A stretch of DNA of 64,000 nucleotides, taken from NCBI GenBank assembly GCA_047967505.1, contig CM106538.1, one strand, 5' to 3'. The number at the start of each line of letters is the position of its first letter. Position 1 is the stretch's first letter. Shown here in pieces: positions 1 to 64,000 of the stretch. Below the pieces are notes generated by a model, which was not told the origin of the DNA, searched no databases, and saw only the letters and a list, made by a program, of their open reading frames with translations. Both the position numbers and the translations under genes were made by a program. Source of the stretch: Dipteris shenzhenensis (taxonomy: Eukaryota).

Positions 1-488
1 ATCCGCTTCAACAATGGCCGATGAGCTTCAGCAACTCGTGAAACATCTTAACAGCTCCCAATAGCCAGTCACAGTAGCAAAAACAGAAAGTCTTTGTTGG
101 CAAAGGTCGAGCTACTCAATCGGCGAGGAATGCCATCAGGCAGGAGCTTCAAGGTGGCTCTGATACCAACTGTTGAAAATGGGGAGAGGGTGAGAGACAC
201 TCAATCACATGATTGGAGACAAGAGCTGAGGCATGAACTGATGTTGATAGATTGTGTTATCATAGCAAGTACATAGCCTCATTCATAGGCTGGGCAAGCA
301 TTATCTTCCCACACAGACACCTCAGATGAGGTCACACACAAGAGAATCTAGATCCTATAATCTAGGGGAGGAATCACACCTACCACATGAGGTGGCACAA
401 GTGCCCTCCAGACTCTTCACACTCACACAACTGTAGGACACTCCTAGGACTCTAGGACCACACACACACTAGGACTCCGATTCCAACA
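1..488 (-). mobile_element. 5' end of an LTR retrotransposon: LTR 171-488 and Met-tRNA PBS 156-168. The rest lies outside the window
   Basis: ggctctgatacca (reverse complement of TGGTATCAGAGCC) lies 2 bp from an LTR with TGTTG...CAACA ends. The LTR abuts LINE ORF1 sequence. Confidence 0.8.
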
Positions 489-1427
489 AAGATTTGGTTT
501 ACCGAAGTGGGAGTCAACCTCACATGCGAGACAGCATGGAGCGTTGGTAAAGCCGAGACCCCAACAAGACCCCTTGTAATGAAACTCCAAACAGCTATGG
601 ACAGGTCTACCCTCATGAGCATGAGGGCAACCTTGAAGGGGACCAGAATATACTTGGATGATGACCTCACATTGCTGCAGCAAGAGCATCGGAGAGAGGG
701 AATGGTACAGGTTATGGCAGCAAGAGATGCAGGTAAATGGGCTGCCTATAGGGATGGCAAAGTGATTATCAGAGAGAGAGCAGACAGGGGAGAAAGGGAA
801 GGAAGAGAAGAGGGAGAAATATACAGCACATGACGGTGTCAGACCTAGGAGACGAGCACCAGGAGGACTGAAAATGGCAGTTTGTAACTGCAACGGCACC
901 CTCTCGTCTGGCCCAGGAGGCTTCCTGGAGACATACACTGACAGGGACATAGTTTTCTATACCGACACGAGAGCCCAAAGAGAGGGCTACCCACCGTGCC
1001 AGGATACACATGGGAATCTGCCCACAGGAAGGAACTAAGGATGGACAGTGGAGTACGAGGCTTTGGGGGTGTGGCTGTCCTCTTCAAGCCAGCCCTCAGG
1101 CCACTCCTTTCAGTGGTTAGGAAAGAGGAACATGCACGGCATATGTGGATTACAGTCCGGATACTAGAGGCATGACCGATCTTCATTGCGGTGTGCTACT
1201 TTCCTCTGGATACATCATCATATGCACGTGAGGTTGCCACAGAAGGGAACAGCCCGTATGAGAGTATACACGATGATATCACAGAGTTCACTAGACAGGG
1301 TGACACCCTCCTCCTTTGTGACTTCAATGCACACACACGGGACAACCAGGTGAGACTACTTGACTTTGCATCCGATTCCCTCATAGTACCAGAGTTAGAT
1401 GCAGTTGAGCTCAGGATTCTGAGACAC
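489..1427 (+). mobile_element. Degenerate RTE-X-like LINE fragment: ORF1 C-terminus and AP-endonuclease
   Basis: ORF 507..833 has LKGTRIYLDDDLT...KWAAYRDGK (ORF1 RRM/CTD-like). It is followed by endonuclease motifs NCNG, CYFP and LLCDFNAH. Confidence 0.75.
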
Positions 1428-2230
1428 TTTGCAGTCCACAAAGCAAGTGTAGACCTTCTGGCGTCTTGACTTCGCCTCCTCGATGATGGCTCTCAGGGTA
1501 AAAATATGATCCAGTGTGAAGTGCTGTCACGGAAGCCTACCTGCCCAAGAGCCTGCTATCCATGATCCATTGTATAACTACTGATCGCCCTCTCCAATAT
1601 CGATCCATAAATCTTAGCCAAAGTGTGACCAATCATGAGAGTGCAGTAGTTCCCAGTATCCATAGGGTCCCCTACCTTATGTATCGGTACAATGGTGTTA
1701 GTGCTCCAAGTAGATGGGAACCCGTGACATACTGCATGGTTGAACAGTTGCGCGGAACCGGGACCAAGACCTCCTGTCCATGTGCGAAGTACTCTGTACG
1801 TAGCCCCTCATGGTCTGGTGCTCTCCGGTTATGCAGACGAAGGAGGGCATTCCTCACGTTCTGCATAGTGAACAAGTGACAAGTAGTGGTCCGTGATGGG
1901 AATGGGCCGTTTCCCCTTTGATAGGACTCCCCAACCAATAGTCGAGTCTCCCTCTCGAAAAGATCAGACCACCTCATCAACCCTGCGAGTGAGAAAAGTC
2001 TGCTTCTTACGTCGTGTCATCCGACGTGAGATGCGATGCATCTCAGATGATGTCAAGTGTCCCAAGGCCTGCTCACATGTGAGGTGAGCTCTCATCTCCT
2101 TACACTCATCATCGTACCAAGGGTTCTAAGGCATCTTTCCAACCGGGGCACATGTGGATCTCCATGGATGAGAACCTCACCCCTCTACAGGTTGAGGAGA
2201 GATGCTCTTTGTTGTAGCAGCGGGATCAGG
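1428..2230 (-). mobile_element. Oppositely oriented fragment of the same LINE group (region leading into RT)
   Basis: LRLHNRRAPDHEGLRTEY (ORF 1672..1980) and IIEEAKSRRQKVYTC match the plus-strand copy (KLHNGRAKDHEGLCTEF). Boundaries are approximate. Confidence 0.7.
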
Positions 2231-2249
2231 CCCGGACGGAGGAGAAGTG

Positions 2250-4262
2250 GGTAGTGGTACGAGAGGGACGACTTCTTACAAGCCCCCGTAGGGCACCAGT
2301 CCCCTTCCCTACAAAGGGAAGCGGGGTCTATGAGACTCACATATCCGAGACCCTATCTTGCACCATTTGGAACTGTAATGGTACCTTATGGTCCGAACCA
2401 TGGAACTTCTCAGAATTCTATACAGGTCACGACGGTCTTTTACACAGAGACACAGCAGAGTCCAGAGCGCCCACTACCAGTAGTCAACAAGTATACATGG
2501 GAGTCTGTCTACAGAGATAAGATGAGGGATACAGGGGGAGTTTGAGGGTCAGGTGGAGTTGCAGTCTTTTACAGATCCACACTTTTAGGGAGATGCATAT
2601 TCCAGGTTTCTTTGGATCCAGATTTCGGCACATGGACAGCCGGGATCTGTTTGTTGCAGTTTGCTACTTCCTCCTTGAGACCTCCCACTTTACTAGAGAT
2701 ATTCGAGGTGAGGATGAGACATCTCCATTTGCAATTTTGCTGCTCTTTATCAGTCCATTGTTGACTTTTCTAGCCGCAGACAAGTCCTCCTAGTTGGGGA
2801 CTTCAACGCATGGACAAGCGCCCGTCAGGTACCACTCCTCGACTTCAAAAATGATTCGACTCTACTGCCAGACATTGACCTTGAGGATGCAAGTATGCTA
2901 CGGGTTTCGGCTGACAGACAGGGTCCGATCAAATCTTATGGGTAGGCCCTATTAGACCTTGGCAGGATGCATGATCTCATTATTTATAATGGTCTTGACA
3001 GATGGCCCGCCTCAGGTGGTTTCACGTGCTTTCCAAATCAGCATTGTTGATTATATCCCCGGCCTTCACATCTCGCATCACTGATTTTACCACAGCACCT
3101 CTCCCTCCAGGGACTCATCATACCTATCTTTTCTTTAGCATTTCCACTCCCCGTCGCACATCACCTTCCACCCCACTGAGTTCTTGCTCCACCTATCATG
3201 ATATACGCTTTGACCACGATCACTCACCTACTTACTCTGGCCATTTGTGCATACTTCTCGCTTATATTGACTTCATACCCCTATTAGAGGATCGCGCTGC
3301 CCTTGTCACCCGCTCACTACACGAGGCTGTCCTTCATGCTTTCCCTCACACCACCCGCTCCACCTGCCCACCACCCCCTAGGACCATACCCTGTAATAGC
3401 TATTACGATGATGAGTGTAAGGCTTTACGCCGTCAGCTCAGATTCAAAACCAGAAACTGTCTTCCGAGTAACCCAGAGACGCTACGCGAGTATTGTCGGC
3501 TAGTACGCAAAAAGAAACTAGACTTCGTTCGTCGAAACGAGGAGGAGCAGCACTCACGTCTGGTATGATTATGCACACACACTTTATGACGTCCCAAATC
3601 AGTCAGTCCCTAACCTCTCACATATGCCACGCCCCACATCCTGCACCCTCTTTACTAGGGGGGGTAAAGCATGCCGTAATGAAACTTCATAATGGCCGAG
3701 CGAAGGATCATGAGGGACTATGCACTGAGTTCATTACATATGGGATTAACCTCCTAGCCCCGATCTTAGCAAAGCTCTTTAATGAAGCTGTTTATTTAGG
3801 GTTTCGACGCATCTGGACCATTAACACTATCTCACCCATCCACAAGGCAATGGATCCCATGAGCCCGAAGAACTACAGAACCATTATGATTAGACATGTC
3901 ATGTCCAAGATTTATGCATTAGTACTTGATTCCGAGATGCGGAGTGTCGAGGACTTAGAGCAACAAGACAAGCCGGATTCCGGCGTGATCAAGAAACCAT
4001 GGACTGCATTCTCATGCTCAGATGTATCATCGAGGAGGCGAGGGCACGGAAGTAGAGGGTTTATTCTTGCTTTGTGGATTTCCACAAGGCATTCGACACA
4101 GTTCCGAGAGCCCGTCTCATACGGCGCCTACAAGATTTGAGTTATGACAAGGAGATCATTTGGGCTGTCATGGCACTTTACAAGAGAGTTTCAGGCAGAG
4201 TCCACACAAGATTTGGGTGGACAGACGAGATCAAGAGCACTATCGGGGTGAAACAAGGGTGT
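2250..4262 (+). mobile_element. Degenerate RTE-X-like LINE ORF2 (endonuclease + RT), truncated after GVKQGC
   Basis: WNCNG, GDFNA, PKNYRTIM, DFHKAFDTVPR and IGVKQGC motifs spread over frameshifted ORFs. Confidence 0.85.
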
Positions 4263-5083
4263 CATTTGAAAAAATAAGAGGTAATTTGAGCATGCAAGGA
4301 TGATAGGATCCTCTCTGAGATACGAACAAAATGTGTCATGATCACGGCCAATTTAGAAAAAGTGTGCAGAAATTACTATCAATAAGACGGATTCTACCAA
4401 CAATTGTTATTTCACTACGAAATTTTAGGCTCACATGACAGTATTTGAGTTTAAAAGTTTAGGATGAATCTTGACTTTAACAATGGGATATGACATCAAT
4501 GTGTGGCCAAACTCTTGTTAACCTTTCCAGACTTAACTTTGAGTTTTCCATTTGACAACAGAAAGCCCACCAACTTGAAACTAGACTCATGCCCTAGCAA
4601 AAAGTGAATAGGGTGTATTCAAACAAAATTAGCTTTATAAATACAAATCAAGGACATGGAAAGGAACTGCATTAAAAGAAATCTTGAAATGAACCAAACA
4701 AAATAGCAACTGTTGAGCCTTGGGATGTCCCTTGTCACATATTATACAACAAAAACCTTGCTGATGTGCATGGTAAGAGCAATCACTTGTCATTTTCCAC
4801 AATAGAAAGCCGTACCACTGATGGCAGTAGACCACAATTAAAAACGTGAAACCCATTGTAGTTGCAACGTGAAAAGGCAATCACTTGTACCTATTAATGT
4901 CCATGAATACAGAAACCGCTCAGGGAAAGAAACTATGGACTTCAACAAAGCAAACATATTTCAAGCACCACAAGAATAGTACGACAATTCAAAAGATTAG
5001 AGAGAGTTAAATATGTTTTCATTATATATTATCCATTGCCAAATTCTTGACTCCATGTGGAATATGTACATTCAAATACTTAC

Positions 5084-5346
5084 GCAAGGCCCTCTGCTGA
5101 ACCAATAGCTATCACAATGCGTTTCCGCCAATCCAAAAGAGATTCAGTTGCATATTGTCCATGAAGATGTGATAACAAGCTCAAGTTTGGCATGTAGTCG
5201 TAAACAATAAGTCTCTCACGACCTTCTGCGCAGTATCCACGCAAGCTTAACAGATTTTTGTGGCGGACTCTACCCAGAATCTCAACTTCCACAGCAAACT
5301 CCATTTCAGCTTTTGAGCTCCATATTTTCAAGCGCTTTACAGCAAT
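5084..5346 (-). CDS. Coding exon 3 of the kinase: IAVKRLKIWSSKAEMEFAVEVEILGRVRHKNLL...IAIGSAEGLA (subdomains II-VIa). Later exons lie left of the window
   Basis: ORF 5080..5331 extended to the CAG acceptor (AG at 5348-5347). Donor GC|GTAAGT at 5083. Phase-0 join to exon 2 gives GSQ|IAVK. No exon with YLH/HRD was seen in 1-5083. Confidence 0.95.
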
Positions 5347-5735
5347 CTGTCAATGGCCACAAAGAATCTAAGATGATCATCCACCAAGGCATCTGGTGGC
5401 TTCTTGCCGGAAGCCTTGGTCAAATTCTCTAGCAGTAAATGAAATCTGTGTAGAAATCTAAATCCAAAACCACCAACTTTTAAAAAGACAGAGGTAAGTG
5501 ACGGTTAAAAGCCTCACCATCCTCCATGTTCTAGACATAAAAGTTTGAAAGAAGACATTCAGCTCATTTGCTCTTTTTTGCATACGTATTCATTAAATAT
5601 GCTAGAAACATACACAAACTTGTCATGTAAAACCAAAATGTACAGGGCGCAATCTGACCACAGAGATAAAGACTACAGTGCCATTTTGTATAACAAGGAC
5701 TAGCTATTTTGGCATTTTCTTGACATCAACACCAT

Positions 5736-6716
5736 TGTTAGTAGAAAGGTGATTGTGTGGGAGCCCCTTACTGTTGCTGGGGCCTAGGGGCCAGCTGGCC
5801 CCCAGTTGGGGGGTCCCAGGGGAGCCAACGGCCCCCTTAATGGGGGTTCGGGGGCGAGAGCCCCCAAGGCAACGGTATAGGGAATATTCCATGGACGACT
5901 AATCGGTACCACCGACTAGGTTGACTGGTTGGCTTCACCGACTAGGTTGACTCGTCGGTTCCATCGACTACATTGATCCAACTACCGCCCTCATAGCTAT
6001 AAAGAGGCGACCTCCCCAGTTGATTATACTAGATCAGATCTTCCAGCAGAGATCTTCCAACTATTATCTCTTCACCTAGTATCTGTCTAGATCACCATCT
6101 AAGCTCCACTGTGGGAGCGCACGGGTGGAGGGAGCCATCATCTGTACTACATCAGTATTAAAGGAAAATTTTGTTCGTCTTGTTTGCTGTGTACTCTCTA
6201 TTCTTTGTTCAGTTTCTATTCTGCTGCGCCGTGTAATTTAACATGGTATCAGAGCCCAGGCGGCGGCTCTAAGGATCGAAGAATAGAAGAGAGGCGAGGG
6301 CTTCAATAGCATACGGAGTGATGGCAACAGGAAGCGGCTCAACAGGAAGTGGCTCGAGTTCAGCAAGCTGCTACTGCACCAACAATCCAGGCGTTGAGGA
6401 TTCGCCCACTAGCCTTCACAAAGATCATCAAATATCCAAGCAAATCGACCAACACAACTTACCAAACGGTGAACACAGTGGCCCAAGCCACAGATACGAC
6501 AGACTTGACACCAGACGGAGGCACATATACATTGGGAGACCTCCCCACACATGCTCACTAGACCGGAGACACGACCCACAAGGGTGACAATGGCGCTTGT
6601 CCGTCCTAGCCGCCACCAGTGCCATCAATCCTAGCTGCCACCCTAGCATTAGCCGGCCCTCAGCTAGCCCATCTTCGTCAGCCCGTCGTCTCCATGTCAA
6701 CCCAAGCTGGGCTGAA
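5736..6716 (+). mobile_element. Truncated LTR retrotransposon: 5' LTR 5736-6243, PBS 6244-6256, start of the internal region
   Basis: TGTTA...TAACA termini, a TATA-like ctataaa near 5997, and TGGTATCAGAGCC immediately after the LTR. No partner LTR seen. Confidence 0.8.
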
Positions 6717-7680
6717 TCCCAGGCCCAGCCTAGGGGTTAGCTTCAGCTTTGGGGGTACTCAGATATGGCCAGCATGGAATGGCCAACTCTTTACTCAAAA
6801 TCCTCCTCAACAACGGCAACCTCAACCAAGGCACGATATGCAACGGTGACAGCCATGATGCCGTCTCCATTTGCATGCAACTACCAACAAGCAGGTTCAA
6901 AGGGACCCATCATTGGGCAACATGAACAGATCTGTTATTTGCAGGAAACAGTCAAAGAGTTAAGGCTGGAGCTGGCAGAAGTAAAGGCTCGACTTCAGGT
7001 TCTAGAAGGGCCTGGCATACAGGCAGTGATTGATGAGGTTGTAAAGTATTGTAAGGCTTCCACCCCTACCCCCCACTTAGTCTCCACAGTCAAGGATTTA
7101 GTTCATAATGAAATACGGACGGCCAAACAGGAGGTCATTGTGGAGTTTGAAGCAAATGTCAAAGCAGCCATGCCCAACAACATGAATTGGATAGCTGACG
7201 AGGATGACAAGCTTGATAATTCTGATGATGATGGTGAAGCTAGAACAGTCTTTATCGACCCTAGTAAAGGTCATGCTATCCTTAGGTTTAATTCACGAGA
7301 TTTATGTCTCAAGATTTTACGACAATCATATAAGCTGAAAGGTGCTAAGCTATGGATAGCCGAGGAACTCACAAAGGCTCAGCTGAAAGATAAAGCTACA
7401 GAATTAGCCAAAGTTAGGGCCAGCAAGAAGGATGATAAATGGGCAGTGTATCGTGGAGGAATAGCAATCATTAAGGAGTTTAAATCAAAACCAAAAAACT
7501 CTCAGTCTTAAAATGATGTATGGCCGACTATATGTTTTCTAGGACATAATCTAGGTACTCTAAATAAATAGCGTTGCTTTATGCACTCTTAGGGAGCTGG
7601 CATGTGCCCTCCATAAACCGATGTATTGGATGGCTTTTCTATTGTCTCGTAGACCTTTATTCTCTTGTGGATGTTCATGT
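6717..7680 (+). mobile_element. ORF1-only non-autonomous LINE-like element, copy 1
   Basis: Contains ORF 6765..7511. A degenerate LINE 3' stem-loop follows about 130 nt after the stop, with no ORF2. A second copy starts at the same base (9297). Confidence 0.7.
6765..7511 (+). CDS. LINE ORF1-like protein, 248 aa (coiled coil, RRM-like region, C-terminal domain)
   Basis: Heptad-like LQETVKELRLELAEVKARLQVLE. LKGAKLWIAEELT...KWAVYRGG aligns with LKGTRIYLDDDLT...KWAAYRDG of the LINE ORF1 at 507-833. Confidence 0.7.
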   Translation: MASMEWPTLYSKSSSTTATSTKARYATVTAMMPSPFACNYQQAGSKGPIIGQHEQICYLQETVKELRLELAEVKARLQVLEGPGIQAVIDEVVKYCKASTPTPHLVSTVKDLVHNEIRTAKQEVIVEFEANVKAAMPNNMNWIADEDDKLDNSDDDGEARTVFIDPSKGHAILRFNSRDLCLKILRQSYKLKGAKLWIAEELTKAQLKDKATELAKVRASKKDDKWAVYRGGIAIIKEFKSKPKNSQS

Positions 7681-7840
7681 TTTAGAGAGCCCTTAGGCCA
7701 CTTGACAATGCTCCAAATTGCCTCACCAACAAGCACTGCATCCATAGTGGGAAATGGCACTACAAGGCATAGGCCATTTTCCGATGGAAATACCGACGCT
7801 TTTTACATTAAAATTTTTTTTTACACACACACACACACAC

Positions 7841-8578
7841 ATCTGCAAGTGTCCAATATACTACGAGATCCGGGGTCACTTTTAATGCCTCTTCAGATAC
7901 AACTTCGGGTTACTTTTCTGCTTTCTCACCTTCCCAGACCAGAGATGTTTGGCTGCCTTTATACATGAGGCAGTTAGACATCGAGACCGCCTACTCAGAT
8001 CACAGAGGCAAGGACGAGATGCACTGGCAGACTCCTCTCAGAGCATGATCATAGAATTTTTTCAGCCTGACCGCACAGGTAATCACCATGCGGACCTACA
8101 ACCCAGCCGGGCCCGGATCCATTGACGCGTCATACTCGATAGAGGATGGACATGCAAATTACACTTGGAGATATTCCTTCCATGTTTCAAGTTGGGGGTA
8201 CGAACAACTGGGGTCACCGCAGCCCTGGTCCAACGTAGAGCTTCCGCCAAGAGATCATGTCGTGTAGCGCCCACGGATAGTCGACAGCACTCTATCTCTG
8301 ACTTTATGTTACCACAACCTCATCGGGCATTGGGCCCTCATGATCTTGAGTTGGATTCTCCGATGTACTTTGATGATCTATGATGATAGTGGTGATGATG
8401 AGGGCCACACTAACATGGACATTATGCTTTTTCTTTGTATTGAGGTTCTTATGACTATGTAGCATGTAGTATGGGGGCTGATGCTTGCTCAGTAGCTCCA
8501 CCCTTTCAGCTTGTTTGTGTCTGGTTTCTCATAGTCTCACAGACCCATCGTTCTTTTGAAGACTCTAATAAACTCCCT

Positions 8579-8633
<55 letters not shown>

Positions 8634-8635
8634 TA
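7841..8635 (+). mobile_element. 5'-truncated RTE-X-like LINE 3' end inserted in a (CA)n tract
   Basis: Translates as CKCPIYYEIRGHF...DQRCLAAF. 3' stem-loop at 8534-8563, then a (CT)n tail. (CA)nT lies on both sides. Confidence 0.8.
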
Positions 8636-8669
8636 TCTTTCTTTCTTTCTTTCTTTCTTTTTTGTGTGT

Positions 8670-8920
8670 GTGTCTATGGGCAGTTTATCGAGATGGGCAG
8701 GCACTCATTCGAGACTTGAACCTAGACCCAAATTCGCTCAATCTTAAACCGATGTTATTTAGGCTAATTTCACAGTAGTATTTGGAAGGTAGTTATGCTA
8801 AAATAATTTTGAGCTGAGATGCCATGTGCACTGGTCGACTTTCTGGTTTATCAAGATGTTGTAAGTCATTTTAACATTTTGCACTTTGTCCCATAGGCCC
8901 GTGAGGCCTACCGACGATGT

Positions 8921-8973
<53 letters not shown>

Positions 8974-9296
8974 ATTTTCTAAGATACAATTAGTATTTAG
9001 TCATGCATCTAAATAATTGGGGCTGAGCTGCCTTGAGCGCTCCCTCAACTCTCTGGGTATCCAGATGTATCTCCAATTTTTTGGTGTGTACTTTGTCCCA
9101 TAGACCCATGAGGTCTTTCGAGGACGTTAATATATCTTTCCTTCTTCTCTAATAGGCTATAATAATTTCGAGCTGAGATGCCATGTGCACTAGTCGACTT
9201 TCTAGTTTATCTAGATGTTGCAAGTCATTTTGACATTTTGCACTTTGTCCCATAGGCCTGTGAGGCCTCCCAAGGACGTTAATATGACTCCCTCCC
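8670..9296 (+). mobile_element. Three short head-to-tail LINE/SINE-like 3' ends
   Basis: Stem-loop + TTAAT + pyrimidine tail at 8888-8971, 9095-9150 and 9247-9296. Segments of about 8798-8924 and 9157-9283 are near-identical. Confidence 0.7.
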
Positions 9297-9728
9297 TCCC
9301 AGGCCCAACCTAGTGGTTAGCTTCAGCCTTGGGGGTACTCAGATATGGCCAGCATGGAATGGCCAACTCTTTCGTCGAAATTGCCCTCAACACCAGCACC
9401 CTCAACTAAGGCATGATATGTGATAGTGACAGCCATGACGCCCTCTCAGTTTGCACGCAACTACCAACACGCAAGTTCAAAGAAAACCCATCATTGGGCA
9501 ACATAAACAGATTTATTATTTGCAGCACACAGTCAGAGAGTTAAGGCTGGAGCTGTCAAAAGTAAAGGCTCGACTTCACATTCTAGAAGGGCCTGGCAAA
9601 CAGGCAGTGATTGATGAGGTTGTGAAGTCTTGTAAGGCTTCCCCCCCTACCCCCCAGTTAGTCTCCACAGTCAAGGACTAGTTCATAAGAAATACGTACA
9701 GTCAAACAGGAGGTCATTGTGGAGTTTG

Positions 9729-12700
9729 TGTTGGTTATGGCAAGTAATGGAAGCTCAGAAATGAGTTATAGAAGGGCAAACACGAGCTGCTGTATTGAAA
9801 ATGCTGCTACAATGAGTAGAGGCTCAAGAGGGAGCCAATATGACAAAGCCCTAGGGCTAAATGCCCTAACTGGACTAAATGCCTCAACTGACCTAGGTGG
9901 TACATGTACTAACTGTACCAATAGTCCTAACTGACTATAACTAGGCCTACAAGGCACATACCAAGGAGTAAGTGGCACCTATGGATAGCCCATAGACTGG
10001 CCTACAAACCCCCCTCCATGGCATGGGCTGAAGTATCATGGGCATGGCTCAAGATACCTGAATATCTAATGTCATGGTTGCACATGTTCATCCTGTAGGG
10101 AATAGCAACCTATGACTAAACAAAGTACACAAATCAAGTTACAAAAGGTACTAAGTTTAAAGCTTGCCGAAAAGCCTCAAACTTAGGTCGAGGTAGAGCC
10201 TTCGTAAATAGATCTGCCAAGTTGTCTTCAGTGGGAACATAAGACAGCCGAATATCACCTACTGATAATCGATGTCTGACGTAGTAATAGTGAACCTCAA
10301 TATGCTTTGTGCGAGCATGGAAAACAAGATTCCGTGCAACAACCAAAGCACTCTGACTATCAGTGAAGATGACAGTAGGAGCAATCCGACATGCATAAAG
10401 ATCTACAAGTAGCTTCCGAAGCCAAACACACTTCATTGTAGTTGTAAAGGGGTGCTTTGTACTCAGCTTCACAGCTAGAAGTAGCAACTGTACTCTGCTT
10501 CTTGCCGAGCCATGAAACACATAAAGTACTAAGCATGAAACAGTTGCCACTACATGACACACGAGTGTCCGAACAACCAACCCAATCACTATCAGTGAAT
10601 CCATGCATGTCAAGTGAAGTATCAACCCCATAAAGGAGGCCTAAATGCTGAGTGCCTTTGAGATATCTGAAGACACGCTTCACGGCATGCCAATGGTGCA
10701 TAATTGGAGTGTGCATATATCTGCTCAACTGTGAGATAGCATACTATAGATCAGGTCTCGTATGGCATAAGTAAATCAAACAACCAACTGCCTCTGCTGA
10801 TAGAGAGTGACATCACATGTACCGCTGCCATCCTCAGAAAAGAAGTGAAAACCAAGCTCTAATGGTGTGGATACTGGCTTCCAATCTGCAAAAGCTGTCC
10901 AATGTACTTGGATTGTGACATCAAAATGCCCCCCTCACTGCTTGCAAATTGGATGCCCAGATAGTAGTGCAAAAGACCAAGATCAAACATAGCAAATGTC
11001 TTCTGCAAATCAAGCTTAAAATCTGCAATTTGCTTAGCATGTGTCCCAATCACAAGCATGTTATCCACGTAAAGGACTAAAATCAGCAAATCTGTCCCAC
11101 ATTTGCGGATGTAAAGGGTGGCCTCTGTAGGGCTGTTCTGAAAGCCAAGTGTGACCAAATGAGTATGAATCCTGGAATACCAAGCCCGAGGTGTCTGCTT
11201 CAATCCATAGAGAGCTTTCTTCAAGCGGCATACCTTTCTTTCAAAACCTTCACCCTCAAAGCCAAGAGGTTGGGAAACATAGACTTCTTCCTGCAAATGC
11301 CCATGAAGGAAAGCTGTCTTGATATCAAGCTGATGTACCTCCCGATGAAAGTGGGCAGCAAAGGCAATAACAATGTGAATAGTAGTGATCCTGGAAATGG
11401 GAGCAAAAGTCTCCTCAAAGTCAATGCCTTGTTGCTGAGCATAGCCCTTAGCAACAAGACGGGCTTTGTAACGGTCCATTGAATCATCAGCTTTCCGTTT
11501 AATTTTATAAACCCACTTAGTTCCAATGGCATTCTTGCCAGAAGGCAAATCACACAACTCCCAAGTTTTATTCTAATGGATAGAATCCAATTCAGCTTGC
11601 ATAGCCTGAATTCAACCAACAATAATTCTGAAAGGCATCTTGATGACATAATGGCTATTCATTGCATTCTGTAACAACCAAGGCATAAGCAACAAAACTA
11701 GCATGCTCTTTCCGCACAGCTGCTCTAGTACAGGCTGGCAGAGGAGTATCTTGTTTGCTGTCTTTTAATGTGTCAAGAAGCCAACGGGGGACCTTTTTGG
11801 GCTCCTCGATTTCAGCTCCTTCCTTGTCAAGATCCCTATGCAAATGGTCCTGATCAATCAGAGGCATATCAGGCTGAATATCTGCCTGCACATGTGGCTG
11901 CAAATGACCAACAGATGGAGGAGGTACAACCTCAGATGGAACATCATCCTGAGCATCGGACGAAAACAAAGACATCAAGTTGTCAAAGATATCTGGGGCA
12001 TCAACAACGAGCTGTTTTTATAGGAACAAAGGCGTAGTGGTAGATTCATCAAACACAACATCCCGACTGACAAAACACTTGCCCGTGCGGGGCTGATAGA
12101 GCTTCTAGCCCTTGCTCTCTAAGCTATACCCAATAAAAATGCACTTGACAGCTTTATCATCCAACTTGGTGCATGTCTGTGAAGGCACATGAGCATAGGC
12201 CAAGCATCCAAAAGTCCTCATGTGAGAAATGTGAGGCTTACGACCCTGTCCAAGCCTCATAAGGTGTGATAGTCTGCAATGCCTTTATGGGACATCTGTT
12301 CAAAATGTAAGTAGCACACATGACGGCATCCAACCACAACTTGTTAGGCAAATGTTTGCCGTTCAACATGCACTTGGCCATCTCCATCACTGACCTATTC
12401 TTCTGCTCAGCCACAGGATTCTATTGAGGAGTATAAGGCACCATGCATCAATGATGTATGCCACGTGAAGCCCAAAAAACAGTAAACTCCTTTGACATGT
12501 ATTCAGCCCCCCGTCTGTATGAAGGTGAGCAATGTGCAGCCCACTCTCATTCTCAGCTAAGGCAATAAAATGCTTGAAGCATGAAGACACTTCAGATTTG
12601 AATTTCAAGGCGAAAATCCAAGCGTACCTGGTGAAGTCATCCATAAAAGTGAGAAAATAATAGAAGCCCCCAAGAGCTGCAACCCTCATGGGTCCACAAA

Positions 12701-15700
12701 CATCACTATGAACCAAATAAAGCTTGCGTGAGGCACCAACTCTCCCATCCTTGGGAAACGCAACACAGTGCATCTTACCAAGCAAGCATGGTTCACAAAC
12801 ATGCTTTGAAGGCATATGCATTTTGGGAAGATCAATAACCATACCATCCTTATATAACTTCACCAAAGGTCCAAGTTGAGGTGTCCAAAACTCTCATGCC
12901 AAAAATGAGTATCTTCCATGGTAGAATCAAGAGCAAAGGCAAGTGTAGCATCATCCAAACACCTGTCATATGCATCAAGTCTATGAAGACCTCTAGTCAA
13001 TGTGCCAGTCAAGACCATGGTAAAGGCATGTGTAGCATCATACTCTGCACACCTAACACCATAAAAAAGAACCTGATAGCCACATGTAGCTATGGCTGAA
13101 ATGGAAATGAGGTTCTTGCGAATGCCTAGAACATAAAGCACATTCTTTGAGAGTATCGGAGGATGGGCTCATCATCAAACCTCGGTATCTGGAGGACAGA
13201 AGAGTCTCACACGAGGATTGCCATCGGACAGATGCGGGTCTCGTCCCATCAGCTAAGGATCGAGGCAGGAAGAGCTGCAGGCATACCCAGAGAGCAACGG
13301 ACTTACAGGTTATGCACGATGGGGGCGGTCGAGACAAAGCAGCATTTTTTCTGTGTCTGCCCAGCCTACTATGAGATCCGAGGGCGCTACCACTGCCTTA
13401 TACAGGAGGGACACGGCTTTGGCCCACTCTCACGACTGATCCACTTCCAAGACCAAGTTTGTATTGGGCTCTACCTGCTGATGGAGATGCGACGACACAA
13501 AGAGACTACTACGACATATCAGAGAGCAGCAGGATGGGACCACCGCACCACAAGGCACTGAGGTAGATCGAGCGCAAAGACAGGTCACGGATTTCTATGC
13601 ATTTGACTCAGCTCCAGGCACTCTGGGGAAGACGAGGAGGAGCTAGCCGACATGAGAGATGTATGGATCAGTGGAAAGAGCCGACATAGCACTGCTGGGC
13701 GAGGGACACAGAGACCGTACACGACGCGACAGGCGACCAGAGCACACAGGATCGAGGTTCGATCTATTTCAGCTCTCCTCAGGGGAGATCGATCGAGGCG
13801 AGGCGTCACCCTTGACATAGCCCATCGGAGACAGAGATTGAGGAGACCACGCACTCCACCACGGGAGACAGCCCGACAGATGCAGATACGTGAGCTCTTT
13901 GCATCTCATCAGAGAGCCACCATGGAGCCTGGATACGTGGAGCCGATTCATGCACTTGGGACTCTAGCTCTAAGCACTTGATATTTGCATGCCACCCTCA
14001 TGCTATTTTGCTACTTTTTTTGCTATTTCGTACTAGTATAGCATTTTAGTACTCAGCAAGGGCCTTAGTGAGCCCTTTGCCCTAGCCCACAGTGGCCTCT
14101 ATGAGTTACTTGATTCCGTACTTTTTCCCATAGGCCCGCGAGGCCTCCTGCAGCGGACATTAATTTTTCTTTCTTTCTTTCTTTCTAGAGTGACAACAAC
14201 ACCACATACAGAAGTAAGAGCAACTTACCCAATACCTTTCACGGTATATGATGCATTATTGGCACATGTGACACTGCTCCCCAGAAATGTATGCTCTAAC
14301 GAGCTGAATAACTTCCGGCAAGAAGTGATGTGCTTGCTAGCACCACTATCAAAGAACCAAGCATCATGAACATCTCAAACTATCATGCAAGCATCATGAA
14401 CATCAGGATTATACCGACATGTAACCAAGAAAGCCCAATGCTGGTCTTGTGCAAAATTAGCGGTTTCATGTCGATCTTCTGCACCACAAGAACCAAATAC
14501 TGCAAGACCACATTCTTTCTTCTTTTCAGATGCAATCCGTTTCCTGCATTCAAAAATATCATGCTGAGGTTTCTTGCAATAGTTACATCTCTTCTTCTTT
14601 TTGTTATCCCCTAAAGAAGAGGCACCATGTGAATGATCAGCATGAAAATGAGGGGGTTTAGCAGCTGAAACCTTGCCTTTGCCTTTGTCTTTATGCTTGG
14701 CAGCAAAGGCTTGGTCACCAGCCATAAAAGCATTGCGATTTGCACGACTTTGTTCCTCCTTGAAGGAGAAGAGCAACCAGCTGGTCAAATGAGAAATGGT
14801 TGGCATTGCCACCTGCAACCAACCTCAATGTAGTAGCAAAGCGTTGATAAGAATCGGGCAACCCATCAAGGGTATTAAAAACAAGCTGAGAATCAGACAT
14901 AATCTCATCAATGTTGGCCAATTGCTCTTTCAAATCCTTCACATTAGTGAGAAAGGCATCCATGTTACCACCCTCTTCAAGCTTCAAATCTTTCAACTGC
15001 TTACGGAGATAGGCAACCCTCGCCTCATTCCACACCTAATACAAGGATGCAAGCTGATCCCATGTTGCTTAGCTGTATTGCAAGACCGGATATGAGGGAT
15101 AATAATCCGTTTCACTGAAATAGCAATCAAGGCATGTGCTTTGGCATCACAACCATCCCACTGAATCTACTCCTGTGTAGGAGCCAAAGTACCTGTAGCT
15201 GCAGGTGCTCTCTAGAAGTAGCATTAGAACCATCACCTAAAGACCCATCCCTGAAGTAGAACCAAAGGCGGTAGGTGTAGCACCAGAAGCGGCATTACGT
15301 GTAGGCCTGGCCTCAGAACCTGAAACAATATGCCATAGATTCTTGGCAACCAAAACATGTCCATCATGTATGACCACATGGGAAAATTGGTGCCATCAAG
15401 CTTGTCATCAGCCCCAAGCATCCCAAACAAATCATCCTTGCTGCTAGTAATGGTGCTGAAATTCAAGACAAATGCATCAACTAGCAAAGCAAATGAGAGG
15501 AAGGCAGCCTCTCCACATCAAGTGACAAAATTCTGTTCAAGCTTCAAAGCTTATCCCTGCAAAAGACTCTGTTGTCCTAAGGTGTACCTGTTGCAAGAAA
15601 AATCCCCAAAAGGCAACACGAGGCCTTTCAAGGCAACACGGGGCCTTTCCAAAATGCAAATGAAGAAAAAATTGGAAAGAATCAATGCAACAACGGTTTA

Positions 15701-16737
15701 ACCAATGATGTATCCCGAAAGGACAGCAGTGAAAAAGCTCTAAATGCGAGCAGAGAGTTTCACCCTTGAAGGAGAGGTGAAAATGAGAGCAAATGGCAAT
15801 GTGAAAAGCCAATAGAGGGCTGGAAATGAGAATTACAGCAAGAGAAAGTGCTCCCACGAGGAGAACAATTCCAAATGAGAAAAGGGTGATCCAATGGAGG
15901 GAAACTCGCAACCCGAGGCAAAGGATAGCCAATGGAAGAAAAAAGGGCTCAAGGAGAGATCTCCAAATCACTTCAGCAATCTCCAAGAAGCATCAACAGC
16001 CGGCACGCAGCACGAGGCAGCAAGAAACACCTCTAAAATGCAGGCATGAACATCGAGGCAGGTTCAAACAACCTTCCGGTGCATTAAAAGCAAGTGCAGC
16101 AGGTCCGTACAGCGTGTACGGACTTTACGAATGGCCGTACAGTCGCCGCACAGCAAACAACTGCCACATGTGCGAATTGAACAAGCCGTACAACTGTACG
16201 GATTCCATACAGCAGGTAGCAGCAACACGTGTGAAGGAATTTCTGAGAAAAAAACAGCTCCCTTAGATGCTCCAAAATGTGGTCTTCTCGTGTCAAAATC
16301 AGGGTTTTCGTGACAAAAGTTCTTGGAGAGGCCTCAAACACTCATGGGTGTGTAGAAACCAGCAAAAACAGCAGGAATGAGGGCTCAGCAGGCTGCCAAA
16401 AAGCTTGGGAAAGCTGTCAATGGCTAAGGGAATGGATTCCCGACTTGCTCTGATACCACTGTTGGCTATGGCAAGCAATGGAAGCTCAGAAATGAGTGAT
16501 AGAAGGGTCAAAACGAGCTGCTGTATTGAAAATGCTGCTACAATGAGTGGAGGCTCAAGAGAGACCCAATATGACAAAACCCTAGGGCTAAATGCCCTAA
16601 CTGGACTAAGTGTCCTAACTTACCTAGGTGGTACATGTACTAACTGTACCAATAGTCCTAACGGACTATAACTAGGCCTACAAGGCACATACCAAGGAAT
16701 AAGTGTCACCTATGGATAGCCCATAGAATGGCCTACA
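9729..16737 (-). mobile_element. Full-length degenerate Ty1/Copia element: LTRs 9729-10006 and 16460-16737 (278 bp), TSD GTTTG
   Basis: PBS 16447-16458 and PPT near 10009. Domain order gag (CNYCKKPQHDIFEC), PR, IN (HSDVCGP), RT ([13 protein letters not shown]), RNase H (TKHIEV). About 19 LTR differences counted by eye. GTTTG at 9724-9728 and 16738-16742. Confidence 0.95.
13155..14186 (+). mobile_element. 5'-truncated RTE-X-like LINE inserted in the Copia pol
   Basis: RVSSHQLRIEAGR...PREQR..LC...HFFCVCPAYYEIR. 3' stem-loop at 14125-14164, (TTTC)n tail, probable TSD AGAGT (13150-13154 and 14187-14191). Confidence 0.9.
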
Positions 16738-19020
16738 GTTTGAAGCAAAGGTCAACGAAATTGATATTCAACAGGAGATCAAGGAACATGAAGCCAGACA
16801 AATCAGAATTGGGGGGCTCCCAAAAGGATGGTACAAGGAGGAGGACTCATTCAATGATACCCTAGCAAATGTCAAAGCAGCCATGTCCGACAACATTGAT
16901 TGGACGGCTGATGAGGATGACAAGCTTGACAATTCTAATGATGATGGTGAAGCTAGAACAATCTTTATTGCCGAGAGTAAAGGTCATGCTGGCCTTACGT
17001 TTAATTCACGAGATTTACGACTCAAGATTCTACGACAATCTTACGACTCAAGATTCTACGACAATCTTACAAGCTGAAAGGTACTAAGCTATGGATAGCC
17101 GACGAACTCACAAGAGCTCAGCTGAAAGCTAAAGCAACGGAATTAGCCAAAGTTAAGGCTGCCACAAAGGATGGTAAATGGGCATGTACTGTGGAGAAAT
17201 AGCGCTTATTAAGGAGTTTTTAAAAAAACCAAGACTCTGAGTCGTATGGCTGACTATATGTTTTTCTAGGATATAATCTACGTACTCTAAATAAATGGAG
17301 TTGCTTTATGCACTCTCAGGGAGCTACCATGTGCCCTCCCTAAGCTGATGTACTGGATGGCTTTCAGTACATGGCTTTTATCTATTGTCCCATAGACCTT
17401 TGGTCTCCTATGGATGTTAATAGACTCTCTCTGTCTCTCTCTCTCTCTCACACACACACACGCACATGCGAGCAAACTAGACATAGTTTCATGCTGTTTC
17501 ACACAACGTAAGAGGCGGGCTTTCCTCTCACATAGGCTAGATGAGGTGATTCGCTCTTTCCAAGGAGGGGGCCCATCACCCCACTATTGCATGGGGGCTT
17601 CTCTCATAGGGGAAGCCATCATTCCAATCACGAACCCGGCTATCTAGCACACATACGCCACATTGCTCTATGATGTCCTCCCTACCCAAGCCCACCACAT
17701 CCACCTGGTTTACCAACATGGAATCATTGCACTGACTCCATAACAGCAAAGCCTCGAACCGCGAGGGGCTACGACCCTTGAGGCTCCTAGAGCAAGGCTT
17801 TTTCCTAAGGACCTTTTGTAGACTTTAGTCTAACAATGCTAGTTCAGTTGGGATACGCTAACGAGACAAAGTTCTTTCTATAGATTTGCTCATTTTCTTT
17901 CTTTATAGATCAGTTGTACAAATCCTATGATCAGAGAGCACGATGCTATTTCTTTTTATTAGAGTTGCCTGCTCAGATTAAGTGATTCTTAGCCTGAAGC
18001 ATTTTGATGTTTGACTAAAATGCGAGAGACACACGCACGAGAGAGAGAGAGAGAGAGAAGCTTTTTAGAGGTCATTCTCAAGACTTGCCCAGATGGCAGA
18101 TATGCTCAGAAATGAGTAAGTTTGCAGCGTTTCCCCGTCTAGCCCTGCGTTTGTTGTTGCAATCTTATAGCATTGCAGGTGCCCCAGTGGAGATGGATTT
18201 TTTCCCTCTCCACCTGGGCATTATAGGGCTGGTTCTATTTTCAGTTTGAAATCGTCACTTACGTTGAAAGAATCGTCTGAGGGTTTGCAAATTTGAGCAG
18301 GCAATATTTGAATACCCATTTTGTAGAATTATATTTAATGTTATATCATTCAGACATACTGGATATATTACTCCTCTTGAGGAGAGGTACATAGATTTTC
18401 AAAGCAGATCCCTTCTTGCTCTTAAGGAGCAATATTGCAGCTTGTGGAGGTCCTTGACTTTTGTCAGCTAAAATAGGAGATACAAGGTTGTTAGTGCATC
18501 ATATTTCCATCACGAAATCACCTTCATCAACAATCGCCATATGATTTCGTCGCGTACAATGAGTACAAGCAACATGAACAACAAAATTTCTTAAGGAAAG
18601 GACATCAAAACAACCACAAAGTGATAATTCCTCTGTTTATTTGCTAAGGATGGTTTATGCCACATGTTCATTGCTTTATGCCTATTAGAATTTAAGGCAT
18701 GTCACACACAATCTATAACTTCTACTTACTCCTCTATCTTGTTTAACAAACCTAGTCCTGCAAACTTCCTTACTTCAATGGAAGTTGGTGCAATGAGCTC
18801 TTACCATCTGAAAAAGATCCCAAACAAATTTTTTTTGGGGGGGGGGGGTTTGGATCGTTTTTTTTCCTTTTTAAATTTTCTACTTATGTTCATCATATGA
18901 TTTCCACCATGTTTTCTTCACGATGAAGGATCCATCATGGTGGGCCTCAAATACAAGAGGGAATATAAAACTGAGGCGCATGAAAAAAATGGAGAGATGT
19001 GTAATGAGAAATTATCATAC

Positions 19021-19168
19021 CTGTGACCCATCCCATAGTTGGCCCCAATAAACACTCCCAAAGCTCCCTTCTCCAAGCTTATTATCATAATTAAAATTAT
19101 TGGTCGCAGCGTGCAGTTCCTTTAAAGAAAATATTCGCCAGCTATTGTATTTCTTCTCTACTGGAGAC
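19021..19168 (-). CDS. Coding exon 2 of the kinase: SPVEKKYNSWRIFSLKELHAATNNFNYDNKLGEGSFGSVYWGQLWDGSQ
   Basis: Manual translation of the reverse strand shows the Gly-rich loop GEGSFGSVY. AG acceptor at 19170-19169, GT donor at 19020-19019. 148 bp = 1 nt + 49 codons. Confidence 0.95.
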
Positions 19169-19559
19169 CTATAAGACATTTGACAACAAAGAGCAAATTA
19201 ATTACAAGAGATACTGCATCACAATCAAGAAGAGGCACATCAAAATGAAATCTTCACTTTCTTTTGTTTCCCCTTTATTCTCTCTTCTCTCAGTTAAAGA
19301 ACTAAAAGCCTTTCATCACTATTTCTCCTATTAGCTTTCACTCCTTGATGATACAACGTACAAGCATGGACACACTAGCACCTGCCCAACCTAAATAAAA
19401 AGTGGGACTTCCTACTGACGCTTTATAAATGCAGAACTTTGATAGACACTGTCAAACTATGACTATGGCAACATGCACAAGGGGTATTGATCCTACTAGA
19501 TCAAGCATCGGTGTATCTGCAAACAACAACACCATACTCATGCAATCTTGTGAAACATT

Positions 19560-22220
19560 CTAGTCGACTTGCAAGGTAGGAAATCAATGCAAGCCTTTGT
19601 TAGACATTTGGCACCTATTAAAAATGTGGTGCTTGGCTTATCAAAAAGGAGGTAACCTCCTCGAGCACCTGCTGTACACTCCAGTGTCTCTCCCACGAAG
19701 GGGTCCAGGCCGTTGTGTCCATCTAGATGCAGACGTCCTATCCTCGTGGTGTACGAGAAGAAACACACCTTCTCCACTCTCTCTGAGAGACCTGCTTTGA
19801 CCGACCATAACCACTCTCCGGGGTCCCACTATATCTCGTTGAGAGGGCATCCCTCCCATAACCATAGTCTCCAGTGGGGGGCATCTAGGTCTGTGATGCA
19901 AGAAGGGTCGATCGACCACTCCTTGCCCAAACGTCCCACTACTCTGACCCTCTGCCAACCCACCTAGCCTAACACCCCGTCCATCTCCTAATCCCCTGTG
20001 ATCCAAGGCTACAGTAGTCTGCCCGGTCCCACATCATAGAACCGCGCACTCGTGGGGGCTGGTGGCTGCGAGCACAGTTGAATCCTCAAAGGTACACCCG
20101 TCCTAGAGAACTGTCCTAGCCAGTGTGCCGGAGTGAAAACCTGCAGTCCCTCCCTCCAAGAGTCCGGAATAGCTGCCTCTATCTCCACCAGCCTTTGGCC
20201 GGCCCCTCTCAGATGAGAAAGGACCTCCAATCGTGCCTCTGCCTCTGCTGGGAGTCTAGACCATGTCCGCAAGGAGTGAGCCGGGCTGCTGCCCCACTAT
20301 GCCCAGCCAATGTGTAGCCGCTGCCCTAGCATCAAACCATCCTGGTCTCTAACCTCCGGGTGCCAGATAAGGCGTGCAAACTCCTCTGCATACCAAGGGC
20401 TTACTCGGATGAGACCTCCTAAAATCTGCTACCAGACCCTCAAGAGACTCCTCATCAGGGGTGAGCCCTTCCCCGTGAGAGGGGCCTCTGAAAAGATCCA
20501 CCTATGGGACGGTTGCCACTAACCACCTGTGCGGGGGGTGTTCCTCAAGAGACCGCGCTACAAGAGAAGTTTCTAGGGCTCCATGCCTAGAGTGAGACCC
20601 CTGACTATCAACTTGCCCTACAGGGCTCTGCTCTGCATCTCTGAATCTATAATACCCAAGCCTCCTGTGCCTGTGGTGGTATCATTGTCTGCCATGCAAC
20701 TCTAGCTCTGGTGTTGTGAGTGCCATCTGATCCTCCCCAAAGGAAGTTATGCACCAAGCGTCTCAACTGTCCCATGCAACCCCTGTGAAAACACCAGCAA
20801 GAGGCTATATACCAGGCTGTGGCCAACAGGACCTGGTTAGCCACCAAGGGCTTACCTGCTAGAGAGAGTTTGGTTGAGCTCCAGTAAAGAAGCTTGCACC
20901 TCATGCTCTCATGGATCGGGGCTATCTGCTGCTCTGCAGAGATGTCAATGCCCACACGGCATCCCAAGTACCTCGCCGACTGGCCACTTGGGATCCACCT
21001 AAAGCCTACCAATGTGCTCCGCCGAAGAATCTCCTCGGACTCCTCAGTCACTGAAAGAAAACCAATTGATTTGCCCCAATTGATCCTTGTCCTTGAGACG
21101 GTGCAATAAACCTCAAGAGTCCCCTTGACCGCATCCAAGCTCTCCTCCGAACCCTCCACGTACAAGGCCGTATCATTTGCAAGCTCCAAGTCCAGAAGCT
21201 CCTCCTCCTGTTTGATCAGTAGCCTCATCCCTCTGAGGCCAACTGTCTACGACCTCAGGAAATAGCCCAACGCCTCCACGACAAAGAGAAAGAGGAAGGG
21301 AGCCAGTGGGCAGCCCTATCTCACGGAGCCGGTGAGCAAGAAGGCCTCCCCGGTGAAACCACCAATCAACATCTGACTGGAACTCCCTGCATACAAGGCG
21401 GGGGCCCCTCTGATCCACCTGTCTGAGAAGCCTAATCTCTGCATCGTGCCCTCCAAGAAGGACCACTCTACCCAATCGTAGGCCTTCTCAAAATCCAGCA
21501 GCAAGACCGCAAGGGGCTGCGCCTCCTCCCTGGCCCAATCCAGCGCCTCCCAAAAGGTGAAGATGTTGTCGAGAATGCTACGCTCCTGGACAATCCAGCA
21601 CCTTCCTCCTCCCAAAAGGTGAAGATGTTATCGAGGATGCTATGCTCCTGGACAAAAGCTGTTTGCGAGTTGTGGATGATGTCGACTAGATGGGATTGTA
21701 GCCGCAAACTCAAGACCTTGGCTAAGATCTTGTATGCGGTGTCTAGTAGAGTGATCGGTATCCACTGTCAAATGTCCGAGCGGCCCCTTCCCTTCAGGAT
21801 CAAACAAATCCAGCCTCAGCTCAGGGACGGTGGGAGTGCTCCTGAGTCAAAGATCTCCTAAAAGGCCAGCCGAAGGAGAGCGCACAAAGGGCCAAAAGCT
21901 CCTGAAGAAGACAAGGACAACCCATCCTCCCCTCGGCACTTCTGAGTTGGAAGTGCCCTAAGAGCTTCCCGAAGCTTGTCATCTGCGAAGGGAGAATCCA
22001 ACTGGCCACTCACGCCCTGAGAGACCACAGCTAGGACATGCTCCCATATCGCCTCGCGGGCCTCCTGCACCTGGGGGACTCCTCCTCAACCTGAAAAAGG
22101 TGTCGATAGAAATCCGAAGCCAACCCCATAATCTCATGAGGGTCCGAAACCACCCTGCCGCTAGCGCCTCTCAGTCTCTGCAACTAGGCACCTGCTGACC
22201 TAGGCCCCAGCGCCACCAAA
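19560..22220 (-). mobile_element. Degenerate L1-clade LINE ORF2 fragment (RT and downstream region)
   Basis: SQTAFV, ILDNI, LLLDFEKAYD, GSVR-GCPLAP, ANDTAL, RYLG and FLWGG motifs. Both ends are truncated. Confidence 0.85.
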
Positions 22221-23332
22221 GCCTATATTGCCAAGATCTCTTCAGGATCCATTTCAGTTCCTTTTCCGAAATGAGTTATATTATATCCAGTTTATGGGTT
22301 TGAGCAGCTTATGCCAAAGAGAAGAAGTGTCAAAGACTACTTGTATATCCTTTATGAATTGAAGATTTAGATCCATGAAAGATTCAAGATCAGACCCAAT
22401 TTGAGGGTAGTATGTTCAAAGTTGGCAAGTTGGTAGTCATGCGCATGATTTTATGATCTTCAATTAGGGAATTGAGTTATGATAAAAAGTCATGATAATC
22501 AGTTATGTTCTTATGGAGGATGAGATGATCAAGTATCCGATCTTTTATGGTGGGATTCCATGTGGTCATTAGTGACCATTATTTCAATTTCAAGTTATAT
22601 TATCAGAGGAGTTTCAGTTATGATATTCATTTTTGTTGTTTTCTTGTTATGGAGCATGACATGCTCAAGTATCAGCCCTCAATATCGCAGCATTTTATGG
22701 TCATTATTGACCCAGCATTTTCTTCAAGATTCTATTATTCAATAGTTTCCATTGGGATTTGTTTTATACAATAACTCTTATGGTTTCTCATGGATTATTA
22801 TGGTCAAAGAAACAGAGTTTTACAGTCATCTGTTAGTTATATGTCCTTTTGGAAAGTTTGAGAACCCTCCAAGTTTGCATCTAACCAGCACAGTAAGTGT
22901 TTGGTAGCAAGAAGACCATGGAAAATTGGGAGCACTTGTGTAGTAAATGGAATATATTTCAGAATAGTTCTTTCTAAAGCCATTCCAAGAGGAGGTACAC
23001 ACTGCTTGGAAACAGTATCAATATATCTGCAAATCACTCCATCAGAGAAGACTCGAGGAATAAGTCAAAGAAAGGCTCCGAGAAATATACAAGGCTAAGT
23101 ATCTCTTTCATGTTGATAAAGTTTGACTTATGTTTATTTGAAGATCTAACCCTTGTATGACAATGCAAGGAGAAAATTGAAGTCTTCCCTTTTTATTTGG
23201 GTTTAAAGATGGAGTTGCAGCCAAAGAAGCCAAGGGGAATACAGAGCCCTTGGAAGAAGCAATCATTTCAGAAGTAACTCTATCCGGCTTGTGAAAGTCA
23301 AAGAAGCAGCAGTCAAGTCCAAGTGAAAGAGG

Positions 23333-23460
23333 CATGGATTTGCCAAGAAAAAAGGACATATAAGTACCAGATGGGAAACTTCTCTGAGTGTATCTGGCAT
23401 GGATTTGCCAAGAAAAAAGACATATAAGTACCAGATGGGAAACTTCTCTCAGTGTATCTA
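23333..23460. repeat. Tandem repeat, 2 copies of ~62 bp
   Basis: gcatggatttgccaagaaaaaa(g/a)gacatataagtaccagatgggaaacttctct occurs twice. Confidence 0.85.
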
Positions 23461-23654
23461 CAGACATTATGTTTCTTCTTAGAAACAGAGATATCAAGAG
23501 CTTTTTCGTTCCAAGGAATTTGGACCAAGAATATTGATATGATCGAGAATGGCACCGGATCGAAAGGACTCAAGTGGGTTGATCATAGCAAGAGGATTAT
23601 TGCATAGGAGTGGCATGGAAAACGCACGGATGGAATAATCAATCACAGAATCAG

Positions 23655-23940
23655 AAAGAAGGGCCTATGGCTGCCTAGTTCTCTTAAAGAGCAAGAAACA
23701 CCAAGAAAAAGAAGGACCTATGGCTGCACAGTGCTCTTAAAGAGTAGGAAATGCCAAGAAAAAAAGGGCCTATGATTGCCAAGTGCTCTTAAAGAGCAGG
23801 AAACGCCAAGAAAAAGAAGGGCTTATGTCTGCGCAGTGCTCTTAAAGAGCAGGAAATGCCAAAGAAAAGCAAGAATCTCCGTGCAGAAAGCAAGTGCTTT
23901 AGATGCAAAAAGAGGGGCATATGGCTGCCTAGTGCCCTGG
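23655..23940. repeat. Tandem repeat, 4 copies of ~54 bp plus a partial copy
   Basis: Unit is approximately aagaagggcctatggctgcNNagtgctcttaaagagcaggaaaNgccaagaaa. Confidence 0.85.
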
Positions 23941-24236
23941 AAAACCACTGGGCCAAAAGAAGAGAATGCCACAAGACCGATCTAAGTCAACAATCGGGAG
24001 TTATCAGATTCCAAGATCCACTTTAGATGGAAGAGATGGATGAGATCCTCTAGCAAACAGAATGCGGACCGCACACAAAAGAAAAGCACCCAGAGGCAAG
24101 TTTATCTGCAGGTATCTTGCCAAGTACCAGAACTATTAGGTAATTGATGTCAAGAGATAAGGTATCCTCAAGTTTTACAGCTATATCAAGAATCTTTTTA
24201 GTGGAGGACAACTGATTAGAAGCCTAGGGGATGTCA

Positions 24237-27200
24237 CCAAATTGGTAGACTCTGATTAGGTACTACTACCTTGCCATTTCTTTTCAGCATACCATGCCTT
24301 ATGGCATATCTTGCATAAGTTTGGCCTTTTCTGGATGCCAGGTCATCCTTTTCCCCGGGTTTGAATACATGAGCCTTAGGCCAAAGGCTCTGGACCTTTT
24401 GAGTTTCTCTAATCTCGGTCATTAGAGCACTCTCTAATACCGTGAAACTCATATTATGCATAATGCGTGACAAGGCATCAGCAACTTTATTATCCTTCCC
24501 TCTTCAGTACCGAATCGTCAAGTTAAACTCCTACATGAGTTCTGCCCACCTAGCTTGGCGGCCTCTCAAGTCTGGTTATTTACAAAAATGTTTCAGAGTA
24601 TCATGATCAACATCAACATAAAACTCTAACCCATACAAGTAATGTCTCCATGTTTTCAGAGCATGGACAACAGCATACAACTCTAATTCATGAGTTGGCC
24701 AATTTCGTTGAGAGGGAGAAAGCTTCTTGCTTTCAAAGGCTACTGCCTTCCCTCTTGGAGGAGAACTGCTCCTACCGCAATGCCACTTGCATCGTTTTCA
24801 AGAAACAACGGTTTCTGGGGATCAACTATTTTGTCCTGAGATCACAACTTATTTTATGGTGTTAAAACTTTCCTGTTGATTCTGTCCCCATATAAAAGGT
24901 ACTTTATTTGAGGTCAGATCAGTCAATGGCGATACTATCTCGGAATATCCTTTGATATGCCTTCGATAAAATTGAACAAATCCCAAGAATGATCGCAAAG
25001 CGGTCAAACTCTGAGGGATTGGCCAAGTCAGTATCGCAGCCACTTTCTTTGGATCCATTTCTACCCCCTCAAGAGTAATTATGAATCCTAAATATTCAAG
25101 TCTTACCATACACAGTATAGTTTTCTTTTTATTTACATAAAGACTGGCTTTCCTCAAAGTACTGAACACTATTCTTAAGTGTTCGTGATGCTCAGTAATA
25201 CTTTTATTGAATACCAGAATATCGTCAATAAAGTGTACTACAAACTTTTCGATATACGGACGTAGTAAATTGTTCATAAGCATGACGAATGTAGCTGGAG
25301 CATTGGTAAGTCCAAAGGGCATTACCAAAAACTCATAATGTCCAAACCTGCTTCTAAAAGCGGTTTTATGCACATCCTCGGCTCTAATACGGATTTGATG
25401 GTAGCCACATTTAAGATCTATCTTACTAAAAATTACGGCTCCATGTAATACATCTAGCAAATCATCGATCCAAGCCATCGAATACCTATGCTTAATAGTG
25501 ATATTATTCAATGCTCTGTAATCTATACAGAGGCGAAAAGTATCATCTTTCTTCTTCTTTAATATCACTAGCGAAGCAAAGGTGAGAAACTTGGTTGAAT
25601 CTGCCCCAGCTTGAGGTATTCTTCCAGTTGTCTTCACACCTCCACCTCTTCAGTAAAACTCAACCTATAGGGAGATCTATTTACAGGTTCTGCCCCCGAG
25701 ATTAGTTCAATCTTATGTTGAACATTCCGCTCTGAAGGTAACCCGTAAGGTAGCTCATCCCTAAAACAATCAAAGAACTCCTCTGCTATTTGATCAGCCA
25801 GCTTGGCCATCTCTCCATTTTGGACAACATCAATGCTAGCCGAAGAATCATCAATTGGCTCTACCGATGCTGTACAAAGAAACAAAAACTCTTCTTGAGC
25901 TTTTCGAATTTCCATCACGGAAACCAACAGTCCTTGAGGTATATCTTTTTCACCTCGTAACACATACAGCACATCATTCATCTTGAATTGATAAATGTGC
26001 TTTTTCCAATCTATGGCTGGATTCTTCCTAGAATGCCAAGACTTACCTAGGGCTATGTCTGCATGAGCAAGCTTAGTCAACTCAAAATCAAGCTTCTCAG
26101 CATAGTCCTGAATTCGAAGCTCTAACTAGGTAACCCTTTGGTCCCATACTTCAGTTGAACTTCCATCTGCCATTCTGACTGTATATGCATAGTCAGATGG
26201 GCTAGTCTTTAGTTTCAGCCTCTTTACAAGCTTGGAGTTAATTACATTGTGTGTTGACGCTGAGTCAAACAACACAATGACATCATGATTAGCTACTTGC
26301 CCTTTCATCTTAATTAACTCCGTATCATTAAAGGCTGTATACCCCGTTGCTGCGGGCTTTGACAGGATATTATCAGGTACACTAGTTACTAACTTAACAA
26401 CAGACACACATAACAAAAAAGGTACTAACCTTTGAGAAGATCCCGCTAGCTGAATCTGCATCTGTTCTGCTCTGGGACTTCCCTCCATTTCCACGTTGCA
26501 TTCTGAGACCACCATCTCAGCCATCCGACGATCTTTGTTTCGTGGACAATCTTTCCACTGATGAGGCTGAAGGCAACCAAAACACAAGCCTTCTCTCCTC
26601 GCTTTTTCCCTTTGCTCTGGGTTCAAAGAAGACTTCTCGACCAAGCCCGGGCTGCCATTGGTGTTACTTTTCTTTTCATTCCAATGGTGATACTTGATTT
26701 AGGAGTCTCAACTGGTTTCGCCTGCTTGGCTTAACCGCTAGGCTGTGAGGCACTCCCTTTACTAATCCACTTCTTCTTAAACCCAGTTTTCTTCGGGTAC
26801 CCATACTGAGTCCCAACCTGCACAAACCCACTTGGTCTGTTCCCTTTTGCATCCTCATAGTTCAGGACTATGGCAATTGCTTCAACTAGCGTGTTCGCAT
26901 ACTTAGCCCGAACTTCCATCTTGATCCGATCATTCAATCCAAAGATAAAATCTTTTACTTGGATTGATTGAGGTAGAGGTTCATAAACCTTCATTACACT
27001 TTCTCTGAACTTATCAGTGTATTCCGCCACTGATAAATTTCTCTGATGAAGGTTTCGATACTGATCCCAAGCTCGAGATGCTTCGTCAGGAGGTAAGAAG
27101 TGTTTTCTAAATTATTTTTTAAACCCCTCCCAAGTACTGGATGCTACTCCATCTTTCTGCTGTTTTATCCACCACCTATCCGCTGCCTCATTAAACATAT

Positions 27201-29072
27201 GGATGGCCTCGCAGATTTTCTTCATATCATTCTTGATTTCACAAATGGCGAAGGCCTCGTCCCATTTGTGTAACCAGGTCTCAATGATATCGGAACTACC
27301 GTCAGACATGTGACGTAGTTCAAACATGTGACCAGAATACTTTTCTGGCCAATAATTGGCAACATTAAGCACCTTAGCCCTCCTAGGCTCGACCGTACGA
27401 ACACTAGACTCCGGTTCCATTGGAGATTTACCTTTCTCCTCCCGAGATGATCTAGCAGACATACTATGCACCACTTTCCTGAGCTCAGACTGCCCTACAT
27501 TTGCTTGTAACTGTTGCGCTAAAATCTATTGCAAGGCATCCTCTAACATTGCAATTCTGCCAGATAGTGTATGACCTGCTGGACGCAACACCTGCGGGGT
27601 CGGCCGGACTCCCGACTCTACGGGATCCATCCTAGAAGCTTGAAACTGTAATTACAATTCGAAAGTCCAACCTCCAAATTTACAGCTAACCAAGCATATA
27701 TCACACTGTAACCAAAACCACTTTTCCCTGTACTAGGAAAAACTCCTGCAATCCAAATTGACTCAAACACGGAGGCAAATAAACAAGCATATGCTCCAAC
27801 AAAGCTTAGAAGGCATAGAGAGCTCCCTGGTTATAATTCTTGCTGCATGAAGAGATCAACTACTAGTCCCTGTAGTCCACTCCAAATCTGCATTTATGAC
27901 CTGCCTTGTGACCACAAACATACTATAGTATCTACCCCTTCACACGAGCTCATGATCAAGCGCAACCAACGAAAGCCTAGCTCTGCGGGCTACAAAGTCC
28001 AATAGTTGAGTCCACGACTAAACAAACCATATATACTGTCGCAAGCCCAAATTTTGCAAAGCAACCATTACGCTCCAGTTTTTTTTTAAATCAAAACTCC
28101 GCCAACCAGTTACTAGTAGGCTTCAAAATCGTCGAATCTGAACTGTGACTCCCTTTCGACAGTATACTCAATGCAATCAACGATGGTCTTTTAAATAGAC
28201 AAGATGTCGTTCTTTAATTACTGATCATAAACTGATAGAGAAGATCTGTCCGCCTTCTAAATTATGACGATCGTTATGCTTTATCTCGCTTCAAGTCACC
28301 ATTTCAACGCTCACGTTCACGATGAAGGCACAAGACCTAGGCTTAACTACTCTCCAAAATTGCTCTGCGATAAACGTAATTAAAAGTAATACCAGTGTGG
28401 TCAATCCGATGACGAAGACGACTGATCTACGTAACTATTGTAACTCACCGACTTCGCACAGCAATTGACCCACAATTCGAACGGCCCCCACAGCCTTCAG
28501 TACTAACCAAATTATTAACCTGCAACTGTACACAATCCAAATATCATGGACAGATAACACAACCTCGTCCACCTCCCCCTTTTCCCAATCGCCTACCTGG
28601 CTCTAATACCAAAATGACACGCGCAAATCTGTTGCGCCTCTGTTCTTTCTCCAATCACGGGCATAGGCACATTGATTGTCCTCAGCCAACCTCGGTGGTT
28701 GCAAGCTCTCCAAAAAAATCAACTGTTACGTGAAGCTCCTGCTTACAAAATTCCACCAAGCCCCAAAATTCCCTAGATGGATCTAGTATGCCACATGTCT
28801 TCATTCTAGGGTCCCTCCTTAATGCATCATTTACCCCTCTCTTGGGATATCATTGAAACCATTTGCCCCTAGGCAAATTTAATGCATTTAGGTCCCTTTA
28901 GCCTTAGATCCACCTAGTCTAGTGCCATATCACCCTCACCTAGGACCTTGACCATGATTCCTTTTTTGATCATTTACATGAAGCCCAAAGAAATATAATA
29001 CAAACATTGATCCTTTAAAGGAAAATGTCGACTGACCCTTCGAGGTCATGTTACCTCAACTTGAGCATAACA
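24237..29072 (-). mobile_element. Ty3/Gypsy element A, 5' half: LTR 28615-29072, PBS 28599-28611, gag, protease, RT, RNase H
   Basis: CFGCLQPHQWKDC knuckle, LFDSAST protease, RLCIDYRALN, MPFGLTNAP, FIDDIL, and VADALSR near 24470. Confidence 0.92.
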
Positions 29073-30754
29073 ACATGACGAGGATGTTCGACGTCTTTTG
29101 TTAAAAGAGCATCATGTAGTTCCTTGTGCTGCCCATCCAGGCATCAACAAGACTTATATGTTATTCAGTGCAACATACTACTGGACTCAGATCAAAAGCG
29201 ACGTCATCAAAATGGTTACATCTTGCTTACCTTGTCAACAAATGAAAGCTAGTCGATGACTTCCAGCAGGACTTCTTCAGCCTCTTCGAGTTCCAACCGA
29301 AAGGTGGGAAAGTATTTCCATGGATTTCATTACAACACTACCACGATCCTCCTGAGGTAACACTCAGATTATGGTAATTGTTGATCGATTGTCTAAAATG
29401 GCACACTTTGTTGCTTGCAAAAGAAGTGCACAGGCTCCGGACATCGCCAAACTCTTCATACAACACAACTTCCGACACCATGAATTGCCCAAGAATATTG
29501 TTTCCGACAGAGATCCTAAGTTTACTAGTCACTTTTGGATTTCACTATTCAAATCTTTGGGTACAACTCTACTGTTCAGTTTAGCCTACCACCCAGAATC
29601 AGATGGCCAAACTGAAAGAGTCAACCAAGTTCTAGAAGAAATGCTTCGACATTATATTCAATCACGCCTAGCAGCATGGGAAGAGTATCTACCACTCCTT
29701 GAGTTTGCTTATAATAACTCTTTCCATAGTGCTATCAGCATGACTGCATTCCAAGCAGCTTATGGACACACTCCGATTGTACCAACAAATTTTGTACTTT
29801 AACATCGAGTGGCCCTGGCTGATCAGCTGGTTCAAGAAATGCAAGACATTCTACTCCAAGTTATGGATGATATGCGAAAAGCGCAAGAGCGGTATCAACG
29901 GTCCGCTAACAAACATAGACGTCACCTGGAATTTGAAATTGGTGACATGGGGCTATTATTTGTAGCCCCACATTGCTACAAGACGGTTAAGTCTGTGTTT
30001 CCTAAGTTGCGACCACGATACTATGGACCTTTCCAGATTGTCAAGAAAAATTCACCTTTAAGTTACAAATTGGAATTACCACCATCATGGGGTAAAATCC
30101 ATCCGACATTTCATATTTCTTGGCTAAAGACGTACAATCCAGGCGATGAAGCAGTTCCTCCTGCAGGTGATTATGTCCCAGAAATCGAAGACGATTATGT
30201 TCTCCTTATTCCTGAGCGTATTCTGGACCATCGATAGCGAGAGACTCGACATCGACTTATCACGAAATTCCTTGTTCTTTGGAGAGATCTAGACGACTCT
30301 GACGTTTCTTGGCAATCTGATGAAGACTTACAACAGTACCCTCACATTTTACAGCAGTGTTTTCAGAATTTACCGTGATATTTTCTACATCAGTTCATTA
30401 TCTCCACCAGGGTCTTATTTTGAGTGGGAGGGGATGTCACGATCTGTGACGTATTGCTTTCTCTATATCTTATGGATGGTTTAATGAATGGACACTTGTG
30501 GAAGGGTATGCCCTTTCGACGGGACACTTTCTATGAGGCACAACCCTTCACGAGAGACATTCTATTGAAGAGACACTCCCATTGTAATGTACCCTCTCAT
30601 CAAGGGTCACACCCTTCACAAGGGCTACACACCTCTTCATGCACATACACTTTGGAGTACACACCTTTTCATGTGACTCTTCACTCTCTATATAAGAGAG
30701 GCCCAACTGTATGGATAACACACTACAGACACTCAAGCAGTGCAAATATTCCTT
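29073..30754 (+). mobile_element. Ty3/Gypsy element B, 3' half: integrase, chromodomain, PPT 30422-30434, truncated 3' LTR 30435-30754
   Basis: [45 protein letters not shown]. The LTR is the reverse complement of part of 34734-35133. Confidence 0.9.
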
Positions 30755-31304
30755 TTTCCATGGGGAATTGCAGAAGAATATAAGAGTATGTTGTGTGGAT
30801 AAACTATGGGAGGATACAATATAGGCTGCTTGAGGTATACAATAGGATGATGTAGGGTGATGCAGCCAGTTCTTGCTTTGGTCGTGGACATCGCTATCCA
30901 TATAGACTAGGCCTAGCAAAAGCTAGGGCCTGCTTTCTAAAAGCTACTTTTACAAAAAAACCAAGCTTTTTAGGCTTTCCTTTTAAATCTGGTGCTTTTG
31001 GTGCCTTTTTTATCTCGTGGGCCCTCCTTTTAAAGAGGCACCCCCTTGTCAGTGCTTTTAGGCCTCGTGGGACTTGCTTTTTGTGCTTTCCTCCCCACCC
31101 TTGGATTCTTTTTGCACTCTCTTAAATCCTACACATTACACGAATGAGTTCCAACACTTTAACCCATTAGAGGTTAGCGAAATGCATGCATTCATAGTTC
31201 TTCGACTAATCTACCAATTCAAAGAAAAAGTAAACCAAAGCTTATTCTAGTTAACCAAAGTCAACTGTCTTGACCATCGTCAATGCAATAAAGATTCCTC
31301 TTTA

Positions 31305-32977
31305 TGTCGTGAGACGAGATTTCTTTGGGCCAAAGATGAAAAAGCATATTCATGAATATGTGACACGTTGTTTTTCGTGTCAAGTAAGTAAGGCAGAGCG
31401 GGTGAAGCCACCCGGACTTTTACAACCATTGGAAATACCACTAGGTAGGTGGGAGAGCATTTCCATGGACTTTATTGTAGGTCTGCCTAAGACACAAGGT
31501 GGATATGATTATGTCCTTGTGGTGGTTGATCGTCTTACCAAGATGGCTCACTTCATTCCAACTAGAGAGTCTGTTAGTGCCCCGCAAGTGGCGGATTTGT
31601 TTATTAGACATATATTTCGTTTGCATGGATTACCCAAATCCATAGTGTCAGACACAGATGTCAAATTTACCGGTCATTTTTTGACAACGATGTTTGAAAC
31701 ACTAAGGACTAAGTTGGGAATGAGTAGGGATCATCCAGAAACGAATGGTCAGACGGAAAGAATCAACCAAATTTTAGAGGATATGCTTAGAGCATATGTG
31801 TCACTGAGGCAACATACATGGGACAAGTGGTTGCCGCTATTAGAAAATTGCCTACAATGATAGAAAACATTTCTCTACAGAGTTCAATCCTTTTGAGCTG
31901 AACTATGGTTATAGACCAGCGAATCCAACTATAGTTGGAATACCTCAAAAAGTGCCTAGTGCCGCGAACTTTGTGGTTCAGATGCGGGAGATGCTAGCAC
32001 TTGCGAGAGCTAACATCCGCCAAGCTATGGATAGAGCTAAGGCGTATGCGGATGAAAACCGATCCGCTAGAGAATTTAAGGAAGAAGAAAAAGTTTTTCT
32101 CAGAGTTCCTTCGCACTCTAAGTCTTTGACTGCAGGAGAGTGTGCTAAATTATCACCTCGATATTATGAGCCATGGTTAATTCTAAAAAGAATAGGCAAG
32201 GTAGCCTATAAATTAGAATTGCCACAGGGTTGTAAGGTGCACCCAGTGTTTCATGTTTCTCGTTTAAAGAAATGTCTGCATACAGGTGACTCACTAATCG
32301 AGGGTGTTGTTTTGTTTCAGGAGATAGAGGATAATGCAAGACGCAAACCAACAGCAATCCTGGACCGAGGAATAATGATGCAAGTACGCAATCGAAAGAT
32401 ACCCACGGTGTTGGTTGCATGGCATGGTCTACCTCTATCAGAAGATACCTGAAAATCCGTATACCAGTTACGGAGAGTATTCCCAAACTATATCATCGAG
32501 GACGCTGATGCTTGAAGAGGGAAGGAATGTTACGCTCAAGTTGAGGTAACATGACCTCGGAAGAGTCAGTCGACATTTTCCTTTAAAGGATCAATGTTTG
32601 TATTATATTTCTTTGGGCTTCATGTAAATGATCAAAAAAGGAATCAAGGTCAAGATCCTAGGTGAGGGTGATATGGCACTAGACTAGGTGGATCTAAGGC
32701 TAAAGGGACCTAAATGCATTAAATTTGCCTAGGGGCAAATGGTTTCAATGATATCCCAAGAGAGGGGTAAATGATGCATTAAGGAGGGACCATAGAATGA
32801 AGACATGTGGCATACTGGGAATTTTAGGGCTTGGTGGAATTTTGTAAGCAGGAGCTTCACGTAACAGTTGATTTTTTTGAAGAGCTTGTAACCACCGAGC
32901 TTGGCTAGGAGGACAATCAATGTGCCTATGCCCGTGATTGGAGAAAGAACAGAGGCGCAACAGATTTGCGCGTATCA
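31305..32977 (+). mobile_element. Ty3/Gypsy element A, 3' half: integrase, chromodomain, PPT, 3' LTR 32528-32977
   Basis: WESISMDFI, HPETNGQTER, HPVFHVS and VLVAWHGLP motifs. The LTR is the reverse complement of 28615-29072 and is followed by the TSD CATGT. Confidence 0.9.
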
Positions 32978-35133
32978 CATGTGGTACACAGACGCGATCT
33001 TGATAATACAGAAGGTCGTCCGTATAAGAATAGGATGAGAAAATCTTATGTTCGGAAGTCGAAGGTTGATCTTTTGAAAGAACTTGTACTGCAGTGCTGA
33101 AGTCTTTATCATTGAAATACTTCCCTTTGAATGAATTTGAAACATCCAGAGATAATGTAGAGATTACCATAGCTGATGCTAGAGTTAACCTACTGAGAGC
33201 ATCTACAACTACATTGCCTAGTCCTAGAATGTACTCAATGGTCATGTGAAAGTTGGCCACAAACTCAACCCAGCATGCTTGTCGAGCGTTCATGACTGGC
33301 TGAGTAAAGATATACTTTAGAGAGTGATGGTCTGTCTTGACCACCGAGTCGGCTCCCATGAGATAATGTTTCCACTAGCAATAAGCATGTACAATGGCAA
33401 GAAACTCCTTATCATAAACCAAGTATCGGGTTTGGATATCGGAATGTTTATGGCTGTCAAAAGCGATAACTCTGCCTTCTTGCATCAAGACTGCTCCTGT
33501 AGCGATGTCGGAAGTGTGGGTCATGACCTCAAATGGAAGGTTTGGGTCAGCAATAGCCATAACTGGTGTGGTAGTGAGTGCTTGCTTGAGTTGTTGGAAA
33601 CTATACTCTGTTTCGGGAAGCCACTGAAAAACTGCTGTGCTTTTCAATAATTCGAACATAGGAGCTGCGATTTCAGAAAACTGATAGACCTTTGTATGGT
33701 AGAAGTTTACCAATCCGAGAAAAGAGCGGACATCATGAACATTCTTAGGAGTAGGCCAGTTTCGAATTACCTCGACCTTCTTGGGATCCACAGAGATGCC
33801 TTGAGCTAAAATAACATGTCCCAAATATTCGAGTTGGGTCTTGAAGAACTCAATCTTCTCAATGTTGATGTAGAGACAATTTGCGCGGAGAACTTCAAAA
33901 ACTTGGTGAAGACGTTGTTTGTGCTCATGTAGGGATCTGCTGAAAACGAGGATGTCATCGAGGTAAACGAGGACGAACTTATCGAGGAAAGGCCTGAAGA
34001 TGTCGCTCATTAGTGTCATGAATGTGGCCGGGGTACAGGAGATCCGAAAGGGCTGCGCTTGGGCCGAATGTGACCTTTGTCGAGTAGTTCGATCACCTGT
34101 CTTTGGATTTCTTCATTTTGAGTGTAAGAAACCCGATAAGGAGGTTTCGACGGTGGATTACTATCGAGAGGGGCAGAATCGGCCTGATAGACTATACGGA
34201 ACAGCAGGCGCGACTTTCAAGAAGAGGGTGCGACTTACGAGACGCCAAAAACCGATTTGCGAAGGCTGCAATAACTGCTAGGCCTTGCTTTTCCCAAAAA
34301 TTAAAGGTTGGGTTACTTGGACGCAAGGGTAATCTTGGGTTGGGCCTTAGGTTTAGGGCTGGTTGCCCTTTTTAGGCCCTCTAGGTACCCTTTTGTAGGG
34401 TGGTGCTTGGTGCCAAAAGGTGTGCCTATTCTAAGGGGTGTGACCCTTGGAATAGGTGTACCTTTTCATGAAGGGGTGTGACCCTGTTTTAAAAAGGGGT
34501 GTCCCCACACGAAAAGATGTGTCCTTTTTTCCACGATGGGGTGTGTCCCTTGGGTGTGGCCACTGATGACTTTAGGTGGGGTTGGCCGCTAAAAAATTTT
34601 ACACTCATTCTCTCCATCTCTTCCATGCACAACGTGCGTGGATATCCTTCTAGCAGAAAAAGATGTATCAGATAGACGCAAGAAGGTGGGGGGCATTTCC
34701 TACAGGCAAGAGCGAAATTTGCTCTGATACCACTGTAAGAAATCCTAGATTTACTATATTTAGAAATGTGCTAAGAAACAGAAAGAAGACTGAAAATAGC
34801 AGAGAACAAGGAATATTTGTATTGCTTGAGTGTCTGTAGTGTGTCATCCATACAATTGGGCCTCTCTTATATAGAGAGTGAAGAGTCACATGAAAAGGTG
34901 TGTACTCCAAAGTGTATGTGCATGAAGAGGTGTGTACCCCTTGTGAAGGGTGTGACCCTTGATGAGAGGGTACATTACAATGGGAGTGTCTCTTCAATAG
35001 AATGTCTCTTGTGAAGGGTTGTGCCTCATAGGAAGTGTCCCGTCGAAAGGGCATACCCTTCCACAAGTGTCCATTCATCAAACCATCCATAAGTCTAAGG
35101 TATAGAGAAAGGAATACGTCACACATCGTGACA
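32978..35133 (-). mobile_element. Ty3/Gypsy element B, 5' half: LTR 34734-35133, PBS 34721-34732, leader, RT/RNase H. gag, protease and the start of RT are deleted near 34030
   Basis: VYLDDIL, TDHHSL and VDALSR motifs. The frame ends at YQDRVCVPH at the junction with A and resumes as HDEDVRRLLLKEHH at 29074. Confidence 0.9.
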
Positions 35134-35227
35134 AGTACTTTTTACTTTCCTATCTAGCACCTAACATTAGTTCTAAAACTACTTTTAAGAGAGGACTTCA
35201 AGCCATAAAGACTGCCCCTACACTTCA

Positions 35228-38200
35228 TGCGAGCAAAAGGGTGAGAGCATTTGTATTACAAAAGATACCAACAATACACAAAACTAGCACTTTTGTCATT
35301 GTGACAAAACCCTAGCAAACCCAACCACTAACTACTAACTGTAGTTGATTATCCTAACTACGGTTAGGAGAAAAAACCTCTGATGAAAGAAAAGTGCCCC
35401 TAACCCACTTATTAGTCATACATTTGTCACTGCCATAAATTATGGCGATAATTCCAACACCCCCTTGCAATGCCAATGTGATGATGTACAAGGAAAATAT
35501 CAATCACCAAAAGAAGATAAGTTGAGAGCATTGCAGAATGCCTCAAACTTCTCACGTGAAAGTGCTTTGGTGAAGATGTTTGCAACATTGTCATGTGTGG
35601 AGACATAGATCATACTGATCTTCCCAACATGCAACTTCTCTCTGACATAATGATAATGAACCTCAATGTGCTTCGTGCGAGCATGAAACACAAGATTCTT
35701 ACTCTGACTATCAATGTATAGGAGAAGACCCTCCAACGCTAGATGAAGACCAACCACTGAACGACGGAGGCAAACACACTCAATTGTTGTTGTGAAAGCT
35801 GCCCTGTACTCAGCTTCACATGAGGAGATAGCCACTGTAGATTGTTTCTTGATCAACCAAGAAATGTAAGCATCACCCAAAAAGAAACAATTACCACTAG
35901 TGGACTGCCTTGTGTCATAATCTCCAGCCCAATCTGAGTCACTATAAGCACGCATTTACAAGTCACCCCCCAGGAAACATCAAGCCATAAGACTTAGTGC
36001 CTTGCAAGTAACGGAAAATGCGTTTACAACCTGCCAATGCATAGTCTTTGGGCTGTGCATATATCTGCTCACTTGTGAAACTGCAAATTGAATATTAGAC
36101 CAAGTATTGCACAAATAAAGGAGGCATCCAATAGCCTGGTTGTAAAGTGTGGAATCAATCAGTTCACCATCATACATAGTAAGTTTCAGCCCTGGCTCCA
36201 TAGGAGTGGCTATGGGCTTGCAATCATGCATCCTAAACCAATCCAAAAGCTTCTCCACATACTTGGATTGAGACATAATGATGCCACGTCTCTCTTGTAT
36301 GAACTGGATCCCCAAAGAGAAATGAAGCATGCCCAAATCTGACATATCAAATGTGGCTCTCAACTCAGCCTTGAAATCTGCAATTATTTCTTCATTAGAA
36401 CCTGTGAGCAGCATGGCATCTACATAAAGAATGATGACCAAAATATCCCCCCCAGATGCACTTGTAGTTTCTTCTCCCACTGATGCTATGCAGAATGCGG
36501 AGTTATGGTATGCTAGATACATATGAGTTATGGCAACTTGATGACACTTCAACAACATTCTATGATTGATGCTTTGCCTCCTTTGGAGTCACCTCCCCCT
36601 CATGCCTGTGAAGGGTTGGGAAGATGCACAGGTTTCCCTTGAAGAAGGATGGTGCAGTACGAGCTGTTCGAAAATTGCAGCTCATTTATAGTGATGTCCG
36701 TGGTCCCATGAGGACTCCTGCATTGGGTGGTTATCTCTATTATGTCACATTTATTAATGACTACTCAAACTACACTTGGGTTTATGGTTTGAAGAAAAAA
36801 TCAGATGTATATAAGCATTTTCAACACTTTGCTGCCAAGGTTGAGAGTGAAGCAGGCCTCACGATTCAAATTCTACGCACAGATAGAGGAGGGGAGTATA
36901 TGTCTCATGAATGTGAGGCTTATTTGAAAGAGAAGGGCATCACACATCAACTTACAATGAGGCAAATCTGAGCGGGAAAATCGAACTCTTATGGAGATGG
37001 ATAGATGCATGCTTACAAGCAAAAAGTTGCTTCACCGGTTTTGGCTTGATGGTCTCATGTGTGCCAACTATGTTTTGAATTGGGCTCCCACTAAGACTTT
37101 GCGAACAAAAAGTCCTTATGAAGTTTGGCATGGCAGAAAGCCTTCAGTGGATCATTTTTGTGTCTTTGGATTTGCTCCTACGTCCAGGATGACTACTATC
37201 AGGTCAGTGATTGCCATGGCTGCACATTTTGATCGGCGTGTATACCTAGATGAATCCAGGAACATTCCCAAACTCATCCTCTAAAAACACAACAAAGTGC
37301 AGTTTCAATCTCACGATAGTCACTCATAAGATCGAAAACCATAAACTCCATCATGCATAGCAAGGACTAGCTACTATGACATCCCCACTGACGTCATCAA
37401 CGCCCAACAGTGGGTGTAGACCATAGTATAAAAGTATGCTCTCACACATACAAATCCTCACACCCACACATATTTGAGCATCCATTTATACAAAGTCTTC
37501 ATACTGAGTTTCTGTCAGCACTCCGGAGGTGAAGGGCAAACTCAGCCATGACGAAGGCTAGCACTAAAGGAGAAGGCTAATCAAAAAGTAGTCCAAATCT
37601 CTTCATTCAGGCTACAACTGCTTGTGAAGTCTAAACGATTTCATTTTAGTCTCTTCCAAACGAGCATCTAAATCTAAATCTAGCTGATAGGGCAATGCAC
37701 CATTTAAGATAGAAAGAATTATCGCAATACCAGCAAGCTGCAACTTGATTGGCGTGTACATCAGTTGGATATAAAATAATGGAGACTTGTTGGAAGAGAT
37801 TTATGTGAAGCAACCTCCCGGTTTAGAGGTGTCAGGTGCAGCCCATAAAGTATGCAAGCTGAATAAGGCTTTGTATGGGCTGAAACAAGCTCCACGAGTA
37901 TTCGAAGATTGATGCCTTTCTTACCAGCACTTCCTGGAAGTGATATGTTTGGTGGCACCACTATCAAAGTACCAATTATTCAATGTCTCATTGACATTGA
38001 AAGCACACGAATCCTTAGAAGGATCGTAACTGCAAGTCAAAAAAGCATAAGAGTCATCCTCAGAGGTGGCTGTAATATCTGGAGCAACCACCTGAAAATC
38101 AAGACGGCAAGTCAGAAAGGCATACTCTTCTTCCACTACGTTGGTTGAAGCATCACCACCACCATCATGTGCATGAGAAGCTGAATCGTAACAGCCATAC

Positions 38201-38243
38201 CAGAATCCTTTTTCTTTTCCTTGGCAATTCTTTTCTTGCATTA
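35228..38243 (-). mobile_element. Ty1/Copia element E, scrambled 3' part: 3' LTR 35228-35459, RT/RNase H (-), integrase and RT pieces (+), gag end/protease (-)
   Basis: PPT at 35460. SDSDWAG and TKHIEV on minus (35500-36450). SDVRGP and RTDRGGEY on plus (36624-37170). [10 protein letters not shown] on plus (~37870). WYFDSGAT on minus (37921-38243). Confidence 0.85.
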
Positions 38244-38249
38244 CCCCCG

Positions 38250-38878
38250 ATGTAGTGACCCGGCTTCTTGCAATAATGGCAAACAAGTCGATCCCTAGAA
38301 TCTAGGGACCAACAGCTTAGGAACAGGGTTGTTCTAGATTTGAAGGTTAAGTGGAAAGATTGCTCGAAGGTGGATAGTACCTGGGAAAGTATTGATTCTC
38401 CTCGGCACCAATCCTAGAGTTTGTCTTAGTCCTTCTTTGAATAAGGGGGAGAGAAAGTTATGTTGACGTACCCTTTGGTTAACCTAACCTCCATAACACT
38501 AGCCACATTATTCCGAGCAAGATTGAGACATAAAGTCTAGGAATTGGCACTAAAGAGAATCAATACTTTCTAGGGTGCGAAGAATTAGAAAGAGGTGGCT
38601 AGCAATTTCCGAAAGCACATGTAGGGGTCGCATGTATAGAAAGAGGAGAAAAGGTGGCATGTAAGGGAGGGGTAGTCTTTATGGTTTAAAGTTCTCTTAA
38701 AAGTGCTTTTAGAACGAATGTTAGGTGCTAGATTGGAAAGTAAAATGTACTAGTCAATCCTTTCTAAGGTGCGAAGAATTAGAAAGAAGTGGCCAGCAAT
38801 TTTCAAAAAGCACATGTAGGGGTGGCATGTATAGAAGGAGGAGAAAAGGGGGCATGTAAGCCATGCAGTTCATTGAAG
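38250..38878 (+). mobile_element. Gypsy element D 3' end: chromodomain remnant, PPT and LTR with a ~194-bp tandem repeat. The LTR continues, inverted, at 35134-35222
   Basis: RNRVVLDLKVKWKDCSKVDSTWE, then a purine tract near 38441-38455. Repeat units start near 38560 and 38754. 35134-35220 is the reverse complement of the 38670-38752 part of the unit. Confidence 0.7.
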
Positions 38879-41080
38879 TGTTGGAATTATCACCATGATT
38901 CATGTCAGTGACCAATATATGACTAATAAGTGGGTTAGGGGCACATTTCCCTCTTTAGAGGTTTTTCCCCCTAATCGCAGTTAGGATACCCAACTATAGT
39001 TAGTAGTTAATGATTGGGTTAGTTAGGGTTTTGTCACTATGACAAAACCCCTAGTTTTGTGTGTTGTTGATATCTCTTGTAATACAACTGACGTTGCTCT
39101 CCTTCCTGCTCTCACCCCTTTGCTCACATTTGGTATCAGAGCAAGGATTAGTTCCCGGACCAGCTCATGCTCCTCCTGCCTCAGCTTGGTATCCGTACAC
39201 GCAGCCCATAGGTCGCCTACAACTCCACGTTGCTCCGTCCGTACAGCTCCAACCTACGTGCCAGTTGTCCGTACAACCTACCGCCACCCGTCGTACAACA
39301 TGCGCCACCCATCATACATGTGCCACCCGCCATACAACGTGCACGTACAACGACGTACAACCATTGTACAACGATGTACGGTACACAATTGTACTAGCAT
39401 TTCGTACTGCAGCACGTTCGTACAGGTTGTACAAACGTGTACTTGATTTTCGCACAGGTCCACGCGTGACTTGTATTCATTGTTCCGTACTGCACCAACA
39501 GTACAGCCCGTACAGTTTGTATTGTACGGACTGTTTTGTTTCTCTTTGTCTCTTCATTTGCTTCGTCAGGGTCTCTTTGCAGGATCCCTTTGCAGGTGCA
39601 TTTTGTAGTGTGAGCCATTGTTTGGCCAATCTGTTGGAACAAAAATTTGGGGCATTTTGTGTGCGTGACAGACATTGCAATCAGTTTGCAAAATTTGCTC
39701 CAGAATTTAGAGCTTTTGGTTTTGCTTGCAATTTTGCATAGAAATTTGGGGCTTTTGGGAAATTTCCCCTCTTTTGATTGCAATTTCTCGGGCTGCAATT
39801 TCTCAATGTACGAGGCGTTTGAACACTTTGCAGGCAGTTTTGGACTCAGATTGAGTGACATTGCAGACATATGCCATTATTTGCAGTGTCATTTTGGGCG
39901 TTTTTGGCATTTGCAGGATATTTGGGTGCATTTTGAGCCTTTGATAGGCTGAGGCAGCAAGCTGTCCCTTGGTTTTGGACACCCATTTTCCTATATTTGG
40001 AGCTTTTGGATTTTTTGCAGGTGTTTTGCAGAGAGATCTAGCAGAGATTCGAGTGAATTTATGCTTGTGGGCTGTTGCATTTTGAGCCATTGATTGGCTG
40101 TTTTTTCCAGAAGTGGGTAGTTTGCATCAATATCCTAGCAAGGATTTGTGTTGTGCACCTTCATTCCCAGAAAGGGAATTTTTTGGTTGGTATTTGCTAC
40201 AATTTCTTTGGTAGTTATGGCCCAAAACAATCCCAACGAAGTGTTTGGAGTCTCTCAAACAGGAGGATAAGTTGGATGGTACCAACTACTCCCTATGGAG
40301 TTTTATGGTTCACAATATCCTAGTTGGCAAACACTTATGGGACTATGTCAATGGGGATGAGCCACGCCCAGAGAATGTAGTTGCACCTGCCACTCCTCCT
40401 CAACAAGGTGGAGGAAGAGGTAGAGGACAAGCTCAAGGTGCAGGACAAGTGCTAGGTGCAGCAACTGCTGCAGCGGTGGCTCCTACACAGGATCGGAAAA
40501 GGTGGGATTCACGTGATGCACTAGCACTTTCAGCTATCTCCCTTTCTGTCAAAAGGTTTATCATTTTGCACATTCGGTCATGCAAGACCTTGAAGGCAGC
40601 TTGGGATATTTTCGAGAGTATGTTTTCAGCCCGCAATGATGCTAGGGTCTCATTCTTGAAGAGAGTTGGCTCATAGTCATATGGATGAGGGGGACTCTAT
40701 GTCTGAGCACCTCACTAAACTTTAGGATTTGAGAGAGCAATTATTGAATATTGATGAGATCATTCCAGATTCAGAGATGGTCACTACCATTCTGAATTCT
40801 TTTCCTGAGTCTTATCTTGGCTTTCACACCTCATTGAATTTGTCATTGAGGGGGGTGGCAACCCTCTTACTTTTCATGAGTTGATAGGACTTTTGTTGTA
40901 GGAAGAACAAACCAGAAAGAACATAGCTTCACGAGCTGGTGAACATGCAATGCTTTCGAAATTCAAGCCCAAAGGGAAGGGGCAACATAAGCAGCATGCA
41001 AATCAGCCTTTACATCAGCATAAAGCTGATTCTGGACAACCTTCTCACAAGGCTAAGAATGATGCAGAGAAGCTCAAGAG
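38879..41080 (+). mobile_element. Ty1/Copia element E, 5' part: LTR 38879-39128, PBS 39131-39142, leader, gag
   Basis: TGTTGG...CACA then TGGTATCAGAGC. The gag DKLDGTNYSLW is related to that of the 9729-16737 Copia. TSD TGAAG is shared with the LTR at 35228. Confidence 0.88.
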
Positions 41081-41084
41081 AAAG

Positions 41085-41599
41085 GGAGGGACCGATAGCT
41101 TAGGAACAAGGTTGTTCTAGATTTGAAGGTTAAGTGGAAAGGTCGCTCGAAAGTGGACAGTACCAATGTCTAGGGAGGAACAAGGTTGTTCATGATTTGA
41201 AGGTTAAGAAGTGGATTGTACCTAGGAAAGTATTGATTCTCTTTGGTGCCGATTCCCAGAGTTTTTGTCTCGACTCTCAATCCTTCTCAGAGTAAGGGGT
41301 GGAGAATGTTATGTTTCACCTCTAGACTAAAATGGCTAGTCTTATGGAGGTAAGGTCAACCTAGGGTCATGTAATCTCACGAGATAGTTAGGACATGGCA
41401 TACCCTTGGTATAGTTAGGATCTCTTAGGGTTGAGACACTTAAGACACCCTACACCTAGATATGTGTGGGGCATTCTTGGGAGTGGGGCATCCTAACAAA
41501 ACCGAGTTAGAAAGAAGCTCGTTCAGGCCTACGATTCCCTAACAACATCTATGCACAAAAGGGGCTGCGTTGTATTGGACATGTAGTCTTACTTGGGAG
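41085..41599 (+). mobile_element. Gypsy 3' end related to D: chromodomain remnant, PPT, LTR start at 41307
   Basis: Direct similarity to 38305-38450, with an internal partial duplication. Cut by element G. Confidence 0.65.
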
Positions 41600-43457
41600 T
41601 GTTAGAAACATGGTGAAGGGAGAGAGAGAGAGAGTTAGGGTGTGAGAAAATGATGCTCCAATGAAGACATAATGAAAGGCTCTCATTCATTCATCAAGTG
41701 TGGCAAGACAAGTGAAGTACAAGCCTTATGTAGGCTACTCACATACACTCTAGCACCTAGTGCATATGGGATGAGTCCCATGATGACACGTGGCACTCAC
41801 ACAAGACTCACACACATAAACTAGTACTAGATCACCTAGTACTACACACTAACACACTCTTTGACTATGATATCTCCAACACCCCCCTTCAGAGCAAAGA
41901 GGTGTGAGACCCAACACGCAAGCGTAGACCGATCCCCCCTCCACCGCAATACTGCAAAGAGCAAGTCCAACTATCCAACCCCTCCCGTGTGATAGTGACT
42001 TCTCAGTCCGCTTGTGACCGGCAAGGACAAACCATCACTCGTCATCCCCCCTTACTCTGAACTTGGTGGTCAATACCATCAACCAAAGTAAAACACAATA
42101 CAATCATTTTTGGGGGACAACCCAGGGCAGAGGACCTCTTATTGACTCCAAAGACATTCAATTTAGAGGGACAACTCAAGGCTGAGAACCTTTAACTCAA
42201 ACATAGAAATATTTTCATTCATTTTATGCATAGCAAGGGCAGAGAACCCATGATCCCGAAGTAGCTACCGCACAAGAGTGTGCACATCCTAATGTGAAGA
42301 GGTATGTCGGTGAAGCACTAGGCGAGGATGCCCTCGAATGATGTGTCGATGAAGGCCATAGGAGCAGCTACCAAGGGACATCATGTCATGACTCTCAAGG
42401 TGCCGATCGGAGAGTCACCGAATGCGAAGAAGAGTCTCGGAGGCTCCAAAATGTAAACCTCTGATCAAAACGCAGCAAGAGGGTGTCCGGAAAGGCAAAC
42501 CCTAATGAAAAAACACGAAGAATACCCTGGAAATGCAGCAAGACAGCTCCGAATGCTGTATAAGATCACGAGGTGAAGGAGATCTTCACGAGTCGGTGCT
42601 GTAGGTGCCTTGAATAGATGCTAAGTGCTAAAGTCGGCTGAAATATCCTCCAAACAGCAAGAAAATCTCTGAAATATTGAGGCGGTTTTGCAGCAGCAAT
42701 CCTAAAACGACTCGAAGGTACAATAGGAGCTCCAAAACAGGTCAACCCTAATGAAAAAACACCAAGAATACCCTCGAAATGCAGCAAGACAGCTCTGAAT
42801 TCTCACGAGGTGAGGGAGATCTTCACAAGTCGGTGCTGTAGGTGCCTTGAATAGATGCTAAGTGCTAAAGTCGGCTGAAATATCCTCCAAACAGCAAGAA
42901 AATCTCTGAAATATTGAGGCGGTTCTGCAGCAGCAATCCTAAAACGACTCGAAGGTACAATAGGAGCTCCAAAATAGATCGAAAAAGCCTTCAAAAACCT
43001 CAAAATTCTGCAGCCAATGTCCACAGGTGGTCGACTTCTGCTGCAGCAGCCTGGAAACCCTGATTTTTGGCAACAGAATGCTCTGAAATGACCTCGAGGG
43101 GCCACACATGTGAAAAAACTCCTTGAAAACTGAACCGACCAGCAAATAAAAGGCTATGGAGGTGCAAACGCAGTCAAATATGCAGCAGCAGCAAGGCGGC
43201 AGGCAGCAGGGGCTAAAAGCAGATGCAAATGGCAGGAGGGACGAGGCAAAATGAGGTAGAAACCCTAGGAGGCAGCAAAGGAGAGGCTGGAGCAGAGGAA
43301 ACCCTAGGCGGTGAACTGTGGAGAGGCTATGCAGAGGCTGGAGCAGAACTGAGGCGGCAGCAAGGAGAAGCTTGAGAGCTTGAGCAGAATTAGGGTTAGG
43401 GTAGAATAGACTAGGGCAGGGCCGACATGCTCTAATACCATGTTAGAAACATGGTGA

Positions 43458-43497
<40 letters not shown>

Positions 43498-43593
43498 AGG
43501 GTGTGAGGAAATGATGCTCCAATGAAGACATAATGAAAGGCTCTCATTCATTCATCAAGTTTGACAAGACAAGTGAAGTACAAGCCTTATGTA
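41600..43593 (-). mobile_element. Non-autonomous LTR element G: 3' LTR 41600-41881, non-coding interior, PBS 43429-43440, truncated 5' LTR 43441-43593
   Basis: Both LTRs begin tgttagaaacatggtgaaggg(ag)n. PPT at 41882. No gag/pol motifs in the 1.56-kb interior, which has a ~240-bp tandem duplication at 42498-42974. Confidence 0.85.
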
Positions 43594-44003
43594 ACTAGTT
43601 CACATGATCTCAAGGTGGAAAGGGGTAGGTGGGCAAGACCCAAGATCCCTAGAGAAGAAAGGACCTGTAAATCCTGCCCCACAGGAGAGGTAGAAAATGA
43701 GCAGCATGTACTCCTAAGATCTAGAACCTACACTCACATCAGAGAAAGATATTAGGGCAGCAGAGACAATTTGAAAATCAGTTGGTACAGCTAGCCAAAA
43801 AGCTAGGAAGCTACTTGAAAGAGGTATTGGAACATCGAAACAAGGTACTGGGTCTAGCACCCAAGCTAGCCCAACAAGTACTCACTACATAAAGTTTGTT
43901 ATATTTCCTTTCACTGGTTGTAAGGGATCACCATTAGTTCATAATGATCGCCAGTCCCATAGATCCTGAAGGGTCCCACAGTGGACTTTAATGCATGCAT
44001 ATC

Positions 44004-44054
<51 letters not shown>

Positions 44055-44352
44055 ATGGAGGCCCAGCCCATCCCAGCTCTACTTAGAGGGACACCATCCA
44101 ACACGAGGCATCACTCTTGATATGGCCCACAGGATACAAAGACCACACCCTCCGTCAGCGATCCAACAAACACAGATAGAAGATAAATTTTTTAGCTTTG
44201 AGTATTTTGAGTTTCATAGTATAGCACTCAGCAAGGGCCCTAGCGAGCCCTTTGCCTCAGCCTACAATGGCTTATATGAGTTACTTTTGGATTGTAAATT
44301 GTCTCACAGGCCCGCAAGGCCTCGTGAAGACGTAGATATTTCATTCTTTCTA
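43594..44352 (+). mobile_element. Two head-to-tail 5'-truncated RTE-X-like LINE 3' ends (43594-44049 and 44050-44352)
   Basis: SSHDLKVERGR...PREERTCKSC...ENEQH, stem-loop at 43954-43992, then (CT)n. The second piece resembles 13780-14186 and has its stem-loop at 44301-44331. Confidence 0.85.
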
Positions 44353-45858
44353 TTATTTTCCAATCAGCATTCCAGGTTTTGCACTCAATAGTTAGGACGG
44401 GCACTGTTAGCGAGAGAGTATCTTAGGCACTTAGCCTGCTATAGGCTATAGCCTCACTGGGTGCAATTGCCCCCCATTACAAGGGGAGGAGTGGAGAGAG
44501 GCAAACACCTTCGCTCTTAATCCTTTACAACTGGGGAATATGGGGGCACTCTTGCTGTAGATCCTCACTAAACTGCGGAGGCTTGAAGCTCTGCTGTACC
44601 ACTGAACTGTAGGCTGAAGTATTGCTGACTGATGGCCACCTGTGGCAAGAGCTGTTTGTAGCTTTGCCATAAAACTCCAAAACTCCATTCCGAAACAGCA
44701 TACTATCCTCAGGCAGACGGACAACCTGAAGTTAAACAGGTGGGTGGAGGAAAATTTAAGACATTGTCAGAGGATCACTGGTAATGTAATGCTAGCTTGC
44801 AACAGGATAAGGAAGTACAAGGACTGTAATCGGACCAGAAACCCTAAAACAAAAGGCTTTATGGATGAGCCTGCAACAATTTTCTGTAAGCCTTCACCAA
44901 TCAATAGCATCTTTATTGTGAACTTCTACACGGGATGGTTCTGAATGCATCCTTGAACATGAGTGATTACCTCCTCTGCATTTACATGGAATGACTGATC
45001 ACGACTGTAAATTCAGACATACTCAGCTAGAGCTATTCCTTGAATGCTTTGGGCTGTCAAACCATAAAAAATCCCATGTTGTGTCCATAACGGCATAGCT
45101 CACACTTTCCCGGCTCTCCCTGCTGCCATACCGCTGCAATGCTAAAACAGTCAATGACTGGTATCGGATTGATCGGCAGCCTGAATATAAGCTGCGTTTA
45201 GTCAGGTTATTTTATAGGAATATTAGGCCTCCCTTAAGCTTCGTATGTCAACAGATTAAAAATTTAAGCTCAAAGGGAGCTCTACATGAGGTTCGAGTGA
45301 GGTTGTCACATCAATGTAGCAATGCCGCCCCTATTTGGCTAGGCACACAGAATACCCGTCAAATTCCAGATCTTGGTCAAGTTACAACGCATGACGCAAA
45401 GGGGTTGACCTACAGATTACATAACAAATGCGATCTTCTATCAATCTAACTTCATCGTTGACTAATTCCCTGCATGCCAAGAATCGTGCAACTCGCAAAT
45501 GCAGCTTAGGAGGCCTTTCCGACTTCAAGTCTTCTTATTTTCCGAGGTACTAAGACCACCAACCGTCGGGAAATACCGGGGCTATTTGTTCAGATTACCC
45601 TTTGATTCCAAGTGGAAACTCTCCTCAAGACGTACGTTGAAAAGGATGCAAAAGTCAAAACGGATCTATTCTCCATTTGCATTGAGCTTGTGCAGAGATC
45701 AGTACTTAGCACAAAAATCCATCGGTATTTCTTACCTCACCCCACCAAAACAATAGCATTCAAGTTCTTAACGAGATGGCACTGACTTCCACAAGTTAAC
45801 CTTCAATTTCCCTGAGGCATCGTGAAGCCAAACAGCCGCAAGAGAAGTTCACACTTAC

Positions 45859-45908
45859 TTAGCTCCGCCTGGACTCATGCAGCACCACCATTTTCCGAGA
45901 AACGCCAT
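45859..45908 (-). CDS. Coding exon 1 of a receptor-like cytoplasmic kinase (PTI1-like, At3g15890-like): MAFLGKWWCCMSPGGA(K)
   Basis: ATG at 45908-45906, then 16 codons + AA and a consensus donor GTAAGT (GT at 45858-45857). The phase-2 end joins the single leading G of exon 2 (AA|G = Lys). An MAF...CC N-terminus resembles this kinase family. Not in the ORF track. Confidence 0.8.
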
Positions 45909-45976
45909 CGCACGCTAGCTGTTCCTACATGCAAAGGAGCGTTCCTGCAGGCGAAGGAAACTTCGCATAAATTTCA

Positions 45977-45980
<4 letters not shown>

Positions 45981-46016
<36 letters not shown>
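45981..46016. repeat. (CT)n/(GA)n microsatellite just upstream of the kinase start codon
   Basis: Seen directly. Confidence 0.95.
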
Positions 46017-46019
<3 letters not shown>

Positions 46020-47315
46020 GCAGGCAGAAAACACCATATTCTCGTAAATTTGAGCACCATCGTGAATTGAAGTCAAGGGTTCACCTGATCACCGATGCAT
46101 TTTAGGCCGCCAGAGTTTATGGAGGCTTGGAAATGGAGCTTCGCAATGAATCGCAACTACATTTGAAGAACCGTGAGTGCAGAGTGCGGAAGGAATGCGC
46201 ACGAAAGAGTTGGAGATAGAAAACAAAGAGCTGAAATGATGATCCGCATAAATCTTGTGGAAGCAAGCACACAACAAACTGCAGTGATTACACAGCCAGG
46301 ATCGAGGAACTGCAACTCTCAAGATCGCGTGGGAACTTTTTAAGAGCTGCTCCCACGCGCACACTGGGTGCCCGCACCCACCCGCTCGATGCTCACACGT
46401 TCGACACGTTTGGCCAAATGAATCCTCGGACGCTCTGTCCGTGTGCGGGAACAAGTCCTTACCTTCGCGTTGAAACTCCCCCGAGAGCTCACCCATGTGG
46501 TGCGCTCTCACTCACATGTGTCTCTTACTCGATGACAGTGCAATGTTTCTGTCGATCCCTACGGTCACTAGCATGGCCATGTAGACGGGCGGAGCAACAA
46601 TAGCTCATGCAGTAGAGCTTTTGCCCACTTGAGCTAGCTGCCCCTGTTCAAATCTTGAAAGGTGTCGCCTACTACCTAACAACGTAGGTCCGAGTAGATG
46701 TGCCCTGTAGTGCTCCATGGGTGTGTGCGTGGGTGCATGAGTGAAAAATTTTTAAAAAGCAGCAACTAACACAATCCCAGAGAGGAGAACTAGGCAGGTG
46801 CAAGCCAGGTGAGAGACATGTATCTACAAATTTTTATCACCACAAATGAGTACTCAATAGAGGGCCTCTCAAGGTGACTGGATCCAATATTTCCACAACA
46901 AAGCGATTTTACACCAAACGAAGGTTGTTTCCACCCCAAAATCAACTACTCAATTGAACCTCGCATACTTTAGCATATCATGCCTTCCTTGAAAACGCCA
47001 AGGGTTGGTTTTTGCTAACATAGGAACCTTAGAAAAGGGTTGAAATCAAGAGCCCTAAACTCATGTTCTACAAGCTAGAGTGCCAAATATAATATCTAAG
47101 AAATTTTAGGTGTCCTCAACCAAGAGTGGAGCAACTGGTGGGAAGGAACTCCACTCAAAGTTGCACCAATAGTATGTAACACTAATGAAAAAGGGTGTCA
47201 GATAATCAAACTTTTTTTCCCGCCCAAAAAAAAAAAAGGGTGTCGGATTGATTGCCCGTGGAAACATATTCAAGATTGTGACATCATAGGGTGCATAGTT
47301 GGCTTCTCATAATGG

Positions 47316-47424
47316 ATCAAGGCACTTTGTGTAAACCTCCCTATTGGATCAAGGCACTCTCTCATAATGGATCAAGGCACTCTCTCAAAATGGATCAAGG
47401 CACTCTATGTAAACCTCCCTATCA
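47316..47424. repeat. Four copies of TGGATCAAGGCACT with two alternating spacer types
   Basis: Seen directly. Confidence 0.85.
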
Positions 47425-49960
47425 GAGACAACCCTCCCCATTGAGATGGCAAGGTGCCCATTCAACATGCCAAGGTAATGCCAATGCTAACAAGGCATCA
47501 CAAATACAGTACTCTTGAGAGAGTTTCCCCTGCCTCTTCTCAAATAGCCTATCATGTGGAATGATAGTATACTTGATGAGCATGGCAGATGGCTTGCTTG
47601 GTAGTTCTCATTATATGCAGTGGCCTAGATGCGAGAGAGGTTCTATGGGGTTTACACCTACACTGTTTATTTCTTTTTGGGATATGATTGGCGACCTCCA
47701 TATCTTGGACCTGCATGTCATTTAAGACTTTGGTCTTGATTCTTTTACAAAGGGTCTCATTCATCTTATCCCAAAAGGGCCTTGTAGAAATTTAAATTCT
47801 CAATGGAGGCCAATTACTCTCTTGGGCACTTCTAACAAAATTTTGGCAAAATTCATTAGTACTTGCATCCCATCCTTCCAAACCTCAATTGATATGGGGT
47901 GTGTAAGTACCCATGCAAACATAATTGGCTTCACATTAGGCTAATGAGCATGTGTCACATCACAATATGGTTTACATTTATTAGTCAAGTCTAATGTAGA
48001 GAATCTCTCTCTCTCTTTCACCTCAACAATTGACCATCTCTACATGCAGAACTTACACTAACAAGAAGTATAATGAAGAAGGTGAGAGTGCTCTCAACGG
48101 AAGCAAGAACGGAAGAGGGAGAGAGAGAAATAGAGAGCCGCACAAGTTTTGGTGGGTGCAGAACACCCTAATCTTCTTTTTCATTCATTTATATATGTGT
48201 TTGAGTATTGTACATAACCGGGGTAAAGGCACAGTAACCTTTAACCCCCACAACCTCCCACTTAAAGGACAATGTGCCTTTAAGGGAGAACAACCAGTGA
48301 GCATACTATCCAATGCCCATCAATACACGACAATACTCAAACCGCTGACTAGGTAGACTCTTCGTCAGCATACCTGCAGGGTTATCGTCTGTATGAACCT
48401 TGACAAGCTCTATGCGCTTGTCCTCAAGTACCTCCCTGATGAAATGGTACCTGACCTCAATGTGTTTGGTCTTTGCATGAAAGACCGGACACCGTGCTAG
48501 CTGAATAGCACTCATGGAATCACTATGCAATGTCGATACACCTGTATGAATCCCCAAATCTCCCACTAGCCGATCAAGCCATATAGCCTCCTTGCAAATC
48601 TCCCACTAGCCGATCAAGCCATATGTGCACGAGACATCCACGACACTGCACCACCTGTAAAGGTGAACACATAACCAGAAGTGAATCTCCTACTATCCAC
48701 ATGCATTGCATAGTCTGAATCTGTGTACCCAAGTACACGCATGTCTTCTCTACCAAAGCAGATGCACATCTCCTTGGTATCCTTCATGTACCTCATGATG
48801 CACTTAACTGCCTCCCAATGCCTCTTTCTTGGATTAGCCATATACCGGCTAACAACTCCCACTGCAAATGCAATGTCTAGTCTAGTAGCTATCATAGCAT
48901 ACATAAGACTCCCAACTGTTGATGAATAAGGAACCTTGGCCATCATGGCCCTTTCCTCATCTGATTTGGGACTATCTATATGACTCAGTTTCACATATGG
49001 AGGCAATGGAGTACTCATTGCCTTCCCCCCCTCCATATTGAAACACTGCAATACTTTTGTAACATACTCCTTCTGTGAAAGCCAAATGAGTTTCCTACTC
49101 CAATCACGCGTGATGCGCATACCAAGAATATGACCTGCAAGTCCCAAATCCTTCATATCAAAGGCCTCATGCAACTTGGCCTTTAATGTATCTAGCTCAT
49201 AAGTATTCTGGCTAGCCAATAGCATATCATCCACATATAGTGCCAGGATTATCAGGCTATTATCCTTAGCCCTTTTAGTGTAGAGGCAGTGATCAATTTC
49301 ACTCCTTCTCAAACCCTGGGAGCGAATGAAAGCATCAAACTTCTGATACCATTCTCTAGGCACTTGCTTAAGACCATAGAGACTCTTCTTCAGCTTACAA
49401 ACTAAATGCTCTTTGCCCTTTTCTTCAAAGCCTTCCGGCTGCACCATGTAAATTTCCTCATGCAAATCCCCATGCAAGAAAGCTGTATTGACATCCATCT
49501 GCATAAGCTCCATATCCTCTAATGCTACTAGTCCAAGCATGCATCTAAGTGTGGTCATCTTCACAACCGGAGAGAATATCTCATCAAAGTCCACACCCTT
49601 CTCTTGCTTGTACCTAGGCACATCGTCACTTGTGACCTTCATCTTGTAGACCCATTTACATGGCAATGCTTTCTTCCCATGTGGCAAAGAAACCAAGTCC
49701 CAAGTCTTATTCTTCATAAGTGAACTCATCTCTGATTGCATAGCATACTCCCACTTGTGTTGATCCTCGCGCATCATAGCCTCTCTATAGCAAGAAGGCT
49801 CCCCGCAATTAGTAAGCATCACATAGTCTACCCCTAGAACAAACCTATCAGGCGGTCTAGACACTAGATGATCTTCTCAAGGGCATTTCGGCTTGCTGTC
49901 CCACCTGCATATCAACCACATTTGGCTCATCATTTCCACCAATAGATGATCCATCATCTA

Positions 49961-50368
49961 CCCTTGATTGTATACCTGTGGGAGTATTTGGTGGTACCAT
50001 TTCTTGCACATTTGGTGCATGGACAGCTTGCTGTCTATCAACATATGCAGGTGGATTCACATCCTGGAAAGTGATTCTCCTCATTTCCACATCCCTCATG
50101 GGTGCCTTATGCATCTTCTTCTCATTGAAGACTACATCATGGCTGCGTATGATCTTCTTTGCTTCCCTTGATTGTATACCTGTGGGAGTATTTGGTGGTA
50201 CCATTTCTTGCACATTTGGTGCATGGACAGCTTGCTGTCTATCAACATATGCAGGTGGATTCACATCCTGGAAAGTGATTCTCCTCATTTCCACATCCCT
50301 CATGGGTGCCTTATGCATCTTCTTCTCATTGAAGACTACATCATGGCTGCGTATGATCTTCTTTGCTT
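49961..50368. repeat. In-frame 204-bp tandem duplication in the Copia H integrase C-terminus
   Basis: A 68-aa block is repeated in ORF 49857..51398. The copies start at 49961 and 50165. Confidence 0.95.
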
Positions 50369-51470
50369 CTGGATCCCAAAGACGATAGCCCATCTCTCCA
50401 CTTTCACCATAACCCAGAAAGATGCATTTCCTAGACTTAGGATCTAGCTTCTTTCGAAGCTCTTTTGGCACATGTGCATATGCCTCACACCCAAATATAC
50501 GCAAATGAGAGTAAGAGGGCTTCTTGCCACTCCATGCCTCTTCAGGAATACCACCATCCAAACTCTTACTAGGTGATCTATTGATCACATGCACTGCAGT
50601 CTTCATTGCCTCAGCCCAAAAACCACCAGAAAGAATTGCATTGGAAAGCATGCATTGCAACCTTTCTTGAATGGTACGATTCATCTTTTCTGCAAGTGGA
50701 TTTTGCTCTGGAGTATGAGGGGATGTGAGCTCCCGCTTAATCCCACGTGTATCACAGAAATGTTGAAAGTCATGAGAGAGATACTCTCCACCATTGTCAG
50801 CCTGTAGGCATTTAAGCGTTCTACCTGACTGATTCTCAACCAAGGCCAGCCATTTCTGAAATACGTACAACACGTCACTCTTCCGACCTATAGCATAAGC
50901 CCACACTTTCCTAGTTGCATCATCAATGAATGTCACATAGTATTCAGCCCCGCCTAATGACCGTGTAGGCATGGGACCACATACGTCTGAATGCACCAAA
51001 TCAAGCTTTTTAAACTGTTTCTTTCCCCTTCTTTTATGGGCTGATTTAGTCTGCTTCCCATAGAGACAGTTCTCACAAAATTCAAAATCAGAGAAACTCA
51101 AATGCGGTACATAACCCAAATGGCATAAGAGTTTCATTCCATTCTGGCTCATGTGCCCCAACCTGCAATGCCACAAAGAAGTGCTTGGCTGCTCGGTTAT
51201 TGCAACAACATGATCAAATACCCCTGATACATGTAAGGGATACAAAGTCCCACACTTGGCACCCCTGGCCAAAAGCATAGAGCCCTTCTGAATTTTCCAA
51301 TTCTGAAAGCCAAAAGTGGTGTGAAAACCAGCATCATCTAGCGGACCCACTGAAATGAGACTCTTGGTCAACTTAGGCACATGTCTCACATGTTTCAAAA
51401 TAAATGCAGACCCATTTGCAAAAGAAAACTATGTCACCTACTCCCACTATGTCACATGCATAGTCATTTC

Positions 51471-52330
51471 TTCGGATGCGTCAATTTTACGAGCAAAAAC
51501 CTATGAGCAGGTTTATACGAGCGTGTTTTTCAAGAGATTTTAAAAATAGTATTTCTTTAGGAAATATGGTTTTTACACTTTTATTTTCATTAGAACTAGA
51601 TCCCTTTATCATAAAATTATACAAACTAGTCACTCATTCATTTTTACATAACATAAATCTTCCTATTCATAGACATCCCTTTGTACCCTTGTTATTACCT
51701 TTAAAAAGTATATTAACTTGGGCTTATATATCACTCTCATAAAATACATGTAATATTTAATACTATATATGCAAGGTTTTTCAAAATATAACCCCATAGA
51801 TGTGCTCAAATGGGGTTTTTCGATCAATTTGAGTGGCTGAATGACTATATTTGGACATTGGATGTGAAAGTTATGTCACTTTTAAAAGTGCTGTCCAAAG
51901 GTAGTTTTGCCAGCGAAACTACCTTGAAAGACCTTGTTCAAAGGGGTTTCGCTGGCGAAACTACCTTGATGGCTTGCTTCAATGAGTTTTCTTTGGAGAA
52001 ACCCTTTCATGAAGATAGGTTGAGAGAGGTTTTTCAATGTCACCCCCTATTAAGTAAAAAGTTGTAAGAAGGATCATAAGGGAATTTTCATAGAGAAGTC
52101 TACTCTACATGTGGGTTTCTTTAAAAGCCATCCCATTATGTTCTCACCATTCCCAAAGATTCACATAAATATTCATGTATAAAATAGGCATTCCTATAAT
52201 ACTTTTCATATTTCTAAGTGAAACTATGTTTTCTTCTTATCTATTTTTGTCATATTTTTGCATAGTTAGAAGCTTTTTTTTTCCTTCGCTCGGATGCTCG
52301 GAAGATTTCGCTCGAAAAATGCTCGTCCCC
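51471..52330. mobile_element. AT-rich MITE-like insertion (860 bp) in the Copia H protease region
   Basis: Interrupts the LGNDYACDIVG coding sequence. CATTTC lies on both sides (51465-51470 and 52331-52336). Degenerate inverted ends (ttttacgagcaaaa / tttcgctcgaaaaa). Confidence 0.7.
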
Positions 52331-53052
52331 CATTTCCAAGATGCACACAACCTGTCTTTCCACTGTCATAAGTGGAGAACCATTCCCTATGGGGAGTAAC
52401 ATGGAATGAAGCACCAGAATCCAAAATCTAATCCTGGGATATATGCATCATCTGAAGTGGTAAGCAACTCTGCAGATAAACTAGACAAGAAGAGAACGTC
52501 ATTGTCACTATCATGTGTGATTGCATTGATCTCCTCGATCTTCACTTTTCCTTTGTTCTCCCTTGGACTCTCCTCCTTCTGATTTGCACCCCAATTTGCA
52601 TTCTTTTTCTTATCCTTTTGCTCTCTTTTCAGCTTGTAGCAATCCTTTTTCATATGGCCCTTCTTGCCACAGTGGTAACACTCAATGTTCCATGCCCTAG
52701 ATTTGCTACGAGACTTCCCTCTTTCTTGGGACTTCCCCCTGAACTGTGATTTGCCCCTTTGCACATTTAAGGCTGCATCCTGCTTGTTGCCGTCCATGGA
52801 CTTCCGTCTAATATCCTCGGCCAACAAGCTACGCACAACATCATCAAATTTCAGTACTCCACCAGGTGCAGAGTTATTGACAGCTGTACAGAAGATATCC
52901 CATGAGGATGGCAATGAACATAAGAGAAATATTGCCTTAGTCTCTGCATCAAAATTCATCTTCTGAGCCTGAAGCTGGCTGAAAATAATATTGAATTCAT
53001 TCAAGTGAGAAGCAATGGAGACCCCTTCCTTCATCTGCAGCTCACAAACCTC

Positions 53053-53825
53053 TGATGAAGTTTTCTTTAAAAGGTCTACCTTGATGATGGTGATGAATTC
53101 TAATGGACCAAAGTACGAGGAATTTAACATCAAAAGCCTCGAAGCTTTTGAGGGTCCATAGAAGGAATTTTTACTTTGCAAAGTCTTGTTTGTTCATCGA
53201 AGATCAGGGATTATTGTTGCTATCCGTGTGTGGAATACAACAACGATGATGTAGCAGCATTACATAGGAGTTCAAGATATTTTCTTTGCATTTTGGACTT
53301 AGGAAAGAAGGGTGTCCCCCAATTTGAAAGATGTATGTCGAAAGAGGTAACACAAGAAAAGCTATGTGAAGCAATTTTTCCATCTTCTCCATCTTCGCGA
53401 GGAACCTTAGGTCAATGCACTCACTGCTTTATAGCTTTCATGGGAGTGCTATTAGGTACTTCCAATAGACACTACAATGCTTTACAAATTCTTTGTCCCC
53501 CCATGAATTCTATGGATTTTTGGATTGCTTTGGATTGAGGTGCTTTTTGACTACTTTAAAAATGATGTGTGGCTACTAGGGGCCATAATGAAGATCACAT
53601 ACAATAAAGCTACCAATTCTTGGTGACTTTGGACTACTTTGGAATTGCTTGGGGTCATGTGAACCCCCCAAGCTAGGGGCCACATAAACTCCCCCAAGCA
53701 CTAACTAAACGTGCTTTTGGGACTATTTGAGAGTGCTTTCAGAATGCTTTGTGGCTGTTTGAGATTGCTTTGAGAATGCTTTGTGGCTAGAGCCATGATA
53801 AACTGCTTTGTGACTAATTGGATTC
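53053..53825. other. Unidentified ~770-bp insertion in the Copia H gag
   Basis: gag reads ...YEKETASNKVYL to ~53826 and resumes CELQMKEG at ~53047. The intervening DNA is unrelated. Confidence 0.65.
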
Positions 53826-55964
53826 GAGGTAAACTTTATTAGAGGCAGTTTCCTTCTCATAAGTGGCGCACAGTTTCTTCCACAAATCTTCCGTAGTCCG
53901 CTAATTTACTACTGTGAAATAAACTGACTTTGCAAGATGAAGTCTAATAGTAGACTTTGCTAATGCATCCAACTCATTCCAATCATCCTCAGACATATCT
54001 GCAAGCTTAGCTTCAATACCTGCCAAGGGTTTAATTTGCTTCTTTTGAATAAGCACATCCCTTATTTGTTCTTTCCACAAAGAAAAGTTTGTCCCATCAA
54101 AGTTTTTAATGTTGAAAAACTCCTTTTTAGAAATGGAAGAGGATGCCATGATGCAAATGAAACAAAATCTCAAATGCTAGTACCTACAAGAGAGAATCAC
54201 ACCAAGTACTAGGTGCACCCAAATGTGTATGCCACAATAGAGTGAAATATCACCAAAACTCAAAGCTCAAAGCATCAAAAAAGATGCAGCTGACTCATGT
54301 GCATGTACTATGCATCCATATGACCCAAAAGAAAATGCAAATTGCAATGGCAATCCAAAATGCCAATAGGTGCCAAATGGCTCAAGCATAAACACCGTCC
54401 ATGGGCATATGCATCAATAATATCTCATCCAAGAGAGCATAACACTATCAGTGCATCACCTGGAATGTGTCAAAGCTGTCCCTCAGCATAATATAGCATC
54501 CATGTGCAAAGCGTCCATAAAAATAGCATCCCACAAGGCAATTTGGGCCTATTAGCACATCCAATAAGGATCGCAATGCATCCAAATGGCCTATAAATCA
54601 TCCACTGCAACCCAATGCACACCACGAATGAGCGCACATGGCTCAAACTGCAACCAAAGTGATTCGCATAAGGTATGCTCAAGAAAACATGGTCCCACAG
54701 AAAAGACCACTACTGAAAATAGAACCTGAGATGCCTCAAAACATGGGCGCCATTGCATAATCGGACTCAGCAAGAAAATCTGCAAATATCTCTCTTCTGC
54801 CGAAACTCCAAAATCCCAACGGATGAGTGAGAAATAGGAGTCAACACTTATCCACTGCCATGTGGCATAAATCTAAGGTTTCAAAACCTTAGAATGAAAA
54901 ATGCATAACAGAGAGACAAAATCGAATACACAGAGATCTATAACTCTGAAAATACTCCACTGAATCGCGCAAGAACTGATATGTAGGGTTTTTGGGCGTC
55001 CGAAACACAATGGGACAGATGGTTTTGGAAATCATGGTCTCAATCACTAGGTCCAACACACAAACTGAAAAATGTTTTTGGAAACAGAGCTGTTTGTAAA
55101 CTCCACCGGAGTGCGAATGATGAGCAACATAGAAGTTTTAGACCTCCTGAGTCCACCGGAACTGACAGATCTCGATCTGCAAATGGTTGCTTCAAACTTC
55201 AGTTCCAACACCCGGGCAGAAAAACGTAGGAACTGACACGGTGAGTCAAAAATCCAATGAAATGATCCTAGATTCAAGAATGAAGGTGTTTCCAAGCTCC
55301 TGAAATGAAGTGGACACCAAAAGCAAGCAATAGTTGCCTCTACAAGTCAATATGGAGTCTCTGTTATCGAACGGAACAGGGAAAAGCTCAAAAAATGACT
55401 TTCTTTGAAAACACTTAACAGGCTCTCAAAACCACTTCGCAAAACCAAAGTGACTTTTCCAAAGATTCCTCCAAGGTCTCTGCACACTCGGATGTAAGTA
55501 AAGTCACCCATAAAGCTTCCCACAGAGCTTCTCCTTCCTCCCACAAAGCTACTGAGCTTCCAGGCATTCACGTACGCTCAGCTAGATCACCCGAGCTCTG
55601 ATACCAGTTGAGAGTGCTCTCAACGGAAGAAAGAACGAAAGAGGGAGAGAGAGAAATAGAGAGCCACACAAGTTTTGGTGGGTGCAGAACACCCTAATCT
55701 TCTTTTTCATTCATTTATATATGTGTTTGAGTATTGTACATAACCGAGGTAAAGGCACAGTGACCTTTAACCCCCACAGAAGGTCCAAAGATATTGATGC
55801 AAAAGACTTGAGCCAGAAATCATCCATGAACTCATCTAACAACATTCTCAATTCATAGAAAAGCTTGCGGTTACTTCCAGTACAAAGTTATGCTCACCCA
55901 AATTGCATGGAGGGCTGAAAGAGCTTTTCGAGAAACACCGACAAGCTCTTGGTTTGATGCAGAG

Positions 55965-56133
55965 GAAGGACATTCCCATTAAAGGGGTGTGATGGAATAT
56001 AATGTTCAGTCCTTCTTTGATTCCCCAGAATCATCATCTTGAGGGAAGGCCTACTTCATGATGTTGATTATGGGGAATCGAAGAAGGATTGAATAGTACA
56101 TTCCATCACACCCCTTTAATGGGAATATCCTTC
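55965..56133. repeat. Fold-back inverted repeat with ~78-bp arms and a short loop
   Basis: gaaggacattcccattaaaggggtgtgatggaat... pairs with ...attccatcacacccctttaatgggaatatccttc, with about 10 mismatches. Confidence 0.9.
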
Positions 56134-58261
56134 ATGTGCGTGTGATACCAAATACAACATCTTAAGATGATATGGGGTGTGTAAGTTGGCTTGACATTAG
56201 GCTGATGCACGTGTCACATCACAATGGGGTTTTACATCTATTAGTTGAGTCTAGTGTAGAGAATCTACCTCCCTGTTATTACCTGAACAATTGACCATCC
56301 CTACATGTGGAACTTACACTAACAAGAAGTATATTAAAGAAGGTCTAAAGAGACTGATGCTAAAATGAGAGCAGGAAGTACTTGTGAACATACATGGGGA
56401 CTTCTTAAGAGAATGCATAAAAAAGAATGCAAGCTACAATGAGCATTAGTGCGGCATTTTGAATTCCCTATGTACATAGATGCATACAACTCTATGCAAC
56501 GTTTACAACCACCCTCAACTCAAAGTGGCCATCGTGTCAATGGGCCTCATATGCTTACCATGTCAAGGTAGATATATTTTAAGTCATATTATCATGCCAC
56601 ATTGCACAAATGCATGACAATGATACTCCCATGCAATGGAAGGGCAATGTGGTAGTTCAACCTACCACACTTGAATAGATTCGACTTGAAAATCACAAAC
56701 TGACTCTGCCCATGCATATATATTAACGGTTGGGTATAAGTGCCCCAAAAGAGGCAAGGAAGACCAACTTGAATGGCAAGTAAATAATGAAGTTATGGAG
56801 AAAGAGGATGTTAGGTTACTTCGGCCAACTTAGGTTGAGATCATGCAAGCCAGCTCAGATCAAGACCATGCATGCAAGCATGGGTAAAACCGAGCTAACT
56901 CCATATAGCCAAGCAGTGCGCGGCCCTGAGCTACCAAGAAAGGCCAATGCAAGCTACACTAAGAAACCAATTAGTAGCAGCGGTTCTACGAATTCCTAGG
57001 TCTTGATTCAAAGGGCGATACAACGCAACCACCTATGTCCAAAGTTTAGGTATTTAGGTGTACAGTCCGAGTTAGAATGGGCTTGCTTCCGTACTCTAAC
57101 TCTAGTTTTGCCTTGTTAAGCTCAATCTAGGCTAGAAGGAGTTAAGTCTTGCTGTACGAAGTGAATGCGTATCCTCAAGCTGAGTCGAGAGAGATTGTCT
57201 AAGAATTGGGTCTACAACTACGGCTATTTGTAATTGATTGGTTTCTATTCATAGTGCAAGTACTATTGTTTTATATCTATAGTTTCCATTTCGAATTCTT
57301 ACAATGCTTCTATTACTATATACATGCTTATTCACCTGTCTCCAAACGATTTTGCTCACACCGCACACCCTCGTGATAGAACTCTTGATGTGTAACTCTG
57401 CATTGCGAGCACCGAGTAGGATTTGCATACCAAGCAACCCTAGAGAGGACATCTTCATGCTAGGCACTATGCACTCACAATGAGCACCAATTCATTGGTT
57501 AGTTGAGGGGTGAAGGAAAAAAGACAGTCAACATTTGACGATCTTATTGAGGAATTGACATGATGGAAGCAAGAGTGGGGAATTGAGTGGATTGAGAATA
57601 GTAGTTTGTAGAACCAAGTGCACATACATTGAGAGTAGCAGTTCATTTTGACAAGCGATGAGGTATGATAGTTGTTTGGTTTGGGAAAGATATGTATGTG
57701 TCTATTGATGATTTAAGGATCTTGCAGACCTATCCGACAACCAGTGTTTGAATAGAGGCTTGTACTTAGGCAACCGACAGGATCATCCAAGCCTTAACAA
57801 ATGTCTGACACACACTCAGAGAGATGCCAAAGGTACCCAGCCAAGAGGGGAGGAGCACCTGCATCAAGGCAAAAGAAGTTGGCAGAATCTCGCCAACTAG
57901 AAACCATAATAATTTATAAACTGAGAATGGACAATCGACGGGAATGAGTGGATGTAGCAAGGGGTCACCAGCAATAAAGAGCTCGAGGATGAAGGCGGCA
58001 TGGCCATGCACATGGAAGGATGATCATAGACTAGTAATTGACACTTAAAGTGAAGCTATTCTGGAGATACATTCAAGGAGACTCAACAGGGGGAATCCTC
58101 GAGGTGATCATGAGAAGGTTTTGAGCACTCCTCTACTGAAAGCCAAGATTTTGAGTACTAGAGGATATATTGGAGTATGAGAACTCACCTATGGTAGGTT
58201 GACGACACGGTGTGGCAAATCAAGTGCATTAACCTCACTTTGGTAGTGAGTTATTTGACAT

Positions 58262-58319
58262 GCATAAATGCATGCATTCATACATACATACATACATGCA
58301 TATATGTAGTTGTGCACAC

Positions 58320-58372
<53 letters not shown>

Positions 58373-58472
58373 TGCGTGCGTGTTGCCTTTGAAAGCGAGC
58401 ATGTGCGCATGCGAGTGTTGCACACACGCATGCGCACGCCTCTGTGCGTGCGTGCATGTACATGCATGCATA
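58262..58472. repeat. Compound microsatellite: (TACA)n, (GT)n, (GA)n and purine-pyrimidine alternations
   Basis: Seen directly. Confidence 0.95.
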
Positions 58473-59559
58473 CGTACTTCAAGATGAAATAAAAAATATT
58501 AACTCACAACATAATACTCGATGGTATGCCAAAATCACTCATACTTAAGAACTTTTATTGAAAAACGATCAGTAAACTTGGTGAGAAACATCAGTGGAAA
58601 AGCAATGACAAATGCATTGCCATAATGTAAAGATGAACCAAGAAAATCATTCTAAGAATGAATTCATACTTACGAAGCATACGGATTTATTTTGGGAGAA
58701 TATAATCTTTTCCATGAGCTATACAATCTATGCAACTTACCTACCATGATCAAAGCTCCATTTCACAAAAACTAAGTGGTACAAACCCATGTGTGCCTTT
58801 TACTTTAAATGTGAAAACATTGTGAGGCCAATCAATCTAAAGTTTATCTTGCAATTTGTGATGAGGGTTTACCATCATTAAAAGCAAATTCCTTGCAAGA
58901 CTTTAAAGGTCAAAATTAATTGCATGTGGTGCATGCATTACTATTTTAGAGTAACAACAAAGTCACAATGTAGAATTGAGAAAAGGCATCTGAAAGATAG
59001 CCAATTGAACATGCATTAATGAAGGGAGATAATGTGGCACTAAAAGTTTGGAAGGGAATCAAGCCCGCAACTAGACATCTTACAATTGTTTTGATAACAT
59101 ATGCTCACAATCACGAGGACAAAAGAGAGAACTTTAAGCAAAGAGCATGGATGACAATAAGACACCTCAGAGTTGTTTCAATAGCATATGCTCACATCCA
59201 TGAGGATGAAAGGGAGAATTTTAAACAGAGAACGACATGCATATTCATTGGATAATCATATGAGAAAAAGGAAACCAAGGTGTTTTGTATCAAGGTGTTA
59301 TCTTTAAAGAATAACAAAAGGGAGCCCATGGCATCATGATCACATTGATTTTAAAATCCCATGATGGATTTGGAATAACGCGATGATGCAATTGGAGACA
59401 TAATTAATATAATCAAATAGATGTATGAGTATATACTTTCAAATAAACGAAAGTCTTGAATAACCTGAGACATGAGCATCAAGCTAAGTATCAAGCTCTC
59501 CTCAATAGAGAAGAGTTGATAGCCCTGCAACAACTTCCCTGAGATGGGTAAAGGAAAAT

Positions 59560-60260
59560 GATAGAAGATGCAACAGACTTTGACAAGAAAACTAGACATC
59601 ATGTTCTACGTTGGCCTTTTTCAAATGTTGAAAAACAAGCATCTTTTAAAGAGGCAAAAAAATCTAAACATTGTGTAGGGGCCATGGAGAAAGAATATGA
59701 AGGCATTGTGAAAAAAACTTAATGCAAACCTACAGACCACCTCCAAATAAAAACGTTGCTGGTTACTAAGGATTTCCAAAACCAAACTCAAATGCAAAGG
59801 CAAGTTGAAAGACACAAAACAAGGTTAGTAGCTCTCAATAGATAAGAGTAATTTTCAAGAGAATTTTTGCAATTCTAATCAAACTACTATTGTCAATTAC
59901 ACACAAATTGGACTTGTATCTTCATTACATGAACGTCCAATGGGATTCTCTCAGTAGATATCTACAGGGAAAAGTCTACATTTAACCAACACGAGGTTTT
60001 AAGGGAGGACTTGTAAAAAAACCACCTGAAAATCTGACAATCGCTGCAACCTATGTTAATGCTCTAATATGATCGAGTCATGGTAAGCACACCACAGATT
60101 TGATAGTTCAAGTCAAGGCAGAATTGTGTGGGCAGTTTAACGTGAGAGATCTAGGAGAACACTTTGTATATTCAGGTAAACAAGTTATCCATTCACTAAA
60201 TACTTAACGAGTTCAATATTACAGAATGCAGAATTATCAATACTCCAATTGAGACTAAGA
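59560..60260 (+). mobile_element. Highly decayed Copia RT relic
   Basis: Traces AMEKEYEGIVK, RHKTRLVA and GQFNVRDLG in the expected order. Confidence 0.55.
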
Positions 60261-60669
60261 GTGAGAAATAAACTGAGCAGAATTAGAAGTACAGTGGAGT
60301 CAATAATTTGTGATAGTAACAGCACATGAATTACGAGAAGGAGAGAAAACACTCAACTGATATTTATATCAATCGAAGTTGAAGCTGAGCCCAACAAAGC
60401 TCTTCTGATTACAAAGCTTTGACTGTCACTATTACATGAGGACACTCCAGTATAAGCTTGACAGGTAGCTCGAATGTGAGCTCTACACATACTGGAACCT
60501 TGCTTGATTGACTAACGTTACAACTACATGAAAGCGCCACTTTTGCGTTTGGAGTTTATAAAAAAAAGCGTCTCTTCCATGTCAACTGGTCTTATCCTCC
60601 AAGCCTGACAATAACCATGATTCATAAATCCTGGGCTCAACTTAATGCAGTTTGTAGGTCAACATAGTA

Positions 60670-62270
60670 TCAATTCTGCTGTGAGCAGCATGCACTAGGT
60701 ACAAACCAAACCCCCATTGAGCACTTGTCTTCCAGGAACGTCAAAACTAGAACTTGTGCTCGCAATTGAGAATTCAAGAGGTTCACTCTCTTCCCATGCA
60801 TACTTGATACATAACTGCTTCCAGACTTGTATAAAGGAATATCAACCCTCAAAACTGCTATATCAACTAAAAATAAGCACAAAGCCCTGTTAGCCCCATA
60901 CGAATCAGGCCTTCACATTGACACAATATTTGTGGAAGGGTTTCAGCTTTGGCTATGTGTAAAATATTGACCACAATACTGCAGTCTTCACCTCGTCTAA
61001 AGCCTAACTCGAAGAAATTTATACCCTACAGCTTGACAAGCCCACCAGATTCAACAGATCCTCTTGTAAATTCCTACTGAGAAGCATACAGTGGACTGCC
61101 TTTGGCTAATTGTTGGTACATCTCCTGCACAACAACAGCTAGCTACAAAAACATCGATCCAAGTATTTCTCTGGTTCCTTACATGCTGACTGATGCCTTA
61201 ATATATCCTCCAGAGGGCTCACCAAATAACTTTTAACCTAGGGGGCATATTCCAGTTAATTCAAGACTAAATCATATGATGTGCTATGTCTGATTTTGCT
61301 GCATCTGAATACCATTTCTTTGACTGAGGTTTTCACACTTCATTCTGAATACCAAGTACTTCATACACATGTTTAATTATCATATTCCCCTCTTGAAAAC
61401 TTATCTTCCGAAAAATATACAGCAACTACTGTGTTGTCCGCAAACTTTCTTCCATGCAGAACAGCTTTGGCCATGCCTGCTTCTTTGGGATCACTATACT
61501 CCAGAAAAACCTGCAAATGTACTCAATAAGCATAGAGCATCCATCTTGCAGATGTGATCAAACCTGGGACGTAATATTCATACAAACCCAGGTTTTTATC
61601 CACATAGCGTCATAGGAATAGCAAAATGAATAGGGTCATACTTCTGAGTGCCTAATGCTGCAATCACAAACTTGAACGGATCGTAGAATGCAGTACATGC
61701 TATAAAAGTTCAGCTTTGCTTTGTGTGAATATTTGTCGTGTTTCAATATTCTCGTATTAACACACAGACAAGCATGATCACTTCTACATGGTAAAGAGAA
61801 CAAAGCCACAACGAGGAAAGACCCAGCTGCTATAACAATCACATTGTCACATTGTCCTTCCTTATCACAGCAGGTTTATATATCAAGACATGCATCCTAA
61901 AGTAGCTTACTTATTACCTTCCCAATTCCAGGAACAACCTCTCCATTTCCTCTTGATCGAGGAATCACAAGCTTTAAGAGTGTGCCTGCAACCATACTTG
62001 CAATTAGAAAGACGTTACATAAGATAAATGAGGAGTAATACGAGGTCAACTAAGAACCCCACTGAACTAACCATATTTGCCACATTCCTCTTTCATGTCG
62101 TCATATATCTCATTGAACACTTCATCATCCTTCAGCTCATCTGGTGTCACAACCTGTCTAACAAGCTCATTAAAGCACACATCTATGGTTTATCATTAGA
62201 ACAATATATAATCCACTACAACAAGCCCACAAAATTTTCACTAGTAGTAAATATCCACTGAAAATCTTTC
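60670..62270 (-). mobile_element. Possible highly decayed Copia RT/RNase H relic
   Basis: Only weak traces (QRQSTV near 61100, FVPS near 60700). Boundaries are uncertain. Confidence 0.35.
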
Positions 62271-62877
62271 AATCTCCACGATGAACCAAGCCCAAATGTA
62301 ACCATCCATCAATGCACCATCATCCATGCAACACACTAGTGCCAATGGAGGGAAGGCGACAACACTAGTACCAATGGGCGGCACATTGGGGAGGTGCCAG
62401 AGTTTACGTTATCTAAAATCCACAAACGAATTTTTCCTCAACATGTCACCATGTACCAAACATGGTGCCAGAGTTTACAGATCTAAAAATTCATGAAAGA
62501 ATATTTCCCAAACATGTCACCATGGTGCACATTAACAGTGCAATGAGTGGCCAAAAAAGGGTACTGTCTTGGGGACTGCTGCTGTAAAACTGAAACAGAA
62601 CACGTTTAATCTCTGTTGTCATGTCTCCAGGAAAAGAGTGCTCAAAGGGTGAATGAAGTATCAAATTCTAGAGCTAGTTGGCTCAAGACTTTGAATGTTT
62701 AAGGGGTTGAGCCACAGTTTGTTAGCTGAAAGGCTCACTAATTGATTTGATACTGTATTGATGCTTGTCATTAAAAAAGAGGCATTTCATGTCAATTGGA
62801 CAAATAAATATTGCACAGGCCAATAGATGCATAGTGGGCGGTCCTTTATTATTTCACAACACATGAGAGATATTTTG

Positions 62878-64000
62878 AAGAAAGAAAGAAAGAAAGTTTA
62901 TTTAAGTCTTCGGAAGACCGATGGGTCTATGAGACTGTGAAAATCCTAATACAACAAGCTGTGGTAGTGGAGCTACTAAACGAGCGTCCATACCAATACA
63001 AAATGCAAAAATGCAGAATGGCAGTACTAAGTCCTAAGTACAACATAGTCATGTCGATGGTCGACTATATATCAGTCTCAGCATCGTCATCAACATCATC
63101 ATGATCATCGGCAGCAGCAAGATATCAGGATGGATGAGGCAGTGGAGGCATGAGGTCGGCGATAGAGTGCTGTTGGCCACTCAAAGGTGCGGTCCTGGCA
63201 CGTCTCCTGGTCGTAGCTCTTCGTTTGACCAGGGCTACTATGACCCCCGTCGGTCGGGCTCCGACCCTAAAGAAGGAGGGGATGTCCCCAAGTGTGATCT
63301 GTGTGTCGACCCTCTGTCTGAGCTGTCGGGTCACAGGCTCCGGGTCACGGTCATGTCGAGGCCTCGTCTCGTGGGGGTCCATGTGATCTAGCTGAAAGAA
63401 CTCCGTGATAGAGCTCTGAGAGGGATCAGCCGAGGAAGAAGTCTGCTCCTGTCTCCGTGCTCAAAGTATCCTCTCACGGTGTCTAAGTGCCTCATGAATG
63501 AAACCTGCCAAACACCGCTGGTCGCGGTGGGAGAGGAAACAGGCCAAAATCCCGTAACTATCCCTGAAGAGGCAGTGGAAATGCCCTCGGATCTCATAGT
63601 ACACAGGACACCTGAAGATGAAATGCTCCTCTGTCTCAACCTCCTGCATGTCACACAGTGTGCATATGCGCCTCTCCTTGGGTAGTCACTCTGCTTGGAA
63701 CTGCCCAAGAGAGATCCTCAACGAGTGGGGTAGGTGAATCTACATGTATCCTGGTGGGTCAATAAAACCCTCCGCTGTGATATGTAAGAAGCGATCTCTA
63801 TAGAAGCGATCTCTACAGAAGCTAAGATTCACTGGGAGTTCACTCAGTCCCAACCAGGTCCGAAATATGTGTAGCTGTAGTAGATCCTCACGGATAACCT
63901 AGTTGACCTTGTGTGATAAGAGGGGAGAAAACGGAGCATCCATGGTGTACAGGAAGGGAGGTAGTCTATCCATGTGGAGCCCCAATCGCTCAAACCATCT
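62878..64000 (-). mobile_element. RTE-X-like LINE 3' part, continuing beyond the window
   Basis: VETEEHFIFRCPVYYEIRGHF. Stem-loop at 62906-62935 and (TTTC)n tail at 62878-62896. Same subfamily as 7841-8635. Confidence 0.9.

Follow-up and report, generated by a model that had tools for sequence, protein, structure and literature searches.

A two-helix stem-loop shared by the 3' ends of ORF2-bearing and ORF1-only retroposons in the fern Dipteris shenzhenensis

Introduction

Why do retroposons of different families, with 3' untranslated regions (UTRs) that no longer align, end in the same short stem-loop? The question is posed by a 64,000-nt stretch of Dipteris shenzhenensis DNA (contig CM106538.1, GCA_047967505.1; hereafter the window), where a first-pass annotation had placed ten copies of such a motif, at positions 7644, 8534, 8888, 9095, 9247, 14125, 17387, 43954 and 44301 on the plus strand and at 62906-62935 on the minus strand.

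Results

Indeed, all ten copies were recovered, each at its annotated position and strand. A 21-base descriptor derived from these same copies fits nine of them with 0-2 mismatches, against no match at 0-2 mismatches, and 0.17 per window at 3, in six block-shuffled control windows. A covariance model of the kind that the annotation had called for, built from the window copies and 16 outside copies and run over the window with filters off, returned exactly ten matches (29.7-62.4 bits); as the next-best match reached only 10.5 bits (E ~4), there is no eleventh copy in the window. The copies are thus real, although the strict consensus proposed for them is matched by only 4 of 10. Half of them are perfect or near-perfect and 84 of 90 cells are paired, with a C-C mismatch at the covarying outer position in copy 8888 and one broken pair each in copies 8534, 14125 and 43954. 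The ten copies represent 5-6 families and are not independent of each other.

Metagenomes were scanned with a pattern in which the four covarying pairing positions and the tail were left free and the other seven pairs forced, yielding 18 loci and 16 usable non-redundant copies. L007 and L008 were dropped as identical to L005 and L014, respectively. L010 was left out as well (56% GC, within a long frame, without a tail), although its two free pairs do form and its score is 21 bits; L003:826 was added from a relaxed scan. The same scan of 596 Gb of prokaryote genomes gave a single match (L019), unpaired at both free positions and without a tail, and viral contigs held neither motif matches nor ORF2 or ORF1 relatives.

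In the motif, which is 29-34 nt long, an outer helix of 4 bp can form, followed by an asymmetric internal loop in which CAU faces 4-8 variable bases, and by an inner helix of 5 bp closed by a 3-6-nt loop; on the 3' side come a single base, UUAAU and a tail rich in UC or UUUC. Hardly any variation between families is seen in the stems, CAU and UUAAU; the loops are family-specific, and the spacing of the arms varies in the loops only.

Compensatory changes had been proposed for both helices, and the pairs listed in support are correct as written. One pair covaries in each helix, in both cases by transitions (C-G/U-A outer, G-C/A-U inner), and the other seven of the nine pairs never do. Over all 26 copies, the outer free pair is U-A in 16, C-G in 6, U-G in 1 and unpaired in 3, and the inner one G-C in 10, A-U in 7, G-U in 6 and unpaired in 3; the window contains each of the four ways in which the two pair states can combine. 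We then resorted to a permutation test with one copy per family (12 families, 60 random draws of 720), which supersedes an earlier Fisher test on hand-picked intact copies (outer p 0.0003, inner p 0.05). The outer pair was significant at p<0.05 in 60/60 draws (median p 0.006), compared to 0/60 for wrong-partner controls, whereas the inner pair reached significance in none of the 60 (median p 0.24). In the window, the inner pair is Watson-Crick in 10/10 copies (p 0.005, n=10); outside it is so in 7/16, with 6 further G-U pairs and 3 mismatches (p 0.77). Compensation stands for the outer helix at the family level and does not reach significance there for the inner helix, and the covariation is weaker than had been claimed.

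The excess of G-U over A-C cells (12 versus 3) favors a sense RNA. Energy minimization yields exactly the two-helix fold in only 2/26 copies, most of the others extending it by further pairs, and in only 10/26 does the sense strand fold more stably than the antisense one. RNAalifold recovered the outer helix alone, from an alignment in which the inner helix is mis-registered in 7 rows. Tool counts on this alignment (A4) gave 87.6% paired cells and 12 double changes against 4.6 in shuffled ones (0/500); as the mis-registered rows undercount the inner helix, hand-registered counts were used instead.

Every window copy terminates a non-LTR retroposon. The motif follows an APE-type LINE ORF2 C-terminus in five copies and a LINE-1-like ORF1 without ORF2 in three, the remaining two being short relatives of one such element. 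The proposed attachment to element 3' ends is borne out by all five window fragments of the ORF2 C-terminus, each of which ends in the motif, and by the outside copies, where the tail that the scan pattern had left free is at least 67% pyrimidine in 13/16.

On the plus strand, the ORF1-only element A1 (6717..7678) consists of a 248-aa ORF (6765-7511) with a coiled coil, a partly deleted RRM and a CTD, a ~130-nt 3' UTR, and the one badly decayed motif copy (7644..7678, 34.8 bits), with two pairs of the inner helix and UUAAU lost and no clear tail. B1 (7838..8616), a 5'-truncated LINE with the ORF2 C-terminus, the motif at 8534-8563 and a (CT)n tail, is bordered by ~20-bp direct repeats of (CA)n type. 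C1 (8677..8972), a 5'-truncated ORF1-only element, begins in the ORF1 C-terminal domain and carries the motif at 8888-8918 and a (TC)24 tail. Two short copies, C2 (8975..9150) and C3 (9153..9296), align to C1 with 71% and 88% likeness, respectively; the sequence upstream in C1 is ORF1. C2 carries the motif at 9095-9125 before a short tail rich in TC, and C3 at 9247-9277 before a (TCCC)n tail. The second member of family A, A2, is 89% like A1 and split by a Copia insertion (9729-16737) into a 5' half (9297..9728), starting immediately after the C3 tail, and a 3' half (16738..17449) with RRM, CTD, 3' UTR, motif (17387-17415) and (TC)n tail. Within the Copia element lies D1 (13155..14186), a 5'-truncated LINE with the ORF2 zinc-knuckle region, the motif at 14125-14158 and a (TTTC)n tail, flanked by a 5-bp direct repeat read by eye (13150-13154 and 14187-14191). 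An ORF2 fragment from the endonuclease-RT linker (17450..17771) abuts the A2 tail and has neither a 3' end nor a motif. Further downstream, E (43594..44049) sits in an LTR and is a 5'-truncated LINE whose ORF2 is of a more divergent type, with the motif at 43954-43986 and a (TC)20 tail; immediately after this tail comes D2 (44050..44360; motif 44301-44331), a short copy assigned to family D by the translated likeness of its ORF2 end to D1. On the minus strand, B2 (62880..64000) is the 3' part of a LINE running off the window, with the ORF2 C-terminus, the motif (62906-62935) and a (TTTC)n tail.

Two decayed two-ORF LINE remnants complete the set on the plus strand, one (456..1427) with the ORF1 RRM/CTD followed by the endonuclease and without a 3' end in place, the other (2158..4274) with the ORF1 CTD, endonuclease and RT, truncated before its 3' end; no intact autonomous element is present in the window. 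A plant-L1-like fragment at 20650-21627 lacks the motif. Of 10 window trials of an automatic search for target-site duplications, the one for B1 alone gave a clear result, and no duplication of at least 10 bp was found in 15 outside loci. The copies stack head-to-tail behind each other's tails: six of ten mapped 5' ends lie at most 120 nt behind another copy's motif, a zone covering 1.7% of the window, and the outside locus L003 is stacked alike, with two ORF2 ends and the motif behind each.

Sharing between ORF2-bearing and ORF1-only elements, as the annotation had held, is directly visible in A1, A2 and C1, where ORF1 is followed by the UTR and the motif ~130-190 nt behind the stop, with no ORF2 match between. 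One of 170 database proteins (P0156) contains ORF1, UTR and motif in translated form under a strict pattern, with 0 hits in 30 shuffles of the set. Equally, the upstream UTRs proved otherwise unrelated between subfamilies, with alignment confined to members of the same family (A, B, C or D) and a mean column identity of 41% across 13 UTRs. Several of them are predicted to carry an additional, family-specific hairpin. No tRNA-related head was detected by ARAGORN, which misses decayed heads.

Next, we considered which LINEs these are. ORF2 comprises an APE endonuclease and an RT, as judged from Pfam Exo_endo_phos and RVT_1 in full-length relatives and from tblastn onto the window and L015, the latter bearing an almost open RT-to-stop ORF2 with its stop 194 nt upstream of the motif. 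The nearest named ORF2 relatives are fern proteins, of Ceratopteris and Adiantum, and RT identity is 51-64% within the group and ~44% to the sister group, with an RT tree of 118 relatives free of clade labels. In both remnants ORF1 ends directly before the endonuclease (456-830/874 and 2158-2295/2329). This true ORF1 upstream of ORF2 speaks for RTEX, since RTE proper is described as having no ORF1 or only a rudiment in the relevant passage of PMC3905857. Green-algal RTEX elements are listed with a short-repeat tail rather than poly(A) (PMC3747384, Table 3), and the short-repeat tails here agree with this, a trait not specific to RTEX. The poly(A) tail of the plant L1 clade was found on 0/26 copies. 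Presumably, the C-terminal zinc knuckle also resembles that of RTEX. In appearance, the elements bearing the motif are closer to RTEX than to L2.

The ORF1-only proteins are homologous to the ORF that precedes the endonuclease, which supports their identity as LINE ORF1p. Exhaustive search gave 46 relatives of the A1 ORF, and word-index search none. For a model of the homolog P0143, human L1 ORF1p ranked first in both structure searches, with middling scores (Z 5.5, rmsd 3.3, 106 aligned residues; E 0.33 in the other), while the full-length A1 model matched coiled coils only, the ESM Atlas returned unnamed clusters only, and no Pfam ORF1 family was matched. A1 and A2 differ without third-position excess, thus giving no sign of selection on these ORF1 copies.

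Discussion

Sequence, position, sharing, pairing potential and outer-pair covariation of the motif are supported directly. By analogy to better-studied LINEs, we consider it probable that the motif is a stringent-type 3' recognition signal for ORF2p, acting as the 3' cis-signal of a diverse APE-type, RTEX-like LINE group in ferns. As in other LINEs, ORF2p would bind the folded motif in cis, its endonuclease would nick DNA, the tail would anneal to the freed end, and reverse transcription would be primed just 3' of the helix, most copies stopping early and leaving 5'-truncated ends. The ORF1-only families A and C would have kept the signal and been copied in trans. A common scaffold is probably provided by the invariant stems together with CAU, and the choice of ORF2p may depend on the loop, which differs by family.

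Alternatively, the RNA structure may be real but help to form the 3' end of an element transcript lacking poly(A), or to keep that transcript stable, instead of being recognized by the enzyme; its role could then lie in termination or processing near UUAAU, in shielding against 3' exonucleases, or in export. With no poly(A) on any copy the RNA needs some 3'-end signal, the near-invariant primary sequence across families would suit a conserved host factor, and ORF1-only elements would have to keep such a signal as well; however, the loops vary by family, and in ZfL2, ORF2p directly binds an element that matches this one in position and in its two-stem build (PMC4176376). We regard this as rather unlikely by itself, yet the two roles are not mutually exclusive. 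Conservation could also reside in the primary sequence, read by a protein or simply inherited, the pairing being incidental and its compensation a product of C-to-T and G-to-A decay on both arms and of shared ancestry. Transitions are the commonest decay in methylated plant DNA, and such an origin fits the exclusive occurrence of transitions, the seven pairs without covariation and the inner pair, which fails at the family level and is mismatched in 3/16 outside copies. It is improbable, however, given an outer pair that is Watson-Crick in 22/26 copies and significant in every family-level draw where wrong-partner controls are not, the four pair-state combinations in the window, and arms whose spacing varies in the loops only amid UTRs diverged past alignment.

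The head-to-tail stacking, in the window and in L003, would be accounted for by a hairpin or site at the DNA level that draws the endonuclease or template jumps. Stacking is nevertheless equally explained by annealing of tails to microsatellites or by template jumping, the tolerance of G-U indicates sense RNA, and the solitary copies D1 and B2 carry the motif too, leaving little probability for a DNA signal. Slightly less probable still is descent from a small ribozyme whose self-cleavage cut the element RNA at its 3' end. The highly conserved unpaired positions (CAU, UUAAU) and a loose likeness to the twister core would suit it, but a search of Rfam 15 gave no match at the gathering score in the window and one of 8400-9320 only two chance lncRNA matches (E 0.3-0.6), there are no conserved partner strands for a pseudoknot, and 3' of UUAAU lies microsatellite.

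The hairpin loop of UnaL2 and the L2 clade is GGAUA. None of the 26 loops here has this sequence, which makes homology to UnaL2 less likely and leaves likeness of function unaffected. In position and anatomy the motif resembles the UnaL2/ZfL2 signal, as a putative functional analogue with no homology implied: the relevant parts of PMC4176376 describe, for zebrafish ZfL2-1/ZfL2-2 and eel UnaL2 of the L2 clade, a two-stem hairpin at the extreme 3' end, a short-repeat tail and loops that differ by family on a shared scaffold, the ZfL2 stem-loops being required and bound by ORF2p. The fern motif differs in sequence and in its RTEX-like carriers, and its stems, CAU and UUAAU persist across families with the RT divergence given above.

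Among plants, RTE-clade LINEs and Au-like SINEs are reported to have a 3'-terminal hairpin with compensatory changes, common to autonomous and non-autonomous elements (PMC6007223, passages concerned), and resemble our case in being plant, RTE-group and 3'-terminal with microsatellite-like tails. By that description, their hairpin is single and 18 nt long and their partners are tRNA-headed SINEs of flowering plants, whereas the fern motif has an internal loop and its partners are ORF1-coding and go with LINEs that have a true ORF1. The monocot L1/ZmSINE pair has a stringent 3' hairpin with compensatory pairs, and the bases at its flanks are conserved (PMC3747384, in part); it belongs to the L1 clade and combines a variable stem with conserved loop bases, the reverse of the fern motif. 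Families A and C, with ORF1 and then the 3' end without ORF2, are like HAL1, HeT-A and Ag-Sponge, which derive from L1, Jockey and CR1 and encode ORF1p only while keeping the 3' end (PMC5786205, PMC5753468). The relevant sections of these two papers name no ORF1-only elements from RTEX or such plants, in contrast to at least two families in a single window here. For Ceratopteris richardii, 8,733 RTE-X pieces are annotated as label counts (PMC6890710, Table 2), with no 3' structure mentioned in the cited section; Ceratopteris proteins are among the nearest named ORF2 relatives, and identity of these pieces with our carriers is not implied. Our literature search, covering few subscription journals and not Repbase Reports, where one may be noted, found no 3' stem-loop of fern or RTEX LINEs. 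Such 3' handles are known from other LINEs, and this particular one appears to be undescribed.

With it, the RTEX-like group would have its first defined 3' signal, and the general model of LINE mobilization stays unchanged. The motif offers a short searchable tag for poorly annotated fern LINEs and their ORF1-only derivatives, and the near-invariant stems with family-specific loops allow a clean test of a common RNA scaffold amid family divergence. More speculatively, one sequence-specific RNA element may be the common handle of the whole RTEX-like LINE radiation, predating the ~44%-identical RT lineages and possibly spanning non-flowering land plants, and may feed several independently derived ORF1-only parasite families. 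The elements would target one another's tails or jump onto them, and in this way give rise to head-to-tail arrays and to a large part of the (TC)n/(TTTC)n microsatellites of ferns; we hold this joint reading only tentatively. The clustering of (TC)n microsatellites in fern genomes may likewise be due to motif-tailed elements. In the window, 7 of 13 microsatellite tracts of (TC)n/(TTTC)n type follow the motif.

A stem-loop shared by ten element ends

The window, with a GC content of 43.8%, is repeat-rich plant DNA built from remnants of Copia and Gypsy elements and from pieces of LINEs, and the named proteins closest to its LINE proteins derive from the ferns Ceratopteris and Adiantum. All ten copies of a 3'-terminal RNA stem-loop listed by the first-pass annotation are present, starting at 7644 (A1), 8534 (B1), 8888 (C1), 9095 (C2), 9247 (C3), 14125 (D1), 17387 (A2), 43954 (E), 44301 (D2) and, on the minus strand, 62906-62935 (B2), the letters denoting families. 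Registered by hand, the unit opens with a 4-base outer arm, after which come CAU (in 7 of the 10 window copies) and a 5-base inner arm; a loop of 3-6 bases separates this arm from its partner, and 5-8 bases lie between the inner and the outer partner. A single base, UUAAU and the pyrimidine tail complete the unit. Of the 90 stem cells in the ten copies, 84 are paired. Nine copies lie within two mismatches of a descriptor derived from the copies themselves, which at this threshold gave no match in six shuffled windows. A covariance-model search, informative on the absence of further copies as the ten were part of its training set, returned nothing else above 10.5 bits in the window. The motif had no match in Rfam, and no description of this hairpin was found in the open-access literature. 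The hairpin is genuine and has probably not been described before, but it adds one more case to a well-known type of signal.

Carriers of the motif

Carriers were identified by tblastn with 16 full-length ORF2 relatives, which contain an APE endonuclease and RT, and through translated flanks. The ORF2 C-terminal zinc-knuckle region lies upstream of the motif in B1, D1, E and B2 (motif at 62935), and in D2 the final codons of a D-type ORF2 precede it. Every ORF2 C-terminal fragment in the window has the motif, bearing out its proposed tie to element 3' ends. A plant L1-like RT fragment at 20650-21627 (minus strand), serving as internal control, has no motif downstream. E differs in knuckle spacing and groups weakly with a sister ORF2 lineage (support 0.67, 54 residues), its mean identity to both ORF2 groups being nearly equal (0.44 and 0.41). 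RT identity inside the fern-containing group is at minimum 51% (mean 64%), and about 44% towards the sister group, which contains a Taxus protein. E interrupts an LTR (43441-43593) whose other copy (41600-41732) is intact; the remainder of the interrupted LTR was not found after E or D2. Inverted ORF2 pieces, at 1434-2146 (minus strand) and in the outside locus L016 (oriented 441-768), lie inside or between plus-strand LINE remnants and may stem from 5' inversion or a subsequent rearrangement.

In A1, A2 and C1, the motif instead follows an ORF whose product has a coiled coil, an RRM-like domain and a short C-terminal domain, with no ORF2 between the ORF's stop and the motif; in A1 part of the RRM has been lost by deletion between short repeats. 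The same C-terminal domain immediately precedes the endonuclease in two decayed two-ORF remnants (456-1427 and 2158-4274), and human L1 ORF1p was the top match of an ORF1 homolog model in two structure searches, with middling scores. Clustering at 50% leaves the ORF with 46 relatives, and no Pfam family covers it. Counting C2 and C3, both of them short relatives of C1, the carriers comprise five truncated ORF2-type LINEs and five members of two ORF1-only families (at least two in the window; 6717-7678, 9297-17449 and 8677-9296), in line with the sharing proposed initially. Of 170 fetched proteins, only the ORF1 homolog P0156 has a reading frame that runs into the translated motif and then Ser/Leu repeats, an independent further case of an ORF1-only end. 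ORF1-only LINEs are described from L1, Jockey and CR1 (PMC5786205; PMC5753468). In their features, namely an APE domain alongside the RT, a genuine ORF1 and tails of repeats, the elements are RTEX-compatible; one report annotates RTE-X in Ceratopteris (PMC6890710).

Copies outside the window

Metagenomes were scanned with seven of nine pairs fixed, leaving the two variable pairs and everything 3' of UUAAU free, which yielded 18 loci. The same pattern gave one match in prokaryote genomes, unpaired at the free positions and tailless, and none in viral contigs. Removal of one bacterial-looking locus and two duplicates, and addition of one extra copy, left 16 outside copies, 13 of them with a tail at least 67% pyrimidine. 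The bacterial-looking locus (L010:679-720) fits the pattern, with both free positions paired, yet it lacks a tail and was taken as chance. In L015 an ORF2 that is almost open from its RT to its stop ends 194 nt upstream of the motif, and L003 holds two tandem ORF2 ends, each followed by the motif. ORF2 C-terminal pieces lie upstream in L014, L016 and L018, and far upstream in L002 there is an RT piece. The other nine, alike only over their last 90-130 nt, gave no ORF2 or ORF1 match. The first 318 bases of L004, as oriented, form an open frame of repeated Pro/Gly/Ser-rich units ending in His, which may resemble a plant secreted-peptide precursor.

Covariation and function

Among the 26 copies (10 window, 16 outside), the outer variable pair is U-A in 16, C-G in six, U-G in one and unpaired in three, and the inner G-C in 10, A-U in seven, G-U in six and unpaired in three. 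The copies represent about 12 families, from which one copy each was drawn in 60 of 720 possible draws. The first-pass annotation claimed compensatory changes for both helices; at family level the claim holds for the outer pair (significant in 60/60 draws, median p 0.006) and is not supported for the inner (0/60, median p 0.24), two wrong-partner controls also scoring 0/60. Double changes numbered 12 by tool count, against 4.6 in shuffles. The inner helix is still the better folded, its mean pair probability reaching 0.85 or more in 20 of the 26 copies. G-U cells exceed A-C cells (12 versus 3), which suits sense RNA; three G-U cells are located at CpG and possibly reflect decay. On the negative side, the sense strand is more stable than the antisense in only 10 of 26 copies, both variable pairs change by transitions, and the outer helix was all that RNAalifold recovered from an imperfect alignment. 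It is very improbable that the pairing is incidental.

By analogy, the motif is probably an enzyme recognition signal. For ZfL2-1 and ZfL2-2, a 3' stem-loop is reported as needed for mobility and bound by ORF2p, with family specificity residing in the loop and swappable stems (PMC4176376). Loops here are constant or nearly so inside each of five families (A, B, C, D and one from outside the window) but differ from family to family, fitting this model. That the stems, CAU and UUAAU hardly vary even across distant families suggests an extra sequence-specific contact. That the motif would rather serve RNA end formation or stability is unlikely. Compensatory hairpins have plant precedents in an RTE/Au-SINE pair (PMC6007223) and a monocot L1/SINE pair (PMC3747384). 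Further family-specific hairpins are predicted 40-100 nt upstream of the motif (14055-14082, 44225-44255 and in other UTRs), the predicted D-family fold being kept in both D copies.

Stacked insertions and microsatellites

Mapped 5' ends, placed by eye, lie within 120 nt behind another copy's motif in 6 of 10 cases, against 1.7% of the window, the cut-off having been picked after the data were seen. The series run head-to-tail across different families (B1>C1>C2>C3>A2, 7838-9728; A2>ORF2 fragment, 17450-17771; E>D2, 43594-44360), and L003 (826-870) is stacked likewise. Tail targeting and template jumping alike would produce this layout. D1 lies at a TTCTTT-containing site beside a 5-bp repeat (read by eye), and repeats of (CA)n type flank B1; a role for repeat-tail pairing with nicked DNA is discussed as unsettled (PMC13295347). 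The window has 13 pyrimidine microsatellite tracts, seven of which follow a motif, and in moths RTE elements are described as founders of microsatellite families (PMC2887409). One compound (TC)n(CA)n tract of 61 bp, together with its flank, occurs twice at 87% identity (17426-17486 and, on the minus strand, 58301-58361), once without the motif.

A minus-strand Copia at 9729-16737, with 278-bp LTRs 93% identical, splits A2 and contains D1, and the insertion order was therefore A2, Copia, D1. A1 starts about 460 bp downstream of an LTR-like stretch (5745-6255) that ends in a primer-binding site and has no partner LTR in the window. Finally, a perfect 204-bp tandem duplication (49961-50369) lies within a Copia pol frame that is fairly open (48614-53193, minus strand); the duplication is either recent or an assembly artefact.

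Follow-up and report, generated by a model that had tools for sequence, protein, structure and literature searches.

The C-terminal tail of a LINE ORF2 family carries a short motif, Q-x-x-[IL]-T-[DS]-F-F, 50-68 residues after the last cysteine of a zinc finger, and in sequence this is a canonical PIP box pattern. We propose, with a probability of roughly 0.6, that this motif (motif 1), situated in a clade-specific and largely disordered tail, docks ORF2p on the host clamp PCNA. The window analysed here is a 64,000-nucleotide stretch of Dipteris shenzhenensis DNA, and its LINE content is best explained as decayed 3' fragments of an APE-type family of vascular plants. The copies in the window are dead relics in which the motifs are still visible. 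A preliminary description of the window had assigned motif 1 to the PIP consensus, Qxx[I/L/M]xxF[F/Y] as given in PMC5371812 and PMC5478143, and this assignment holds.

A phmmer search using the finger and tail of one window copy (c63) as the query yielded 337 relatives at E<=1e-3. Of the 271 proteins analysed, 183 include the latter half of the finger, beyond which 76 extend by 75 residues or more. The core pattern [ILMV]xx[FY][FY] lies 50-68 aa past the last finger Cys in 50 of these 76 proteins, against a mean of 0.93 and a maximum of 5 in shuffles, and 34 of the 76 also have Gln at position 1 (shuffles, 0.04). The 51 occurrences of the motif contain Q (34) at position 1, I (40) or L (10) at position 4, T (46) at position 5, D (24) or S (9) at position 6, and F at positions 7 (49) and 8 (50). 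Thus a third of them are Q-less variants, and one subfamily reads T-Q-x-I-T-x-F-F or D-x-x-I-T-S-F-F. In 63 tails aligned without requiring the motif, the corresponding columns hold I 42, L 13 and V 3, followed by F 47 and Y 5, and F 51 and Y 3; in a 29-sequence alignment both phenylalanines are among just five columns conserved at 90% or more. The linker ahead of motif 1 shows little conservation and is of variable length. The preliminary description had called the motifs conserved, and for motif 1 the comparison with the flanks bears this out: the motif columns of the 63 aligned tails carry 1.6-3.1 bits, compared to about 0.5-1.2 bits in the flanking linker columns. The query contained the tail and tail-bearing relatives are therefore enriched, a bias that does not explain the contrast between motif and flanks. 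Motif 1 is an island of conservation within a poorly conserved tail of low pLDDT. In the remaining 26 of the 76 long-tailed proteins the motif is absent from this position; decayed copies, outgroup proteins and chimeric gene models account for some of these.

Intact ORF2 relatives of c63, 1195-1271 aa in length, were found in Diphasiastrum, Pteridium (a transcriptome), Adiantum and Taxus; the named motif-bearing relatives thus comprise a lycophyte, ferns and a conifer, to which the label "plant" applies. Pfam analysis of P0153, P0155, P0161 and P0163 revealed an N-terminal Exo_endo_phos endonuclease and RVT_1, and together with the C-terminal CCHC finger this defines the family as the ORF2 of an APE-type non-LTR retrotransposon. 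Thirteen proteins of 951-1271 aa with both the endonuclease (PF03372) and RVT_1 made up the full-length set. The strict motif is present in 11 of the 13, P0159 has only the core, and P0167, which among the full-length proteins resembles the window copies most closely (48-63%, tblastn), has a tail without the motif. In all 13, as the preliminary description had assumed, the reading frame continues into the tail, for 126-163 aa beyond the finger. A tree built from 79 full-length LINE ORF2s groups the motif-bearing proteins, 12 in number, in a single clade of 16 (SH-like support 97), and the tail of this clade (126-163 aa) contrasts with 44-87 aa (median 51) in 63 outgroup LINE ORF2s. The tail is best explained as a clade-specific C-terminal extension that is largely disordered and follows the CCHC finger domain for roughly 75-110 residues. 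No strict PIP match was found between the endonuclease and RT of the 11 motif-bearing full-length proteins. Membership of the L1 clade was considered and rejected, given this lack of an internal strict PIP match, the (TTCT)n 3' ends and a higher score for R2 than for L1 in a comparison that rests on PDB sequences rather than on reference LINE clades.

Two window copies belong to subfamily A. The copy c63 (63128..64000, minus strand) is the 3' part of an ORF2 that runs off the window at 64000 and is homologous to aa ~917-1160 of full-length relatives (tblastn). Its frame is open to the stop codon at 63125-63127, except for a stop at 63686-63688 and a TGA at 63461-63463 (minus strand). The CCHC finger, C-x2-C-x9-H-x4-C, together with a YYEIRG box, occupies 63578..63664 (minus strand), and its C/C/H/C columns are invariant across 72 aligned ORF2s. 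Motif 1, QSSITEFF (63395..63418, minus strand), has the canonical PIP-box pattern and is homologous to the family-wide Q-x-x-[IL]-T-x-F-F; as the preliminary description had it, the motif is in frame across the single TGA, which is Arg in the other subfamily A copy. At position 63463 all or most contigs from four runs carry another letter, which likewise gives an Arg codon. Motif 2, QHSIADLM (63149..63172, minus strand), lies 14 codons upstream of the stop codon. The stop codon and the 3'UTR, which contains AATAAA at 62897-62902, span 62895..63127 (minus strand), with (TTCT)n coming next. Among the seven indels listed between c63 and the contigs of the four runs, six are in the 3'UTR, one is in the finger domain and none is in the 333-nt tail ORF. 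The second copy, c7841 (7838..8575, plus strand), is a 5'-truncated 3' fragment that starts at a (CA)n run and shares 66% DNA identity with c63. It retains half of the finger (7850-7882), motif 1 as QSMIIEFF (8039..8062, plus strand), motif 2 as QHSISDFM (8285..8308, plus strand) and AATAAA at 8567-8572. Between the two copies the conserved E and the first F of motif 1 change only synonymously, whereas the x positions differ in residue.

Subfamily B is represented by c13 and c44. The copy c13 (13114..14186, plus strand) is a 3' fragment whose 5' side is cut by a copia element and which ends in (TTCT)n; it has a finger at 13313-13390 and motif 1 as QRQVTDFY (13575..13598, plus strand), with a V at position 4 that is outside the strict [ILM] set. 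Gln occupies position 1 of motif 1 in all three window copies. Instead of the one frameshift described before, c13 has stops and two changes of frame, motif 1 being in a different frame from the one that finger and distal block share. The distal tail (13799..13900, plus strand; RGVTLDIAHRRQRLRRPR, basic block at 13799-13852; QMQIRELF at 13877-13900) has homologous counterparts in intact relatives, a block reading R-G-[VI]-T-L..A....R-R-R-P-R and a helix reading Q/H-x-x-I-x-x-I-L..H. The copy c44 (44063..44360, plus strand, ends approximate) is a short 3' fragment, truncated on its 5' side, that follows a (CT)n run, with a basic block at 44104-44154 and QTQIEDKFF at 44167-44193 (plus strand). 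All strings quoted in the preliminary description were found in place on re-reading the sequence; QTQIEDKFF, however, belongs to this separate c13-type fragment and not to the element at 43594. The latter (43594..43850, plus strand; finger at 43666-43716) is of a different LINE lineage with a short C-terminus, and was correctly described as lacking the tail, for its frame stops soon past ..KLGSYLKEVLEHRNKVL (43800-43850), shortly beyond the finger. The 5' part of a decayed copy of the same family as the tailed copies, from the endonuclease to mid-RT (aa ~1-713), lies at 2329..4274 (plus strand), and further pieces of a decayed copy of this family lie at 873-1427 (plus strand) and 1434-2239 (minus strand).

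Farther down the tail, a second [ILMV]xx[FY][FY] is present in 13 of the 76 long-tailed proteins, and some of these look like chance strings or sit in chimeric models. Judging from the residues, the second motif of subfamily A is PIP-like: P0002, the closest relative, has QSSIARFF near its C-terminus, and at position 63154 most contigs from the four runs differ from the window such that the L codon becomes an F codon. By contrast, the "second motif" of subfamily B is the conserved Q/H-x-x-I-x-x-I-L..H helix, with no aromatic pair in intact relatives. The second motif thus reads as PIP-like in some subfamilies only, and the multivalent tail put forward earlier is right only in part. QITLGDIPSFF of c63 (63269..63301, minus strand) does lie between the two Q motifs as reported, but was rejected as a PIP box; it is not PIP-like in relatives and within subfamily A is kept only as ..D[IL]PS... 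In c7841, QITLGDIPS (8155-8181) is out of frame with both Q motifs because of two compensating indels. Motif 1 is followed in the tail by an R-R-R-P-R basic block, which appears to be NLS-like.

Structure prediction revealed a steep loss of confidence towards the tail. In the AlphaFold2 model of P0002, the folded finger/helical domain has a pLDDT of about 77-95. Values in the tail are 48-63; three residues at the motif form a helical turn, around which pLDDT is 54-58. The model of full-length P0163 has a mean pLDDT of 87; values of 93 give way to 72 at the motif, and beyond it the range is 34-54. Here the motif is the distal, fading end of helix 1099-1131 (pLDDT 72 falling to 43), the last helix of the folded domain, and in this model it may therefore not be free. 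Foldseek search showed that the modelled ORF2 fold best resembles human L1 ORF2p (E 8e-36, TMq 0.52, 15% identity), and R2 was matched as well. A PDB profile search gave nothing significant (best E 0.46), and a search of the ESM Atlas with the tail gave no usable match.

We propose that motif 1 would insert into the hydrophobic pocket of PCNA beneath the interdomain connecting loop, during or just after target-primed reverse transcription. Docking could bring clamp-bound repair and replication enzymes to the RNA:cDNA intermediate, or steer insertion to replicating DNA. The basic R-R-R-P-R cluster may add nuclear import, and the second C-terminal PIP-like motif of some subfamilies, including subfamily A, may add avidity. 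It is hardly credible that the motif is a chance likeness in neutrally decaying, non-coding 3' sequence, even though the window copies are interrupted by stops and frameshifts and the window as a whole, in six frames, has 8 strict Qxx[ILMV]xx[FY][FY] matches against 6.6 +/- 2.3 in shuffles, which is the chance level. This count alone is uninformative; the signal is that three of the eight matches lie at the homologous place of LINE copies. At the family level chance is rejected by the fixed offset in 50 of 76 proteins (0.93 in shuffles), by the intact full-length ORFs that run through the tail and by conservation from lycophyte to conifer.

FF-centred motifs are common to several repair interaction classes and PIP-like motifs can bind partners besides PCNA, such that the peptide might serve the REV1 C-terminal domain, MLH1 or a plant-specific factor. 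We consider this unlikely: the best-kept positions are indeed I-T-x-F-F and not Q (Q in 34 of 51, F in 49-50 of 51), but Q in two thirds, the aliphatic position 4 and the aromatic positions 7-8 are kept together at the canonical spacing, and tight PCNA binders typically have T-D at positions 5-6. Alternatively, the motif could close the last helix of the C-terminal domain and pack on ORF2p itself, ORF1p or RNA rather than dock on the clamp. The position of the motif in the P0163 model (pLDDT about 72) favours such an element, as does the "PIP box helix" of human L1, which solved structures are described as showing packed on the palm and fingers of the RT (PMC10830420); nevertheless it seems improbable, as confidence falls steeply at the motif and is only 54-58 in P0002, the preceding linker is poorly conserved and variable in length, and 63 other LINE ORF2s manage without the extension. 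A PCNA-dependent degron, used either by a CRL4-Cdt2-type host ligase to degrade ORF2p at PCNA loaded on chromatin or by the element to hold down its own dose, would account for the TD-like signature (T at position 5 in 46 of 51, D at position 6 in 24 of 51). A PIP degron, however, has in addition to TD a basic residue four places past the motif, and the family is mostly T, P or S there (position 12: T15 P9 S6 R5 A3 E3 of 51); a purely harmful motif should also not persist across the clade. A degron is thus rejected as a class and very improbable as an explanation.

Taking PCNA docking as the preferred reading, we give even odds to the broader proposal that an ancient LINE clade, here spanning lycophyte to conifer, acquired on its own an exposed PCNA-docking tail of high affinity, composed of a PIP box, an NLS-like block and a terminal helix or second PIP. 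If true, clamp recruitment would be convergent and hence a general need of APE-LINE target-primed reverse transcription rather than an oddity of mammalian L1; a textbook PIP box kept in a free C-terminal tail by an unrelated LINE lineage would argue that clamp docking is selected in LINE mobility. For studying the role of PCNA at the insertion site, the family would then be a cleaner subject than L1, in which the PIP helix packs on the RT, and simple mutants (FF to AA, tail deletion) would be at hand. The tail with its PIP box is also a marker by which this LINE family, so far little described, could be annotated in the giant fern and gymnosperm genomes.

The literature searched yielded no account of a PIP-bearing LINE tail of this kind. 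PIP boxes are reported in a review for the pogo, Tigger and Lemi1 transposases and for human L1 ORF2p (PMC5371812). The former, with Lemi1 as a plant example, are likewise transposable-element enzymes with a PCNA-binding motif, whose functional role that review calls unclear, but they are DDE transposases of DNA transposons and not a retrotransposon RT protein. In human L1, both PCNA binding and retrotransposition are described as depending on the motif (PMC5371812, PMC5478143), and PCNA as one of very few positive host factors known to bind a LINE protein directly (PMC5478143). PCNA is proposed to act for human L1 ORF2p in the way suggested above for the present family. The ORF2 proteins of L1 and of this family both combine an APE endonuclease, an RT and a canonical PIP pattern. 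However, the human motif lies between EN and RT, at residues 404-419 in a tower helix packed on the RT (PMC10830420), whereas that of the present family lies in a low-confidence C-terminal extension behind the finger domain. Moreover, the RT sequence is no more similar to L1 than to R2 (E 1.7e-18 versus 2.4e-24, PDB sequence search), and the family 3' ends have AATAAA and (TTCT)n in place of poly(A). These differences in location, RT similarity and 3' end point to an acquisition of the PIP motif independent of L1. Host clamp clients of the FEN1/p21 type have a C-terminal PIP box in a disordered tail with a basic cluster; despite having no sequence relationship to them, the family resembles them in that motif 1 precedes the R-R-R-P-R block within a terminal tail predicted to be largely disordered.

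The window is transposon-rich eukaryotic DNA, in which Pfam recognizes copia- and gypsy-type gag, protease, reverse transcriptase (RT), RNase H and integrase pieces on both strands. The pieces of the LINE family were mapped by tblastn with full-length relatives. Segments running from the endonuclease (EN) to the middle of the RT lie at 873-1427 (+), 1434-2239 (-) and 2329-4274 (+), and 3′ fragments of ORF2 at 7838-8575 (+) (c7841), 13114 to ~14186 (+) (c13) and 64000 to ~62895 (-) (c63), the last running off the window edge. A fourth, very short 3′ fragment (c44, ~44063-44360, +) starts after a (CT)n run. The copies c63 and c7841 (subfamily A) share 66% DNA identity and can be aligned through the tail and the 3′UTR, at whose end AATAAA precedes a repeat of the (TTCT)n or (CT)n type, whereas c13 and c44 (subfamily B) are barely alignable with them at the DNA level. 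All of these copies are dead relics.

The segments 2329-4274 and 7838-8575 could not be joined into a single contiguous element, as ~350 codons are missing between them and the interval holds an ORF1-like frame. This open frame of 256 residues (6741-7508, +) is coiled-coil-like in the middle, and its C-terminal part by eye resembles a LINE ORF1 (RRM/CTD-like); it gave no Pfam match above the cut-off and no sequence match in the PDB. Since it sits ~330 bp upstream of c7841, it may represent ORF1 of a copy with an internal deletion. Microsatellites adjoin the LINE fragments at 7815-7838, 8573-8640, 44010-44062 and 62870-62896: c7841 has (CA)n at its truncated 5′ end and (CT)n(CA)n behind its 3′ end, c44 is preceded by (CT)n, and c63 and c13 are both followed by (TTCT)n. 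The 3′ tail of the family appears to be a (TTCT)n-type repeat rather than poly(A). The least decayed element of the window is a copia element at 48617-53193 (-), with long open frames of 420, 523 and 268 residues (48617-51428 and 52390-53193, both -) that cover gag, integrase, an SH3-like domain and RVT_2.

Behind the CCHC finger of ORF2, every PIP-box-like string quoted in the preliminary description is present where it was placed. Motif 1 reads QSSITEFF in c63 (63395-63418, -), QSMIIEFF in c7841 (8039-8062, +) and QRQVTDFY in c13 (13575-13598, +), and motif 2, further down the tail, reads QHSIADLM (63149-63172, -), QHSISDFM (8285-8308, +), QMQIRELF (13877-13900, +) and, in c44, QTQIEDKFF (44167-44193, +). 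Some details need amendment: c13 requires two frame changes instead of one, and QTQIEDKFF belongs to the separate c44 fragment and not to the different LINE at 43594-43850 (+). The frame of the latter stops soon after its own finger, so that it is of a short type and was correctly said to lack the tail; the short type is probably the ancestral state.

The mere occurrence of such strings is no evidence, because the strict pattern Qxx[ILMV]xx[FY][FY] is found eight times in six frames of the window, compared to 6.6 ± 2.3 in shuffles. The informative feature is their position, three of the eight lying at the homologous place of three LINE copies. Another string, QNTLIFFF, occurs twice in identical form (48159-48182 and 55685-55708, both +), 7.5 kb apart and flanking the copia frames; the two sites probably mark the LTR pair of a single copia element and illustrate how a PIP-like string can arise by chance. 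In motif 1, the residues Q, I, E, F and F are shared by c63 and c7841, with synonymous changes in two of their codons, and both variable positions differ in residue. Over the whole tail the two copies differ at 24 codons synonymously and 54 non-synonymously, and over the finger domain at 18 and 14, respectively.

Contigs from four public runs of two organisms were placed on c63 at ≥80% likeness (43, 297, 174 and 62 contigs). At the TGA of c63, all or most contigs carry another letter, so that the codon encodes Arg as it does in c7841. Of the seven indels listed, six fall in the 3′UTR and one in the finger domain; the 333-nt tail frame has none. The letter differences between contigs and c63 were taken as the best-supported 40 of 173; at position 63154 most contigs differ from c63, turning a Leu codon of motif 2 into a Phe codon.

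Relatives were sought with a query (P0001) that spans c63 from just before the finger to the stop, with X at the TGA. Against 1.84 billion representative proteins it gave 337 matches at E ≤ 1e-3, and a near-relative search with the alignment A3 gave 21. A search for longer relatives with the c63 protein yielded only two matches, and full-length ORF2 proteins were recovered by a word-based search that started from a match also containing RT sequence. Thirteen full-length proteins of the family (951-1271 residues) have the finger and extend 126-163 residues beyond it, showing that ORF2 runs on into the tail instead of stopping before it. In the four of them scanned with Pfam, the EN is Exo_endo_phos and the RT is RVT_1. 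Eleven of the 13 carry the strict motif, one the core [ILMV]xx[FY][FY] only and one neither. Several are cluster representatives whose members, identical in length, come from separate ~5 kb contigs.

In a FastTree phylogeny of 79 full-length LINE ORF2 proteins, the motif-bearing proteins make up 12 rows of one 16-row clade with an SH-like support of 97; its remaining rows are two proteins cut off before the finger, a long-branch chimeric model and P0167. The 63 proteins of the outgroup have 44-87 residues (median 51) behind the finger, and the single outgroup match to the motif lies ~20 residues after it, within the folded domain. The taxonomic range of the tail family rests on four named species: the lycophyte Diphasiastrum complanatum, the ferns Pteridium aquilinum (a transcriptome) and Adiantum nelumboides, and the conifer Taxus chinensis. 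One Adiantum gene model (P0093, 471 residues) continues from the LINE finger and PIP tail into a long C-terminal part unrelated to them and is probably chimeric; several further proteins annotated as "hypothetical" in Adiantum and Taxus also contain pieces of the family.

The second half of the finger is present in 183 of 271 proteins, 76 of which continue for at least 75 residues past its last Cys. Within these 76 tails, the core lies 50-68 residues past that Cys in 50 (shuffled tails: mean 0.93, maximum 5), and is accompanied by Q at position 1 in 34 (shuffled mean 0.04). Over 51 occurrences the motif consists of Q (34), two variable positions, I (40) or L (10), T (46), D (24) or S (9), F (49) and F (50). 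In an alignment of 63 tails that was built without requiring the motif, its columns hold 1.6-3.1 bits, compared to ~0.5-1.2 bits in the linker columns on either side; motif 1 is thus better conserved than its flanks. The two Phe residues are among only five columns conserved at ≥90% in a 29-row alignment, and all seven further proteins of a later search with long enough tails have the motif at offset 57-61. Two observations count against this conservation. The motif is missing at offset 50-68 from 26 tails, among them those of chimeric gene models, of decayed copies and of at least one protein of the outgroup. It is also missing from P0167, whose tail has the normal length and which tblastn ranks as the full-length protein closest to the window's copies.

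Structures were predicted by AlphaFold2 for the closest relative of c63, P0002 (29 aligned sequences), and for the full-length P0163 (72 aligned sequences). In P0002, the finger/helical domain (residues 11-70) reaches a pLDDT of ~77-95, compared to 48-63 in the tail, where D-F-F of motif 1 forms a helical turn of three residues. The P0163 model has a mean pLDDT of 87 and a pTM of 0.78. Its motif (residues 1124-1131) lies where the last helix in the folded part fades out, with successive ten-residue blocks scoring 93, 72, 43 and 34, and two further low-confidence helices correspond to a basic block and a terminal helix. Foldseek with the whole P0163 model found human L1 ORF2p as the nearest structure (E 8e-36, TMq 0.52, 15% identity), followed by R2. 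By sequence, the RT matched R2 slightly better than L1, and Pfam gave weak Exo_endo_phos_2 matches on P0161 and P0163; together with the (TTCT)n 3′ ends, these features argue that the family lies outside the L1 clade. The tail of the relative P0155 had no usable match in the ESM Atlas. The finger and tail profile had a sole, non-significant match in the PDB (8xyl_B, "Methyltransferase MT, putative", E 0.46) over a KKITDFF string, which may be a PIP box itself. Altogether, the feature is real: the tail is coding, specific to one clade and for the most part of low confidence, and it holds one short motif that is strongly conserved and has the composition of a canonical PIP box.

Downstream of the PIP motif, intact relatives share a basic block, R-G-[VI]-T-L-x-x-A-x-x-x-R-x-R-R-P-R, represented in the window at 13799-13852 (+) and 44104-44154 (+), which we infer to be NLS-like. 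They also share a helix, Q/H-x-x-I-x-x-I-L-x-x-H. Ten proteins of one branch (P0024, P0126, P0153-P0159 and P0175) end in a conserved ..H-P-x-x-x-T-G-W-x or ..R-L-G-W-x, an end not seen in the window's copies. By position, QMQIRELF of c13 and QTQIEDKFF of c44 fall on the helix, in which the intact subfamily-B relatives inspected lack an aromatic pair, so motif 2 is not one homologous PIP box in all copies. In subfamily A, motif 2 is PIP-like and precedes the stop by 14 codons, taking the forms QSSIARFF near the C-terminus of P0002, ..LLQGFF in P0052 and QHSISDFM in c7841. A further downstream core is found in 13 of the 76 proteins, some of them chance-looking or in chimeric models, and in one subfamily (P0035, P0041 and P0083) it follows the first by ~43 residues. 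The multivalent tail of the preliminary description therefore holds for some subfamilies, in which the second core recurs, and is not a trait of the family. The intervening QITLGDIPSFF is no conserved PIP box: subfamily A keeps only ..D-[IL]-P-S.., with a Pro where the turn of the motif would sit. In c7841, QITLGDIPS stands in another frame than both Q motifs.

We propose that motif 1 would dock ORF2p on PCNA. T-D at positions 5 and 6 of a PIP box is typical of tight PCNA binders. PCNA docking is the best reading because this dipeptide recurs in the family, because all defining PIP positions co-occur at canonical spacing, and because transposable-element enzymes are known to use PIP boxes. The same string could act as a PCNA-dependent degron, which is unlikely since few occurrences have a basic residue four places past the motif. 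Alternatively, the conserved Phe pair may bind another reader of FF motifs, or the motif may have an intramolecular role.

PCNA docking would place the family beside the pogo, Tigger and Lemi1 transposases and human L1 ORF2p, which are reported to use PIP boxes; both PCNA binding and retrotransposition of L1 depend on its motif (PMC5371812, PMC5478143). Whereas a PIP box in a transposable-element enzyme is already known, a C-terminal PIP tail in a plant LINE appears new, none being described in the literature searched, as judged by titles and abstract openings. The PIP motif of L1 is reported to form a helix of the tower that packs against the RT, and PCNA has been proposed to bring in RNase H2 (PMC10830420), whereas the plant family carries its motif in the C-terminal tail. 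As the motif-bearing full-length proteins have no strict PIP between EN and RT, the tail motif of the plant family looks like a solution independent of that of L1.
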